Source of the DNA: a bacterium
GTDB taxonomy: Bacteria > Electryoneota > Electryoneia > Electryoneales > Electryoneaceae
Direction of reading: 5' to 3'
Assembly: GCA_963675295.2 (NCBI GenBank)
Contig: CAXXKJ010000002.1
Coordinates: 1,600,001-1,664,000, forward strand
Length of the DNA: 64,000 bases
The translations under genes and the position numbers were made by a program. The notes under the pieces are model-generated. The model did no database searches. It was not told where the DNA came from and saw only the letters and a list, made by a program, of their open reading frames with translations. Positions 1-64,000 of the stretch are shown here, piece after piece (the stretch's first letter is position 1; each line of letters opens with the position of its first letter).

Positions 1-41
1 CGTGGGAGTTTGCATCCCCAGCCGACAATCCCGACGCTCAT
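1..41 (-). CDS. 5' fragment of a gene running off the window, possibly hydroxymethylglutaryl-CoA synthase (archaeal-type) or another thiolase-fold enzyme
   Basis: Minus strand has RBS GAGGAG followed by ATG at 41, encoding MSVGIVGWGCKLP, which resembles the 'VGIVGYGAYIP' N-terminus of HMG-CoA synthases. Only 13 codons are visible. Confidence 0.45.
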   Translation of the reverse strand, partial: MSVGIVGWGCKLP

Positions 42-564
42 GGGTTCTCCTCAAAGCTCTGGTCTATGATCTGAAGTTTGTGTTGCACACGAAGAGGTGA
101 AAAAGAACTAGGCCGTTCGCACGATCCGTCACAATGGAATAAGAAGATAATCGCAGACTCATCGAACGCAAACGGTTAGGACGTGCGAACATGCGTCTCG
201 CGCTGTGGGGCGCTCTCGGGGACCGGTTTTGTCCCAGTGACCCGCGCGTTCGTGTGTTCGGTTCGGAGGGGTCAACGGTTCGATGTGTCGCGGTATCGGG
301 ATTAAGATGGGCCAGAGTGTCAATGGGCAGTCGCTGGACAAGCCGCGGTGGCAAACAGAAGCTCCCCCGGGCATCATCGTTGATCCACTTCCGGACCACC
401 CGCGATAGCCGTCACAAACAGACGTGACGGACATTCACGGGCACCGTTCTAAAAGCCGTGGCAGGCAATCACGGACACCAACCGCATATGGCATCGGCAG
501 TTATTAACGTGTCCGCTTCTCCCGTCGTATATTGACCATATCTCGAATTCCACCGAGGCGCCCA

Positions 565-2136
565 ATGACACGCCCGTTCCCGACACGGACACGCCGTTCC
601 TTCACACCATCACACCGTTTCCTGACACTCGCCCTGATCATCCTTCCCCTGCTGATCGCGTCCGCCGCCACTGCCCAACCCCCCGACACTTTGTGGACAA
701 AGACTTGGGATTACGGATCAGATTACGAGTACATGGAAGCTGTCCGCGCCTTACCGGATGGTGGATACATCGCCACTGGCTATACTGATTACTATGAAAC
801 AAACATCCAGTACTGGACAGCCCGGCTCGACCAGGACGGAAACGAAATCTGGCTGCATATTGAAGGATCAGCGTCTTCGGATGGTGCTCATTACATCGAA
901 CCGACCAGCGATGGTGGATTCATCCAATGCGGCGAGGTATGGGGAAACGGCTTTGACCCTTACATCCGCAAACTCGACGCTGATGGCAATGAAGAGTGGC
1001 GGACAGTTATTCCTGGCTGGATCATCGGCGAACTGTTTTACTGCGTTCGCGAAGTTCAAGCGGGGGGGTACATCGCAGTTGGCTATTCCGCGAATGGGAC
1101 AGCGTTCCGTTTCGACGAGGACGGGAATTTCATGTGGCAATGGACGGACGAGGATTCGCTCTACAAACCGCAGTGGATTGAACCCACTGCCGATGGCGGT
1201 TTTGTGACGTGCTCAGATCACTGGAATGAAGATCTCCAAACTCGTGTACCCATCTTCTACAAGCTTAACGCGGATGGAGATGTCGTCTGGACGAATGATG
1301 AGTTGCTTCCAGGACAACCAGTTGAAGGACAGGCGTTCTGTGTCCGTGAGGATGAGGATGGGACGCTGTATACATCTGGATCATTCAGATCTGACTCGAC
1401 CTATTATGATTTTAATGTCACGAAGCGCACATCAGAAGGTGAAGTCATCTGGTCGCTGGTTGTTCCAAATCCTGACGGACCAAGTAATGGTTTTGATTGT
1501 TGCCTTGAACATGTCATTCTCCCAGATGGGAACATAATCGCCGGTGGCTATGGGCAAGAGATGGACTACAGTTTTAACGTATGGCTGATGAAGGTGTCGT
1601 CCGAAGGCGAAATGCTTTGGCTTGATGCGATACCAAGAGGTGATATTTCCTCCCTCGATTTTGGTCAAGATGGATCGGTAATCGCGGCATGGTATGATCG
1701 GGTAAACGGCGGCTGGAATTCCGAGAATCTGGCGTTGATGAAATGGGAATCAGAAGTGAAGGTGCTGCTCGATCCGTATGTGCAGATTGTTCCACCACAA
1801 GGCCGGAGGACGCACTACCGCGCATATGTCGGAAACATCCTCCTCAATCCGACGCCGCTCGACGTCTGGGCAACAGTCACCACACCCGCCGGAAACACGT
1901 TCCCGTTGCAGCAGATCGCGGTGACGTTGCAGCCGGGTGGGACGTTTTACCGTCCAAGAGTCCCGCTCGATATCCCCGCCGCCGCGCCGCCGGGTGAGTA
2001 CACGTTCGAGCTGCATGTCGGCGTCGCGCCGCCAACCGTTCCGCCCGGCGGACCCAACGGCAGCCGTCACATGGGGCTGGGGTCGTTCACGTTTACGAAA
2101 ACCGTTAGTCGGTTGTCGGTAATCGGTTGCCGGTGA
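565..2136 (+). CDS. Secreted beta-propeller-like repeat protein with the shared C-terminal beta-rich domain but no YPNPFN sorting domain
   Basis: Signal peptide (LTLALIILPLLIASAATA-QPPD); repeated 'DGG.I..G...KLD.DG..W' blades; C-terminal VPPQG..Y...DVWATVTTPAG...PAAAPPGEYTFELHVG domain. ATG 565 preferred over TTG 532. Confidence 0.75.
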   Translation: MTRPFPTRTRRSFTPSHRFLTLALIILPLLIASAATAQPPDTLWTKTWDYGSDYEYMEAVRALPDGGYIATGYTDYYETNIQYWTARLDQDGNEIWLHIEGSASSDGAHYIEPTSDGGFIQCGEVWGNGFDPYIRKLDADGNEEWRTVIPGWIIGELFYCVREVQAGGYIAVGYSANGTAFRFDEDGNFMWQWTDEDSLYKPQWIEPTADGGFVTCSDHWNEDLQTRVPIFYKLNADGDVVWTNDELLPGQPVEGQAFCVREDEDGTLYTSGSFRSDSTYYDFNVTKRTSEGEVIWSLVVPNPDGPSNGFDCCLEHVILPDGNIIAGGYGQEMDYSFNVWLMKVSSEGEMLWLDAIPRGDISSLDFGQDGSVIAAWYDRVNGGWNSENLALMKWESEVKVLLDPYVQIVPPQGRRTHYRAYVGNILLNPTPLDVWATVTTPAGNTFPLQQIAVTLQPGGTFYRPRVPLDIPAAAPPGEYTFELHVGVAPPTVPPGGPNGSRHMGLGSFTFTKTVSRLSVIGCR

Positions 2137-2240
2137 TCGGTAACTGATAACTGACAACTGACAACTGACAACTGACCACTGACCACTGACCACTGACCAC
2201 TGACCACAGCCCATAGCCCGCCGTCCGCAGTCCGTAGCCT
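2108..2240. repeat. Heptamer tandem arrays (GTCGGTT/GATCGGT-type, then AACTGAC/CACTGAC-type) overlapping the stop codon of the upstream gene
   Basis: Direct reading: gtcggtt gtcggta atcggtt gccggt gatcggt aactgat aactgac x4 cactgac x4 cacagcc catagcc. Confidence 0.9.
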
Positions 2241-2316
2241 ACTGAGCCTCATCCACTCGCGTGAGCGGATTCCGTTGGCTACCTTCCAGCGGAGACGAAC
2301 TCAACCGGACCGGACC

Positions 2317-3687
<1,371 letters not shown>

Positions 3688-3734
3688 CCGAAAAGAGAGC
3701 ACTCCCGAAAAACTGTCGCTTTGTTCAACATTTC

Positions 3735-3762
3735 CGCCATCCGATTCCGGATGGCGTTTTTT
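3735..3762 (+). terminator. Intrinsic terminator after the NtrC-type gene
   Basis: CGCCATCCG-attc-CGGATGGCG followed by TTTTTT. Confidence 0.85.
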
Positions 3763-4018
3763 CTCAGGCAAGCCGAGGTAACTCTACCCGGTACCCGGAG
3801 ATACTTACCCTCGCACGAACGTGTTGCAACCAGCTGTTTATCAAGACGATCCAGTTGGCAAACACCAGTCTCGCAATCAGGAGCGACCACCGCAGGCAGG
3901 CAGCTCTCCCGCGTTTTTTGTCCCGGACCATTGCTCACCCTTCCAGTGCCGAACCATTGCACTTCGAAAGTAGTCCCGATCAAGAGAGCCAAAAATGATA
4001 CTAAGTAGAAGTTTGAGC

Positions 4019-4058
4019 TTGACATTTATAACTATAGGGAGTATACTACCCCTGAATA
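4019..4058 (+). promoter_or_regulatory. Near-consensus sigma-70 promoter overlapped by a CsoR/RcnR/FrmR-like operator
   Basis: TTGACA (4019-4024), 17 bp, TATACT (4042-4047); overlapping ATAACTATAGGGAGTATACTACCCCTGAATA with G/C tracts flanked by AT-rich inverted repeats. Confidence 0.7.
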
Positions 4059-4128
4059 CTGATAAAAATGCTAGCGCAGAGTTATCAGTTTTCGGTTACC
4101 GGGAGGGAACACAGCAGTGGAGTCGGCC

Positions 4129-5319
4129 ATGAAGAAGCGAAACAGAGTCATGTTTGTTGCGGTTTGCCTGGTGTCGGTGTTTGCAATGGCGGGAGTGGTG
4201 TACGCAGCGGATGAAGAGGGGTCCAACCTCGCACCGCCACAGCCGCGTCCGTTGGGTGACGAAATGCATCCGGTGAGTGAACGGTTCAACGTGGCGGGAT
4301 ACGGCGAGCACTTGTTCGCTCGGGACCGTGGCGCGGTGGGCACGTTCGAGGAGCAGCACGGCATTTTGCTGGATCTGGGCTATGAGCTATCGGAACGGTT
4401 GAGCATCGGAACTCGGCTGGAAGCGGCCTTTGCGAGTGTGGAATCGGAGGGCATCGCTTCGGTGGACGAGTTGTGGTTGGAAGTGGCGATGGTGGACGAG
4501 TTGAACCTGCGCATTGGTCGTGCGCCGGTGCCGGTATCGTGGCACAACCTCGATTTCCAGCCGCTCGGGTACCTGGGTGTGTCGCAGCCGTTCGTGGAAA
4601 CGTACATCGTGCCGAACAACTGGACGGTTGATGGCGCGGGCATGTTCGGCAACCTCGGTGCGGGCTTGAGCTACCAGGCGATTGTTGGCAAGGGTCTGCA
4701 GAGTGAGTGTTTCTGCGCGTCCAACGGCTTCGGCGGGGACAATCTCGAGCAGAATGCGGACTTCAACAATCCGGCGGTGATGGGTCGTCTCGACTTCGAA
4801 TTTGACCTGTTCCCGAACGCGATCAGCAGCAGCGGTGTCGGTGTGTTCGGCTACATGGGAGAAACGCAGACGCCTGCGGAAGTGGAAGGTGTCGAAGCCA
4901 ACACCGTCATCAGCATGGTCAGCATGGAAGCTCGCACCAGTTATCGTACGCTGCAGCTGCATGGCTTCTACGCGCGGGGCTCGATTGAAGACGCGTTCCT
5001 GTTTGATGGCCTCGCCAAGCAATTTGTCGGCTATTCGTTGCAGGGTTCGGTGAACGTGTATCCAGACCGTTGGCGCAAGGGTTGGTTTGAAGACGCCGAC
5101 CTGAACCTGTTCACACGCTACGAAGTCTACGACACGCAACATGAGATGCCGGAAGGTGTCGTGCCGGACACGCGCTATGACCGTGACGCCTGGTCCACCG
5201 GCTTCAGCTTCCTGCCGATCAAGCACCTCGCGTTCAAGGCGGAATACCAGTTGATTCAGAACCAGTCGTTCGTCAGCACCGCTGATCAGGTTGTCGTTGG
5301 AATCGGCTGGGGATTCTGA
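4129..5319 (+). CDS. Outer-membrane beta-barrel porin (porin O/P-like)
   Basis: Signal peptide, amphipathic beta strands (LNLRIGR, LSYQAIVG, LAFKAEYQ), C-terminal GIGWGF ending in Phe; GGAG RBS upstream. Confidence 0.7.
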   Translation: MKKRNRVMFVAVCLVSVFAMAGVVYAADEEGSNLAPPQPRPLGDEMHPVSERFNVAGYGEHLFARDRGAVGTFEEQHGILLDLGYELSERLSIGTRLEAAFASVESEGIASVDELWLEVAMVDELNLRIGRAPVPVSWHNLDFQPLGYLGVSQPFVETYIVPNNWTVDGAGMFGNLGAGLSYQAIVGKGLQSECFCASNGFGGDNLEQNADFNNPAVMGRLDFEFDLFPNAISSSGVGVFGYMGETQTPAEVEGVEANTVISMVSMEARTSYRTLQLHGFYARGSIEDAFLFDGLAKQFVGYSLQGSVNVYPDRWRKGWFEDADLNLFTRYEVYDTQHEMPEGVVPDTRYDRDAWSTGFSFLPIKHLAFKAEYQLIQNQSFVSTADQVVVGIGWGF

Positions 5320-5420
5320 TGCAGTAAGGCGTGACGGATGACGAAGTTGTCATCCTCGTGTGGTCTGCTCCACAGTTGCAATGTTATTGGATTCCGGTCT
5401 CAGTATGGGGCCGGAATCCG

Positions 5421-5449
5421 TTGTCTCCTGCCAGTTGTGCGCCTACCTT
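5421..5449 (+). promoter_or_regulatory. Sigma-70 promoter of obg, predicted leaderless transcript
   Basis: TTGTCT, 17 bp, TACCTT, then 6 nt to the ATG at 5456; no SD. Confidence 0.55.
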
Positions 5450-5455
5450 GCGCAC

Positions 5456-6541
5456 ATGTTCATCGACAGAGTAGAAATCGAAGTCCGGGCGGGACGTGGC
5501 GGCGACGGCATCGTCTCCTTCCGGCGTGAAAAATTCGTGCCGAAAGGTGGCCCGGACGGCGGCGACGGCGGCCGCGGCGGGTCGGTCCTGCTGAGGGTGG
5601 ATCCGCAGCTCGGTACGTTGTTGGATTTGCGGTACCGCAACGTGATCAAGGCGGAAAACGGCAAGCACGGGCAGGGCTCGAAGCGGTCCGGCAAATCGGG
5701 CAAGGATGAGGCCATCCGTGTGCCGCCGGGGACGGTTGTCTTCGACGCAAAGACCGGCGAATTGATCGGCGACCTCACCGAGGAAGGGCACGAGCTGGTT
5801 GTCGCCGGGGGCGGTCGTGGCGGCAAAGGCAACCCGCACTTCGCGACGCCAACCCTCCGTACGCCACGCAAGGCGACCGAGGGCAAGCCGGGCCAGCAGC
5901 GGATGTTGCGGCTCGAGCTGAAACTGCTCGCCGATGTCGGGCTGGTCGGACTGCCGAACGCCGGCAAGTCGACGCTACTGAGCGTGATCACCGCCGCGCG
6001 TCCCGAGATCGCGGCGTATCCGTTTACGACGCTGACCCCGCACCTGGGGATTGTCAAGGTGGGGTCGTACGAATCGTTCGTCGTCGCCGACATCCCGGGC
6101 CTGATCGAGGGCGCGGCAGATGGCAAGGGGTTGGGGCACCAGTTCCTGAGTCACGTCGAACGGACGCGTGTCCTGGCGATCCTGATTGACGCGCTGGACG
6201 AAAATCCTGACGAAACGCTCGCCGTGCTGCTCAAGGAACTGGAAGAGTTCAACCCGGACTTGCTGGATCGTCCACGGATTGTCGTGCGCACCAAGAACGA
6301 TCTCGGTGGGGAACCGTGGTCCGGCGAACAACTGCGGATCAGCGGCGCGACCGGTGAGAATGTCGATACGCTGGTGCGGGAGTTGTACGAGCTGGTGCAA
6401 AGCACGCCGCCGCCGCCGGTGCAGTGGCGTCTGCCCGACGATCAGCTGTCCGGGGACAGTGATGACGACGGCGCTGACGAAGCCGAATGGGAGTGGGCGT
6501 TCGAGGATGAGGATGACCCGGACGAGGATGACGATCGGTAG
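5456..6541 (+). CDS. obg: GTPase Obg/CgtA
   Basis: [18 protein letters not shown]...[22 protein letters not shown]1 [23 protein letters not shown]; acidic tail. Confidence 0.98.
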
Positions 6542-6630
6542 GCGGTTACCGGTGATCGTTTGTCGGTGATCGGTGTTTGGTATTCGGTGATCTGTGATCG
6601 GTAGGCGGTTAGCGATGGCCGGTGATCGGC
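6533..6630 (+). repeat. Degenerate heptamer tandem array (consensus GATCGGT, about 14 units) overlapping the obg stop codon
   Basis: gatcggt aggcggt taccggt gatcgtt tgtcggt gatcggt gtttggt attcggt gatctgt gatcggt aggcggt tagcgat ggccggt gatcggc. Confidence 0.9.
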
Positions 6631-6666
6631 GGTGGATGCTAGAAGTTGGAGTCAGATCGCAATGCA

Positions 6667-6692
6667 TTACCACGGACTTAAGTCCGTGGTAA
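6667..6692. repeat. Perfect 26-bp palindrome resembling IS200/IS605-end or REP hairpins
   Basis: TTACCACGGACTTAAGTCCGTGGTAA equals its own reverse complement. Confidence 0.85.
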
Positions 6693-6746
6693 GTCGCACA
6701 GCTTGGGATCAGATCTACTGGTCTATGGTCGTCAGATCCCAGGTGC

Positions 6747-6929
6747 GTCATTCTGAAGGTCACGAAGTGACCTGAAGAAGTTCCTGATGGTCTGAAGAAG
6801 GTCAAGATGGATTGAAGCTGGAATCAACTAAATCTTCTTCACTTTGTTCAGAATGACGTGTATTTGTCGTTTTGCTATTATTTATAAAGTGTATCATTCT
6901 GAATGTAGCGCAGCGAAGTGAAGAATCTC
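6747..6929. repeat. REP/REPIN-like element (GTCATTCTGAA...TTCAGAATGAC) plus a further half copy
   Basis: Terminal inverted repeats at 6747-6757 and 6847-6857, inner TGAAGAAG/CTTCTTCA; half copy TCATTCTGAATGTAGCGCAGCGAAGTGAAGAATCTC at 6894-6929. Related to 26391-26489. Confidence 0.75.
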
Positions 6930-7030
6930 ATCTTTTTCAGCTTTGTCTTTTGCATCTGTTGCATCTTTTGCGTCAGTTGCTTTCTTTGACTGTCTTTTAC
7001 TGTTTTTTCCTGTCTTTTCCTGTCAGTTAC
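6930..7030 (+). repeat. Pyrimidine-rich degenerate ~9-mer tandem array
   Basis: catctgttg catcttttg cgtcagttg ctttctttg ... ctgtctttt ... ctgtctttt. Confidence 0.65.
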
Positions 7031-7042
7031 TTGTACGAAACC

Positions 7043-8194
7043 GTGAGCGACAACAAACAAACCACAGCGAGTACAGCTGCCGAACGTGCGGCGACATTGA
7101 CCCTGCTTCGTGCGACCGAGGTCGGTGCGACCCGTGTACGCAAGCTGCTGGACATCTTCGGCAGCGCGGGGATGACGTTGTCCGCCAGCGATGGCACGCT
7201 GGAACGTGTCGGCGGACTCAGCCCGGAGACGGTCCGCAGCATGCGTGAGGCAGAGGGCGACAAGTTCGGCGAACAGCAGCTCGAACGTGCGGACAAGCTC
7301 GGCGTGCGGGTGCTGTTGCCGGTCGATGACGAATATCCCGAACTGCTGCGCAACATCCACAATCCTCCTGCGGCGTTGTTTGTGGTTGGTGAACCGTTGC
7401 CGACCGATGGCCGCGCGGTGGCGATTGTCGGCAGCCGGAACGCGACCGAGGCCGGAGTCGAAATCTCGCATCAGTTAGGTGCGGGGTTGGCGAAGGCGAA
7501 GGTGAATGTCGTCAGCGGGATGGCGCTCGGGATCGACGGCGCAGCGCACCGGGGCGCGTTGCAGGAGGGCGGCAAAACGGTTGCGGTGCTCGGCTGCGGC
7601 GTGGACAAGGTGTACCCGCGGCAGCACACCAAACTGCACGGCGAGATTTCGCGGCATGGAACGGTGGTCAGCGAACTGTTCCTCGGCGCGGGACCGGAAG
7701 CGCGCAACTTCCCGATGCGCAACCGGATCATCACCGGGATGGTCTCCGCGGTGGTCGTCGTCGAGGCCGGCGCGAAGAGCGGATCGTTGATTACCGCGCG
7801 GTACGCGTTGGAGGAGAACCGGCCGCTGTTTGCCGTTCCGGGGCACCCGTTGTCGCGTGGGCATGAGGGCGTGAACTGGCTGCTGCGGAGCGGGGCGGGG
7901 TTTGTCCGGCACGCCGGCGATTTGCTCGAAGATCTGGCCGGACCGTTACAACTGGACAAATTTCTCGCCGAACAGGAAAAGCTGTTGCTGGACGACCTGC
8001 CGGATGATCTCCCACCCGACGAACGCCGGATTGTCGAAGCGCTGGATCGTGTCGATGGCATCCACGCCGACAAGCTGGCCGACACGCTCAAGGTCGACGC
8101 CAGCCGGCTCGGCGCGATGCTGCTGATGCTGGAGCTGAAAGGGCTGGTCCAGCGTCTGCCGGGGGATCGGTATAGAAGGCGGGGGAAGATGTGA
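7043..8194 (+). CDS. dprA: DNA-processing protein DprA
   Basis: YPELLRNIHNPPAALF, VAIVGSR, VVSGMALGIDGAAH, NFPMRNRII, VVVEAGAKSGSLITA, C-terminal winged helix. GTG 7043 chosen because the upstream ORF extension is repeat-derived. Confidence 0.97.
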   Translation: MSDNKQTTASTAAERAATLTLLRATEVGATRVRKLLDIFGSAGMTLSASDGTLERVGGLSPETVRSMREAEGDKFGEQQLERADKLGVRVLLPVDDEYPELLRNIHNPPAALFVVGEPLPTDGRAVAIVGSRNATEAGVEISHQLGAGLAKAKVNVVSGMALGIDGAAHRGALQEGGKTVAVLGCGVDKVYPRQHTKLHGEISRHGTVVSELFLGAGPEARNFPMRNRIITGMVSAVVVVEAGAKSGSLITARYALEENRPLFAVPGHPLSRGHEGVNWLLRSGAGFVRHAGDLLEDLAGPLQLDKFLAEQEKLLLDDLPDDLPPDERRIVEALDRVDGIHADKLADTLKVDASRLGAMLLMLELKGLVQRLPGDRYRRRGKM

Positions 8195-8997
8195 GCATTG
8201 AATCAAACAACGGCAAGAAAGCTGTATTGTGCCACTACACATCTGTCAGTGCTTTTGCTTCCATTCTAGAATCTAGAAAATTAAGGTTTGGAAGACTTGA
8301 TTGTATGAATGATCCTGACGAAGCAATGACCGACGATAACATAAATTTGAAAAAGCTTATATATGCATCATGTTGGTCTTATCACGAAAATGAAGACCAT
8401 GAGTCTTATCCATTATGGATAAATTACACTAATCGTAAAGGAATAAGATTACAGATTAGTTTTGAGGATTATCCTTTTACAAAAAATAAATTAAAACATA
8501 ATAAAAAGCCTTTATATTATAATATAGCAGGTCCAAATAAAATAATATATAGAAATAAAAATAAAGTTAACGCTTTATCAACTAAAGAGTACGAAAGTAA
8601 TGGTCTAGTATCAGAAGAAATAAAACTACTTGATAAAGAGATTGGATTAGTTAAAAATGAATTTTGGAAAGGTGAAAATGAGTACAGATATAGGATTATT
8701 AATATACCAAATAGGCTAATCCATATTGCTGTTAAAGTCGAAGCGGAACCATCGGTAAGCGAAATAGTAAAATATGGTGATTTAACAAATTTAACTAATA
8801 GGAGAGAGATTTTTATTGAATTGAAAAAACAATTCTTCGAAAAAATGAAAGTTAAACTAGGTCCAGATTGTGAATATGGAGATATTGTAATTGTTAAAGC
8901 GCTTATGGAAAAATATTTGGGTCGATCAGAGCTTTCATGGAGCAAATATGCAAAAAATAAAAAGAAACCAATAGTTATCAATCCTGATGTTGATTAA
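8191..8997 (+). CDS. AT-rich DUF2971-like protein
   Basis: Motifs HYTS, MNDPDE, SCWS, LWINY, WKGENEYR match the DUF2971 pattern; strongly AT-rich; start overlaps the dprA stop (GTGA). Confidence 0.7.
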   Translation: MSIESNNGKKAVLCHYTSVSAFASILESRKLRFGRLDCMNDPDEAMTDDNINLKKLIYASCWSYHENEDHESYPLWINYTNRKGIRLQISFEDYPFTKNKLKHNKKPLYYNIAGPNKIIYRNKNKVNALSTKEYESNGLVSEEIKLLDKEIGLVKNEFWKGENEYRYRIINIPNRLIHIAVKVEAEPSVSEIVKYGDLTNLTNRREIFIELKKQFFEKMKVKLGPDCEYGDIVIVKALMEKYLGRSELSWSKYAKNKKKPIVINPDVD

Positions 8998-9050
8998 CCG
9001 ATAAAGTAGCTTAGCTAACTTCCGCTTTCCTTTAAATCGAGGTACAGCTT

Positions 9051-10301
9051 ATGCCCCTCGGCGTCTACAGCGAAGTCGGACGACTCGAAAAGGTGCTGGT
9101 GCATCAGCCCGGCTGGGAGCATCGGCGGATGATCCCGTGGAACCGGGAAGCGATGCTCTGCGACGACATCCTCGACATCGAGACCGCGCGCCCTGAGCAC
9201 AAGGGTTTTGTCCAGAAGATGCGTGCGCTCGGGATCGAGGTGCTGTATTTCCTCGATCTGCTGAAGGACGTTTGCGCCGATCCGGTGCAGCACGCGGAGA
9301 TTGTCGAGGCGGTGACGCCGAACGGGTTGCCGCCGGGGATGAACCCGCTCAGCATTCAGCCGACGAATCTCGTGATCGGGTATCCGGCGCATTACCGGTT
9401 CGGCGAGACGGTGTTGCTGGAGCCGACGGTCAATCTGTACTTCATGCGCGACCCGTCGTTTTTCATTACGGACAAGCTGATCATCAGCTCGCCGAAGATG
9501 CCGATCCGTCAGCGGGAAGCGTACCTGATGCGTGAGCTGGTGCGCCGTCACCCGATCTTCGCGGGTGTCGATGTGTATGACGGCATCCTTAACGACCCGG
9601 AGGCGACGATCGAGGGCGGGGACGTTCTCATCCCGGACGAACGCACCGTGATGGTCGGCATTTCAGAACGCACGAATGATCGTGGCGCGACGATGCTGGC
9701 GGAGTATTTGTTCGAAAATACGAGCATCGAGCGGTTGCTTAAGGTGCACATTCCGAAGCGGCACGAATACATGCACCTGGACACGTTGCTGACGTTCGTT
9801 GACCGGCAGCAGATTGTGACGTTGCCATACATCTGGGAGCAGCGCGAACTGTACCAGCGTGTGGTCGGTGAGGTGCGGGAGCAGGTGCGCCGGCTGGGCG
9901 CGACATACGCCGGTCCGCCTGAGGAGATTTACACCGACTGCCCGTGGCTCGAGGTGATGTTCCAGGACGGGTCGACAAAACGATACGACAACGCGATCGA
10001 AGGCATGGCGGAGTTGGGCGTGGTGGTGCCTGAGATCACGGTGACGGTCGGCGGTGATCGTGACCAGTACGACAGCGTCGAGGAGCACATTCTCGAGGCG
10101 TTGCGTGAGCAGTGGAATGATGGGGCGAACACGTTCGCGTTGAAGCCGGGCCATGTGATCACGTACGACCGAAACGACCGCACGATCCGTGGGCTGGAGG
10201 ATGTGATGGTCGAGGTAACGAAGTTCCGGGGCGGGGAGTTGGTGCGCGGACGTGGCGGCGCACGCTGCATGACGATGCCGCTGAAGCGTGGACGGATCTG
10301 A
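9051..10301 (+). CDS. arcA: Arginine deiminase
   Basis: GVYSEVGRLEKVLVHQPG, NLYFMRD, IEGGDV, MHLDT, EQWNDGANT, ELVRGRGGARCMTMP (catalytic Cys). Confidence 0.95.
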   Translation: MPLGVYSEVGRLEKVLVHQPGWEHRRMIPWNREAMLCDDILDIETARPEHKGFVQKMRALGIEVLYFLDLLKDVCADPVQHAEIVEAVTPNGLPPGMNPLSIQPTNLVIGYPAHYRFGETVLLEPTVNLYFMRDPSFFITDKLIISSPKMPIRQREAYLMRELVRRHPIFAGVDVYDGILNDPEATIEGGDVLIPDERTVMVGISERTNDRGATMLAEYLFENTSIERLLKVHIPKRHEYMHLDTLLTFVDRQQIVTLPYIWEQRELYQRVVGEVREQVRRLGATYAGPPEEIYTDCPWLEVMFQDGSTKRYDNAIEGMAELGVVVPEITVTVGGDRDQYDSVEEHILEALREQWNDGANTFALKPGHVITYDRNDRTIRGLEDVMVEVTKFRGGELVRGRGGARCMTMPLKRGRI

Positions 10302-10347
10302 TGTTGCCGGTTGATGGTACGCGTAGCGCAGGCATGGAGTGACGTGA

Positions 10348-11196
10348 ATGAAACGCCCCCCCAAGTTCAGCACACTAATATCCTTCGTCGTACTGATCCT
10401 GCTGCTGGCGGGTTGCAGGCAGACGTTCAACAGTGCGAAACAGCAGGCGGCGATTGAGATTGACGGTGACATCCGCGATTGGGATGCGTACCCGCGTCAC
10501 ACCTTCGACGAATACAAGACCTCGGTCAGCCTGGTGAATAATGACACGATGCTCTATGTGCTGGTCCTGCGTAAAAACCTGGATATGTACGTCGCGCAGG
10601 GAGTGAATTTCTGGATTCAGACCGGCGATGATCGGGATGATCTGCTGAATATCCGTTACTACGGCAAGGCCCCGAATTCAGTGGTGATTAATCCCCGGGA
10701 TGTCATCCACGTGTCCACGTACGAACGAGCGTACGATCTCGAAGACAACGAGTCCCGTGTCGAACTCGGCGGAATCTGGGACATGATCCTCTACCAGTCG
10801 CTCAAGGAAAACCGGCCGGCGTTGGTTTCGTCATCTGGCAGTGATGGTCCGCGCGCGGTGCAGCGTATGCTGCCGGGCAATGTCCGGGCGTACGAGTTCG
10901 CGTTTCCCCTGAAAAATCACCGCAAGAAGGCCTACGCCCTGCCGCTGCTGCCGGGTGAATCGTTCAAATTCGGCTTCGAGTTTATCTCGCGGTATGCCAT
11001 GGTCTGGGGCACGACCATGTGGCAGCACCGGGGTACGGAACTGGTCCGCACGTATTACATGACGAACACGCCGACAACGGCGGATGTCTACGTCCAGCAC
11101 GATCCACTCTGGGTAACGGTAACGCTTCACCAGGACGCGATTTCATACCGGGAAAGCCTAACTGGACAGCTGGCCCATCTCAGCACGAGCAACTGA
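10348..11196 (+). CDS. Hypothetical lipoprotein
   Basis: Lipobox LLAGC after a hydrophobic stretch; IDGDIRDW motif as in DOMON/CBM9-like folds. Confidence 0.7.
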   Translation: MKRPPKFSTLISFVVLILLLAGCRQTFNSAKQQAAIEIDGDIRDWDAYPRHTFDEYKTSVSLVNNDTMLYVLVLRKNLDMYVAQGVNFWIQTGDDRDDLLNIRYYGKAPNSVVINPRDVIHVSTYERAYDLEDNESRVELGGIWDMILYQSLKENRPALVSSSGSDGPRAVQRMLPGNVRAYEFAFPLKNHRKKAYALPLLPGESFKFGFEFISRYAMVWGTTMWQHRGTELVRTYYMTNTPTTADVYVQHDPLWVTVTLHQDAISYRESLTGQLAHLSTSN

Positions 11197-11341
11197 CCGG
11201 ACAACCCGTTGAGGCACGAACAAACGCACGCGGTAACCTCTGTCCCATCGACCCGTCTTATGATTGGCACGTGCGGCGTGTGACGGTAAAAGCTTCCCCG
11301 GATCAACAGCTGTAAGTAACAGGTACTGGCAGGAACAGCCT

Positions 11342-11824
11342 ATGCCCGGCACCATTTCCCCGACAATCGCTATCATCTGGCTGCTGGTGACGTTTGCGAT
11401 CCAGACAGCGCTGGACGCGTATTTCACTCGCGGTCTGTTGCCGCCGATGGCGCTGGCGGAGCGGGTGAAGGCGTGGGCGGCGGTGAACGCCGGGGTGTTG
11501 GTGGTGCTGGTGCTGATTGTGCGGTTAAGCATGGTCCCACAGGACGCGTTCCTGATGTGGACGCGTGACCAGGGTGTGATGTCGCTGGGCGTGCTCGGGG
11601 TGATCGTGATGTACTTCCTCTGGTCGCTGCCATTCGTGCTCGGACGTGGCTACCTGATGCTGCGTTGGCGCGGGGAGGAGATGAGTGAGGAAAAGCGTCA
11701 CGATTACTGGGGGTATGTCTGGATCGGGTCGGTGGTGACGGTGTTCTTCAACGGGTTCCTATATGTCGCGTACATGATCGTGGTGCCGTTGATGACCGGT
11801 GTGGACGACACGTTCGCGGGGTGA
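11342..11824 (+). CDS. Hypothetical membrane protein (about 4 TM helices)
   Basis: Four hydrophobic segments, host-like codon usage, AGGA RBS before ATG 11342. Confidence 0.7.
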   Translation: MPGTISPTIAIIWLLVTFAIQTALDAYFTRGLLPPMALAERVKAWAAVNAGVLVVLVLIVRLSMVPQDAFLMWTRDQGVMSLGVLGVIVMYFLWSLPFVLGRGYLMLRWRGEEMSEEKRHDYWGYVWIGSVVTVFFNGFLYVAYMIVVPLMTGVDDTFAG

Positions 11825-11969
11825 ACGGCGAGAAAGTCTACAACAATGATACTCGACATAGCGATGGATCCGTATCGGGCAATAATAGTTCACTAGTTAA
11901 TGATATTGGCTGTTTTTCTTATAATTTAAATATATATAATGACTAAAATTCAACTATATGATATAAATA

Positions 11970-12410
11970 CTAAACATCCTCAACATCAGGTAAAGATCCA
12001 TGCGGCTTGTAAAAATAATCCTTGCACAATTCTCTATCTATAAATACAATATTGCAATCTTTAAGAGATATTCTTTTATAATCCTCTTTCTTTTCAACTA
12101 CTAACATTTTTTCATCAGTACTACAAGCTACTGATTTATATAAATGCAAGCCTTTTGTTTTAGAACGGCCAATATTGAACGAGAGACATTTTTTGCTTTC
12201 TAGTACTTGTAAACTCCTGAGCCATTGCAATAGTCCACCAGCATCATCATCATTAAGCAGTAATTTATACCTATCCAATATTAAATGATGACTATCAATA
12301 CATAAATAATACTCCTCATCAGCAAGAAATAACCCGAGAACACCGTATAATAGATAATTATCAACCTGTGCCCTCTTGACAAGGTTTTCACACACGGTAA
12401 ACTTGGGCAT
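11970..12410 (-). CDS. AT-rich hypothetical 146-aa protein coupled to the ABC ATPase
   Basis: ATG lies 1 nt after the ATPase stop; 146 stop-free codons in very AT-rich DNA. Confidence 0.75.
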   Translation of the reverse strand: MPKFTVCENLVKRAQVDNYLLYGVLGLFLADEEYYLCIDSHHLILDRYKLLLNDDDAGGLLQWLRSLQVLESKKCLSFNIGRSKTKGLHLYKSVACSTDEKMLVVEKKEDYKRISLKDCNIVFIDRELCKDYFYKPHGSLPDVEDV

Positions 12411-12411
12411 T

Positions 12412-14067
12412 TCAGTCCTCTTTATGTGTTAATGCTGCTCTTAACTTGCTTATTTTTAGTGTATCTCTTACGGTGTCTTCCAAAAGATTTTTAGGCCAAT
12501 TAAAATCAGCGTAATTGCTAATTTTTTGCCGCTCAACTCTAGTTCCTTTATCAGTATCATAAAACAAATATACTGCGACATTATCAATATCAATAATACC
12601 CTCTAACATTCTCAATTGTAACCTTCGCAAAAAATACTCACTATGTGTTTCGATAACAAATTGCTTCAAGACTGTTCCTTTGTGACTGTCACGCATCATA
12701 TCAAGAAAAATATCTACGCTCATTGCTTGGAAATCAGGATGCAGGTGCAATTCGGGTTGTTCAACTATATGTATGGTGTTAGTCTCAGAGGCATATCCCG
12801 AGATCATTATTGGCAGGAATTGACTTACACCAATACCAATATCTGTTAAATCTAACTTAACATACTTATTATTATGCCTGTTAGCTTCAATTCTATCGAT
12901 TCCTTCATCTAAACTACTCACTTCAATGTTTGTTCCTAATCTAGATAACCAACCATTTATTTTATTTGACACATCTTTATCATTTTTTAAAATATCTATC
13001 TGATTGGAAAGAAAATAACTAATGCGTGGGTCGTTATTGTCTGAAAAGAAATATCTACGCGGTATCTCTCGTAATGGACCTATATACGATATCTGATTAG
13101 GGTCTAAATTTTTTCTGCATTTATCTACTATTCTTGATATTACATTAAGAATAATATCAGAAATCATTGTATCGTTTTCGCTGGACCATGGGCTTGTCTT
13201 TACACAGTTAAAGATATTAGCGGATTGATCTAGACTATTTGCTGTGTGTTTTATAAGATTCTTCGATAGAATATTAGAATCCCATATATCACTCTCAATC
13301 TTTAAAGATATAGCTTTACTGTCATTAATTTCTACTTTTAGAAATTTAGTTTTACCGTTGTACATAGTAATTGCAGATATATGCAATGATTCATCGCTTA
13401 AGAGCTGTAATCTGTATTCTATTGTAAATATAGAGGATTTTAAGCTTGATAGAGCACGTAAAAAAGAATAAGAGCACTCATAGTCCTCTTTAGATTTTAA
13501 ATTTTGCAATCGTCTGTATGTATGAATGGCTTTAGATGAATCAGCAGACTCCTTAGTCGATATAGCATTAAGCTCATTTCTTAAAAGATCTATAATGCTC
13601 ATTAACTCCTTTGCATTTAGTTCTCTAGAACTTTCAATAGTATTTAAACGTTTAACAATAGATTCAATATCTGTGCTCTCCTTGTAATTGTATATTCTGG
13701 ATATATTAATAGTTATATGGTCGTAAATTTCGGAAATGAAATTATCCATAAACCTGCTTTTTAGTTCACGTAATAATCTATTATCAGTAAAACGAACACA
13801 AAATGAAACAGAATTATCTTTTGATTGCTTTATTAAGTGCTTTCTACGTCCTGCAGAAATAAAAATCCCATTCAAATCGATTGTTTTGCTATATGTACTA
13901 CCGGTTGAGGTATTAAGAGCTGCAATCGTCTGACTAAGAATTAGTGGGAGATGAAGAGCACTACTTTTACCTGCGTTATTTGGCCCTAGAAATATTGTCA
14001 GAGGCTTGAGTTCAATGATACCATCGTCAAAACCTTTATAGTTCTTAAAACCGTATGCAGTAATCAT
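12412..14067 (-). CDS. AAA_21/ABC-type ATPase with DUF3696-like C-terminus
   Basis: FKNYKGF, Walker A GPNNAGKS, YIGPLR, signature DIGIGVSQFLP, Walker B IVEQPELHLHP, IETHSEY, terminal WP motif; AT-rich. Confidence 0.9.
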   Translation of the reverse strand: MITAYGFKNYKGFDDGIIELKPLTIFLGPNNAGKSSALHLPLILSQTIAALNTSTGSTYSKTIDLNGIFISAGRRKHLIKQSKDNSVSFCVRFTDNRLLRELKSRFMDNFISEIYDHITINISRIYNYKESTDIESIVKRLNTIESSRELNAKELMSIIDLLRNELNAISTKESADSSKAIHTYRRLQNLKSKEDYECSYSFLRALSSLKSSIFTIEYRLQLLSDESLHISAITMYNGKTKFLKVEINDSKAISLKIESDIWDSNILSKNLIKHTANSLDQSANIFNCVKTSPWSSENDTMISDIILNVISRIVDKCRKNLDPNQISYIGPLREIPRRYFFSDNNDPRISYFLSNQIDILKNDKDVSNKINGWLSRLGTNIEVSSLDEGIDRIEANRHNNKYVKLDLTDIGIGVSQFLPIMISGYASETNTIHIVEQPELHLHPDFQAMSVDIFLDMMRDSHKGTVLKQFVIETHSEYFLRRLQLRMLEGIIDIDNVAVYLFYDTDKGTRVERQKISNYADFNWPKNLLEDTVRDTLKISKLRAALTHKED

Positions 14068-14077
14068 AATGGTATCC

Positions 14078-14452
14078 TTAAAGTTTAGGTTTTGGTAAAA
14101 TGTCTTTCAATGATGGAATAATACCAATAATAGAATTATGTAGGGAACAGTAGTGTTTAGGTGCAATGTAACCGAATAACAAAAGCATCAAAAAAGAAAA
14201 GAGCAAAAACAGAATTATTGAAAAAATAAAACAATAAGCAGCCCCTAGTGCTAATAAATTATAAAATATATAGAATGGAGCGCCGAAAAAACTAAATATC
14301 GCAAAGCATAATAAAGCAAAAGGCAGTAATAGATTATATTTATTATCATAATTAAAGTCGCGTGACGTACTAGAGCGAGAATCTCGAATTCGTTTCTTCC
14401 TTTCGAGAAGTTCAGCCTTTCTCCTTCTAGGAATATCATGTTGATCAGACAT
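14078..14452 (-). CDS. AT-rich small membrane protein (basic N-terminus, about 2 TM helices)
   Basis: MSDQHDIPRRRKAELLERKKR followed by two long hydrophobic stretches; ATG 6 nt after a consensus -10; ends 10 nt before the ATPase start. Confidence 0.6.
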   Translation of the reverse strand: MSDQHDIPRRRKAELLERKKRIRDSRSSTSRDFNYDNKYNLLLPFALLCFAIFSFFGAPFYIFYNLLALGAAYCFIFSIILFLLFSFLMLLLFGYIAPKHYCSLHNSIIGIIPSLKDILPKPKL

Positions 14453-14458
14453 TTTACA

Positions 14459-14487
14459 AGTATAGCAATACAAAACTATTTTATCAA
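14459..14487 (-). promoter_or_regulatory. Sigma-70 promoter of the AT-rich three-gene operon (leaderless)
   Basis: Minus strand TTGATA, 17 bp, TATACT, 6 nt, ATG. Confidence 0.65.
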
Positions 14488-14527
14488 GAAAGTAAAGAGA
14501 CTTTTCTGTCAGGTTGCTATCAAACAC

Positions 14528-14893
14528 TTAATTTTCTTGATCCTTAGATTTAGGCACCATTTCCTTCCATTGCCGGTCGCGTTCGTGTTTGCGGAACGGC
14601 GCCACCCACGGCACGAAAAAGGCGAGGAACAGGCAGATCAACCCGACAGAATCCAAGCTGTTTATGAGCCAGCCTGGATTCGCGGGATCGAAGAAGAAGA
14701 AGTTGATAATGCGTGCAACACCCGCCGCGACAAACACTCCGCCCGCTCCTCGAAGGAAGCTCGGGTCGGGGTCGGGTGCGTTTCGCCAGATGTAGCCCGC
14801 CCACGAATGCCACGCGAAATCCCAGACCCATTTCGGAACGAGGTTTAGTAGTAGTGGTATCCCGATCAACAGATCGAAAATCGCGTTGAGCAT
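14528..14893 (-). CDS. Hypothetical membrane protein
   Basis: 121 aa with three hydrophobic segments; GGAAGGA RBS; follows the FG-GAP gene by 16 nt. Confidence 0.6.
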   Translation of the reverse strand: MLNAIFDLLIGIPLLLNLVPKWVWDFAWHSWAGYIWRNAPDPDPSFLRGAGGVFVAAGVARIINFFFFDPANPGWLINSLDSVGLICLFLAFFVPWVAPFRKHERDRQWKEMVPKSKDQEN

Positions 14894-14909
14894 CGAGTCC
14901 TTCCGTGGA

Positions 14910-16751
14910 TCAGCGCACGAGCATCACTTTCTGCATCTGTTCGAACTGACCGGGCACAGTTGCGCGGACAAAATACAGCCCACTGGCGAGGTTGTTCGCA
15001 TTAAATGACAGCTCATGCGAGCCCGCGTTGAACTGACTGTTTGCGAGGGTCGCGACCTGCTGGCCGTTGGTGTTGTAGACGGTCACGGTCAGCGGGGCCG
15101 TTTCCGGCAGGCTGACGTTCAGCGTGGTCATCGCGTTGAACGGGTTCGGGTACGCCGCGCTCAGCATGAACTCGCCTGGCAGGGTGCTGCCGGTATCAAC
15201 GGTGGTTTCATCATCGATGGCGGCGAGAATCTTGTCTTCGCCGTCGCTGGCCCACTGGTTCGTCGCACTGTTCGCGGCTTGCGCGGCGACGATGGTGAAC
15301 GGAAAGGAATCCGTACCCAGCGCCATGTTCTGGTTCGGGCCGGCGTTCAGCACCCAGTCGTATTCTCCCGGCGGGGCCATCGCAGGTATCTGCTGCATGA
15401 TGTTGGTAACCGTGATCTGCATGTCCGGCGTGAAGAAGAAATTGACGTAGAACATCGGGCCATAGGTATTGCCATTGGGCAGGATGACCTCGGTCCAGAT
15501 GGTGCCAAAGGTCGGCAGCACGATGTTGTAGTCAATCATCAGGTCGTAGAAGAAGATCCCGCCCTGCGAGACGATGGTCGGATCGAGTTGCGGGGTGATG
15601 TCAACGACAATCGGCGGTTCCGGACGGCTGATCCAGGCCTTGACCATGTCCGAGTTCCGGGCCGCGCCGACGATATCGATGTTGCCGTCGTTGTCGAAAT
15701 CGGCGGCATGTACCGCGCGCGCGTCCGAGAAGGATGCGTCGATGTTCCATTCGATCCACAGCGACCCATCGCCGAGCTCGTTTTCCCACCACGTGACGTC
15801 GTCGCCGTAGCGTGCCGCGCCGATGATGTCGAGGTCGTTGTCGCCGTCCACGTCGGTCGCAAACACGCTGATCGCTTCGTCGAAGAAATCGTTGATCGTG
15901 CGCTGTGTCCAGCTAGTACCGGCGCCGTCGTTGTTCTCCCACCAGGTGATATCGTCGGCGATATAGTCGGCGGCGCTGGCGATGTCGATGTCGCCGTCAC
16001 CGTCCATATCGCCGGGGGAGAGACTGGACGCGTAGTCGAAGTCGAGGTTGACGTTGTGCGTGGTCCAGTTGAGGCCGTCGCCGTCGACGTTTTCCAGCCA
16101 GATGATGCCTCCCGCAGAGGCGACGATGTCGATATCGCCGTCATTGTCCATGTCGAATGCTTCCGCGACACGGGCGCCGTTGATGCTGAGCACCGGGGTT
16201 TCGGTGAACAGAGAACCGTCCCCGTTGACATTTTCCCACCACGTGATCTGGTCGGCGCTGGATGCGACGCCGAGGATATCCATGTCGCCGTCCCCGTCCA
16301 TGTCGGCCGCGCGAACACAGTTGGCGCCGTCAAAGGTGTCGGTCAGGGTGTTCAGCGTCCAGGTGAGGCCGTCCCCGTTGACATTTTCCCACCACGTGAT
16401 GTTGTCGTAGGAATAGGATGACGCGAGGGCGTCCATATCGCCGTCGCCGTCGAGGTCGGCGGCGAACACACACTGGCCACTGGGGAAGGTGCCGTCAATG
16501 GTTTGCAGCGCCCAGGTGGCGCCGTCACCGTTCACGTTTTCGAACCAGCCGACCACGCCGGAGAAGGAGGCGACGCTGAGCACATCGTTGTCGCCGTCAC
16601 CGTCAAAGTCAGCCGCGTAGACGTCCTGCGCGCCGTCGAAGGTGTTGCTGATTCCACGCTGGATCCAGTTGATGTCGGCATACGCGGCTTGCGTACCGAT
16701 GGCCAGGATTGCGATCAGACTCAGCCAGACAAAGGTTTTGGAACTGCGCAT
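14910..16751 (-). CDS. Secreted FG-GAP/VCBS repeat beta-propeller protein with shared beta-rich domain and T9SS-like CTD
   Basis: Signal peptide; 7 repeats of AADxDGDGDxD...WWENxxGDG; SQGGIFFY...YGP...APPGEY domain; AYPNPFN...LASGLYFV...KVMLVR. Confidence 0.9.
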   Translation of the reverse strand: MRSSKTFVWLSLIAILAIGTQAAYADINWIQRGISNTFDGAQDVYAADFDGDGDNDVLSVASFSGVVGWFENVNGDGATWALQTIDGTFPSGQCVFAADLDGDGDMDALASSYSYDNITWWENVNGDGLTWTLNTLTDTFDGANCVRAADMDGDGDMDILGVASSADQITWWENVNGDGSLFTETPVLSINGARVAEAFDMDNDGDIDIVASAGGIIWLENVDGDGLNWTTHNVNLDFDYASSLSPGDMDGDGDIDIASAADYIADDITWWENNDGAGTSWTQRTINDFFDEAISVFATDVDGDNDLDIIGAARYGDDVTWWENELGDGSLWIEWNIDASFSDARAVHAADFDNDGNIDIVGAARNSDMVKAWISRPEPPIVVDITPQLDPTIVSQGGIFFYDLMIDYNIVLPTFGTIWTEVILPNGNTYGPMFYVNFFFTPDMQITVTNIMQQIPAMAPPGEYDWVLNAGPNQNMALGTDSFPFTIVAAQAANSATNQWASDGEDKILAAIDDETTVDTGSTLPGEFMLSAAYPNPFNAMTTLNVSLPETAPLTVTVYNTNGQQVATLANSQFNAGSHELSFNANNLASGLYFVRATVPGQFEQMQKVMLVR

Positions 16752-16955
16752 AAAGCCCCCAACGGGTTGCTGTTTGTACCGTCTATCCCCACACACCAAA
16801 CCCGGTCCGGCGCGGTAGCGTCGGGATAGCCGGGTTGCATTTTCAGGGTTTTGTCAGAATGATGGGTTGAAGTAAAAGGGAGAAAATCCAAAAAAACTCT
16901 GACAACCGAAAAAATGGGAGAGATAGGAGGCCTTAACAGAGCCGGTGTAAATCGC

Positions 16956-18374
16956 TTAACTGGCCGCACTCACCGTCAGATCCGGCGGGAAGAGCTTGTA
17001 CGGGTTGAACAGTCCGTCCGGGTCGAACGCCTGCTTGAGGCGGAGGAACAGTTCGAGCTCGGCGGCGTCATATTGGATGCGCATGTAGCGGTTTTTCGCG
17101 GCGCCGATGCCGTGCTCGCCGGAGATGGTGCCGCCCAGTTCGACAACGGCCTTGAAGCATTCGACGATGGCGTCATGCGCGATGCGTTCCTGCTTCATGT
17201 CATCCTTGTCGTACATCGAATTGAGGTGCAGGTTGCCGTCGCCGGCGTGACCGTACACCGGGATCACGATGCCGGTACGTTCGCTGATCTCACGCACACG
17301 TCGTAACAGTTCACCCTGACTGCCGAGGGGGACGACGACGTCCTCGTTCATCTTCCCGCTGGCGATTCGGCTCAGGCTCGGGCTGATCAGGCGGCGCAGT
17401 TGCCACAGGCGCTCGCGTTCGGCAGCGTTGGCGGCGGTGTGCATCTCCAGCGCGCCGTACTGATCGAGGATCTCGAGCACGCGTTCCATCTCGGCGTCGG
17501 CGTTGTCGGTCGGGCCGTCGGTTTCGACGATCAGCGACGCCATCGTGCCCTCTGGGAACGGGTACGGATCGTGCTGGCGGATGGCGTCGATCACGGCGTC
17601 ATCCATGAACTCAACGACGGACGGCAGCAGCTCGGGCAGGATCGATTGAATCGCGGCGATCGCCTGTTGCGGATCGGGGTAGTGGGCGATGACAGTGCGA
17701 GTCGCCTTGGGTTCGGGGACAACCGCCAGCCGTGCCTCAACGATGATCCCAAACAGTCCTTCCGATCCGACGAGCAGCGGTGTCAGGTCGAGAGGGTTGC
17801 TTTCCTCGCCGGCCAGCGCGCCGGTGCTGATCAGTTCGCCGAACGCGTTGACGTAGCGCAGGCCGAGCACGTACTCCTTGGTCGTGCCGTACTTGACGCA
17901 ACGCAGCCCACCGGCGTTTTCCGCGATGTTTCCGCCGATGCTGCTGATCTTGAAGCTGGAAGGATCGGGCGGATAGAGGAAGCGGTGCCGCGCGACAGCG
18001 TCCTTGACCTCCGCCGTGGTCAGGCCCATCTCGCACTGGATCCACCGGCCGGTGGTGTTGACCTCACGGACGAGCTTCATCTTTTCGGTGCAGATGACCA
18101 TTCCGCCGCCAATCGGCACCGATCCCGCGCTCATGCCGGTCCCCGCGCCACGGGGGACGATCTTCATCCCGGACGCTCGTGCGAAGCGTACGGCTTCCTG
18201 CACATCCTCCGGCGTTTCCGCCATGATCACCACGTTCGGATCGTGGTTGCCGGGCGGAGCGGTATAGGACGCGTCCACGGCGTACGTGACCAGATCGTCC
18301 TGCTGGTCGAGGACTTTGTGTTGGCCGATACGCTTCTTGAGTTTGCGGTATGGGTCGCGTGATCCAAAAAACAT
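16956..18374 (-). CDS. FAD-linked oxidase, GlcD/D-lactate dehydrogenase family
   Basis: PRGAGTG, YPPDPSS, SIGGNIAENAGG, GSEGLFGII, GHAGDGNLH, ISGEHGIG, FDPDGLFNP. Confidence 0.92.
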   Translation of the reverse strand: MFFGSRDPYRKLKKRIGQHKVLDQQDDLVTYAVDASYTAPPGNHDPNVVIMAETPEDVQEAVRFARASGMKIVPRGAGTGMSAGSVPIGGGMVICTEKMKLVREVNTTGRWIQCEMGLTTAEVKDAVARHRFLYPPDPSSFKISSIGGNIAENAGGLRCVKYGTTKEYVLGLRYVNAFGELISTGALAGEESNPLDLTPLLVGSEGLFGIIVEARLAVVPEPKATRTVIAHYPDPQQAIAAIQSILPELLPSVVEFMDDAVIDAIRQHDPYPFPEGTMASLIVETDGPTDNADAEMERVLEILDQYGALEMHTAANAAERERLWQLRRLISPSLSRIASGKMNEDVVVPLGSQGELLRRVREISERTGIVIPVYGHAGDGNLHLNSMYDKDDMKQERIAHDAIVECFKAVVELGGTISGEHGIGAAKNRYMRIQYDAAELELFLRLKQAFDPDGLFNPYKLFPPDLTVSAAS

Positions 18375-18919
18375 GAGCCGTCGCGTTGTTACATGGTCGA
18401 TGCACGAATATACAGGCTGACGTGATCAAATGTGACCCGTGATCCTGTGGGCTTCCTCGACTCAGCAGCCTGGGCTGGGGTAGGATTGTCACCGCATCGA
18501 CAGAATAGTACAAGTTGTATAGAATCAATCAAATTTTAATATTTTTATATCCGGGAACGGCATTACTAAAGAACGTTGACGCTCAATAGTAGTGAATTTC
18601 GTAAATACTGCTAGCGCTACTCAGTTTCTGCATCTATATTGTAGGTGATTTCGTAGCGCCTTGGCAATGTATGTTGTGTATATGTCGGTCTCAGCTGCTG
18701 TGCAGTTCCTCGAGTGGACGCCATTGTGCCACTGATTCGGGTCCATCCTTCAACCGACCACGGTCACATCTAAGATGTAGCTACGCGTTTAGCAGCAGGT
18801 TTTACAAGTATTGGATACATGTCTGATTCGGACAAAAGTCACCAGACTGGAGATCAACGGAGCAATAAGAATGAATTGGCTGTCAAGGTTGGTATTGCCT
18901 GCCATGAGAGGTGTGTGAG

Positions 18920-21900
18920 ATGAGTGCAAATGGAGTGTCGAACGAAGAGAAAAAAAGCAGCTACCTGATCCTTTTTGTTGCGATCAGTATTGTTGTCCTT
19001 GTTGCTGGCTATTTCACCTACGATCATCAGCTCAATCAACTGTACGATGAGCGCTATGGCGACCTCAAGGTCATCGGCGAACTGAAAGTCGATCAGATCA
19101 AGAAATGGAGATCTGAACGTCTGGGCGACGCTCGCTTGACTGCTGAAAGCCCGTTGTTCCGCGAGGCCGTTATCGAATGGATACAGAATCCAGAGGACTT
19201 TGATAAACGCAGCGAGTTGCGGCAACGGTTGACGTTGGTGAAGGATTCCTACCAATACGATGATGCCTTGATTCTGACCCCGGATGGACGTGTTTTGTTG
19301 TCGGCGTTGCAGGATCCAGATCCTGTTGACGATGAGACAAACAAAAGCATTGCCTTGGCCATTGAAACTGGCAGCCCTGTTATCTCCCAACTCTACATCT
19401 GTCCGCACAACGCTGTTCACGCTGATGTCCTTGCTCCAATCGTGAATGATGATAACCAGACGGTCGCCGTCATCTCACTCCATAGCAACGCCGAAGAATT
19501 TCTCTACCCCTTGATTCAGAACTGGCCAACCTCCAGCAAGACTGCGGAGACCCTGTTGATCCGGCGTGATGGTGACGAAGTCCTGTTCCTCAATGGATTG
19601 CGTCATCAACCCGAGGCGGGGTTGATGCTGCGGATTCCGATAACGCAGACGAGTCTTCCTGCTGTTGCCGCTGTAGAGGGTCACGAGGGGATGTTTATTG
19701 GCGAAGACTATCGAGACGAGGAAGTAGTAGCGGATTTGCGGGCAATTCCTGGATCTGACTGGTTCATTGTCTCGAAATGGGATACAGCGGAAATCCGCGC
19801 GGAGGTGGCTGACCGCGTGCTGCTGCAAGTTCTTGTCATGATTTTGCTGATTTCGATTTCAGGAGCAGGGTTCCTCGTGATCTACCGTCAGCAACAAGCG
19901 TCTGTCTACCAGCAACTCCTGCTTGCTGAACGCTCAAATGCAGAAGCGTTGAGCAAGTTTGAAGCGACCTTGACCAGCATCGGTGATGGTGTAATTGTAA
20001 CAGATGCCCATGGAGCGGTGACCTTCCTCAATCCCGTGGCGGAACAACTGACTGGCTTCGAGTTGTCCGAGGCTACCGGGCGCAGCATAGGAGAGGTGCT
20101 TCAAATAATCAACGAGTTTACTCGTGATCCTGTTGAGAGCCCGGCTGAGATTGTTATCAGAGAAGGCAGGGTTGTTGGTTTAGCCAACCACTCGCTGCTG
20201 GTCTCGAAAGACGGCAGAGAACTCCCAATCGCGGATAGCGGAGCACCGATACTTGATTCAAAAGGTGACGTTGTCGGTGTTGTGATGGTATTCCGCGACC
20301 AATCTGAATCTCGTGCAGCAGAGCAGGCCTTGAAGGAGAGTGAACGACAGTTACGCACTCTGTTCGAAACCGCTCCGGTCGGCATCTTTGAAACGGATTC
20401 AGAAGGTCGAGTCCGGAGCGTTAACCGCGAAATGGCCTCGATCCTGGGGTTTACATCCATCGAGGACGTTTACGATTACTACAGCGACCTTGGTAAACAG
20501 CTTTACGTCTCCGAGGAGCGACGTACCCAGTTTATAGACATTCTGAAACAATATGGAAGTGTAGTCGATTTCGAGTATGAGGCAGTCAAGCATGATGGTA
20601 CTCGAACCTGGCTCAGCATGAACGCCCGCATCTCGAAAAAGAATGAGGATGGCACGTTCCTGATCCAGGGGTTTACGACCGACATCACTTCCCGGATCAA
20701 GATGCGCGACGCCCTGTTTGAATCGGAAGCGCTGCTGCGCAACGTGCTGAACACCATCCCCGACCTGGTCTGGTTGAAGGATGTGGACGGGGTCTATCTC
20801 GCCTGCAACCCCACCTTTGAACGTTTCTTCGGTGCGACGGAATCGGAGATCCGGGGGAAAACGGACTACGACTTCGTCGAGAAGGAACTTGCTGATTTCT
20901 TCCGGGAAAACGACAATAACGCCATCGCGGCTGGTGAGCCGACCTTGAACGAAGAGACGCTGACCTTCACGGACACGGGCGAGTCCTATCTCTTTGAGAC
21001 CGTGAAAACACCGATGACAAACCGCAATGGTGATGTGCTTGGTGTGCTCGGGATCGCGCGAAATGTCAGCGAACGGCAAGAGGCGATTGAGGCGTTGCGA
21101 GCGAGCGAAAATCGTCTCCACCGGGCGTTTGAGAACATCCCGGACGTGCTGGTGATTTACGGGCCGGACCTCCGGATCCGATATATCAACGAATCGATTG
21201 TGCGCTTGACCGGCAGAGCGCAGGAAGAGTTCATCGGAAAACGTGAAGAAGAAGTCTGGCCGCCGGGGGTGTATCAGCACTACCTCCCGACCATGGAAAA
21301 GGCTGTTGAAACCTGCGCACAGCAGACTGTTGAATCAACTGTGGACATTCCGGGGAGGGGAACTAGCCAGTTTTCCTCGACCTATATACCGATACTGAAT
21401 GATACTGGCGAAATTCAAGAAGTGCTTGGCATCACCCAGGACCTGACTGAATCGCGCAGGGCTGAGCAGGCATTGCGTGAAAGCGAAGAGTTGTACCGCA
21501 ACTTGATGGAAGCTGCACCCATTGGCGTCGCGGTTCATTCGGAAGGCAAGGTTGTGTTCGTCAACAAGGCCGGCCTGAAGATCATGCGGGCGGAGTCTGA
21601 AGACGAAATCATAGGCAAGTCGATCACCGAGATCGTGTATCCGACCCATCTCGATGAAGCACTCGACCGAGTAAGGCGGATGATGGAAGGGGAAGAGGGA
21701 TTGTATCCGGTACAGGATATGTACCGGCGGATGGATGGATCTCCGGTCCCGGTCGAGGTGATGGCGTCACGTCTGAACTACAAGGGCAAGCCGGCGATTC
21801 AGGTGCTTGCCTCGGACATCACCGACCGCAAGGCGGCTGAGGCGGAACGTGAACTGCTGGTAACTGCGATTAATCAGTCGGCCGAATCCATCGTCATCAC

Positions 21901-23350
21901 GGACGTGAAGGCGAAAATCCAGTATGTCAACCCGACGTTCGAGCAACACACGGGGTATGCGCGTGCCGAGGTGATGGGCAAGAATCCCAGAATCCTGAAG
22001 AGTGGGAAGCAGGATCTGGCATTTTATCAGGAGATGTGGGCAACGATCCGTAGCGGGAAGACGTGGACCGGGCAGATGGTCAACAAGCGGAAGAACGGTG
22101 AGTTGTACACCGAAGAAGCGACCATATCGCCGGTGTTTGACCATGATGGAAACATCACCAACTTTGTCGCAGCAAAGCGGGACATTACCAAGGAACTCAC
22201 CCTGCAACAGCAATTCCGGCAAGCGCAGAAGATGGAATCGGTCGGTCGGCTGGCCGGTGGTGTGGCTCACGACTTCAATAACATGTTGTCGGTGATCCTC
22301 GGAACGGTTGAACTGGCTCAGCTAGACCTGGATCCAGAGCATTCCGTGTACAACGATCTCGTGGAGATTGAAGAGGCGGCGCGTCGTTCCTCCGACCTGA
22401 CGCGCCAGTTGTTGGCATTCGCTCGGAAGCAGACCGTCGACCCGAAGGTTCTGGACCTGAACAAGTCGGTGGAAGCGATGCTGAAGATGTTGCAGCGTTT
22501 GATGGGTGAGGACATCAGCCTTGCCTGGAAGCCAGCAGATAAGCTGAGCCCGGTGTTTCTGGATCCTGCACAGCTGGACCAGATTCTGGCGAACATGTGC
22601 GTCAACGCGCGTGATGCGATCACCGGTGTCGGGACTGTTGAAATCCAGACCGAAGATGTGATTCTTGACGAGGAGTATTGCGCACAAAAAGCCGGTTTCA
22701 AGCCTGGTAATTATGTGCTGCTGGCGGTGAGTGATAACGGGTCCGGTATGGAGAAGGAAGTCGCCGACCACATTTTCGAGCCGTTCTTCACCACCAAGGC
22801 GAAGGGGAAGGGCACCGGGCTTGGCCTCTCGACCGTGTACGGTATCATCAAGCAGAACAATGGCATGATCGACGTCTACAGCGAGCTGGATGTCGGGACT
22901 ACATTCAAGATGTACTTCCCGGCCTTCCAGGGTGAAACGGAATCGGTCAATGAAGAACAGCTGGAATCCGCTCCGCACGGCAACGGAGAGACAGTGATGG
23001 TGGTCGAGGACGAAAAGTCTCTGTTGGCCATCACCGAACGGATGCTGACTGGCTTGGATTATGTCGTGATCACCGAATCTTCCTCGACACGCGCGCTTGA
23101 AACGCTCCGCTCCTCGGGTGAGATGCTCGATCTGCTGGTGACCGATGTTGTGATGCCGGAAATGAACGGGCGCGAGCTGGAAGAACAGATCCGCAAAGAG
23201 TTTCCGCAAGCAAAAACCCTGTTCATGTCAGGGTATACTGCGGATGTGATTGCGAAGCAGGGCGTGTTGCAGAAAGGGGTGAACTTTATCACGAAACCGT
23301 TCACGTTGCACAATCTCGCCAGGGCGGTTCGCAAGGCGTTGGAGTCATAA
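18920..23350 (+). CDS. Membrane-bound hybrid sensor histidine kinase (Cache-like periplasmic domain, six PAS domains, HisKA, HATPase, REC)
   Basis: Two TM helices, six PAS/PAC repeats, H-box AGGVAHDFNN, N-box NARDA, G-boxes DNGSGM and GTGLGL, C-terminal REC (VVEDE, TDVVMP, KPF). Confidence 0.95.
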   Translation: MSANGVSNEEKKSSYLILFVAISIVVLVAGYFTYDHQLNQLYDERYGDLKVIGELKVDQIKKWRSERLGDARLTAESPLFREAVIEWIQNPEDFDKRSELRQRLTLVKDSYQYDDALILTPDGRVLLSALQDPDPVDDETNKSIALAIETGSPVISQLYICPHNAVHADVLAPIVNDDNQTVAVISLHSNAEEFLYPLIQNWPTSSKTAETLLIRRDGDEVLFLNGLRHQPEAGLMLRIPITQTSLPAVAAVEGHEGMFIGEDYRDEEVVADLRAIPGSDWFIVSKWDTAEIRAEVADRVLLQVLVMILLISISGAGFLVIYRQQQASVYQQLLLAERSNAEALSKFEATLTSIGDGVIVTDAHGAVTFLNPVAEQLTGFELSEATGRSIGEVLQIINEFTRDPVESPAEIVIREGRVVGLANHSLLVSKDGRELPIADSGAPILDSKGDVVGVVMVFRDQSESRAAEQALKESERQLRTLFETAPVGIFETDSEGRVRSVNREMASILGFTSIEDVYDYYSDLGKQLYVSEERRTQFIDILKQYGSVVDFEYEAVKHDGTRTWLSMNARISKKNEDGTFLIQGFTTDITSRIKMRDALFESEALLRNVLNTIPDLVWLKDVDGVYLACNPTFERFFGATESEIRGKTDYDFVEKELADFFRENDNNAIAAGEPTLNEETLTFTDTGESYLFETVKTPMTNRNGDVLGVLGIARNVSERQEAIEALRASENRLHRAFENIPDVLVIYGPDLRIRYINESIVRLTGRAQEEFIGKREEEVWPPGVYQHYLPTMEKAVETCAQQTVESTVDIPGRGTSQFSSTYIPILNDTGEIQEVLGITQDLTESRRAEQALRESEELYRNLMEAAPIGVAVHSEGKVVFVNKAGLKIMRAESEDEIIGKSITEIVYPTHLDEALDRVRRMMEGEEGLYPVQDMYRRMDGSPVPVEVMASRLNYKGKPAIQVLASDITDRKAAEAERELLVTAINQSAESIVITDVKAKIQYVNPTFEQHTGYARAEVMGKNPRILKSGKQDLAFYQEMWATIRSGKTWTGQMVNKRKNGELYTEEATISPVFDHDGNITNFVAAKRDITKELTLQQQFRQAQKMESVGRLAGGVAHDFNNMLSVILGTVELAQLDLDPEHSVYNDLVEIEEAARRSSDLTRQLLAFARKQTVDPKVLDLNKSVEAMLKMLQRLMGEDISLAWKPADKLSPVFLDPAQLDQILANMCVNARDAITGVGTVEIQTEDVILDEEYCAQKAGFKPGNYVLLAVSDNGSGMEKEVADHIFEPFFTTKAKGKGTGLGLSTVYGIIKQNNGMIDVYSELDVGTTFKMYFPAFQGETESVNEEQLESAPHGNGETVMVVEDEKSLLAITERMLTGLDYVVITESSSTRALETLRSSGEMLDLLVTDVVMPEMNGRELEEQIRKEFPQAKTLFMSGYTADVIAKQGVLQKGVNFITKPFTLHNLARAVRKALES

Positions 23351-23379
23351 GACCGCTCCGCAGATAAAGGTTCTGGTCA

Positions 23380-23411
23380 AATCCCTGCAACCCACTGTGG
23401 TTGCGGGGATT
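23380..23411 (+). terminator. Hairpin terminator after the hybrid kinase
   Basis: AATCCCTGCAACC-cactgt-GGTTGCGGGGATT. Confidence 0.6.
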
Positions 23412-23583
23412 ATGCATGTTATCAGCCACCCTTTAACTATTGAAGTTCAGGTTGTCTGGAGGCCGATATCCCTGTGATTGAGTCCGGGGACTCGCATTCG
23501 CCCCTGAAACCGTTTAGGTTAAAAGTGGGGCGGTTGTACACAGGTGCACAAATTCAGCGCACGGATGAACGTTGGAGGCGTTT

Positions 23584-26151
23584 ATGTCTGCACGGTTCAT
23601 GTGGCTGTTGTGCGCTTGTTTGTTTCTTGCCCATCTGCCTGCCGCAAATGCCCAACCTGTTCCCGTGGAAGATGATTTCGATGCGACGGTGCGTTCATTC
23701 GACGCGTACTGGTCGTCGCACGAGATGCACAAGGGGAACGGGTACAAGCCATTCAAACGCATCCAGTCGTTCACCGAGATTCGTGAGGACCAGTACGGCG
23801 AGTACAACCCCTGGGCGATCCGGGAGGCGTGGCTGGAACGTGCCGCGATGAACACCCCGCACGAGCTGGACAACGACTCCGACTGGACCCCGATGGGACC
23901 GTTCCAGCCGTTCATGGGCAGCTATGTCGGTGGGGTCGGACGTGTCAACGCAATCGCCTTCCATCCCACCAATCCGGATGTTTACTACGTCGGCGCGGCC
24001 ACCGGCGGGCTGTGGAAAACGGTTGACGGCGGCGACAGCTGGTTCCCGTTGACCGACAACATCCCGGTGATGGGAATCTCGGATGTTGTCGTGCATCCAG
24101 AGCATCCGGACACATTGTTTATCGCGACCGGTGACCGTGACGGTGCCCGGCGCAGGATTCCCACCTACACCGTTGGCGTGCTGATGTCGCCGGACGGCGG
24201 CGAAACATGGATCGAGACCGGCCTGAACTACGAACTGTCCGAGCAGAATGTCGTTACCGGGCTCGCGTCGCACCCGGACTATCCGGAGATGCTGCTGGCG
24301 ATCACGCTGGAGGGGATCTGGCGATCTGTGGACGCTGGCGACACCTGGACGCAGACCAAAGATTCCGGTCTGTTTTACGATATCGAAGTCAATCCGGACA
24401 ACCCGTTGGTCGTCTACGCTGCCGCTGCGGAAGAGGGGATTTACCGTTCGACGGACGGCGGGCAAACGTGGCTGTGGATGACCAACGGTGTTCCGTTGAC
24501 CGGGTTCAGCCGGATCGAGCTGGCGATTGCGCCGTCCAACCCGGACGTTGTCTACGCCCTGTTCGCGGACACGATTGCACCCTTCTACACCGGCTTCCTC
24601 GGGATCTGGCGGACGACGGATGGTGGCGATTCGTGGACCCTGCAGGCTGATTCGCCAAACATCCTCGGCTGGGATATCAACGACAACGGGACTGGTGGAC
24701 AGGGCTGGTTCGCGTTGGCGATGGCCGTTGATCCGACCGATGCGGACGTCATCTGGACGGGATCGGTCAACATCTGGCGTTCCACCAACGGCGGTGTTGA
24801 CTGGGAAACGGTGACCTACTGGATCCCGGGCGAGGGCCTGCCGTACATCCACGCTGACATCCACATCCTCAAGTATCGCGGGACGACGTTATACAGCGGC
24901 AACGACGGCGGAATTTACGAGTATAACGCCGGCCAGAACGAGTGGTTCGACCAGAGCAACATGCTGGCGATCACGCAGGTCTACCGGCTCGGCTGCGATC
25001 ACCGTGCTGCGGAATTGGACCTGATGATCACCGGCACGCAGGATAACGGTTCGAAGCAGTATGACGCGGGAACGTGGACACCGGTGCTCGGTGGAGACGG
25101 TTTCGACGGCGGAATCGATCCGGCGAACAACCAGATTCGGTACGGATCGATTTACTACGGCGATTTCCGCCGCACGACGGACGGCGGCGAGAGCTGGTTC
25201 GAGATGAACTTCGGAATCCAGGACCAGGGCGCGTGGATTACGCCGTTCGTGATTGACTCCACCGTCACCGGGCGGTTGTTCCGTGGCCACAAACGTGTCT
25301 ACCGCAGCTACAACTGGGGCGAGTTGTGGCACGGCACGGCGAACATGATGACCAACGACTTCATTCGCGGGCTGGCGGTGGCACCGTCCGATACAGGGCG
25401 CGTCTACGCCTGCGACTGGCAGTACAACTTCTGGCGCTCGGAGGACGGCGGTCAGAGCTTCACGACGAGCTTTTTCCCGGGGATGAAACCGACGTATATC
25501 GCGGTCTCGCCGTTGGATCCGGACCGGGTGTATGTCAGCAACGGTCTCTTCCTCGATGGGGAGAAGGTGTATCTCAGTGAGGACGGTGGGGATTCGTGGA
25601 CGAACATCTCGCATGACCTGCCGAACATCCCGTTCAACTGCATCGTGGTGGATACCGACCGCCCGTCACACCTCTACGCCGGGTCGGACCTCGGTGTGTA
25701 CTTCAGCCCGGATGATGGCGCGACGTGGGAACTGTTCAACAACGGTCTTCCGAACGTGATCATCAACGAGATGGAGATCCACCGTAATTCGGGGACATTG
25801 GTCGCGGGGACATTTGGCCGTGGCAGCTGGCGGACACCGGTCGAGGGGGCTGGGTCCGCAGTGGCGGAGGTGACGGTGCAGCCGTCCGGGTGGAACGTGT
25901 CGGCGTTGTACCCGAACCCGTTCAACATGTCCGCCGTGGCGCAGGTGAATGTTCTACGAACGAGCCGGCTGACGGCCGGTCTGTACAACATGCTCGGGCA
26001 ACAGGTCCGTACGCTGCACGATGGGCAGGTGCCGCCGGGCGTGTTCACCGTGCATGTGGTGGCGGACGGTCTGGCCAGCGGAGTGTATGTCCTTCAGACA
26101 ACCATACCGGGGCAGCTGGACAATCAGCAACGAGTGATACTACTGCGATAG
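23584..26151 (+). CDS. Secreted BNR/Asp-box (VPS10/YCF48-like) repeat protein with T9SS-like CTD
   Basis: Signal peptide; many SxDGGxTW Asp-boxes; GTQDNG, GTFGRG; LYPNPFN...LASGVY...RVILLR. Confidence 0.9.
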   Translation: MSARFMWLLCACLFLAHLPAANAQPVPVEDDFDATVRSFDAYWSSHEMHKGNGYKPFKRIQSFTEIREDQYGEYNPWAIREAWLERAAMNTPHELDNDSDWTPMGPFQPFMGSYVGGVGRVNAIAFHPTNPDVYYVGAATGGLWKTVDGGDSWFPLTDNIPVMGISDVVVHPEHPDTLFIATGDRDGARRRIPTYTVGVLMSPDGGETWIETGLNYELSEQNVVTGLASHPDYPEMLLAITLEGIWRSVDAGDTWTQTKDSGLFYDIEVNPDNPLVVYAAAAEEGIYRSTDGGQTWLWMTNGVPLTGFSRIELAIAPSNPDVVYALFADTIAPFYTGFLGIWRTTDGGDSWTLQADSPNILGWDINDNGTGGQGWFALAMAVDPTDADVIWTGSVNIWRSTNGGVDWETVTYWIPGEGLPYIHADIHILKYRGTTLYSGNDGGIYEYNAGQNEWFDQSNMLAITQVYRLGCDHRAAELDLMITGTQDNGSKQYDAGTWTPVLGGDGFDGGIDPANNQIRYGSIYYGDFRRTTDGGESWFEMNFGIQDQGAWITPFVIDSTVTGRLFRGHKRVYRSYNWGELWHGTANMMTNDFIRGLAVAPSDTGRVYACDWQYNFWRSEDGGQSFTTSFFPGMKPTYIAVSPLDPDRVYVSNGLFLDGEKVYLSEDGGDSWTNISHDLPNIPFNCIVVDTDRPSHLYAGSDLGVYFSPDDGATWELFNNGLPNVIINEMEIHRNSGTLVAGTFGRGSWRTPVEGAGSAVAEVTVQPSGWNVSALYPNPFNMSAVAQVNVLRTSRLTAGLYNMLGQQVRTLHDGQVPPGVFTVHVVADGLASGVYVLQTTIPGQLDNQQRVILLR

Positions 26152-26227
26152 AAGCGCGGTAGGGTGCATGTGGGATGGTTGTTGGGGTGACCCGGTCTGT
26201 GGTGGCAGCAGGCCGGGTTTCAATGTT

Positions 26228-26276
26228 GTTGCGGTCTGTGGACTGCGGGCGACGGGCTACGAGTTGCGGGCGGTAG
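26228..26276 (+). repeat. Degenerate heptamer array (GTTGCGG-type)
   Basis: gttgcgg tctgtgg actgcgg gcgacgg gctacga gttgcgg gcggtag. Confidence 0.6.
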
Positions 26277-26390
26277 GTGATCCCGACCAACACGTTGGCC
26301 GGGGCAAACGAACGCAACCCGTCGCGGACTGTGGACGAATCGCGGATTGTGGACGAAAGCCTATCGCAACCTCATCGCATGTGGTTGTTT

Positions 26391-26489
26391 GTGTGTCATG
26401 CTGAACGGAACGAAGAGAAGTGAAGCATCTCCAGATTCGTAAACGTTAGTGTAAGCCGGAGATCCTTCACTTCGTTCAGGATGACACAC
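26391..26489. repeat. REP/REPIN-like long hairpin element
   Basis: GTGTGTCATGCTGAACG...CGTTCAGGATGACACAC outer IR, GAAGTGAAGCATCTCC...GGAGATCCTTCACTTC inner IR; same family as 6747-6857. Confidence 0.8.
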
Positions 26490-26572
26490 TTGTGTCTTCT
26501 ATTCCTGTCAGACTATATCTTTTACTTCTTTACTGTCTTTGCCTGTTTTTATCTGTCTTTTACTTCCTTCGA
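26490..26572 (+). repeat. Pyrimidine-rich degenerate ~9-mer array
   Basis: atcttttac ttctttact gtctttgcc tgtttttat ctgtctttt acttccttc; resembles 6930-7030. Confidence 0.6.
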
Positions 26573-26573
26573 G

Positions 26574-27872
26574 TCACTTCATCAGCATCATCTTCTGCAT
26601 GTCGGACGCGACGCCGGGCACATCCAGCCGCACAAAGTACACGCCGCTGGACAGCGCGGACCCATCGAACGTGAACGTGTGGTGTCCGGCGTACTGATGT
26701 CCCTGCGCGAGGGTCGCGACCTGCTGGCCGAGGGTGTTGAGCACGGTAAGGTTCAGTTCGGCGGCCTCCGGCAGTGTGACGCCAACCGTGGTCACCGGGT
26801 TGAACGGGTTCGGGTAGACAGCTTCGATGCGATACTCGGACGGTACGGTTGCGAGAGTTTCCCCGTCAGTGTCAGCCGTCCAGTTCCAGCCGTTGCTGCT
26901 CCAGTTGTCCACGGTTGCACTGCCGGTGGGCGCGGCTAGCTTCTCGAAGGTGAATTCGTCCGAGTCGATCACGGTGTCCGGCCAGGTGCCGACGCACGCC
27001 CGGAAGGTGTAGGTCCCGGCGAAGATCATCCACGGAACGTTTTGCGCCAGGTTCAACGACACCGAGTGTCCGGCGGGGAAGACGCGGTTGGGGTACATGT
27101 CGACCGGGCCGTAGGTGTTGCCGTTCGGGCCGACCGCTTCGGTCCACGCGTCAAACGTGACCGGGTCGGCGCTGGTGTTTTCGACGACGGCGTTGTACGC
27201 GAATGAACCGCCGCTGGCCGGGATCTGGATCGGGGTGTTGTACGGGCTCAACGTGATGGTCGGAGCCTGCACGCCCTCGAGCACATCCACCCGGAACGCG
27301 CTGGCGGTTTCAGCGCTTGGAACCAGCCAGTCTTCCGCTTCACGGCGCATGGTGTGGAGGCAAGGCAGGCCTGGATCAATGTTCATGCACCAGCCTGTCC
27401 ACGTAGTGTCGGATGCAACCGCCCACAGCCAATAATGGTCGCCGGCGTTCAGCACAGTGTTGCCGTTGCCTTCCAGGTGAATCGGCGGATTCCACTGCGA
27501 CCACGACTCGAAGTCGGTGAGTATCCATTCCTCCAGGACATCATCCTCAACCGGCGGAATCAGGTTTGGATTGCGGGCGATCTTAAATGTGACCGTGTCC
27601 GGATAAGCTGAGATCGGAACATACCAGAACGCTACCCAGATGTCAGACAGTGTTCCGGAAACGTCGCACTGGAACGACATCGCCTGTTCCACGCCGTACT
27701 GCTGGATGACATCTTCGCCGGCGACGGTCCAGCCGAGGCCCCAGTTGTAGTCCCAGCCGTCATGGTCCGGGCCGAAGTTGTTGTAGACCGTGGTCTGGCC
27801 GAACGCAAGCCCGGCGACCAGGATGACAGACAGTGCGGTCAGAATGAGTGTGCGGAGCGTTGCCTTCAACAC
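26574..27872 (-). CDS. Secreted protein with choice-of-anchor-R-like N-terminal domain, shared beta-rich domain and T9SS-like CTD
   Basis: GGGGGA RBS and GTG start; signal peptide; TVYNNFGP...QAMSF...LNAGDHYWL; IPASGGSFAY...YGP...GTYTF; VYPNPFN...KMMLMK. Confidence 0.8.
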   Translation of the reverse strand: MLKATLRTLILTALSVILVAGLAFGQTTVYNNFGPDHDGWDYNWGLGWTVAGEDVIQQYGVEQAMSFQCDVSGTLSDIWVAFWYVPISAYPDTVTFKIARNPNLIPPVEDDVLEEWILTDFESWSQWNPPIHLEGNGNTVLNAGDHYWLWAVASDTTWTGWCMNIDPGLPCLHTMRREAEDWLVPSAETASAFRVDVLEGVQAPTITLSPYNTPIQIPASGGSFAYNAVVENTSADPVTFDAWTEAVGPNGNTYGPVDMYPNRVFPAGHSVSLNLAQNVPWMIFAGTYTFRACVGTWPDTVIDSDEFTFEKLAAPTGSATVDNWSSNGWNWTADTDGETLATVPSEYRIEAVYPNPFNPVTTVGVTLPEAAELNLTVLNTLGQQVATLAQGHQYAGHHTFTFDGSALSSGVYFVRLDVPGVASDMQKMMLMK

Positions 27873-28092
27873 GATACATCCCCCCTGATGTTTTGTCGCG
27901 TGGTGGTTGGCAGTGTACGGAAGATAGGGACAGGGAATAGGATGTTCCTGCTTGTGCACGGTTTGATGCCAGATTCACACCGTCCTCACGGAGCAGCATG
28001 TCCCAGCGCTGGCTCAGCCTGCGGGTCACGCCCGGCGGCGTGTCCTACCTGATTGAAAACGCGCTGGTATTCCCCGTGCTGGACCGCGTGCA

Positions 28093-28788
28093 TCATGCCT
28101 TCATTTCCACTTTCAGTGCCGAGTTTGCTTCACGGGTCCAGCTGGCGATTGCATCCCAATCCCGGTAATCGCCTTCGCTTACACGGACAACCGCGAAGAA
28201 GGAGTGCGCCAGCAGGCTGCCAAACATCGACATCTTGCTGTAGTCCAACGCACCGGCGAAACGGCCGATCTGGTTCGCGCTGACGTGTGGAAACAGTTCG
28301 GCGATCTTGTCGGCGTACCCGGCGGCGGTGTTCCGGCCACGGTCATCATTCTTCGCCAGCGTCAAGCATGTGAAGAAACAGGCAACTGGTTTGGTCGTCA
28401 AGACATCGAGGTTCTCTTCCACGAAGTCCCGCGCGTCGCCTGTCCAATTGTCGTAGTGGATCGGCGCTCCGAGTACGTATCCGTCATAGTCCTCCAGCGA
28501 TTTCACGTTGTCCATGTTCTGCAGGTCCAGGAGATGCCCGCGTTCGGCGAGCGACTTTGCCATGAATTCGGCGACACCGGCGGTCGAACCATGGCTGCTT
28601 GCATAGGTGACCAGAATCCGGCGGCCGGTGGGCACGTCCGGCTCGAAGGTTCCCTCGGGGAATTGAATCGACTTCGCTTGCGCGGTCGCGGGACTCAGGA
28701 TCATTTGTGCGGGAGTCGCCAACGCCGCAGCAGCCGCTGTGGCTTTCACACTGGTTGACAGGAACTTCCTTCGAGTCTGTGCTTGCAT
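28093..28788 (-). CDS. Flavodoxin-domain protein (HemG/Flavodoxin_5-like) with twin-arginine signal
   Basis: TRRKFL Tat motif plus Ala-rich h-region and AQA; ILVTYASSHGST FMN loop, LGAPIH, FAGALD, GDYRDWDAI. Confidence 0.85.
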   Translation of the reverse strand: MQAQTRRKFLSTSVKATAAAAALATPAQMILSPATAQAKSIQFPEGTFEPDVPTGRRILVTYASSHGSTAGVAEFMAKSLAERGHLLDLQNMDNVKSLEDYDGYVLGAPIHYDNWTGDARDFVEENLDVLTTKPVACFFTCLTLAKNDDRGRNTAAGYADKIAELFPHVSANQIGRFAGALDYSKMSMFGSLLAHSFFAVVRVSEGDYRDWDAIASWTREANSALKVEMKA

Positions 28789-28831
28789 GATGATATCCTC
28801 ATTCTGCTCTTAGTCGAATCGGGATGTCGAC

Positions 28832-28888
28832 TTGACACCGTGTCAATTGACATGGCGTCAAGATAGCAGTAGCTTTACACCATGTCAA
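28832..28888. promoter_or_regulatory. Three TetR operator palindromes (TTGACA-N3-TGTCAA) and the leaderless tetR promoter
   Basis: TTGACACCGTGTCAA (28832-46), TTGACATGGCGTCAA (28847-61), TTTACACCATGTCAA (28874-88); TTGACA-17-TAGCTT-6-ATG. Confidence 0.85.
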
Positions 28889-29481
28889 GTGAACCATCGA
28901 ACACACACGAGCGCATCCTCACCGCCACCTGGCATCTGATGGAAGAACGGACGGGGAACGGCGTTCATATGGCGGATATCGCGAAACGTGCCGGGATATC
29001 CCGTCAGGCTCTCTACCTGCATTTCGAGTCCCGGGTGGACCTGCTGGTGGAGACGGTGATCTACGTCGACGTGCAGAATGGCCTCGACGATCGGATGATG
29101 CGAGTGGAGGAGGCCGAGTCTGCGGTCGCGAAGCTCGAGGCCCTGGTGGATGTGTGGGGCAACTACATCCCGGAGATCTACGGCCTGGCTCGTGCGTTGC
29201 TGAACGCGGACCCCGCGGATGAAGCCTCACGGACGGCGTACAACGACCGCATGGCGTGTCTCTGGCAGGCGTGCGAGGATCTGATGATGGTGCTGGCCGC
29301 GGAAGATCAGCTCGCGGACGGGTGGACGGTTCAGTCCGCGGCGGAACTGATGCGTGTGCTGCTGGCGATCCAGACGTGGGAACAACTGACGGTCGATCAA
29401 GGCTGGACAACCGCGCAGTATGTGGAACATGTCACCACGCTGATGCTGCGGACGTTTGTGAAGGACACGCAGGAGGTGTGA
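28882..29481 (+). CDS. TetR/AcrR family transcriptional regulator
   Basis: N-terminal HTH MADIAKRAGISRQALYLHFESRVDL; divergent from the flavodoxin gene. Confidence 0.95.
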   Translation: MSSEPSNTHERILTATWHLMEERTGNGVHMADIAKRAGISRQALYLHFESRVDLLVETVIYVDVQNGLDDRMMRVEEAESAVAKLEALVDVWGNYIPEIYGLARALLNADPADEASRTAYNDRMACLWQACEDLMMVLAAEDQLADGWTVQSAAELMRVLLAIQTWEQLTVDQGWTTAQYVEHVTTLMLRTFVKDTQEV

Positions 29482-29642
29482 CGACGCCGGATGATTTTGC
29501 GCAACTGGCTCAGCCTGCCGATCACCGCCGACGGCCTGTCCTGCCTGTCGACCATGCGCTGGTGTTTAACGCGCCGGATGTCCATGAGCCCTTGGCACTG
29601 TGGTTCGTGGTAAAGGGCGTGGATGTAGTTTCTATGGAATGA
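29478..29642 (+). pseudogene. Possible remnant of a DUF4386-like membrane protein gene
   Basis: GTGA-coupled short frame ending ...FNAPDVHEPLALWFVVKGV, resembling the C-terminal E..lalWlivKG motif of DUF4386 proteins. Confidence 0.25.
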
Positions 29643-29749
29643 CAAAAATGAAATTCGGTATTTCACAATGTTGGGTCAGGTACAACCATGGACAGACGTC
29701 CTAAGCATCCGTGGCGCTGACAACAGGTGTATCGGCAGCGCTAACGATA

Positions 29750-30220
29750 CTAGACTTCTACAATGTACTTCATATGTAGAAATTTTAGATTTGATAATGT
29801 AACAAAATTTACGGTTAAAGAATCATCATCGGTAAATATTTTTAATCCTAAGGGGCGGAGGTCTATATGATCAATAACCAATCTATCTTTACTCGATTGA
29901 CGTACATCTAACACTAGGACACCCTCGTCAGAACTTTTAGCATGGATTCTAACTCTTCTCTTAAAAATATCTTTTTGTATCTCTAATTTGTATCCTGATA
30001 TGCTTTCGTAGTTAATATTGCTAGAAGATATTATATCCTCCCAGCCAGAAATCTGTGTTCTAATCCATACTTGAGGAACGGAGCCCTTTCCGATAATTAA
30101 AGGGAGTTTCTTCTCAACTGAAAACAAAAACAACACGTGATCAGTTTCTATGCTCGCAACATTAATATATTCATAAGGCTTGTAGCCTACTGGAATCTCT
30201 TTTTTCTTTAGTTTAATCAT
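29750..30220 (-). CDS. AT-rich hypothetical protein (beta-rich, PLIIGKG / IDLRPLGL motifs)
   Basis: About 156 stop-free codons in very AT-rich DNA; start overlaps the upstream gene end (alternative starts at 30226 and 30235). Confidence 0.7.
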   Translation of the reverse strand: MIKLKKKEIPVGYKPYEYINVASIETDHVLFLFSVEKKLPLIIGKGSVPQVWIRTQISGWEDIISSSNINYESISGYKLEIQKDIFKRRVRIHAKSSDEGVLVLDVRQSSKDRLVIDHIDLRPLGLKIFTDDDSLTVNFVTLSNLKFLHMKYIVEV

Positions 30221-30641
30221 TATCATCACCATCAATAATCATGGAAATCGTTTTTTGTTCTTTAAAATAGTAATCAATTAACTTAATTACTTTTCTTCTT
30301 TTTGTAGGAATAAATTTTAAAGTGAATGTCAATATAACAAATGCAAAATGGAATAATATTGCCCAAAAATCATTAATATAAATTGTATTCGCCTGATTTA
30401 ATGTAAATGTGCCTGTTTTCAAAAATATAGTAAAAACGTTTGATAAATTCGCAATTGAAACGACTACGAAGCTTATTAGCATGGGCCAAAATACGTCAAT
30501 ATCAAGAATGTTTGTATGTGATAGATGATAGAATTTCATTTCATCAAGAAGATAGGGCCTGTTTCCTAAGTAAATTCCTGACCTCTCAATTTTGAGAGGC
30601 TTGTCTAGTGTTTTATCCTGTATAATCCGAATGTTACTCAT
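30213..30641 (-). CDS. AT-rich hypothetical 2-TM membrane protein
   Basis: 142 aa with two hydrophobic segments and a basic C-terminal helix; GAAGGAAGG upstream. Confidence 0.7.
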   Translation of the reverse strand: MSNIRIIQDKTLDKPLKIERSGIYLGNRPYLLDEMKFYHLSHTNILDIDVFWPMLISFVVVSIANLSNVFTIFLKTGTFTLNQANTIYINDFWAILFHFAFVILTFTLKFIPTKRRKVIKLIDYYFKEQKTISMIIDGDDND

Positions 30642-30933
30642 ATGTCAGCATCGCCTTCCTTCAGGAGACCAAAACAAGTCAAAGAAAAAGCACGTCCGAT
30701 CCAACTATGGATTAAGATTTATTATACTATCTACATTGAACTCATGCGATCAAGCTAATATCTAATAATTTCAGAATGTAATTTCAAGAATTACCAAATG
30801 AATAATAACAACTTTTGGCAGATATTTCAACTCTGATAACGTTTGCTCCTCGCGTGAATTCGACAGCAAGGTCAGCGCTTCGCAGGTTGACCAGTAATCC
30901 GAACGGATCGTGAATGATAGTAGAATATACCAC

Positions 30934-31356
30934 TCACACCCTCGCATGTGGGGAGCGTTTGTGTTCGGAACGGTTGCTGGTTGTGCGTGATGTCTCCGGC
31001 GGTTCGATCAGGAGGTCGGCGGGGATGCCGAGGTCGTGGTGCAGGCGTTGGATCATGCTTTTGCTCAGCGGACGTGCGCCGGACAGAACCTCGCTGACTT
31101 TGGACGCCGACCCGAGATACGGGATCATGTCCTTCTGCTTCAGCCCCCGTTCTTCCATGATGAACTCGATAATTTCGAGCGGCGTGACAGGGTCGGTGAA
31201 GTAGACCCGGGATTCGTAGTCGTCGACGAGATATCCCAGCAACTCCAGCCGGTTTGCTTCGGGAGTTCCATCTGCTGGATCGAGGTCAAACAGCTTCCTC
31301 AGCTCCTTCATCGCCTCCGCGTGTTCCTCGGCAGTTTTTATCACTTTCGGGGTCAT
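30934..31356 (-). CDS. higA: HigA-type antitoxin (XRE HTH)
   Basis: MTPKVIKTAEEHAEAM...RLELLGYLVDDYE...MEERGLKQKDM...VSEVLSGARPLS...LGIPADLLI; GGAGG RBS. Confidence 0.9.
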   Translation of the reverse strand: MTPKVIKTAEEHAEAMKELRKLFDLDPADGTPEANRLELLGYLVDDYESRVYFTDPVTPLEIIEFIMEERGLKQKDMIPYLGSASKVSEVLSGARPLSKSMIQRLHHDLGIPADLLIEPPETSRTTSNRSEHKRSPHARV

Positions 31357-31366
31357 ACCGCACCTC

Positions 31367-31651
31367 CTACAACTGGCGTTTGCTGTATTCCGCATGAGTC
31401 CCGATCCATTCGATCAGACACATACCGTTTCTGAATCGTACCTCAACAACGAGCCTGTACTTGTTTCCGCCGAGGTTGAAGATGGCACGCTGGTCGCCAA
31501 TAAAATCAGTGGACCCGAACGTTTGCTTGATGTCATGAGGTGACTTCCAATCAACTCTTTGCACAATTCGTACCCATCGCAAGACGGGTCCACGGGCCTG
31601 AGCGTGTTTCTTCACGAATTTGTCAAGAATGTCACGTCCAAACACCTTCAT
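31367..31651 (-). CDS. higB: HigB-type mRNA interferase toxin
   Basis: WKSPHDIKQTFGSTD...AIFNLGGNKYRLVV...WIGTHAEY; toxin-first order typical of higBA. Confidence 0.92.
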   Translation of the reverse strand: MKVFGRDILDKFVKKHAQARGPVLRWVRIVQRVDWKSPHDIKQTFGSTDFIGDQRAIFNLGGNKYRLVVEVRFRNGMCLIEWIGTHAEYSKRQL

Positions 31652-31689
31652 GGATGTCCCCACTCAAGACTTCAGAATATATAGCACGG

Positions 31690-31728
31690 TTCCCAAAATG
31701 GGAAGAATAAATATTCCCAAAACGGGAA
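31690..31728. promoter_or_regulatory. Two palindromic operators upstream of higBA
   Basis: TTCCCAAAATGGGAA (31690-31704) and TTCCCAAAACGGGAA (31714-31728). Confidence 0.8.
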
Positions 31729-31745
31729 CTCCTGGAGCCGCTACG

Positions 31746-31771
31746 AAACCCGGGTCACGAGATGACCCGGG
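31746..31771 (-). terminator. Hairpin terminator after the helicase gene
   Basis: CCCGGGTCA-N5-TGACCCGGG followed by TTT on the minus strand. Confidence 0.65.
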
Positions 31772-31778
31772 CCACCCA

Positions 31779-31824
31779 GGCCATCGCCTAGGGCCCAGAG
31801 CCCACAGCCCATAGCCTATAGCCC
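31779..31824 (-). repeat. Heptamer array overlapping the helicase stop codon
   Basis: Plus strand gcctagg gcccaga gcccaca gcccata gcctata gccc; CCACAGCCCATAGCC is also present near 2205-2219. Confidence 0.7.
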
Positions 31825-34800
31825 GCTGAACAGATCCGCCTCGCCCATGATCTGTTTCAGTGGCAGGTCGACGGGCAGCTTGGCGAGTTCGCCGTGGCGT
31901 TCGAGGACTGCGTAGCCGTGTTCGCAGATGTAGTCGAACAGTTTCCAGGTGACTTCGACGTCCATCTTGCAGTATTCGATGATCTCCTTGACCTTGCCTT
32001 CTTTCCACCAGGCGAGGGACTGCAGGCCGTCGGCGGACTTCTTCGCGTTCAGGGTGGCTTTCGCGAGGTCGTCCAGTTTCATCCGGAAGCCGTGCCGGTT
32101 ACTGATTTCCTCGAGCAGGTCGAGGTTGTTCATCGCGCGGAGGTCGTCCCCGGTGTACGCGGTGAGCACGGCATTGTCGAAGCGTTTGTTGTTGTAGCCG
32201 ACGACCAGTTCGGCCTGTTGCAGGCGTTTGATCAGGGCTTCGGCGTCTTTTTCTTCGTAGACGAGGTACTTGCCGGTGTTGCGTTCGTAGATGACGCCGA
32301 TCGCGAGCCGCATCAGGTGGATGTTCTGCCAGCCGCCGACTTCGGTGGCGGAGAGTTGCGTTTCGAGGTCAAAGACAACAATGTCGCGTCCTTCGCAGAA
32401 CGGGATCAGGGATTCGTAGGGGTCATCCAGCGTACGTGGGCGCTGCTTGTTCATGCTGCCATCTCCAGCTTCACCGGTTGGGTCCGGTGTTGATTCTCCG
32501 TTTGTCCCGCCGCGTGGTGGGATCGGATGTGTCTGCGCGGTGCCTTCGCTGCCGAACGCACCGGTGGCCAGGTTTTCGTCAGCTCGTAGCTCAGGGCCGC
32601 CGGTCAAATGTTCCAGCAGCCGGACGGCTCCCTCTTTGTCGAGGGGCTGGTTGCCGTGCCCGCATTTGGGCGAATGGACGCAGCTTGGGCACCCGTCCTC
32701 GCACGGGCAGTCACGGACCAGCTCGAGCACCCGTTGGAACAGCTCGTCGAGGACGTCGTACGCGCGGTTCGCGAGGCCGAGCCCGCCGGGGTGGCCGTCG
32801 TAAAGGAACACTGCCGCGCCGCCGGTTCCCGGGTGACGGGTGAACGATATGCCGCCAAGATCGTTGCGATCGCACAGGGCGAACAACGGCATCAGCGCGA
32901 GGGATGCGTGTTCGGAGGCGTGCAGCGATCCCATCGGATGGCGTTTTTCGTCCAGCAGGCCGGCGATGGCGGTTTGTGGCGGTTCGAACCACAGGCCAAC
33001 GGTTTCGTAGACGACTGGCGGCAGGTCGAGTTCGTGCTCGCTGATTTTCTCCCGGCTGGCGGTGGACCGGCGCTCGTAGCCGACGACACGTTCCGTCACC
33101 TTCAGTTTGCCCAACGATACCTTATAGCGGTCGGTCTCACGGGACTCGAAGACCTCGAGGATCTCGGTGTCCTTCTCCGAGCGGGCCTGGGTGTACCACG
33201 GGACATCTGTCTTCTGCGCGATGGCTTCCCGTTTGCCGAGGTCGAGGTGGGTGACGAGGTAGTCGTTCCCGTGGTGCAGGTACACCGCGCCGGGGTGGCA
33301 TTCGATCAGTGCCTGCCAACCGTTGACCTTGCCGATCAGGCGGCCGGTGCCGTCCTCGTGGATGCCGAAGGTTTCACCGCCGCCACGGATGTCGATGCCA
33401 CGTTGCGGCTGCTTCTCCTTCGCAAACCACACCTGCCCCTTGACCGCTTCCAGCAGGCGCTCGTCTGCGACCAGCTCGTCCACGTAGTCGCCGACGTCGT
33501 CCCGCCGGTAGATCGGATCGTTGGCACGGAGCGGCGTTTCCTGCGCCGCCGCGACGAGGTGCGCTTTCAGCAGGTACGGGTTCGCCGGATCGACCACCGC
33601 CGACTCCGCCGAGCGGGCGAAAAAGTCGCGCGGGTGACGCATCCAGTATTGGTCCAACGCGTCCGGCAACGCGAGCAGGAAGATCGCGCTGTCCCGGTTT
33701 TGCCGGCCCGCACGTCCGCCACGTTGCCACGTGCTCGCGATCGACCCGGGATAGCCAACCAGCACGGCGACGTCCAGCCCGCCGATGTCGATGCCCATCT
33801 CGAGGGCGGAAGTGGCGATGACGCCGTCCAGTTCGCCGGTCAGCAGCTTGTGTTCGATCTCGCGACGTTCCTTCGGCAGGTAGCCGGAACGGTACGCGCT
33901 GATGCGTCCGATCAGCTCCGGGTTGGACTGCAGCGTCCAGTTGTGGATCAGTTCCGTCATCCGCCGCGCCTTGGTGAAGACGATCGTCTTTAACCCGGCG
34001 GCGGTGGTATCGGCGAGTAGTTTGACGGCGGAGGTGTAGAGGCTGCCCATCGGGTTGACGAACAGGACATGCCGTGACGCCTGCGGGGCGCCGTTGCTGT
34101 CGACCACCGCGAACGGTTCTCCGACCAGCGTTTCCGCAAGTTCGCCGGGATTGGCGATGGTCGCGGAGGCAGCGATGAACTGCGGCCGGGTGCGGTGGAA
34201 GATGCAGACGCGGCGCAAACGGCGGATGACCTGCAGCACATGCGAGCCGAACACGCCCTTGTAGTTGTGGAGTTCATCCACGACGACGTAACGCAGGTTC
34301 TCGAACAGCCCTTCCCACTGGGTGTGAAATGGCAGCAGGCCGTGGTTGATCATGTCCGGGTTGGTCAGCAAGAGGTTTGGCGGGTTCTTGCGGATCTTGG
34401 CGCGGCGGGACTGCGGCGTGTCGCCGTCATAGATATCGACGCTGACCTGCCCGATCAGCCCGGCATCCTGGATCAACGCCTGAATCTTCTTCAGCTGGTC
34501 CTGCGCCAGCGCCTTGATCGGAAACAGCAGCAACGCACGGGTCTGCGGTTCGGCGATGATGCGTTCGAAGATCGGCAACAGGTAATTCAGCGTCTTGCCT
34601 GACGCGGTCGGGGTGACGGTGACGACGTTCTTGCCGTCGCGCGCGTGCTGAATCCCCTCGACCTGGTGGCTGTACAAACGCTCGATATTCATCGCGCGCA
34701 GTGCGTGCCGTAACGGTTCCGGCAGGGTCGGATTCAACGCACGGGTGATGGCGGCGTGCCCCTCCAGCACCTCGTGGTGGACGATGTCCCGGCCGGTCTT

Positions 34801-34890
34801 GTCGTCGTGGATCAGGCGGTCGAGGAACGTCCGGAGGTCGGTGGGATCCAGTTCGACAAAGGGGCGTTTTCGTGATCGGTGCGAGTGCAT
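31816..34890 (-). CDS. DEAD/DEAH helicase with DUF1998 (MrfA/YprA/Hrq1 family) fused to a C-terminal RNase H-like DEDD exonuclease (MrfB/YprB-like)
   Basis: TPTASGKT, DELH, SAT, QRGGRAGR, CPCEDGCPSC; after a linker VFDLETQ, GYNNKRFD, YCKMDV. Confidence 0.9.
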   Translation of the reverse strand: MHSHRSRKRPFVELDPTDLRTFLDRLIHDDKTGRDIVHHEVLEGHAAITRALNPTLPEPLRHALRAMNIERLYSHQVEGIQHARDGKNVVTVTPTASGKTLNYLLPIFERIIAEPQTRALLLFPIKALAQDQLKKIQALIQDAGLIGQVSVDIYDGDTPQSRRAKIRKNPPNLLLTNPDMINHGLLPFHTQWEGLFENLRYVVVDELHNYKGVFGSHVLQVIRRLRRVCIFHRTRPQFIAASATIANPGELAETLVGEPFAVVDSNGAPQASRHVLFVNPMGSLYTSAVKLLADTTAAGLKTIVFTKARRMTELIHNWTLQSNPELIGRISAYRSGYLPKERREIEHKLLTGELDGVIATSALEMGIDIGGLDVAVLVGYPGSIASTWQRGGRAGRQNRDSAIFLLALPDALDQYWMRHPRDFFARSAESAVVDPANPYLLKAHLVAAAQETPLRANDPIYRRDDVGDYVDELVADERLLEAVKGQVWFAKEKQPQRGIDIRGGGETFGIHEDGTGRLIGKVNGWQALIECHPGAVYLHHGNDYLVTHLDLGKREAIAQKTDVPWYTQARSEKDTEILEVFESRETDRYKVSLGKLKVTERVVGYERRSTASREKISEHELDLPPVVYETVGLWFEPPQTAIAGLLDEKRHPMGSLHASEHASLALMPLFALCDRNDLGGISFTRHPGTGGAAVFLYDGHPGGLGLANRAYDVLDELFQRVLELVRDCPCEDGCPSCVHSPKCGHGNQPLDKEGAVRLLEHLTGGPELRADENLATGAFGSEGTAQTHPIPPRGGTNGESTPDPTGEAGDGSMNKQRPRTLDDPYESLIPFCEGRDIVVFDLETQLSATEVGGWQNIHLMRLAIGVIYERNTGKYLVYEEKDAEALIKRLQQAELVVGYNNKRFDNAVLTAYTGDDLRAMNNLDLLEEISNRHGFRMKLDDLAKATLNAKKSADGLQSLAWWKEGKVKEIIEYCKMDVEVTWKLFDYICEHGYAVLERHGELAKLPVDLPLKQIMGEADLFSGL

Positions 34891-35065
34891 GGCCAGAAAG
34901 TACACATCAGTTCAGGCAGATGCGAATGGGAAGTTCGGGAGAGCGTCAAGAAACGGTTGAGGAAAATGTGTAAGTCGGCCTAACAACTTGACAGGACAGA
35001 GATTGGAAGTGTGGCAGGCACAGAAAATGCGGGGTTTCAGCGCTACGTACTTCGCAGTGACGGTA

Positions 35066-35743
35066 TCACTTGCGCAAATAAGAAGGGATCTTGTGACGGG
35101 TGTAGAGTAGCGCCTCACGGATGTCATCCCACCACGTCGAGACGACTCCCTTTTGCAGCGCGCGGTCGGGCGCGATGTAGACATGCTCGCGCAGGGTACG
35201 GGAAACCCCACGGCGGCGCATGTTGCTGATCAAGTAGAAATCCTCACACTCGTGCCAGTACGGCAGACCGCCGAGGGCGACCAGATCATCGCGGCGGACG
35301 GTGACCGCCTGAATGCCGGTGGGATGGCCGAGGAAGATCGCGCGGAAGTTGAACCACGCCGCGAGTAGAGCGAGCTCGGGACGGTTGGATTGGAAACCAA
35401 CCCGGAACGAAGTCAAACTGACGGCTTCGTTGCGGAAGGTTTTGCGGAGTACCTTGCCGGCGTTTGAGGGTAGCACGGTATCCGGTCGCAGGAAACAGAC
35501 GAGGTCGGTGGTGGTGGCTTTCCAGCCGTCGTCGAGCTGACGGCCACGAATAGCTTCTGACTTGAGGACCCGGGCGCCAAAATCGCGGGCGACCTTTCGG
35601 GTGTTGTCACTGCTGCCGCCATCCACGACGATCACTTCGTCAAACCCGCACTCGTTGAGCGCACGGTGGATTGTCCTCCCAAGAACGCGTTCATCGTTCC
35701 CGGTGGCGATGACAGCAGTCAACGTGATGGGGGCATCAGACAA
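35066..35743 (-). CDS. Glycosyltransferase family 2 (TIGR04283-like)
   Basis: EVIVVDGGSSDNT, RGRQLDDG, CEDFY; the usual FLHAD motif reads FLRPD. Confidence 0.8.
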   Translation of the reverse strand: MSDAPITLTAVIATGNDERVLGRTIHRALNECGFDEVIVVDGGSSDNTRKVARDFGARVLKSEAIRGRQLDDGWKATTTDLVCFLRPDTVLPSNAGKVLRKTFRNEAVSLTSFRVGFQSNRPELALLAAWFNFRAIFLGHPTGIQAVTVRRDDLVALGGLPYWHECEDFYLISNMRRRGVSRTLREHVYIAPDRALQKGVVSTWWDDIREALLYTRHKIPSYLRK

Positions 35744-35773
35744 CGGAAATCCCTTTCCCTGCCCTGTGATGGT

Positions 35774-36445
35774 TTACCACAACCCAGCCGCTAAAGCGCG
35801 TTCCCTCAACGCGCGATACACTCGAATATTCAGGTCTGCCCCTGTGATCCCGGTGTGTAGCAACGGGTCGTGTGGTTCGTCTTCAATCCCCAACTCAGCT
35901 GCGAGGTTCGTTCCAGACAGGCCTCGCATTCCAACAGCCCACGCCATGGAAGGTACATCCATAACATAATAAAAATACAAACTTCGTATCGAACTCTCAT
36001 GCGCTGAAAATGTTGCCTCCAAGAAGGACGCATCAAACCAGCTGTTGAACGCAATCAGGATGACTTGCTGAGTATCCTTGACGATATCATTGTGGAAGGA
36101 TGTAATTCTGTGAACAAGATCAGCCGAGGAGATTGTTTCCAGCGTCTCCCACCGTTCAACGGAAAACCCGTTGACAGAGGCAGCTTCCGGCGATGTTCGT
36201 TCAGGATATTTGGGCATCACCCGTTCGAACAGGCGTCCGAGTTCACGTCCCTCGAGATCCGAATAGATCAATCCGATGTCAATGATCTCGTGGTAGCCTG
36301 GTGTCAGTCCGGTAGTCTCAACGTCAACAAATGCCAGCAGCCAATTCTCCGGATCTTCGGGCGGCCAGCGGAGTTCCTGACTTAATCCCAAATCTGCGAA
36401 GCTAACTGCACAAAGAAAGATAAGAAATAGACGGCGGATCACCAA
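35774..36445 (-). CDS. DEDDh/DnaQ-like 3'-5' exonuclease-domain protein with predicted signal peptide
   Basis: N-terminal RR + hydrophobic stretch; ExoI FVDVETTGL, ExoII AFNSWFD, ExoIII-like LLHTGITGAD. Confidence 0.8.
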   Translation of the reverse strand: MVIRRLFLIFLCAVSFADLGLSQELRWPPEDPENWLLAFVDVETTGLTPGYHEIIDIGLIYSDLEGRELGRLFERVMPKYPERTSPEAASVNGFSVERWETLETISSADLVHRITSFHNDIVKDTQQVILIAFNSWFDASFLEATFSAHESSIRSLYFYYVMDVPSMAWAVGMRGLSGTNLAAELGIEDEPHDPLLHTGITGADLNIRVYRALRERALAAGLW

Positions 36446-36493
36446 ATCCCTCTTCTTGTTACCGCAGTCAGAATTAGCCGCACTTCGCGCGTG

Positions 36494-37621
36494 CTAACGA
36501 TCCATGGGATTGCTGATGATTTGTGAGGTTTCTGCCAACCACGAGTTGAAAGTACCCTCACGAATCTCGGTTCGTGCACGCTCCAGGAGGCGGTAGTAGA
36601 AGGTCAGATTGTGCGCGGTGGCCAGCTTCATTGCGAGCAGTTCTCCGGCGATGAACAAGTGCCTCAGGTAGGCACGCGAATACTGCGAACACAACGGGCA
36701 CGGGCAGCCGTCTTCCACCGGGCGCGGGTCCGCCGCCCATTGGGCGTTGCGCAGGTTCATCCGTCCGTGGAACGTGTACAGGCTGGCGCGGCGCCCGTTG
36801 CGTGTCGGCACGACACAGTCGAACAGGTCAACGCCACGGGAGATGGCGTCCAGCAGATCGTCCGGAGTACCGACACCCATAGCGTAACGTGGACGGTCAT
36901 CTGGCAGGATCGCCGTGGTCCAGTCGATCGCTTCCTGCGTTTTGCCGGTTTCCTCACCCACAGCGAGCCCGCCGATGGCGTAAATGGGGTGGTTCAGCCC
37001 GGCGTATCGCTCAGCTTCCCGTTTGCGCAGATCCTCGAAGAACGAACCTTGCACAATCGGAACGAGTGTTTGTTCGTGACCGTACAGCGGTTCGGTGGCG
37101 GCGAAACGGTCCAGTGCGCGTTGCAACCAACGCCAGGTGCGTTCGGCGGCGTGATCGGCCTGTTCATGGGTTACCGGCCAGCCGACCAGTTCATCCAGCG
37201 GCATCGCGAAGTCAGGTCCGATCGAACGTTGAATATCGACGACGGTTTCCGGCGTGAACAGGTGCGGAGACCCGTCGATGTGCGAACGGAACTCGACGCC
37301 GTCCTCGTTAATCGTGCGGATCTGGGCGAGGGACAACACCTGGAAGCCGCCGGAGTCGACGAGGATCGGTTTGTCCCATGCCATGAACTTGTGCAGGCCG
37401 CCCATTTCCTCGAGCACCGCAGTGCCGGGGCGGAGGTAGAGGTGGTAGGCGTTCGAGAGGCAGATTTGTGCGCCGTAGCCGGCCAGTTCACGCGCTTCGA
37501 TGCCTTTGACGGTCCCGACGGTCCCGACGGCCATGAAGGCGGGCGTCTCGATGCTGCCGTGATCGGTGGTCAGGGTGCCGGTTCGGGCACGGTCGTCGCG
37601 ATGCTTGAGTTCGAACGTCAT
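36494..37621 (-). CDS. tgt: Queuine tRNA-ribosyltransferase (tRNA-guanine transglycosylase)
   Basis: TPAFMAVGT, NAYHLYLRPG, DSGGFQV, FRSHIDGS, AIGGLAVGE, DLFDCVVPTRNGR, CPCPLC...HN zinc site. Confidence 0.98.
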   Translation of the reverse strand: MTFELKHRDDRARTGTLTTDHGSIETPAFMAVGTVGTVKGIEARELAGYGAQICLSNAYHLYLRPGTAVLEEMGGLHKFMAWDKPILVDSGGFQVLSLAQIRTINEDGVEFRSHIDGSPHLFTPETVVDIQRSIGPDFAMPLDELVGWPVTHEQADHAAERTWRWLQRALDRFAATEPLYGHEQTLVPIVQGSFFEDLRKREAERYAGLNHPIYAIGGLAVGEETGKTQEAIDWTTAILPDDRPRYAMGVGTPDDLLDAISRGVDLFDCVVPTRNGRRASLYTFHGRMNLRNAQWAADPRPVEDGCPCPLCSQYSRAYLRHLFIAGELLAMKLATAHNLTFYYRLLERARTEIREGTFNSWLAETSQIISNPMDR

Positions 37622-37676
37622 GGTTGCCGGAACGTCCCGTTGTGCGTTGATGAAAGCCTCAGAATCCCGCCGCTAA

Positions 37677-38648
37677 TCATACCCACCGCATCCGCCGGAA
37701 GAGGATCCATTCGATGATCGCGATGAACACGAGGAAGATGCAGACCAGCGCGAAGGCGTACGGGTTCTCGGTGCCCGGGATGCCGCCGACGTTAATCCCC
37801 AGCAGCCCGGTCAGCAACCCGAGCGGGAGGAAGATCGCGGCGACAATCGAAAGCATGTACATCGTCTTGTTCATCTGCGTGCCCAGCCGATTTTCAAGTT
37901 CGTCCTGGGCAACAGCTGCGCGGTCACGGGCGGAGTCAAGGTCTTCGACGTAGCGTGTGATGTGATCGGCGACTTCACGGATGCGCATCCGGTCGAGGTC
38001 TGTAAGCCAACTGACCTTGGCCGATTGCATCTGTGTCAACGCCTCCCGTTGTGGTGACAGGTAGCGTCGCATGCGGATCACCTGGCGACGGATGTTGCTG
38101 AGTTCGGTGCGCAGGCTGCTGGATTTTGCATCGAGGATCGCGTCCTCCAGTTCATCCACGGCGTCGTCGAGTTCGGCGAGTACGTCCGCCATCCGTTCCG
38201 CCAGCCGGTCGGCGAGGTCAACGATGAATTCGCCGGGGCTGGAGGGACCGTCTCCCTTGCGCAACGCCTGTCGAAGATCATCGGCCGCCATGATACGTTT
38301 GCGGCGCACGGTGATGATGCGTTCCGGTTCAAGCCAGACACGCACGGTGATCATCTGCTCCGGATCATCGCCGGGATTGAGATTGACACCGCGCAGGATG
38401 ACCAGCATCCCATCCCCATGAGAGAATGTACGTGGGCGGGTGTCGTCGGCGAGCAGGGCTTCGACGACCAGCGGATCAAGGCCGCTCTCCTCTTCAAACC
38501 AGTCGTCGGTTTCGTCCGCTTCGAGGAAAAAGTGCAGCCAGGTAAGGCCGTCCTGGGCTGTGAGTTTGTCGGCATTGCTACCGGTGACATCCTCACCGCC
38601 ACCCTGCCGGTCAAGGATAAAAGCGGAAACGAGGGCCGGTTCATCCAT
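37677..38648 (-). CDS. zntB: Zinc transporter ZntB (CorA family)
   Basis: TRPR, ILRGVNLNPG, RRYLSPQRE, GLLGINVGGIPG with two C-terminal TMs; AAGGAG RBS before ATG 38648. Confidence 0.88.
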   Translation of the reverse strand: MDEPALVSAFILDRQGGGEDVTGSNADKLTAQDGLTWLHFFLEADETDDWFEEESGLDPLVVEALLADDTRPRTFSHGDGMLVILRGVNLNPGDDPEQMITVRVWLEPERIITVRRKRIMAADDLRQALRKGDGPSSPGEFIVDLADRLAERMADVLAELDDAVDELEDAILDAKSSSLRTELSNIRRQVIRMRRYLSPQREALTQMQSAKVSWLTDLDRMRIREVADHITRYVEDLDSARDRAAVAQDELENRLGTQMNKTMYMLSIVAAIFLPLGLLTGLLGINVGGIPGTENPYAFALVCIFLVFIAIIEWILFRRMRWV

Positions 38649-38820
38649 GACGGTCTCCTTTCGGCGTGCCTGAAGTGACAGGAGCAAGATAAGGTACCAG
38701 CAAGAAGCGTGGGCAAGCAGAAATCGAACAGGGAAGGGACCGACGGGGATGCACAACGGTTCGCACTTACCGTACTACTATGGTCCTTGTGAGTTACCAA
38801 TAGTTCTTATTCGGATCAAG

Positions 38821-38900
38821 AAAATGCCCCTGCAACCGCCGCAGGCGATAGCAGGGGATACTGTCCGTTCTGTGCCCCTGATGGCTAAGCCAGCAGGGAT
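38821..38900 (-). terminator. Tandem hairpins downstream of the 38918-40822 gene
   Basis: CCCCTGC...GCAGGGG (with TTTT on the minus strand) and CCCTG...CAGGG. Confidence 0.55.
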
Positions 38901-38917
38901 GGTTGACGGGGTACGAT

Positions 38918-40822
38918 CTACCTGACGAGCATCACCTTCCGAACCTGGTCCATCTGTCCGGGAACGGTTGCGCGGACGAAATACAGCCCGCTGGCGAGAT
39001 GAGACGCGTTGAACACGAGCTCGTGAATCCCTGCCGAAACCTGTCCCTGGTTGATCAAGGCGACCTGTTGTCCCATGACGTTGTACACCGCAACGGTCAG
39101 CTCGGCGGCATCGGGTACTTGAACGGTGAGGGTCGCCATCGCGTTGAACGGGTTCGGCGTCACGGGCATCAGGCGGAAGTCCGCCGGGAAAGTCGCATCC
39201 GCTGGTTCCGAACCGTGGAAGTCGCCGGTAAGAACCCAGCCCGACTGCGGCATCTCGTTCAGATACGGCGGCGCTTCGTCTTCCTCGATGGTGAAGGTGA
39301 GGTGGGCGATCACGTCTGCGTGGAACGGGTAGTCGCCGAGCAGAACGGAGTATTCGTAACGCCCCGGCGGGATCGGGCTGGGAACAGTCTGCTGCACATC
39401 CAGTTCGGTCACACCTTCCGCGAACGTCACGTTCTGATAGCCATCAATGGTGGCGGAGTAACGGTTCTCCAGATCCCTGACCTGCACCCAGACATCGTAT
39501 TGTGTCGCGGGGCCGTGATTCAGCAACTCGAAAACGAACGGGAAGCTGCCACCCGTGGTGGAGAAGGTCAGATACCCCGGCGGGAGTAACGTCAGCTCCT
39601 TCGTTCCAGCCACATCACCGCCCAGCGAAGCGATGAACTGCTTGTGCTTGTACCCGTACGCATCGCTTCCCCGAGGTGACAGATCGCCCGAGGTCAGAAC
39701 GATACCATCCGCAGTCGCGACACTCACGCCATCTTCGAGGTCGTCCATCGCGTTGTTGGTTCCAACCAACCGTTGCCAGAGGATGTTGAGGTTTGTGTCC
39801 AGCATCATCACATGCAATTTCCTGCACAGGAAATCATCCTGCTCCCACGAGCCGGTGACCAGGATGTTGCTGTTGGGAAGCTGCTTCACCTCATGGAATT
39901 CATAGTCGTAGTCTTCGGCATCCCCCAGCGGAATCTCGATGACTTGTTGCACGCCCGGGCTGTCGGTGCTCAACACGGCAACTTCGACTCCGGGTGGAAT
40001 GCTGCCCATGAAATTGCGGGAGGTGAACCACAGCCAGCGACCGTCCGGAGTGACAATGCTACATTCCTCGGAAACAACATCATCCCAGGTCGGCCCGGTG
40101 TCGTAGATGAAGTGTCCCGACCACAACTGATTACCATTGGCGTCATACCGGGCGGTGAAGAGGCGTTCCACAGTCGGATACCAGCTCTTGTGGAAGCTGA
40201 CGACGTAGAAGCCCCCATCCGGTGCTTGCACAACGGACAGTGGATACGTGCGGGTGTAGCCCTGACCCGTCCGATGGCTCCAGATCGGGACGTACTCACC
40301 GTCCACAGGATGCGGATCTACTTTTGCGATCACCAGGTCCTCGTCACCGGCCAGCGTTTCCGCACTGCTGACTAGTACCACGAGGTATCCGTCAACGGTC
40401 ACCAGCATGTCGCCTGCCCGGTCATCCTGTCCCAGGTAGAGCGGACATACATCATCCATCCAGATGAACTCCGACATGTCGACCAGACCAATCATGGCAT
40501 GCGGGCGAGGCGCCTCTGAGTTTGACCAGTCATAGCCCAGGACCCACGCGCCATAATCTGGTCCTGCAACCAAGTCTGTCCATGTGATACGATCTGCATT
40601 AAGAGCCGTATAGTGCATATCATTCTTCCAATCCTCCACCGACAGGGTTCGGATCACACTGTGGTCTGTCAACGTGAGGATACTTCCATCCGGCACGATT
40701 TCCATGTCGATCGGACGATCATAGCCGAAGATGCCCGTTTCCAGGATCTGCGGTTGTGCGTTTGCGGAAAGTGGGAACAGCAGAAGCGAAAGAAGCAGAA
40801 TAGACAGCAGCGAGCGTAACAT
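38918..40822 (-). CDS. Secreted beta-propeller-like protein with shared beta-rich domain and T9SS-like CTD
   Basis: Signal peptide (SANA-Q); TARYDANGNQLW-type blades; TTGGSFPF...DVWVQV...PPGRYEY; VTPNPFN...KVMLVR. Confidence 0.85.
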   Translation of the reverse strand: MLRSLLSILLLSLLLFPLSANAQPQILETGIFGYDRPIDMEIVPDGSILTLTDHSVIRTLSVEDWKNDMHYTALNADRITWTDLVAGPDYGAWVLGYDWSNSEAPRPHAMIGLVDMSEFIWMDDVCPLYLGQDDRAGDMLVTVDGYLVVLVSSAETLAGDEDLVIAKVDPHPVDGEYVPIWSHRTGQGYTRTYPLSVVQAPDGGFYVVSFHKSWYPTVERLFTARYDANGNQLWSGHFIYDTGPTWDDVVSEECSIVTPDGRWLWFTSRNFMGSIPPGVEVAVLSTDSPGVQQVIEIPLGDAEDYDYEFHEVKQLPNSNILVTGSWEQDDFLCRKLHVMMLDTNLNILWQRLVGTNNAMDDLEDGVSVATADGIVLTSGDLSPRGSDAYGYKHKQFIASLGGDVAGTKELTLLPPGYLTFSTTGGSFPFVFELLNHGPATQYDVWVQVRDLENRYSATIDGYQNVTFAEGVTELDVQQTVPSPIPPGRYEYSVLLGDYPFHADVIAHLTFTIEEDEAPPYLNEMPQSGWVLTGDFHGSEPADATFPADFRLMPVTPNPFNAMATLTVQVPDAAELTVAVYNVMGQQVALINQGQVSAGIHELVFNASHLASGLYFVRATVPGQMDQVRKVMLVR

Positions 40823-41057
40823 GGTTCAGTCCTCCCCCCGATGTGAACCGTCCTGAGCAATCTGTCCTCAGATTGCCCGTGAAAATCGTCCAGGCGCGCT
40901 GGAACGTACCACAGTCACTCACAATGCCAAGGTATGTGTTGCCAGCGAGCGGTGGGCATGCCAACTGAAAATCTCTTTAAAAATCCAGCCGGTAGAATGT
41001 GTTAGGAGAGCTGTACTTTTTCGCGAAGTGAGCCGGTGCAGCCGGATTCCGAACAAA

Positions 41058-41089
41058 CAACAGCCACGCTGGGCTTGCCGCGTGGCTGT
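41058..41089. terminator. Hairpin terminator after the 41119-43401 gene
   Basis: ACAGCCACGC-loop-GCGTGGCTGT, followed by TGTTTGTT on the minus strand. Confidence 0.65.
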
Positions 41090-41118
41090 CAAATGTCAGG
41101 TCAATACGTACCTGCTGG

Positions 41119-43401
41119 TCAACGCACCAGCATCACCTTCTGCACCTGATCCAGCTGGCCGGGGACGGTCGCGCGGACGAAATACAGCCCGCTGGCAAGG
41201 TTTGTGGCGTCGAACGTGAAGCGGTGGGTTCCGGCGGCATAGGAACCCTGTGCCAGATCGGCGACACGCTGGCCGGTCACGTTGTAGACGGTTACGCTCA
41301 GGTCGGCTGTTTCCGGCAGGCTGACACGAACCGTCGTCGCCGGATTGAACGGGTTCGGATACGCATTCAGCAGACGGAACTCGGACGGGACCACGTTCGT
41401 CACCTCGCCCGATGCATCCGCGGACACACCAAACTGGCCACCGCTGGTCCATTCACTCGGATCGAACTCGAACTCGCCGTCCGTCGCCAGCCCCAGTTTG
41501 AGGAAGCTGAAGTCATCGGACAACTGCGGACCCTGGTTGTAGCCGACAACTCCGTGGAAATAGTACGTTCCGCCCGGTGCGCTGCCTGGAATGTCCTGTG
41601 TCAGCCCCATCACGCTGTACGTCATGAACGGCGTGACATTGAAGATCACATTCGTCAACGGACCGTACGTGTTGCCATCCGGGGCATCCACGTAGGTGCG
41701 GTAGCGAACGTTCGGCGCACTCATCCCCGTGTTGTTGATCAGCTCGGCGTTGTATTCAATCGTGCCACCTTCCGGCTGAATCACCAGCTGCAACGGCGTC
41801 AGACCGAAGAAGAAGTCCTGCTGCGCGCCGCCGCCCTGAACGTAGATCGAGACGTTGTCGATGCCCCAGTAGAGGCCGTCGTCGTCGCCGTAGTCGTCGT
41901 AGAGGAACCCGATCCGCGCGGTTGAACCGCCGGTCATGTACTCCGTGAAGTCCCAGACCGCATGACCCGTATCCGGCATCGTATCGTGATACAGATAGAC
42001 CGGATGCCATTCGCCGTCGTTCAACTGGTACTGGATGTGGCCGTACTGTGCGGCGAGATCCGCGAACAGGTGGTCAAACTCGATAATCACCAGGCCCGCT
42101 TCGTTGACATCAAATTCCGGCGAAACCAGGCGCTCCTCATGCTCTGTACCACCACCACCAATGTCGCTGACCAGCATGTACGGCGTGTCGAAGAGGGCTT
42201 CTTCGCTGCCATCATCCAGGTGCCAGGTGTGATCCTGATCCTGCGTTTCAACACTCCAGTCCGCGGGCAGACCGTTGTCGAAATCGGCCGCAATCACGAC
42301 ATTCGTCGGATTCTTGTACAGCACACCCGCCGAATCTGACATCGACTCGCCTTCGTCGTACTGCGCGGTGACCAGGTAGTCATGCAACCCATAGTCGTTC
42401 AACGATTCACTGAAGGTTACCTCGGACGGCTGGCCAACCAACTGGCCATCGCGGTATACGTTGTAGTGGAGGAATTCGTCCAGCTCACGCGTGCCGCTGT
42501 TCGGATCGAAGAATCCAGCTGCTACCAGCGGGATCTCCGCCTCTGTCCGGTGAACCTGATCCGCGGACAGCTCCGGCGCACGCATCAGATCGTTTTCATG
42601 GATCAACGACTGCGGCAGGATCATTTGCTGTGGAATAGATGCTGACTCTGCGCCCGCTCCAGCGTACTCATCAATGCCGACAAATTCCCATTGAATCGTG
42701 CCAAAATGACCAAAGCCGGACCCATCCTCGGCACCACCGGTTCCGAAGTAGCCGGTCGGGGCGTTCGGTTCGTACGCGTGCTGCACTTCGTGGCCATTGA
42801 TGTAGAACACGATGCTGTCGTCCTCATAAGCGACGCTCAGCGTGTTGAAGCGATCAAGGCCGTTATTGATCACCGGCGTGTAGCGCCAGGAGTTCAGGTA
42901 GTACGCGACCCCGTCAATCAGCTTCAGGACGTAATACTGTCCCTCGTAATCACCCGTCTCATAGCCAGGCGTCATCGAAAAAATGTAGCCGTTACTGGTG
43001 TCCTGGGGATAATGCCCTTCGGTGAACAGGAACATCGACATCGCATAATGGGGATTGCCGCTGATCTTCGCGAAATTCAGCTCGAAGATGCCATTGTTGT
43101 ACATCTGGTTGCCGTAATACGCGGAAGTCCAGGATCCCTCGCTGCTGCCCCAGGCATACCAGGATGACGTCAACCGCCCGTCTTCCACAGTCCAGTCACC
43201 CGGGTAGTCGAAAACCCACCCCTGCGCCGAACCATCTTCAAAATCGTCGAAATAATCCGCCGCGAACGGCGCCATCCAGTCCACCGTCGCCGTGCCGTTC
43301 ATGTCCACCGACGCACGCGCATTGACCGGCGGCGGGGTTTGCGCCATGACCGCAGTGGCCAGCAGTACAATCATCAGTGCCAGAATAAAGATCTTTCTCA
43401 T
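41119..43401 (-). CDS. Secreted multidomain protein (lectin/DUF1080-like, FN3-like, adhesin-like beta-sandwich, shared domain, T9SS-like CTD)
   Basis: Signal peptide; FDDFEDG...FYING; YNVYRDG...YLVTAQYDEGES; DFDNGLPADW...WGIDNVSI; QPEGGTIEY...YGP...APGGTY; AYPNPFNP...KVMLVR. Confidence 0.85.
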   Translation of the reverse strand: MRKIFILALMIVLLATAVMAQTPPPVNARASVDMNGTATVDWMAPFAADYFDDFEDGSAQGWVFDYPGDWTVEDGRLTSSWYAWGSSEGSWTSAYYGNQMYNNGIFELNFAKISGNPHYAMSMFLFTEGHYPQDTSNGYIFSMTPGYETGDYEGQYYVLKLIDGVAYYLNSWRYTPVINNGLDRFNTLSVAYEDDSIVFYINGHEVQHAYEPNAPTGYFGTGGAEDGSGFGHFGTIQWEFVGIDEYAGAGAESASIPQQMILPQSLIHENDLMRAPELSADQVHRTEAEIPLVAAGFFDPNSGTRELDEFLHYNVYRDGQLVGQPSEVTFSESLNDYGLHDYLVTAQYDEGESMSDSAGVLYKNPTNVVIAADFDNGLPADWSVETQDQDHTWHLDDGSEEALFDTPYMLVSDIGGGGTEHEERLVSPEFDVNEAGLVIIEFDHLFADLAAQYGHIQYQLNDGEWHPVYLYHDTMPDTGHAVWDFTEYMTGGSTARIGFLYDDYGDDDGLYWGIDNVSIYVQGGGAQQDFFFGLTPLQLVIQPEGGTIEYNAELINNTGMSAPNVRYRTYVDAPDGNTYGPLTNVIFNVTPFMTYSVMGLTQDIPGSAPGGTYYFHGVVGYNQGPQLSDDFSFLKLGLATDGEFEFDPSEWTSGGQFGVSADASGEVTNVVPSEFRLLNAYPNPFNPATTVRVSLPETADLSVTVYNVTGQRVADLAQGSYAAGTHRFTFDATNLASGLYFVRATVPGQLDQVQKVMLVR

Positions 43402-43864
43402 CGTTCTCTCCATGTCTTCGGAACGGTACAACCCATCAAATCACAGGAAACCGTTTCGTCAGTTCTCCGTTGCGAATGCACCCATCCAAGCATTCGCAAC
43501 TGCTATGCCATTCAAACTATTTACCTATATTGGGGTTAATATTTATCTTGTTCTATTATGAACATATCCGAACAATGTGTAACTTTAACTCTCCGAGCGA
43601 ACCGCCGCCAGCACTAACTATCCTCTCAATCTCCAGATCATCGGCAAAGTTAGACACTCCTTACTTTTGTTGGTGTCAGCTGTCATTCTTACGAAAAGCC
43701 CAATTCACCAAATCGTAGCTGTTGATTTCACAGAGGTTACACTCTGAGGATTGTCCGACAATCCCCAACCACGCTGTTCTGTTGTGACGCAACCGGCTTC
43801 GCCCCTGAATGACGAAATCGGCTCATTCTGCCACATGTCATGCCGTCAGTTTTCGCCTCCTCGA

Positions 43865-43904
43865 GTAAAGTACGCTTGACATAATGTAAGGTAAGCATTA
43901 CTTT
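43865..43904 (+). promoter_or_regulatory. Sigma-70 promoter with two imperfect palindromic operators for the membrane protein/XRE pair
   Basis: TTGACA (43876), 17 bp, TACTTT (43899); GTAAAGtacgCTTGAC and GTAAGGtaagCATTAC 21 bp apart. Confidence 0.7.
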
Positions 43905-43955
43905 GCATCTCGATTGATCAATGGCGATCCGTCGTTCCAAGCCTTGGGGGATACG

Positions 43956-44543
43956 ATGAACATCTGGATGGTGCTGGCACTGGTGGGCGTGATTGTCCTC
44001 GCCGTCGCCGGTTTGCTGCTCGCGTGGGGGTCGGTGAAGCGATACCGTGCGGTGATCCGTGCGGAAAAGGCCAGCGGCGAAACGGTTAAAATTCCCGCCT
44101 CACCGATCCAACGGCGGGCGATGCTGAGCCTGGTAGTGGGCATCTCTGCGTTGATCGCGGTGATCCTGCTGCTGATCGAAAATGGAGTGGTTGCCGTGTT
44201 TGCCGTGGACTCTCTCCGACACACATTTACCGTGATCCTGCTCTCGGCGATCCTGATTAACGGCGCCCTGATCCTGCCGTTGCAACACCGGAAAACGAAC
44301 CTGCAGCTACTTGACGAACGTGACCGGCAGATCCTCAGGGGCGCGCCGTCGTTCCAGGCGTCTGCGCTGATCCTGATGAGCGCGCTGTGGGGCATTGCCC
44401 TGACCGAAACGTTCTGGGCGGAACGCGCGATTCCGGTCGATTACGCCTACCTGATGTTCTGGATTAACGCAATGGTGTATTTCATCGCGTGGCCGATGGG
44501 GGTTTTCTTCGGTTACTGGAGGATGAATACCTATGGCGACTGA
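43956..44543 (+). CDS. Membrane protein (DUF2178-like DERD motif)
   Basis: Five hydrophobic segments, LLDERDRQI motif; GGGGG RBS; overlaps the XRE gene. Confidence 0.75.
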   Translation: MNIWMVLALVGVIVLAVAGLLLAWGSVKRYRAVIRAEKASGETVKIPASPIQRRAMLSLVVGISALIAVILLLIENGVVAVFAVDSLRHTFTVILLSAILINGALILPLQHRKTNLQLLDERDRQILRGAPSFQASALILMSALWGIALTETFWAERAIPVDYAYLMFWINAMVYFIAWPMGVFFGYWRMNTYGD

Positions 44544-44748
44544 GCGTGTGACCAACTGCCTGCGACGCATGCGGTTCGACCACGACGAGATGACTCAGCA
44601 ACAGCTCGCGGAACAGGTCGGCTGCTCACGCCAGACCATCATCGCGCTGGAGGCGGGCAAGTATCAGCCGTCGATCCAACTGGCGTTTAAGCTGGCGCGG
44701 GTGTTCGACCGGGCAATCGAGGACATCTTTCAACTCGTCGAGGAATGA
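44533..44748 (+). CDS. Small XRE-family HTH transcriptional regulator
   Basis: MTQQQLAEQVGCSRQTIIALEAGKYQPSIQLAFKLARVF. Confidence 0.92.
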   Translation: MATERVTNCLRRMRFDHDEMTQQQLAEQVGCSRQTIIALEAGKYQPSIQLAFKLARVFDRAIEDIFQLVEE

Positions 44749-44769
44749 CTCGCAGCGCCGTGATGCGAC

Positions 44770-44799
44770 AAAAAACCGGACCCCGTCAAGAGGTCCGGC
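44770..44799 (-). terminator. Intrinsic terminator between convergent genes
   Basis: AAAAAA-CCGGACC-loop-GGTCCGG; U-tract on the minus strand. Confidence 0.75.
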
Positions 44800-44840
44800 C
44801 TTGGTAATCATCAATAGCGGATCGTGCCCGCTGAACATAC

Positions 44841-45668
44841 TTACTTCAGGTATTGCAGCTTCATCGTCTGCACCCAGCCCTGATCGTTGACCGCGCGCAG
44901 GAAGTACGTGCCAGCGCTGGTCTGCGGCTGCCAGCTCAACACATACTGGCCCGGGCTCAGCTGGCCCTGATGCAGCGTCTCAACCAACCGGCCGAGGATA
45001 TCATAGATCCCGATCGTGGTGCTCGCCACCGTCGCAGCGTCCAACTGGATCGTCACCTGGTTGTTGAACGGGTTCGGATAGACCTTCGCAAGTTCCCACT
45101 GGTTCGGCGCGAGGCCAATGTTGCGTTCGGTGACATCATTGACATTTTCGGTCATCACGAAGGTGTTCGTGTAGATGTGGTCACCGCTGGTGCTGAAGTT
45201 GTTGTTGGCAGCGTTGGCAGCCACGTAGAACGTGACATCACCCGTTCCCGGTGCCGGGGCGAACCAGTTGAAGCTCCACTGGTTGCTACCGGTCTGGCCC
45301 GGGTCGGTGCCGCCGGACGTCTGCTTGATGTAGTTGCCGCTCAATTGGGTACGCGACGCCTGCAGCAGTTCCATCGATCCCACCGGGTTGTTCTGGTCGT
45401 CCATCGCGATCAATTCGAAGCCCCAACGGGATGCGTTCGGATCGGTCACCTCAACCGACACCGAATACCCTTCGCCAGGATCGTAGCTGGTCAACGTGAT
45501 GACATCCACCGACCCGTCGCCTTCATTGACCCCAAACGAGGAATGGCACTGGGTGCAGTTGTTCATCGCCGGCGGATCACCAGCGGTACCATCCGGAGGG
45601 CCGGAACTGAACGCAAACACACTCATCGGAAGCAGTGATACCAACAGCAGTAGCAAGACATGTCGCAT
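44841..45668 (-). CDS. Secreted Reeler-like (choice-of-anchor V-like) protein with CxxCH motif and T9SS-like CTD
   Basis: Signal peptide; FSSGPPDGTAGDP...NCTQCH; WSFNWFAP...VTFYVAANAAN...GDHIY; VYPNPFN...KLQYLK. Confidence 0.85.
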   Translation of the reverse strand: MRHVLLLLLVSLLPMSVFAFSSGPPDGTAGDPPAMNNCTQCHSSFGVNEGDGSVDVITLTSYDPGEGYSVSVEVTDPNASRWGFELIAMDDQNNPVGSMELLQASRTQLSGNYIKQTSGGTDPGQTGSNQWSFNWFAPAPGTGDVTFYVAANAANNNFSTSGDHIYTNTFVMTENVNDVTERNIGLAPNQWELAKVYPNPFNNQVTIQLDAATVASTTIGIYDILGRLVETLHQGQLSPGQYVLSWQPQTSAGTYFLRAVNDQGWVQTMKLQYLK

Positions 45669-46022
45669 GGGATTTCCCCCGCTTTCGTTAACCTGAGTGA
45701 ACCGTCTCTTCCCAAATCTCTGTTTCATCGCCGCACATTTGTGCGAACTTGAGACGCCAATATGTTAGGCGTACCTCACTTTCGCAAGAACAATGCCGGT
45801 CACCCGAGAGGGCGGAGGTAGTTCGCGGCACGATTCACAACATATTGCGCAACTCGTTACCAAAGTGGCAGTTAGCCATTGTCGAGAAAAACAGCTAGTC
45901 AGCAGAATCCAATGCCAAGAGAGACCCGGCATCTCACTTTCATTGTCCGATATGAGCCACCCACCAGTGAACATTTGATCCGAGCTCTTGGATCTACACG
46001 CTGATCATCATTACGTTCAGCC

Positions 46023-47393
46023 ATGGCCAAAACAAAAACACGCTACGTCTGCCAGAACTGCGGCGCGGTCCAGCCGCGGTGGATGGGGAAATGTCCGTCC
46101 TGCGAGGAGTGGAACACGCTCGTCGAGGAAATCCTGCCGGGAAAACGGTCCGCCGGAAATACACCCGGCAAGGCACGCACCGAACCCTCGGTGCTCGCCG
46201 ACATCCCGCCGGAACGCGCGGCTCGAACGGCCTCCACCATCCCCGAGCTCGACCGTGTGCTCGGCGGTGGCTTTGTCGCCGGAACCACGGTCCTGATCGG
46301 CGGCGACCCGGGCATCGGCAAGTCCACGCTGCTGCTGCAGGCGGCGTCGACCGTCGCCGCGGAAGGCGCGGGAGTCCTCTACATCACGGCGGAAGAAGCC
46401 CCGGCGCAGCTGCGTTTACGTGCCGACCGGCTCGAGCTGCCATGCCGGGATTTCCAGGTGTTAGGCGAGGCCGATTGCGACCTCGCGCTCAACTGGACCC
46501 GTGAGCTGAAACCGGAACTGATCGTCGTCGATTCGATCCAGACCAGCCGTCGCAGCGAACTCGAATCCGCGCCCGGAACCGTCTCGCAGGTGCGTGAAGT
46601 CGCCAACCTGTGGGCGGAGTACGCGCGCGAATCCGGCGCGACCGTCGCGCTGGTCGGCCATGTCACCAAGGAAGGGTCACTCGCCGGGCCACGGGTGATC
46701 GAGCACCTCGTCGACACGGTGCTGATGTTCGAAAGTGACTCGCTGGGGTCCGTTCGCATCCTGCGTGTGCTGAAAAACCGACACGGCGCAACCGGCGAGC
46801 TCGGCGTCTTCGAGATGAGCGGACGCGGATTGATCAGCGTCTCCGACCCGTCGCAACGCTTCCTCCACCGCCGCGACAAACCGGTCAGCGGAGTGTCTGT
46901 CGCCCCGGTGATCCGTGGAGCGCGCCCGTTGCTGATTGAACTGCAGGCGCTGGTCACCTCCTCCCCGTACGCCGCGCCGCAGCGCAACGCGACCGGCGTC
47001 GACCAGAAACGCCTCGCGATGTGGATCGCCGTGCTCGAAAAACAGGTCGGGCTCGGACTTGCGGGACGCGACATCTTTTTCAACGCCACCGGCGGCGTGC
47101 GCCTCGACGATTCCGGCGCAGACCTCGCCGCCTGCGCTGCGATCCATTCCAGTTTGACTGATCGTCCCCTCGACCCAGCGACGGTCCTGATCGGCGAGGT
47201 CGGACTGACCGGCGAAATCCGTGCCGCACCGGCGATGGAGCGACGGTTGAGCGAAGCTGCCCACCGCTCGTTCAAGCGCGCTGTCGTGCCGAAAGGCTCC
47301 ATCGCCGAAGCGCCGAAAGGGATTGACGTCGCCGAAGTCACGTCATTGGAGCACGCCATCGAAACCGCGTTGGCGGGGGGTGGATTGGGATAG
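46023..47393 (+). CDS. radA: DNA repair protein RadA/Sms
   Basis: CQNCG...CPSCEEWNT zinc finger, GGDPGIGKSTL, VDSIQT, KNRHG (KNRFG variant), Lon-like C-terminus. Confidence 0.97.
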   Translation: MAKTKTRYVCQNCGAVQPRWMGKCPSCEEWNTLVEEILPGKRSAGNTPGKARTEPSVLADIPPERAARTASTIPELDRVLGGGFVAGTTVLIGGDPGIGKSTLLLQAASTVAAEGAGVLYITAEEAPAQLRLRADRLELPCRDFQVLGEADCDLALNWTRELKPELIVVDSIQTSRRSELESAPGTVSQVREVANLWAEYARESGATVALVGHVTKEGSLAGPRVIEHLVDTVLMFESDSLGSVRILRVLKNRHGATGELGVFEMSGRGLISVSDPSQRFLHRRDKPVSGVSVAPVIRGARPLLIELQALVTSSPYAAPQRNATGVDQKRLAMWIAVLEKQVGLGLAGRDIFFNATGGVRLDDSGADLAACAAIHSSLTDRPLDPATVLIGEVGLTGEIRAAPAMERRLSEAAHRSFKRAVVPKGSIAEAPKGIDVAEVTSLEHAIETALAGGGLG

Positions 47394-47587
47394 CTGGAAA
47401 ATCAGTCAAAGTGCTGAAATGTAGAGCAAATCGCATCGAGTTGACGTACATTGCGATTCAGTACTTTTCACCTGTCGGGCAGCTTGGGTCATGTTCAGGG
47501 GGAGAGAACCATGAGAAAGCTCGCCATCCTGTTTTTTGCCATCCTCATCGGCACCACTGCCACTGCGCAGGATAGCCTTAATGTCAG
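47391..47587 (+). repeat. Leader + signal-peptide module, copy 1 (copy 2 at 52002-52195)
   Basis: TAGCTGGAA...AAGTGCTGAAATGT...TTCAGTACTTT...GGGCAGCTTGGGTCA...GGGGAGAGAACCATGAGAAAGCTCGCCAT...AATGTCAG shared by both copies. Confidence 0.9.
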
Positions 47588-50054
47588 TAAGGTGAGTTCG
47601 CTCCTCAACGGCTGGCGTGATGCGCAGTCCGTTGATGCCGTTGGTTCTTATGCCTATGTGACAACTACATATTCAGGACTAAAGATTGTTGACGTCAGTA
47701 ATCCATCTGCGCCGGTTGCCGTGGGTAGCTTTTTTTCAGGAGAATATGGATACGAAGTAGAAGTAACTGGAGAGTATGCTTACTTCGCCAATTCAGATGA
47801 TGGAGTTCACATTCTTGATGTATCTGATCCAGCAAACCCTGTTCAAGTCGGAATTTGCAGTACATCTGATCAAGCTCGAGGGGTAACAGTTACTGGAGAT
47901 TATGCATACATCGCCGATCATTATGCAGGTCTGAGAATATTTGACATCAGTGACCCTGCATCTCCTTTTGAAGTTGGCTTTTGTTCTACACCTGATCATG
48001 CATCTAAAGTTGCTGTCTCAGGTAGTTATGCTATCGTCGCAGACTGGATGGGTGGCTTGAAAATTATTGACGTTAGCGATCCATCCATACCCGTGTGTAT
48101 CAGCACTTTTCAGACACCAAGCGACGCGCTGGATGTTTTTATATCAAATGATTTGGCTTATGTTGCTTCTCAATCGACAGGACTACATATTATTGATATT
48201 AGCGATCCATATAATCCGTATCAAGTCGGTTTTTATGATACTTCAGGTAATGTTAAATCCCTAGATTTTGTTAATGAATTTGTTTACATAACGAATGGCA
48301 ATGGCATCAGTGTTATTAATGTAAGTAATCCGGCCTTACCTTTTGAAGTTGGATTCTGCGAATCTCCAGATTTTGCACAAGGTGTCTCTGTCCAAGGTGA
48401 TTATGCATATGTTGCAGATTGGGAAAAAGGTATGAGAGTAGTCGATGTAGCTAACCCGTACAACCCAATTGAAATTTCTTTTATTGACCCTGGCATGATT
48501 TATGATGTTGTATATAGTGATAATTATGCCTTCCTGGCTAATGGCGATACAGGTCTATGTATTATTGATTTATCGGATGCATTACATCCATTTGTAGTTT
48601 CTACTTTTCACACTTCGGTTGAAACCAAAAAAATCACTGTAGCTAATGAATATGTCTATATTGCAGATTCAGGGCTGCGAGTTATTGACATCAGTAATAT
48701 TGAAATACCAACGGAAGTTGGATTCTTGGAAACTGATCATACTCCTCGCGATCTTGCGTTCGAAAACAACTACATTTACGCGTCAGCTGGTAATTATATA
48801 TTGATTATTGATGTATCTAATCCTAACCAACCAACACTAGTAGCAGATTACTATTTACAATGGTTATCGGCAAACGCAGTATTTGCTACAGGTGATTATA
48901 TTTATATAGTTGAGAATTGGGCAGATTATTATTCCTATATGCTTGTACTTGACGTTTCAAATCCATTAATACCTCAAGAAGTTTGTTCTTATTACTTGTC
49001 TGAAGAAATTCCTAAAGATATATTTGTAAGTGGTAATTATGCGTATATAGCTGTTGAATCTACTGGAATGCGGGTATTTGATATTACTAATCCTGCCTTA
49101 CCTTTTGAAGTTGATTGGATTGATACTGATAATGCAGTAAGTGTTTATATATCTGGTAATTATGCCTTTTTAGCTGCTGGCGGTTCTGGACTGCGCGTAA
49201 TCGATATCAGCGATCCATATAATCTGGATGAAGTTGGTTACTATGATACAGAAGGGTATTCATATGGTGTAACCGTTCATAATGGATATGCTGGTATTGC
49301 AGATTACTACTCCTTTTCCATTTTCGATTGCACGGAAGCTACACCCCCGTCGCTGATCGACGTCATCCTCATACCACCTCAACAGCTGGTCATACCCCGG
49401 GGTGGTAGTTTTCAGTACGACGCACTTCTGATGAGTAACCTGCCTGCGCCGACACGCGTCGACATCTGGACCTTTGTCGTTCAACCCAATGGTAATCCAT
49501 ATGGTCCCATTTTGCGGATCCTTGGCTTCCCGTTCACCCCAAACACGATCATCGAGGCGAATGCGATCACTCAGTATGTCCCAATTGGTGCGCCGCTTGG
49601 AATGTATACCTATCACCTGAATGCTGGACGATTCCCGAGGCGAATAGCGGAAGGCGACCAATTCAGTTTTGAGGTTGTAGAAACCTTGAACGCTGAGGGT
49701 GACCAGCAATCTACATGGTCAGCCTGGGGTTATGAGCAAGCATTTGGTAGGAATACAGGCATCCGTCTGAATGGGTTGGAACTGCCAGATGAGTTCGATC
49801 TGCTTGAGGCCTATCCCAATCCGTTCAACCCATCGACGAATCTCACCGTTGAACTTCCGGCACAGACTGATCTGACCGTCATTGTGTACAACATAAATGG
49901 TCAACAGGTTGCCGAACTGGTCAACGGCAGCTACCCTGCCGGTTCACACACCTTGACTTTCGACGGATCCGACCAGGCAAGCGGCCTATACTTCGTCCGA
50001 GCTACAGCTCCCGGACACTTCGACCAGGTACAGAAGGTGGCATTGGTGAAGTGA
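47511..50054 (+). CDS. Secreted LVIVD-repeat protein with shared beta-rich domain and T9SS-like CTD
   Basis: MRKLAIL signal peptide; about 13-14 repeats of YAYVA...GLxIIDxSxPxxP; IPRGGSFQY...YGP...APLGMY; AYPNPFNP...KVALVK. Confidence 0.92.
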   Translation: MRKLAILFFAILIGTTATAQDSLNVSKVSSLLNGWRDAQSVDAVGSYAYVTTTYSGLKIVDVSNPSAPVAVGSFFSGEYGYEVEVTGEYAYFANSDDGVHILDVSDPANPVQVGICSTSDQARGVTVTGDYAYIADHYAGLRIFDISDPASPFEVGFCSTPDHASKVAVSGSYAIVADWMGGLKIIDVSDPSIPVCISTFQTPSDALDVFISNDLAYVASQSTGLHIIDISDPYNPYQVGFYDTSGNVKSLDFVNEFVYITNGNGISVINVSNPALPFEVGFCESPDFAQGVSVQGDYAYVADWEKGMRVVDVANPYNPIEISFIDPGMIYDVVYSDNYAFLANGDTGLCIIDLSDALHPFVVSTFHTSVETKKITVANEYVYIADSGLRVIDISNIEIPTEVGFLETDHTPRDLAFENNYIYASAGNYILIIDVSNPNQPTLVADYYLQWLSANAVFATGDYIYIVENWADYYSYMLVLDVSNPLIPQEVCSYYLSEEIPKDIFVSGNYAYIAVESTGMRVFDITNPALPFEVDWIDTDNAVSVYISGNYAFLAAGGSGLRVIDISDPYNLDEVGYYDTEGYSYGVTVHNGYAGIADYYSFSIFDCTEATPPSLIDVILIPPQQLVIPRGGSFQYDALLMSNLPAPTRVDIWTFVVQPNGNPYGPILRILGFPFTPNTIIEANAITQYVPIGAPLGMYTYHLNAGRFPRRIAEGDQFSFEVVETLNAEGDQQSTWSAWGYEQAFGRNTGIRLNGLELPDEFDLLEAYPNPFNPSTNLTVELPAQTDLTVIVYNINGQQVAELVNGSYPAGSHTLTFDGSDQASGLYFVRATAPGHFDQVQKVALVK

Positions 50055-50094
50055 ATCTTACTGATGTAAAAAGCGCATCATGAAGGGGGTATTC

Positions 50095-51948
50095 ATGCGC
50101 TGTTTCCTGGCATTACTGATCGTGTCGTTGCTGCCGTCGCTGGCGATACCTCAAGAGTGGACCGAACACAATATTATCACGAATTCGTCGTGGGTGACGT
50201 CGGTACGAGCGGCTGACATTGACAGCGATGGTGATATCGACGTGCTTAGTGCCTATGAATATGGGTTACTCCGTTGGTGGGAAAACCTAGATGGCACGGG
50301 TATTGTCTGGTCTGCGCACACGGTTGACAGCTTCAATTGGATCCATTCAGTCCACGCTGCGGACCTGGACGGCGACGGCGACATGGACGTGCTTGCCACG
50401 GTGGGGCATTCCGATGATGCAGATGAACTTTTGCTCTTAATAAACGAGAACGGACAGGGTACAGATTGGTCAATTCAGCATCTGGGCTACTGGGGTATGG
50501 CCCATACTTTACAAGCCACAGACATGGATGGCGATGGCGATCTGGACGTGCTTAGCTCATGGGAACTGGATGTGTGGGATGGAGTTGGTGAGGTGTATTG
50601 GTGGGAAAATGTGGATGGAACGGGCACGCTTTGGGATACTCATGATGTGGATGTAGAATTGTTCGGTGCGGAAGATGTTTACGCAGCCGATGTGGATGGC
50701 GACGGAGACCTTGATGTGCTGGGCGTTACAATGTATGCCAATACGATTTCATGGTGGGAAAACATCGATGGATCAGCTACAAGCTGGATAAGACACACGG
50801 TGAACGACGACTTTCCCGGCGCCATATCTATTCATGCTGCAGATATCGATGGCGATGGAGATGCAGACTTTGTTGCAGCTGCCTATGATGGTGATGAAAT
50901 AGCTTGGGGGGAAAACGTGAATGGCACCGGCATGGTCTGGTCGGAGCATGTGGTGGATGGGGAATTTGATGGCGCCATATCTGTCCTCGCCGCAGACATC
51001 GACGGCGACGGAGATATTGACCTTGCTGGTGCAGCTTATGATGTTGATGAAGTCACGTGGTGGGAAAACAATGGTGGCCCAGGAACAGTCTGGATTGAAC
51101 ATATCCTCAGCACGGAATTTGATAGCCCGTATGAAGTGCATATTGCTGACATCGAGGGTGACGGTGACATGGACGTATTGAGTGCGGCGGGATATGAAGA
51201 TAGTGAAGTCGTTTGGTGGGAACAGCCCGGAGGACAGGACCCTCCGCTTATCGAAGTTTCCCTTTTTGCTGGTCAACCGCTTCAAATACCGAGGGGCGGG
51301 AGTTTCGAGTACGGCATCTTCCTGAGCAACAATTTACCATCCCTCTTCTATGTCGATTTCTGGACCTATGTCAATCTCCCTGACGGCACACCATTCGGAC
51401 CGATTTGGCGGATCAACAATGTTCCCATGGCGCCGAACACAACTATCCGGGTTAATGCAGTTGGTCAATCTATCCCGAACGAAGCTCCCCTCGGCGAATA
51501 CACCTTCCACATGCAGGCTGGCGCATTCCCCAACGTTGTTGCTGGAGAGGACGAATTCCCCTTTGAAGTGGTTGCAGCTACTGGCACAAACGGCTCACCG
51601 TCCACCGATTGGTCTGCGTGGGGACTGGATCAACTCCAGTCACAGAGCATCGCACAGAACTCATATGTGGAAGCTTGGCCGAACACCTTCTCTCTTTCCG
51701 AAAGCTACCCAAATCCATTCAACGCCGCCACAACGCTGACCGTCAATCTGCCGGAAAACGCTGAGCTGAGCGTCACCGTCTACAACATCTCCGGCCAGCA
51801 GGTTGCGGAACTTGCAAACGGTTCGTATACCGCCGGGACACACCGCTTCACGTTCGACGCGTCCGGCCTCGCCAGCGGACTTTACTTTGTCAAAGCGACC
51901 GTCCCTGGACAGATGGACCAGGTTCAGAAAGTGATGCTGGTCAGATAG
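50095..51948 (+). CDS. Secreted FG-GAP/VCBS repeat protein with shared beta-rich domain and T9SS-like CTD
   Basis: Signal peptide; 7 AADxDGDGDxD...WWEN repeats; IPRGGSFEY...APLGEY; SYPNPFN...KVMLVR. Alternative start at 50080. Confidence 0.92.
   Translation: MRCFLALLIVSLLPSLAIPQEWTEHNIITNSSWVTSVRAADIDSDGDIDVLSAYEYGLLRWWENLDGTGIVWSAHTVDSFNWIHSVHAADLDGDGDMDVLATVGHSDDADELLLLINENGQGTDWSIQHLGYWGMAHTLQATDMDGDGDLDVLSSWELDVWDGVGEVYWWENVDGTGTLWDTHDVDVELFGAEDVYAADVDGDGDLDVLGVTMYANTISWWENIDGSATSWIRHTVNDDFPGAISIHAADIDGDGDADFVAAAYDGDEIAWGENVNGTGMVWSEHVVDGEFDGAISVLAADIDGDGDIDLAGAAYDVDEVTWWENNGGPGTVWIEHILSTEFDSPYEVHIADIEGDGDMDVLSAAGYEDSEVVWWEQPGGQDPPLIEVSLFAGQPLQIPRGGSFEYGIFLSNNLPSLFYVDFWTYVNLPDGTPFGPIWRINNVPMAPNTTIRVNAVGQSIPNEAPLGEYTFHMQAGAFPNVVAGEDEFPFEVVAATGTNGSPSTDWSAWGLDQLQSQSIAQNSYVEAWPNTFSLSESYPNPFNAATTLTVNLPENAELSVTVYNISGQQVAELANGSYTAGTHRFTFDASGLASGLYFVKATVPGQMDQVQKVMLVR
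51517..51878 (+). repeat. About 360-bp 3' coding module, copy 1 (copy 2 at 53400-53761)
   Basis: Near-identical sequence with about 14 mismatches by eye, encoding AGAFPNVVAGEDEF...DASGLASG. Confidence 0.95.
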
Positions 51949-52001
51949 AGATACCAGTCAGCTGGGATATGGATTTGGAGATGTCAAGGGGAGGTTTCGA
52001 C

Positions 52002-52195
52002 TAGCTGGAACACAGTCGAAGTGCTGAAATGTTGAGCAAATCGCCTCTTGTTGATGTACATTGCGTTTCAGTACTTTCACCAGCCGGGCAGCTTGGGTCA
52101 GTATTTGGGGAGAGAACCATGAGAAAGCTCGCCATTCTGCTTATTGCTGTCGTCATTAGCATCAGTGCGTCCGCGCAGGACAGCCTGAATGTCAG
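52002..52195 (+). repeat. Leader + signal-peptide module, copy 2
   Basis: Aligns with 47391-47587. Confidence 0.9.
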
Positions 52196-53831
52196 CATTG
52201 TCGGATCGCTATACGATGATCACACGATCTATGATGTTGCGCTGGTTGATCACTACGCATACCTGGCAGATGGTGAACTGGGACTTCGAGTAGTAGATGT
52301 TTCAGATCCTTCTGAACCAGTAGAAGTTTTAGCTTACGAAACACAGGGAGATCTCCGCAATATTAAGATTTTGGACGGTTACGCCTACGCTGCTATTTCA
52401 AATTATGGTATGATAATATTGGATGTTTCAAGTCCAATTAATCCTGTAGTCGTAGGTTTTTACCCATTTCCTTTTGTTGTCAATGATATAGCCGTATCTG
52501 ATGGATATGTATTTATCGATCGAGGCAGTAGAGTAATAATTGTCGATGTTACAGATCTGTCAAACCCTGTCGCTGTTGCCATTTTTGACCCGGGAGATAC
52601 GTATGCCTATGTCGCGGGTATAGATGTTGCCGATAATTATCTCTATGTGACTGGAGGTGGTAATGAATGGCCTCATGCATATTATTATTTATGGATTTTG
52701 GATGTATCAGACCCATCCTCGCCAGATGAAGTAGCCTCTTACCAAACGCAACATGGTATGGGACCCCTAAGAGTAGTGGATGATTTTGTCTATGCAACAT
52801 ATGAGTGGGAAGACCAGATTATTGGTGGAATCTATATTTTTAATGTAAGCAATCCAAACGAACCTTCTATCATTGGGAGCTTTGAAGTCCCGTTTAGGCC
52901 ATATAATATCGAAGTGGAGGGTGATTATGTTTATTTGGTGCGTTACTCTGGTGAATTGAATATTTATCATGTTCTTTTTCTGTCTGCAATAACTGAAGTA
53001 GGGTACTACGATACGGCAGGCAGAGCGTACAGTGTCGCTGTTAACGGTAATTATGCATACGTAGCAGACTATTATCACTTTTCCATTTTTGATTGTAGCG
53101 ATGCAACAGGTGGAGGGATCAATCCGCAGTATATCAACATCAGCTTATCCACCCCGAATCCGCTGATCGTTCCACGTGGTGGTAGTTTCCAATACGAAAT
53201 CATGGTGACCAGTAATCTCCCATCGCCTCGACGTGTCGATTTCTGGACCTACGTCACCCTGCCCAACGACTGGACATATGGCCCACTGCAACGGATCAAC
53301 AACGTCCCGATGACACCCACGACCGTCATTGGACCAGTCAACCTTGGACTTGATATTCCGCAGAATGCGTTCCTCGGGGAGTATACGTTTCACTTACAAG
53401 CTGGCGCATTCCCCAACGTTGTTGCTGGAGAGGACGAGTTCCCCTTTGAAGTCGTCGCAGCTACTGGCACAAACGGCTCACCGTCCACGGATTGGTCTGC
53501 ATGGGGACTGGATCAACTCCAGTCACAGAGCATCGCACAGAACTCATATGTGGAAGCTTGGCCGAACACCTTCTCTCTTTCCGAGAGCTACCCAAATCCA
53601 TTCAACGCCGCCACAACCCTGACCGTGAACCTGCCGGAAACCTCCGAGCTCAGCGTCACCGTCTACAACATCTCCGGCCAGCAGGTTGCGGAACTTGCAA
53701 ACAGTTCGTATACCGCCGGGACACACCGCTTCACGTTCGACGCGTCCGGCCTCGCCAGCGGGTTGTACCTCGTCCGCGCGACTGTGCCGGGCGAGCTGAA
53801 CGCGGTGCAGAAGCTGGTGCTGACGAAGTAA
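52119..53831 (+). CDS. Secreted LVIVD-repeat protein with shared beta-rich domain and T9SS-like CTD
   Basis: MRKLAIL signal peptide; about 7 LVIVD-type repeats; VPRGGSFQY...YGP...LGEY; SYPNPFN...KLVLTK. Confidence 0.92.
   Translation: MRKLAILLIAVVISISASAQDSLNVSIVGSLYDDHTIYDVALVDHYAYLADGELGLRVVDVSDPSEPVEVLAYETQGDLRNIKILDGYAYAAISNYGMIILDVSSPINPVVVGFYPFPFVVNDIAVSDGYVFIDRGSRVIIVDVTDLSNPVAVAIFDPGDTYAYVAGIDVADNYLYVTGGGNEWPHAYYYLWILDVSDPSSPDEVASYQTQHGMGPLRVVDDFVYATYEWEDQIIGGIYIFNVSNPNEPSIIGSFEVPFRPYNIEVEGDYVYLVRYSGELNIYHVLFLSAITEVGYYDTAGRAYSVAVNGNYAYVADYYHFSIFDCSDATGGGINPQYINISLSTPNPLIVPRGGSFQYEIMVTSNLPSPRRVDFWTYVTLPNDWTYGPLQRINNVPMTPTTVIGPVNLGLDIPQNAFLGEYTFHLQAGAFPNVVAGEDEFPFEVVAATGTNGSPSTDWSAWGLDQLQSQSIAQNSYVEAWPNTFSLSESYPNPFNAATTLTVNLPETSELSVTVYNISGQQVAELANSSYTAGTHRFTFDASGLASGLYLVRATVPGELNAVQKLVLTK
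53400..53761 (+). repeat. About 360-bp 3' coding module, copy 2
   Basis: Aligns with 51517-51878 at an offset of 1883 bp. Confidence 0.95.
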
Positions 53832-53952
53832 GTCAGACTCTAGTCTCTGGTCTTTCGTCTCTCGGGTAAGACAAACAATGCCACGGATTTCGGTCCGTGG
53901 CATTTCTGTATTGCCATCGCGGTACAAGTGCAACCGTGATGAGATACCGAAT

Positions 53953-56900
53953 TCAGCTCACAGTCTGAATCTCGCTGCTGTCAGGCACTCCCTCGCCTTC
54001 GTCCTCGACGGCGTCCTGGATGCCGAAGAAGCGGCGGACATCCTCCAGGATCAGGTACAGCACCGGGATCAGGACCAGCGTAATCGCGGTTGCGAACAAG
54101 ACGCCGAAGCCGAGGCTGATCGCCATTGGGATGAGGAATCGTGCCTGGATCGAGGTTTCGAGAATCATCGGCATCAGGCCGAAAAACGTCGTGGTCGCGG
54201 TCATGATGATCGGCCGGAACCGTCGCCGTCCCGCCTCGATCACCGCGTCGTAGACGCTTGCGGTGGCGTCGCTCTCACGCAACTTGTTGATGAAGTCGAT
54301 CATCACCAGCGAGCTGTTGACGACAACTCCGTTCAACGCCACAATCCCGAACAGGCTGATCATGCTGAGCGAGTAGCCGAGCAGCATGTGGCCGAGGATC
54401 GCGCCAACGATTCCGAACGGAATCGCGCTCATCACGATGAATGGCTGCGTGAAGCTGCGGAACGGGATGGCGAGCAAACCGTAGATCAGCAGGATACCGA
54501 TGCCGAACGCACGCATGATGTCCATCATCGATTCCTGTTCCTCACGGCTCTGGCCTTCGAGGTCAAAGCTGAGGCCCGGGTAGGCGGCCATCATTTCCGG
54601 CATCACGTCGCTGCGGATCTTTCCGAGAATTTCTTCGGCGCTGGTGACGTCCTTGTCGACGTTGCAGGAGACATTGACGATGCGCCGGCGGTCTGTGCGT
54701 TGGATGGTGCTGTAACCGCGTCCCTCATCGACATACGCCGCCTGGCTGAACGGAATTTCCCGTCCATCCGGAGTGCGAATGCGCATGTTTTCGATGTTGG
54801 CGAGGCTGCGGCGTTCATCCTCGGGATACCGCACCATCACCTTGACTTCGTTCTTACCACGCTGAATCCGCAACGCTTCGGACCCGAAGAATGCGCCGCG
54901 CACCTGCATCGCGAGGTCGGTCTCGGATATGCCGAGGGTCTGTGCTTCCGGCCTCAGCTTCAGTTGCAACTCGCGCTTGCCCTCACGGTGGCTATCCTGC
55001 ACCTCGCTGGTACCAGCGTAGGACGCGATCTGCTTTTTCAACTCCTCGGTGGCTGCGGTGAGCACGGTGAAGTCGTCATGCGCGAGCTGCACCTCCATGT
55101 CCGCGCCACTCTGGATGAGATCGGACCGGAAGGTGAGGGATTCGACGCCTGGGATTTCACCGACGCGTCTGCGCCATTCCTCAGCGAAGACTGGCGTGCG
55201 CACGGTGCGCTTCTCGATGTCATCAAGCTGGAAGTAAATCTGTGCGAGGTTGGACGAGAAGTTCATCGAGACGCCGGCCGGGCCACCTTCCACGATCTGC
55301 GCACCGTAGAGGGTGAACACGCTTAGCAGGTTGGATCCGCCGTCCGTGCGATCCTCATCGTACTCGTCGATCATATCGTACGCGTAGCTCAGGATCTGTT
55401 CGGAAATGCGTTGTGTGTCTTCGAACGGTGTCCCCGGTGGCATTTCGAGTTGCACCGTGACCTCGTCGGCGTCGATGTCGGTCATGAAGGTGAAGCCGAT
55501 GTAGCCGCCCGCGACCAGGCCGATGGAGATAAATAACACCGCAATCGCAATCGCGAAGGTCAGGTAGCGGTTTTCCTGCGCCCAACGCAAGGTGCCGACG
55601 TAGGTATGGTCAATGAACCAGTTGACGACCTTGTCAAACCGGCTGCGTTTCGCTTCGATTTTCTGCCACACCGGCGCCGTGCTCTTGACCATCTTGCTAT
55701 TCAGGTGCGCGGGCAGGATGTAGAACGATTCGATCAGCGACAGTACGAGGACCGAGATGACGATCGTCGGAATCAGCCCCATGAAGTTGCCGAGGAAGCC
55801 GCCGACGAACAGCAGCGGGGCGAACGCGGCAATAGTGGTCAAGCCGGCGAACACAACGGCTTTGCTCATCTCGCGCGTGCCATCTACGGCGGCGAGGTAA
55901 TAGCCCTTGCCGAACCGTTTTCGGTGCACGTAGATGTTTTCCCCGACCACGATGGCATCGTCGACGACGATACCGAGGATCATCAGGAACGCGAACAGGC
56001 TCATCATGTTGATCGAGATGTCGAACCACGGCAACAGAATCATCGAGCCGAGGAACGAGATCGCGATCCCCATCGCAACCCAGAGCGCGAGCCGGATCTC
56101 AAGGAACAGGGTCAGGATGATGAGTACCAGGAACAGGCCGAGGCCGCCGTTCTTGAGCAGCAGGTTGATGCGGTCCTGCAGGATTTCCGACCAGTCGTAA
56201 TACTCCTGCAGCTTGATCGAATCGGGCAGCTCCTTCTGACGCTTGGCGACGTATTCACGTGCCGACTTGGCAATCTCTGTTGGTTTCTGATCGCCGATCC
56301 GGAAGACGCGGATCATCACCGCGTTTTCACCGTTGAACTCTGACAGGATGTCGACGTCCTCGAAGCCGTCCACGACGGTCGCGATGTCACCGAGGAAAAC
56401 GCGTTCCCCGTTCGCACCGGAGAAAACCACCACTGAGTCGAACTCGGCACCGGTGAAGCGTTTTTCAGTAGTGCGGACGAGGATTTCGCCAGCGTCCGTG
56501 CGAATCTTGCCACCCGCGAGGTCGATGGAGGAAGAACGCACGATGTTCGCAACCTGCGGCAGCGTCAGGTTGTACTTGCGCAGGTTCTCTTCGCTGATCT
56601 CGATGCCGATCTCATAGGGACGATTCGCGGTCAACTCAACGTTGGTGATGTTGTCGTAGGTCAGCAGATCGTCACGGACCCGTTCCGCCTGCTCTGTCAG
56701 CGCACGTTCGCTGGCGTCACCCGAGACAATCAGCATCATCACTTCCTGCCGTGTGCTGAGCAGGGAGATGACCGGTTTTTCGGCTTCCTCGGGGAAGGTG
56801 GTGATGCGGTCGACTTCGCTCTTGACGTCCTGGAGCACCTGGTTCTTGTCAGCGCCTTCCATCACCTCAACGATGACGTTGCCGGCGTTTTCGTTGGCGG

Positions 56901-57174
56901 AGGCGGTGACTCGTTTGACGTTGTCAAGACCGGACACCGCGCGTTCCACCGGCTGCACGATCGCCTCTTCCACCTCGGCGGGAGTCGCGCCGGGGTAGAC
57001 GACGGTAATGCTGACCATGTCGAGATCGAACTCCGGGAACACTTCCTGCTTCAGCGAGCGCATCGTGAAGAAGCCGCCGATGAGCAGGATCAGCATCAGG
57101 ATGTTCGACGCGACGTGGTTGGACGCCATGTACGCAATCGGGCCCTTTTTTGTCGGGGAGGAATTGTTGCTCAT
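53953..57174 (-). CDS. RND efflux transporter permease (AcrB/AcrD/AcrF family)
   Basis: 1073 aa; GIVVDDAIVVGEN, RFRPIIMT, PMAISLGFG; two large periplasmic loops. Confidence 0.95.
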   Translation of the reverse strand: MSNNSSPTKKGPIAYMASNHVASNILMLILLIGGFFTMRSLKQEVFPEFDLDMVSITVVYPGATPAEVEEAIVQPVERAVSGLDNVKRVTASANENAGNVIVEVMEGADKNQVLQDVKSEVDRITTFPEEAEKPVISLLSTRQEVMMLIVSGDASERALTEQAERVRDDLLTYDNITNVELTANRPYEIGIEISEENLRKYNLTLPQVANIVRSSSIDLAGGKIRTDAGEILVRTTEKRFTGAEFDSVVVFSGANGERVFLGDIATVVDGFEDVDILSEFNGENAVMIRVFRIGDQKPTEIAKSAREYVAKRQKELPDSIKLQEYYDWSEILQDRINLLLKNGGLGLFLVLIILTLFLEIRLALWVAMGIAISFLGSMILLPWFDISINMMSLFAFLMILGIVVDDAIVVGENIYVHRKRFGKGYYLAAVDGTREMSKAVVFAGLTTIAAFAPLLFVGGFLGNFMGLIPTIVISVLVLSLIESFYILPAHLNSKMVKSTAPVWQKIEAKRSRFDKVVNWFIDHTYVGTLRWAQENRYLTFAIAIAVLFISIGLVAGGYIGFTFMTDIDADEVTVQLEMPPGTPFEDTQRISEQILSYAYDMIDEYDEDRTDGGSNLLSVFTLYGAQIVEGGPAGVSMNFSSNLAQIYFQLDDIEKRTVRTPVFAEEWRRRVGEIPGVESLTFRSDLIQSGADMEVQLAHDDFTVLTAATEELKKQIASYAGTSEVQDSHREGKRELQLKLRPEAQTLGISETDLAMQVRGAFFGSEALRIQRGKNEVKVMVRYPEDERRSLANIENMRIRTPDGREIPFSQAAYVDEGRGYSTIQRTDRRRIVNVSCNVDKDVTSAEEILGKIRSDVMPEMMAAYPGLSFDLEGQSREEQESMMDIMRAFGIGILLIYGLLAIPFRSFTQPFIVMSAIPFGIVGAILGHMLLGYSLSMISLFGIVALNGVVVNSSLVMIDFINKLRESDATASVYDAVIEAGRRRFRPIIMTATTTFFGLMPMILETSIQARFLIPMAISLGFGVLFATAITLVLIPVLYLILEDVRRFFGIQDAVEDEGEGVPDSSEIQTVS

Positions 57175-58325
57175 TCGCCTGCCTCCGGCAGCTGGGGCCG
57201 TAGCTTCATGCCGTTGGCGGCACCAGAAATCTGGGTCAGCACAACCAGTTCACCAGTTTCGAGGCCGGAATTGACAAGCACCACTTCGTCGGATTTGTAG
57301 TAGACGTCGATATCGCGAATGGTGAGCACGCTGTCCTGCGCCACCCAGATCTGATTGTTCGAACGCACGGCGGTGCGTGGCACGGAAATGATGTCGCGCA
57401 CGATGCGGCCGTGAATGCGAGTTTCGACAAACGAGCCGATGCTCAACGCCGGATTGCTCATGTTTTCATTCTTGAACGGGTCGTCAATGCGGACAATGAC
57501 CCGCGACAGGCGTCCCATCTGGCCGATGATACCCACCTCGCGGTCGACATAACCATCGAAGTGATAGGATCCGCTTTCGAGGCTGAGGACGACGTCCACC
57601 TTGGCACCGGGGATGTCGATGTACGCCAGCTCGGAGGGCTGCAGCGACACCTCGATTTCGGCGACGTCGGTGCTGAACAGGGTCGCGATGACACTTTGCT
57701 GGCCGACCAACTGGCCGGGCGAAACGTTTTCGTTGGCGACGCGGCAGTTGAACGGTGCGCGCAGCACGGTGCGGTCCAGGTTCAATTGGGCCATCGCGAG
57801 CGCGGCCTGGGCGGATTGCATGTTCGCCTTCGCCTGCCGCAGCTGCGGTTCGTACAGCACCAGCGAGTTGGGTTTATCACTGGAGTTGGCGCCTTTGATC
57901 AGCTCCCATTCGGTGCGTGCGACTTCAGCGTTGGCCTCGGTGACTTCCAGGTTGTAGCGTGCCTGCGCGACGGCAGCCTCGGCCTGCTGCACCGCGAGTT
58001 CATAGTCCGCGGGTTCGATGCGGACGAGCACGTCACCCTTGTTGAATACGCCACCGGCGAGGAAGTTCGGATGCACCCACTCGACCTTGCCTCCGACCTG
58101 CGGGGTGAGGTTGACGGTGTGCAGCGCGGCGACTTCACCGTATCCGGTGATGAGGATGTCCTGGTCTTTCTTTTCAGCGGGGAAGACATCGACCAGCACA
58201 CCGCTGGGCGCGTCGTCGACCTGTTCCGGGGGACGGCGTCCCATGATTAGGGCAACCATGATCACGATGCCGATGATGATCACTCCCGGCACGAGAAATG
58301 CACGTCTTGCGGTCCGTTTCTTCAT
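57171..58325 (-). CDS. RND efflux membrane fusion protein
   Basis: N-terminal anchor, PQVGGKV...GDVLVRI lipoyl half, coiled coil, RAPFNCRV. Confidence 0.93.
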   Translation of the reverse strand: MKKRTARRAFLVPGVIIIGIVIMVALIMGRRPPEQVDDAPSGVLVDVFPAEKKDQDILITGYGEVAALHTVNLTPQVGGKVEWVHPNFLAGGVFNKGDVLVRIEPADYELAVQQAEAAVAQARYNLEVTEANAEVARTEWELIKGANSSDKPNSLVLYEPQLRQAKANMQSAQAALAMAQLNLDRTVLRAPFNCRVANENVSPGQLVGQQSVIATLFSTDVAEIEVSLQPSELAYIDIPGAKVDVVLSLESGSYHFDGYVDREVGIIGQMGRLSRVIVRIDDPFKNENMSNPALSIGSFVETRIHGRIVRDIISVPRTAVRSNNQIWVAQDSVLTIRDIDVYYKSDEVVLVNSGLETGELVVLTQISGAANGMKLRPQLPEAGE

Positions 58326-59830
58326 TATTCAGTCACCTCGATGAGATCGCCATCACCGTTGAGTTCCACACTGGCCAGCACGTCATCCATCCAGCTTGCG
58401 CCGAGTGCAGTCGCGAGGGAAATGCGTGCGTCAAGTAAACTGTAGCGTGCCTGAATCAGCGCCCGTTCCGCGCCGAGGTAGGCCGATTGCGCGATGGTCA
58501 CCGGCAGGTAGTTGGTGACACCGCGCAGGTAGTTGTCGGTCGCAACACGCAGGCTTGATCGAGCGGCGTTCGCCTGGTCCTGCCGGTAGCGCAACGCTTC
58601 CTCGAGCCGGGCGTTGTTGACCAGCGCGTCCTCGACTTCCTGGAACGCCGTCAACACTGACATCTTGTACGCTGAAACCTGTGCCTTCCAGCCTGCTTCA
58701 GCGGCGCGGGACGCATTCCACAGCTTGCCACCGTTGAAAACCGGCACCGACACGTTGCCGATTCCGCTCCAGACGATGTTCTTCGGATCGAGCGCGTCCT
58801 GAAGTTCGACCGACCGTCCGCTCAGCTGTCCGGTCAGGCTGAAGCTTGGGAACAGGCTGGCGACTGCTTCCGCCGCCGCCCGGTCGGCCGCGACGAGTCG
58901 CTGGTATTCGGCGCGCACATCAGGCCGCCGCTGTACCAGTTCGCTCGGCAATGCGGGCGCGACATCGGGGACCGCGCTGGGCAGGGTGAAGTCGCCGTCG
59001 GTCCAGCCGGTTGTCGGATAGTCCGCCATCAGGATCGACAAAGCGTGTTCCGCGGAGGCGAGCTGGGCGGAATTGGCTTCCGCGTCCGCACGCGCCCCGG
59101 CGAGTGTCGTTCGCGCCTGGTACAGGTCGGACGAGGTCGCCACACCGCGCGTGTACCGTTCCTCGATCAGCTTCAGGTTGTTGCTGTAGGTGGTGATCGT
59201 GGAATCGATCAGCTGCTGCTGGCGGCGCAGGGTGACCGCACCGTACCATGCCCGGCTGACCAGTGCGGAGAGGCTCAGCGTGTACGCTCGCAGGTCTTCC
59301 TCACTGGCGCGGAAGGTCGCGAGCGCACCCTGCCGGTTTGCGTGGTACTTGCCCCACAGGTCGAGCTCGTAGGTTGCGGTGAGCCCGACATTCCACAATT
59401 CATCAATCGCGAACTGCGCGGCTGGGTTGTAGTTACCGCCGGCGAATGGATTCGTGCCCTCGCCCTCGAGATAGCCCTGTTCCTGGTACGACGCCGACCC
59501 GTTCACGCTTGGAAACCACGATCCGCGGGCAATGTTCAGCGAGGCGCGCGCCTGCTGGTGCCGGGCGAGCATCTGCGCAAAGGTCAGGTTGTTGTGGAAC
59601 GCGCTATCGATCAACGCGTCCAGCGTGGGATCGTCAAAAGCCTTCCACCAGCGATCCGTCTCAATGCCGTCCAGATCCGCCGGCAATTCTGACTGGAAGT
59701 CGCCGGGTGGCTGTTCCAGTTCGACATCACGAACCGGTCTCCAGCCCGCACACCCCGCCACCAGCAGTGTCAGTAGCAATAGCGGCAGTAACGCGGGCCA
59801 TGACCGGAATCGGCCGGATGGTGCCATCAT
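58325..59830 (-). CDS. RND outer-membrane factor lipoprotein (NodT/OprM family)
   Basis: Lipobox LVAGC, WWKAFDDPTL, YELDLWGK, PSELVQRRPDV, AFQEVEDAL. Confidence 0.93.
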   Translation of the reverse strand: MMAPSGRFRSWPALLPLLLLTLLVAGCAGWRPVRDVELEQPPGDFQSELPADLDGIETDRWWKAFDDPTLDALIDSAFHNNLTFAQMLARHQQARASLNIARGSWFPSVNGSASYQEQGYLEGEGTNPFAGGNYNPAAQFAIDELWNVGLTATYELDLWGKYHANRQGALATFRASEEDLRAYTLSLSALVSRAWYGAVTLRRQQQLIDSTITTYSNNLKLIEERYTRGVATSSDLYQARTTLAGARADAEANSAQLASAEHALSILMADYPTTGWTDGDFTLPSAVPDVAPALPSELVQRRPDVRAEYQRLVAADRAAAEAVASLFPSFSLTGQLSGRSVELQDALDPKNIVWSGIGNVSVPVFNGGKLWNASRAAEAGWKAQVSAYKMSVLTAFQEVEDALVNNARLEEALRYRQDQANAARSSLRVATDNYLRGVTNYLPVTIAQSAYLGAERALIQARYSLLDARISLATALGASWMDDVLASVELNGDGDLIEVTE

Positions 59831-60360
59831 CCGTTCTCCTTCTTCGTCGGATGGAATGATCCTGATTCAGCTTGATCTCGTTGTTCCGGCGGGAATGCCT
59901 GCGCCGGAGGCAGGTAGTCCGTACCGCCCGTATTGATGATGGCGCGCCGGATATAGTCGAAGAATTGCGTTTCTTCCTGTTCACTCAGCCCGTGCATCGC
60001 CTGCTTGTGAACCTTGAGCAGCACACGGTTGACCTTCGTTTCCAGCTTGCACCCCTTTTCCGTCAGGGTAACCAGCTTGACGCGCCGATCGCTGGGGTGC
60101 GGTTTCCGTTCAACCAGGCCCCGCTCCTCGAGTGAATCGATTGTGCGCAACACGCTCGGGTGCGCAAGCCCCATGATGTTGGCGATCTCAACGAGGGACG
60201 ATTCTCCCTTGAATCGCAACATGGTCATCAGTAGTACTTCACTGCCCGTCACGCCGTGTTGCGAGGCGTGCTCTTCCAGCTTGCTGTACATCGCAGACCG
60301 AAGCCGGTGAACCCAGAAGCCGAGGAATTCCGACGGGTATTTGCGTGGCGGTTCACCCAT
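59827..60360 (-). CDS. MarR family transcriptional regulator
   Basis: LEERGLVERKPHPSDRRVKLVTLTEKG winged helix; first gene of the efflux operon. Confidence 0.93.
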   Translation of the reverse strand: MGEPPRKYPSEFLGFWVHRLRSAMYSKLEEHASQHGVTGSEVLLMTMLRFKGESSLVEIANIMGLAHPSVLRTIDSLEERGLVERKPHPSDRRVKLVTLTEKGCKLETKVNRVLLKVHKQAMHGLSEQEETQFFDYIRRAIINTGGTDYLPPAQAFPPEQRDQAESGSFHPTKKENG

Positions 60361-60422
60361 CAGGCGTTGCCCTCACTTTCGGGGGCTTGTGGTTGTAGGA
60401 ACATGGTTGTGAACACAAACTT

Positions 60423-60438
60423 ATGTAGGATGCTACAT
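60423..60438. promoter_or_regulatory. Palindromic candidate MarR operator
   Basis: ATGTAG-GATG-CTACAT about 60 bp upstream of marR; a second IR ACATTGT-N8-ACAATGT lies at 60450-60471. Confidence 0.6.
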
Positions 60439-60763
60439 TTTTCGAGTGCACATTGTAGAGACAGACAATGTAGAAGTCAAGGGGATCGTGAGGCGGATGC
60501 TCCCCGGGCTCGTTGCCCGAACTCCTGCTGGTCACGTGATTTGGTCAGAATCGAATATGAAACACTGGCTGCGTTTCGCGAGTCAAGGATGCAATGGCTG
60601 CGCCGAAAAAGCTTGACCGAAGTTGCGGAGTGTTTGTTGAGAGACGGTTGGGCTCAAGCCATGCAATCGGTCTCCGAGTGTCCGGAGCACGCGTAGATTC
60701 CCTGTGACGAGGTGCCGGTTGTTACACTCCAGCCGTGAATGCATCAACCGGATTGGATCTCCC

Positions 60764-61684
60764 ATGTCGTTTCCCGCCCTGTTTACTCGTCCAGGCCCGA
60801 ATGGTTTCGGTTATGGCTCCACCGCGGAGCGAGTGACTGCTGGGCTGGATCTTTCAGACAAACACATCCTGCTAACCGGTGCCAATTCCGGGCTGGGCGC
60901 GGAGACGCTCCGTGTGCTGATCAAGCGTGGCGCGACGGTCTACGCCACCGGCCGGACGCAGGCGCGAGCGCGGGCTACATGTCATCCGTATGGCGAACGC
61001 GCCGTGCCGCTGGTCTGTGAACTGACCGAGCCGGCTTCGATCCGGTCGTGTGTCGCGGATCTGAAATCGCGCGGGGTGACGCTTGACGCGATCATCGGCA
61101 ACGCGGGTGTATTAGCGGTGCCGCAGCGGGAAACAATCCACGGTATCGAGCGCCAGTTTTTCACCAATCACATCGGCCATTTCATGCTGGTGACCGGGTT
61201 GCTGGACGTATTGGCCGAGGATGGACGCGTGGTCATGGTCAGTAGTTCCGCGCATCGCCGTCCTCCGCAGGGCGGGATTCAGTTCGACGCGCTGGACGGT
61301 TCAGGGTGGTACGATCCCTGGGCCGCCTATGGCCATTCGAAACTGGCGAATCTATTGTTCGCGAAGGCGCTGGCGAACCGTTTCACCGGGACAAAGCGGG
61401 TGTCCATCGCGGTACATCCGGGGGTGATCCGGACCAACCTCGTGCGTCACATGGCGTGGTGGGTGGTGCCGGTGATGCGTGTCATCGACTGGTTCGTGTT
61501 CAAGTCGCTGGCGGAAGGTGCCTCGACGCAGGTGTATGCGGCGGTGCACCCGGACGCGGCGCAGTTGAACGGCCGGTTTCTCGTCAATTGCAATGTCGCC
61601 CAGCCCGCCGCGCATGGCCGTGACGAGCAGATGGCGGAGCGGTTGTGGCAGGTGTCGGACAAGATCGTTGCTTCGCTGGATTGA
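60764..61684 (+). CDS. Short-chain dehydrogenase/reductase (retinol dehydrogenase/WWOX-like)
   Basis: TGANSGLG, NAGV, NHIGHF, VSSSAH, YGHSK (YxxxK), HPGVIRT. Confidence 0.93.
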   Translation: MSFPALFTRPGPNGFGYGSTAERVTAGLDLSDKHILLTGANSGLGAETLRVLIKRGATVYATGRTQARARATCHPYGERAVPLVCELTEPASIRSCVADLKSRGVTLDAIIGNAGVLAVPQRETIHGIERQFFTNHIGHFMLVTGLLDVLAEDGRVVMVSSSAHRRPPQGGIQFDALDGSGWYDPWAAYGHSKLANLLFAKALANRFTGTKRVSIAVHPGVIRTNLVRHMAWWVVPVMRVIDWFVFKSLAEGASTQVYAAVHPDAAQLNGRFLVNCNVAQPAAHGRDEQMAERLWQVSDKIVASLD

Positions 61685-61774
61685 AGCTCCGCTTACGGCT
61701 GTCACGGCCTGTCGTCTTTTCGTGACATTTCTCGAGTCCGCTACCCAAACCTCTCTTCGTGCCCTAAGTTATGC

Positions 61775-63043
61775 ATGAAGCCTGGTTCTTCCATGGATCT
61801 CCGGATGGCATCAACATTCACACGTTTCCTGTTCCTGCTGCTCGCCACACTGCCGGCGCTGGGAGCGGTGTGTTCAGCGGAACCGTCGCTGCCCGCAAAG
61901 ACCGCCGTGGTCGGCTCGATCAAGAATCCAGACACCGGCAAGGGTGTGGACGGGGCGAAAGTATGGTACGACCCAGTTGACCTGGACGACCGTGTCGAAC
62001 AAGACCGGTTCTACAACTTCGCGGACGGAAAAGGCGTGTTCCTCGCCTATCTGTATCCGGGACGGTGGCGGATCACGTGCAAGGTTGCCGGGTACAGGGA
62101 AATCGTGGACGAGATTCGTGTTCGCAAGGATGGTCATGATCCGTGTAATTACATGCTCGAGCACTTGCCGCGGGGTTTGTACACGGAAAACCAACCGTCG
62201 CCCGGATACGCTCATTTCAGCGGGCTGGTAATTGACAATGACGTGCGTGTCGGCATTCCGGACGTGAGAGTCGAGTGCGAGCTGGGCACGTACACCACCG
62301 ACCGTGAGGGCCGGTTCAAGATCTACGACATCCCGCTCCACAAGCAGTCACTCACGCTCACCCACCCAGCCTACGAAACCAAAACACTGTCCATCGGCCC
62401 GATGAAAGAAGGGCAACTGGCCGGAAAAAAATTCTGGCTCGAGGTGTTGCCGTCCGAGTATGACAGCCTGACCTCGGATCCGGACGATTACGTAGTGCTG
62501 CGTGGGAAGGTGATTGACGGGCTGAGCCGTCTGCCTGTTAATGCACAGGTGAGTGTGGTCGCACCACGGTTGATCTTCTGGCCAGGCTACTGGCAGGATG
62601 GCGGTTCGTTTGAAATCACCGGGGTGCCGTTGGGCAAGCGGATGATCCTCGTGGAAACGGTTCGGGAACCTCCGTGGCACGCAATGCTCCCGGATACCCT
62701 GTTCATGCTGACGGTTGAGCCGACCGACACGTTGGACATCGAGATCGAGTTGCACATCAATTCCGGTCATGAGATCAAGCCTCTCCCGCCCGGCTGCATC
62801 GAGGGACAGGTGGTGAACTGGTACGGTGGTGATCCGATGGTGGAGTATCGGGTAAGCCTGCAAAGCTTGTATCACTGGACCAGAACCGACAGCGCCGGCC
62901 AGTTCCGGCTGGATCATGTGCCGGAGGGGGATCACGTGCTTCATATCAGCGATATGATGTTCTTCGACATGCGCCGGGAAATCGTTGTGCATGGAATCCA
63001 CGTATTCTCCGCGGACACGACACGAGTCAAGGTCAATTTCTGA
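61775..63043 (+). CDS. Exported protein with multiple carboxypeptidase-regulatory-like beta-sandwich domains
   Basis: Signal-like stretch; four repeats of G.v.d..tG.p...V...TD..GxF.. . Start uncertain (61775, 61793 or later). Confidence 0.75.
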   Translation: MKPGSSMDLRMASTFTRFLFLLLATLPALGAVCSAEPSLPAKTAVVGSIKNPDTGKGVDGAKVWYDPVDLDDRVEQDRFYNFADGKGVFLAYLYPGRWRITCKVAGYREIVDEIRVRKDGHDPCNYMLEHLPRGLYTENQPSPGYAHFSGLVIDNDVRVGIPDVRVECELGTYTTDREGRFKIYDIPLHKQSLTLTHPAYETKTLSIGPMKEGQLAGKKFWLEVLPSEYDSLTSDPDDYVVLRGKVIDGLSRLPVNAQVSVVAPRLIFWPGYWQDGGSFEITGVPLGKRMILVETVREPPWHAMLPDTLFMLTVEPTDTLDIEIELHINSGHEIKPLPPGCIEGQVVNWYGGDPMVEYRVSLQSLYHWTRTDSAGQFRLDHVPEGDHVLHISDMMFFDMRREIVVHGIHVFSADTTRVKVNF

Positions 63044-64000
63044 TGGCTGCCAGGACGACAAACGGGACATTGCGGATCGCAAGGCGTGGGCTCATTTCCG
63101 TGTTCGTGTTGACGATTCTGCTCGTCTTTGCAGCTTCCGCGTTAGGGCAGGGATACGGCTTCTGGTACGAACGGGATGAACGAATCCAGCTTCGCCTTCG
63201 TTGTGTTGTCGAGGATGCGATCACCGGAATCCCGATTCCCGGGGTATCGGCTGCGGTGCTGGACACGAATCGTGAGGGTCGATACGGGAATTGCGATCAG
63301 GAAACCTCGGACCTGTATGGCCGTTTCCGCGTTGACTACAAGACTGAGCCCGGCCGCGTGCCCGTGCTACGGCTGACGGCCATTGGATACGATACACTAT
63401 GGATCCAGGACCCCGGCTGGACGGAATCCGAACCGCCGCTCGCAACCTGGCAGTTGCAGCCGGAAATTCTGACCGTGCCGCGTGTCGAAATTGACTATCC
63501 TGGACCGGTGAAAGACAGTCCATATGAAGCAGTGTTGCCGGATTTCGTGCTCGATTCCACGCGTCCATCTTACGGCAGGTTGGAGGTTTTCCTCGACAGC
63601 GAAGAGGATGCTGCTGCATGGACGCTGGAGATAGACCAGCGGCGGCATTCGTCAACAGCAGACCGTCATTGGCTCATCGCGCAACTCCCGGTGGATACCT
63701 GCCGGCTGGATTTCTACCGGGACGATGTCTGGATTGCAGCGCTGGATTCGGTGCCGGTGGGCGGGGCGTTAACGACGCACATCGCGATGCGTCCGCCGCG
63801 TGCGGGGGAGGATTCGGTTGCGAGCTATCGTGAGATCTGGCATTGGGTGGAACGGGACAGCGGCTTTGTCGACGAGGCGTGGCAGGAGACACAGCGTGGC
63901 GAGCGCATCGATTTCAGCCGCAGGCATTTCCCGTTAAAGGGTGGGATGGTGCTGGAAGTGCTGCACTTCGTTGCCGGCGATGATCCCAACCCTGCGATGT
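63043..64000 (+). CDS. Exported protein with carboxypeptidase-regulatory-like domain, running off the window (absent from the ORF track)
   Basis: ATG overlaps the upstream TGA; my translation MAARTTNGTLRIARRGLISVFVLTILLVFAASALGQ...VVEDAITGIPIPGV...DLYGRF...AIGY stays open to the window end. Confidence 0.75.
   Translation, partial: MAARTTNGTLRIARRGLISVFVLTILLVFAASALGQGYGFWYERDERIQLRLRCVVEDAITGIPIPGVSAAVLDTNREGRYGNCDQETSDLYGRFRVDYKTEPGRVPVLRLTAIGYDTLWIQDPGWTESEPPLATWQLQPEILTVPRVEIDYPGPVKDSPYEAVLPDFVLDSTRPSYGRLEVFLDSEEDAAAWTLEIDQRRHSSTADRHWLIAQLPVDTCRLDFYRDDVWIAALDSVPVGGALTTHIAMRPPRAGEDSVASYREIWHWVERDSGFVDEAWQETQRGERIDFSRRHFPLKGGMVLEVLHFVAGDDPNPAM

Follow-up and report, generated by a model that had tools for sequence, protein, structure and literature searches.

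The window, i.e., the whole 64-kb stretch of DNA analysed, encodes eight secreted proteins having one domain in common (Table 1), as proposed in an earlier note on this DNA. The HMM built from the eight copies recovers them with E values of about 1e-30 to 1e-46 (4e-30 to 8e-46 among the genome frames), ruling out chance or compositional similarity of the segments, and within the window both this HMM and a second one built from 302 copies match these eight proteins only. The shared segment is a genuine Ig-like β-sandwich domain of ~107-112 residues; its eight copies align over ~111 columns with a mean column identity of 47%, and the positions G16, P76, G82, Y84, G91 and F103 are invariant. An N-terminal Sec signal peptide was read directly in all eight translations.

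Seven of the proteins carry a type A CTD, the tag of the type IX secretion system (T9SS), ~40 aa after the domain, with scores of 33.3-43.7 bits for PF18962 and 32.7-45.6 bits for TIGR04183 (cut-offs of 27 and 23 bits, respectively), whereas none is found in the protein at 565. Two further proteins of the window, 23572-26151 and 44841-45728, have a CTD but not the domain, with the 302-copy HMM as well. The N-terminal folds had been described as different and unrelated in all eight proteins, which is overstated, because two pairs have passenger folds in common: FG-GAP is found twice (14910 and 50095), as is LVIVD (47511 and 52119). The other passengers are one resembling 3-keto-disaccharide hydrolases (41119), one sub-threshold PQQ/delta-60 propeller (565) and two without a Pfam hit.

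Table 1. Genes and features of the 64-kb window.
Feature	Position	Strand	Remarks
ORF	532-2136	+	protein at 565; Sec signal; sub-threshold PQQ/delta-60 propeller passenger; no CTD
ORF	14910-16799	-	FG-GAP passenger + domain + CTD
ORF	26574-27959	-	passenger without Pfam hit + domain + CTD
ORF	38918-40822	-	domain + CTD; most divergent domain copy of the window
ORF	41119-43431	-	3-keto-disaccharide-hydrolase-like passenger + domain + CTD
ORF	47451-50054	+	protein at 47511; LVIVD passenger + domain + CTD
ORF	50080-51948	+	protein at 50095; FG-GAP passenger + domain + CTD
ORF	52029-53831	+	protein at 52119; LVIVD passenger + domain + CTD
RbmA-like Ig domain	1756..2106	+	extreme C-terminus of 532-2136; HMM E 6e-34; translation checked
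RbmA-like Ig domain	15276..15608	-	in 14910-16799 (FG-GAP); E 4.4e-42
RbmA-like Ig domain	26925..27257	-	in 26574-27959; E 4.0e-42
RbmA-like Ig domain	39278..39598	-	in 38918-40822; E 4.1e-30, 7.4e-13 with the 302-copy HMM
RbmA-like Ig domain	41482..41814	-	in 41119-43431; E 1.6e-35
RbmA-like Ig domain	49356..49694	+	in 47451-50054; E 2.0e-44; copy modelled (AF2 pLDDT 95.5, pTM 0.85)
RbmA-like Ig domain	51250..51588	+	in 50080-51948; E 2.0e-45
RbmA-like Ig domain	53133..53471	+	in 52029-53831; E 2.0e-46
Linker motif WASDG	15240..15254	-	in 14910-16799
Linker motif WSSNG	26889..26903	-	in 26574-27959
Linker motif WVLTG	39224..39238	-	in 38918-40822
Linker motif WTSGG	41437..41451	-	in 41119-43431
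Linker motif WSAWG	49716..49730	+	in 47451-50054
Linker motif WSAWG	51610..51624	+	in 50080-51948
Linker motif WSAWG	53493..53507	+	in 52029-53831
T9SS type A CTD	14913..15158	-	PF18962 43.4 bits, TIGR04183 43.1 bits
T9SS type A CTD	26577..26822	-	PF18962 35.6 bits
T9SS type A CTD	38921..39166	-	PF18962 33.3 bits
T9SS type A CTD	41122..41367	-	PF18962 38.2 bits
T9SS type A CTD	49806..50051	+	PF18962 35.1 bits
T9SS type A CTD	51700..51945	+	PF18962 42.8 bits
T9SS type A CTD	53583..53828	+	PF18962 43.7 bits
Recombination (gene-conversion) tract	51520..51879	+	pairs with 53403-53762; genes with different passengers (FG-GAP, LVIVD)

Fold, kinship and linker

The Ig-like nature suspected earlier is borne out by the AF2 model, predicted as an all-β sandwich of eight strands. 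In VIA-align, the best match is RbmA, the biofilm protein of Vibrio cholerae (4be5; Z 11.8, rmsd 2.9 Å, 103 aligned residues), but Ig-like domains of no known relation to it score almost the same (Z of 11.8 for AlkC, 11.4 for a domain of GH2 and 11.0 for Spo0M), and the fold by itself is uninformative on function. Foldseek gives a TM of 0.68 between the domain and RbmA, while its top match for the domain is the CARDB domain of PF1109 (3idu; E 2.3e-4, TM 0.58); when the two-domain module is used, the top seven matches are RbmA chains.

Regarding the sequence, a profile of 30 copies matches RbmA among the PDB sequences (4kkp, E 1.2e-6, 31.6 bits; 4be5, E 1.6e-6), and its alignment covers both RbmA FnIII domains via the GG, W, P-x-G, P and G-x-Y-T positions, which, judged by this profile, makes the domain a divergent branch of RbmA-like_FnIII (PF22021). 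Searching with PF22021 itself, two of the eight window copies match at E<=10 (best 0.0099), none of them near the cut-off of 27 bits; in the whole genome, 12 places are found at E<=0.01, one over the cut-off (27.9 bits), and the seven of them that were compared with the listed domain sites all coincide. There are also metagenomic proteins with 2-4 tandem copies of the domain, and one with four copies attains a PF22021 sum of 44.9 bits against the same cut-off. As the scores mostly stay below that value, the domain is classed as a remote sister branch and not as a member of the Pfam family.

The earlier note could not name the domain, and it is indeed not recognized by Pfam and NCBIfam, as the domain region of the full window proteins has no match at E<=0.01; in the ESM Atlas, only unnamed clusters (0.92-0.93) came up, and the recognition value was low. 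However, its remote homology to RbmA-like FnIII gives it a relative. This comes near to the match with a described domain that the earlier note had named as refuting its idea, but the match is remote, and the function of RbmA is not simply transferable.

The motif first described agrees with the consensus of the 302 genomic copies, P-x-GG-x-f-x-Y ... W-T-x-v-x-L-P-N-G-x-x-y-g-P ... Q-x-V-P-x-x-A-P-x-G-x-Y ... G ... D-s-F-x-F-t-K. Conservation is at least 50% in 28 of 106 columns, 20 of which hold G, P, A, aromatic or aliphatic residues; the polar conserved columns are N25, T37, N43, Q70, D98 and K104 only. This pattern fits a structural role no less than one in binding. In the 30-copy alignment, no run of 7-10 conserved columns is present. 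With a median net charge of -5, the domain is acidic, which does not suggest the binding of anionic polymers.

The linker has ~40 aa; its semi-conserved element, (D/E)-W-(S/T)-x-x-G-(W/F/Y), precedes a stretch modelled at low confidence and probably flexible. In the model of the module, the WSAWG of 47451-50054 forms a short strand and a helical turn (mean pLDDT of 79 for the block 121-130), residues 133-141 have a pLDDT <50, and the pTM is 0.56. The W-x3-G pattern proposed for the linkers is present in all seven of the window but in only 102 of 222 throughout the genome, where any W is found in 181/222; among domain-less CTD proteins, it occurs in 13/185 within the 45 aa upstream of the CTD.

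Census and exchange of the cassette

The eight-copy HMM was searched against 39,028 stop-to-stop frames of at least 60 aa from the 4.81-Mb genome, resulting in 302 domain carriers (305 with an iterated HMM). In a second, independent profile search of the genome, 150 of 323 first-look candidates were scored and all 150 match. The expected enrichment directly before CTDs was found, as 231 of the 302 carriers also have a CTD (233/305 with the iterated HMM), with a median gap of 39 aa and a gap of 30-49 aa in 179/231 frames. The genome contains 421 CTD frames, 231-233 with the domain and 188-190 without it, in addition to PorU (NF033707, 708.7 bits for a cut-off of 420) and SprA (TIGR04189, 830.1 bits for a cut-off of 200). 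By a heuristic, a signal-peptide-like hydrophobic region is present in 217 of the 233 frames with domain and CTD.

The carriers without a CTD (71-72 frames) end with the domain, and 67/72 have a signal-peptide-like hydrophobic region. They were considered as frameshifted CTD genes, which was rejected, as just 1/71 has a downstream CTD in another frame; some of the tails resemble truncation remnants. The congeneric homologue of 532-2136 has 566 aa, is 58% identical over 538 aa and ends 4 aa past the domain. These paralogues would employ the same domain without T9SS export.

The passengers of the domain carriers fall into 76 clusters, and for 142 of 297 domain copies the nearest neighbour is joined to a passenger from a different cluster, with identities reaching 95.6%. 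In the window, the recombination tract is identical in 345/360 nt (~96%), each of its 12 successive 30-nt windows having 26-30 identical positions, compared to 9-22 of 30 in the flanking windows, and it extends from the last domain strands through the linker to most of the CTD. Domain, linker and CTD are shown to be a cassette swapped among passengers by recombination.

Spread in the phylum

The restriction to a lineage holds, since the domain occurs in 20 of the 79 genomes of the phylum, with at least 46 matches per genome in 17, 1-2 in three and none in 59. CTDs are present in 79/79, as is PorU at E<=1e-30 (75/79 over the cut-off); PorU was therefore rejected as a discriminator of domain-rich and domain-less genomes. 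In two domain-less genomes, the CTD proteins sampled (20/20) were without any such domain. Among 181 CTD-only frames of the genome, the printed examples from the four largest clusters have FG-GAP, propeller and β-helix passengers abutting the CTD, and no second common pre-CTD domain was found, the clusters having at most nine members and tracking passenger families. A pattern search with one domain copy gave 108 pattern matches and no relative. In the look-up of the domain cluster, one of ten representatives is labelled 'candidate division Zixibacteria bacterium'.

As far as gene content tells, the domain is dispensable for having a CTD and for export, because there are CTD-only paralogues and 59/79 domain-less genomes with CTDs and PorU. 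The same data bear on the idea that in these lineages the secretion signal includes the domain, which would be required for the T9SS to recognize the protein or for PorU and PorV to process it. The domain does adjoin the CTD, and the W motif is tied to their combination (102/222 linkers compared to 13/185 CTD-only controls); however, the CTD frames of the same genome and the phylum genomes that do without the domain leave this idea with a very small probability.

Proposed role and known systems

Our preferred reading, to which we give a probability of roughly 0.6, is a cassette of RbmA-like domain, linker and CTD, where the domain is kept as a stalk and most likely has a non-covalent role in retention or binding. 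Export by Sec would come first, then the CTD would be recognized by the T9SS and PorU would cleave within the flexible part of the linker. The domain would be left at the C-terminus of the mature protein as its base, acting as a rigid stalk and, most likely, as a non-covalent retention/binding module whose ligand, at the surface or in the matrix, is common to the carriers. That the mature protein retains the domain once the CTD is removed we infer from the low-confidence stretch of the modelled linker and from gingipain cargo, where, according to the available text of PMC4804311, the PorU sortase removes the CTD and the mature enzyme keeps its Ig domain. The domain would then probably hold the mature protein at the surface. 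A glycan is a plausible ligand by analogy to RbmA, which binds the Vibrio polysaccharide (VPS) and alternates between a monomeric and a dimeric state, as described in the available text of PMC5605196.

It is also conceivable, though somewhat unlikely, that the domain only keeps the passenger apart from the CTD, as an inert spacer or an insulator of folding that gives the sortase a uniform context and binds nothing. The IgSF of RgpB is a precedent, as it 'may act as a spacer or insulator' in the words of its authors (available text of PMC4804311), and the highly regular distance to the CTD and the conserved positions, being largely structural residues, agree with it. However, a spacer is not required, since the very families of passengers that precede the domain are also found with only a CTD, in this genome as well as in the domain-less ones sampled. 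Moreover, the CTD-less carriers retain the domain, one such architecture being kept in the congeneric genome, and the tandem metagenomic copies do not suit a spacer either.

The earlier note suggested docking on a common surface scaffold or S-layer as a lineage-specific display system; in this model, the domains would make protein-protein contacts with such a scaffold, with an S-layer or with each other and build a display lattice, which we consider improbable. According to the available text of PMC5605196, the RbmA FnIII domains build dimers and higher-order structures, the CTD-less secreted carriers are possible partners, and the near all-or-none spread among genomes agrees with it. However, no scaffold candidate came up in passing, the conserved columns are mainly of core type, and the paralogous copies are highly divergent, with a median identity to the nearest neighbour of 48.6%, thus a single shared protein interface is less likely. 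The homodimer prediction of the domain scored 0.23 for a mark of 0.42, without controls, and gives no verdict either way.

Extending the retention reading, the domain may be a non-covalent tag for retention at the surface or in the matrix that a few lineages of the phylum acquired and extended to over half of their T9SS secretome as a sortase-independent second display tier. Paralogues lacking a CTD would leave the cell via Sec, perhaps with one of the four secretin systems, and would be kept at the cell surface either by the common ligand or by pairing up with copies anchored through a CTD; recombination of the cassette would switch any passenger between anchored, tag-only and free forms. This extension is doubtful.

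In a genome of 4.8 Mb, ~300 genes, among them those for the majority of its ~420 T9SS substrates, use one family that the curated libraries do not recognize. The carriers are now annotated merely as "T9SS type A sorting domain-containing protein", and a family profile would better annotate at least 3,843 public protein clusters. The role of a pre-CTD Ig domain has been in question since the gingipain IgSF was seen as a possible spacer, and the near all-or-none spread (17/3/59 of 79 genomes, with CTDs and PorU throughout) offers a natural comparison, allowing a direct test of what such a domain contributes beyond secretion. In addition, the link to RbmA leads, by analogy, to the testable hypothesis that, in an uncultured phylum of the FCB group, secreted proteins are retained via glycans. 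Literature searches on RbmA with type IX secretion and on the pre-CTD architecture found nothing on this domain family, and the terms T9SS and type IX are absent from the main text of the papers examined on the candidate phylum.

The display system is not new in kind, since its arrangement is the IgSF-CTD of RgpB, Kgp and PPAD. The order of passenger, Ig-like β-sandwich, flexible linker and type A CTD is the same, with PorU and SprA present here, and RgpB is described in the available text of PMC4804311 as an IgSF-CTD tandem with a flexible linker. Meanwhile, the domain appears to belong to another sequence family than the gingipain IgSF, as no gingipain chain is among the seven PDB matches (E<=10) of the 30-copy profile; the listed fold matches contain none as well, an absence compatible with distant kinship. 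The linker has ~40 aa with a W motif, compared to the 9 aa given for RgpB in that text. Unlike the gingipains, ~230 cargo proteins per genome rely here on one family, which also exists in CTD-less versions, and the host is not a Bacteroidota, unlike Porphyromonas gingivalis.

CARDB (PF07705) and the MG/NEW3-type E-set domains have a similar β-sandwich and are accessory domains of secreted prokaryotic proteins, but their structural scores are below those of RbmA; CARDB matches none of the eight window copies at E<=10, and NPCBM_assoc and MG2 match one copy each (E 0.022 and 0.06). RbmA of Vibrio cholerae is the best or joint-best structural match and is likewise secreted to the cell exterior; however, it is a free two-domain matrix protein, as described in the available text of PMC5605196, whereas here the domain is a single-copy appendage of hundreds of multidomain T9SS cargo proteins.

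Occurrence of the domain in the window and the genome

The shared segment is a genuine domain with a very large number of copies in this genome. All eight ORFs named in the earlier note are present in the window, each starting with a Sec-type signal peptide, as read from the translations, and seven of them ending in a T9SS type A C-terminal sorting domain (CTD) over curated cut-offs. No Pfam or NCBIfam family is found at E<=0.01 between the passenger (the N-terminal part) and the CTD of these carriers; the eight segments themselves align over ~111 columns, with a mean column identity of 47%. An HMM of the eight copies, searched against all 39,028 stop-to-stop frames of at least 60 aa from the 4.81-Mb two-contig genome, recovers 302 frames at E<=1e-3 (window copies from 4e-30 to 8e-46), 231 with and 71 without a CTD, as judged with a second HMM from nine window CTDs that matches 421 frames in the same genome. 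Rebuilding the domain HMM from all copies gained only three frames (305 in total, 233 with a CTD), indicating that the family is saturated in this genome. In an independent profile search, 150 of 323 first-look candidates were scored and all 150 match.

Within the window, the HMM returns exactly the carriers that had been listed from the sequence and leaves out the two CTD proteins from which the domain had been said to be absent, and the consensus of the 302 genomic copies reproduces the motif proposed for it. The description of the carriers as eight unrelated proteins with different N-terminal folds is overstated: there are about six passenger types, because FG-GAP and LVIVD repeats each occur in two carriers. 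The G+C content falls to 0.42 at ~12000-16000, against 0.55-0.62 around it, and this low value, together with an AAA-type ATPase-like ORF, suggests that the region may be foreign DNA.

Features of the window and selected carriers elsewhere in the same genome (G000; C1 and C2, its contigs); passengers according to Pfam/NCBIfam
Position	Class	Passenger or other feature
532-2136	carrier, no CTD	sub-threshold PQQ/delta-60 propeller
14910-16799	carrier, CTD	FG-GAP repeats
26574-27959	carrier, CTD	no Pfam/NCBIfam family
38918-40822	carrier, CTD	no Pfam/NCBIfam family
41119-43431	carrier, CTD	3-keto-disaccharide-hydrolase-like domain
47451-50054	carrier, CTD	LVIVD repeats / choice-of-anchor B
50080-51948	carrier, CTD	FG-GAP repeats
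52029-53831	carrier, CTD	LVIVD repeats / choice-of-anchor B
23572-26151	CTD, no domain	
44841-45728 (-)	small CTD protein, no domain	choice-of-anchor V (NF041895, 108.6 bits); weak Reeler match; single C-x-x-C-H motif near mature N-terminus
12412-14067 (-)	ORF, 551 aa	AAA-type ATPase look, defence/mobile-element kind (by eye from translation)
51520-51879 and 53403-53762	shared tract	345/360 nt identical; flanking 30-nt windows 9-22/30
G000:C2:3241199-3243442 (+)	carrier, no CTD	15-aa tail ending like the last CTD strand
G000:C1:168980-170569; G000:C2:1753001-1754560, 1057064-1058755, 619695-621353, 887248-888816, 844083-845642; others	carriers, no CTD	subfamily with conserved C-terminal extension

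Fold, kinship with RbmA and the linker

AlphaFold2, given a 30-copy alignment, predicts an eight-strand beta-sandwich (pLDDT 95.5, pTM 0.85), for which the best Foldseek matches are the CARDB domain 3idu (E 2.3e-4), RhoGDI, AlkC, dextranase and RbmA (TM 0.68), a Vibrio cholerae biofilm protein with two FnIII domains. Among 48,161 chains compared by VIA-align, RbmA 4be5 reaches a Z of 11.8 (rmsd 2.9 A over 103 residues), equalled by AlkC (11.8) and followed by many other Ig-like domains. As RbmA is tied with AlkC and closely followed, the fold alone is generic, and the naming of the domain rests on sequence evidence instead. RbmA is found by the 30-copy profile with E 1.2e-6, the alignment running through both FnIII domains and the signature positions of the family, and the four tandem copies of one metagenomic protein give PF22021 (RbmA-like_FnIII) a summed 44.9 bits, for a cut-off of 27. 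On the genome, PF22021 finds 12 places at E<=0.01, including one that exceeds its cut-off, and the seven compared with the listed domain sites all coincide with them; two of the eight window copies match weakly (best E 0.0099). We conclude that the domain is a divergent sister branch of the RbmA-like FnIII family, not a Pfam member by threshold, RbmA being its only identifiable relative.

Among 1.84 billion representative proteins, all scanned with HMMER, 3,843 match at E<=1e-3, of which 1,974 reach E<=1e-10. Where public homologues of the module bear a name at all, it is in most cases only 'T9SS type A sorting domain-containing protein'; their passengers are highly diverse and comprise beta-helix, Kelch, C10 and subtilase peptidases, amylase, 5'-nucleotidase, lamin tail and arylsulfotransferase. 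The metagenomic representatives P0121, P0128 and P0190 have three or four tandem domain copies before the CTD, and in P0190 a CARDB match (82.2 bits) adjoins the best-scoring copy.

The enrichment of the domain directly before CTDs is borne out by the 231 carriers with both, where a median of 39 aa separates the domain end from the CTD start (30-49 aa in 179 gaps). The W-x3-G motif reported for the linkers is found in all seven of the window; genome-wide it occurs in 102/222, compared to 13/185 CTD proteins without the domain (45 aa before the CTD), and a W is present in 181/222 linkers, usually 9-13 residues after the domain. W-x3-G is therefore tied to the domain-plus-CTD combination and not to the CTD alone. 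When domain, linker and CTD were modelled together from 23 sequences, two confident sandwiches were obtained (mean pLDDT 85.3), whose orientation to each other is not fixed (pTM 0.56). Directly after the W, residues 122-129 fold into a short strand plus a helical turn (block 121-130, mean pLDDT 79), and residues 133-141 fall below a pLDDT of 50. The top seven Foldseek matches of this two-domain model are RbmA chains, at a high rmsd that is expected of flexible tandems.

Secretion, carriers without a CTD and cassette exchange

The genome encodes PorU (708.7 bits), SprA (830.1 bits) and four secretins. The 181 CTD-only frames examined have no other common pre-CTD domain; among the examples listed, FG-GAP, propeller and beta-helix passengers abut the CTD directly. 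In a set of 79 genomes of the phylum, type A CTDs are present in all (61-698 first-look candidates each), as are PorU matches at E<=1e-30 (over the cut-off in 75). The domain is found in 20: 17 have at least 46 matches (54-325 first-look candidates) and three have one or two, while in the other 59 the 7-30 first-look candidates all failed scoring. Within the family of the window's genome, it is abundant in two genera (5/5 genomes, this one included), single-copy in a third (2/2) and not found in nine genomes of the other eight. In two domain-less genomes, the 20 best-scoring CTD proteins among those listed, a non-random sample, have ~15-20 aa between their passengers (LVIVD among them) and the CTD, and with the domain HMM they score no better than E 0.03. 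These comparisons argue that the domain is not required for secretion. Regarding PorU itself, all nine domain-rich genomes of family f5 (G019, G024, G029, G044-G049), have three or four PorU-like matches, those listed being a full-length copy and partial matches in ~1200- and ~1700-aa frames, compared to a single match in the window's genus.

The carriers without a CTD look functional, judging from their sequences. A signal-peptide-like hydrophobic region is present in 67/72 and a lipobox-like motif in three, and 45/71 end no more than 10 residues beyond the last domain strand. A congeneric homologue of the 532-2136 protein (566 aa, 58% identity over 538 aa) likewise ends four residues after the domain. 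Their origin from frameshifted CTD genes was rejected, as a CTD lies in another frame just downstream in only 1/71. Some of the longer tails resemble truncation remnants, and the carrier with the 15-aa tail seems to have lost its linker and most of its CTD by an internal deletion. In one subfamily, a conserved extension of 45-55 aa, common to paralogues, follows the domain in place of the CTD and may serve as a further element for sorting or interaction.

By their N-terminal regions, 298 carriers group into 76 clusters (sizes 100, 46, 18, 10, 10 and below, 49 being singletons). For 155/297 copies, the most closely related domain belongs to the same passenger cluster, against ~43 expected by chance; for 142/297 it belongs to a different one, and the highest cross-cluster identity (95.6%) links an FG-GAP gene to an LVIVD gene at a distance of 1.3 Mb. 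The 360-nt tract shared in the window runs from the domain end through the linker into the CTD of adjacent genes with FG-GAP and LVIVD passengers. Its flanks are far less similar, and the tract is a recent gene conversion. The two LVIVD proteins are also almost identical in the signal peptide and the first residues of the mature chain, so that their genes are more alike at both ends than in the middle.

Putative role and comparison with known systems

By analogy with RgpB, PorU would cleave the linker where it is flexible, and the domain would then form the base of the mature protein at its C-terminus; in RgpB, the CTD is preceded by an IgSF domain that the mature enzyme keeps (PMC4804311). 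A stalk with an additional retaining or binding role is favoured over a pure spacer, since the domain is dispensable for secretion, the domain persists without a CTD, and RbmA binds an exopolysaccharide (PMC5605196). The margin of the retaining or binding stalk is modest, because conservation falls mostly on structural positions, the domain has an acidic character (median net charge -5) and the ligand is only putative. Overall, the observation of the earlier note stands, and its interpretation is supported only in part.

Literature searches found no paper on this RbmA-like pre-CTD domain family. The superfamily of the domain is a known one. The family itself is new, being unrecognised by curated libraries, as are its scale, its nearly all-or-none distribution, the CTD-less versions and the cassette recombination. 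The passenger-Ig-CTD architecture is already known from gingipains, where it is the same as here.
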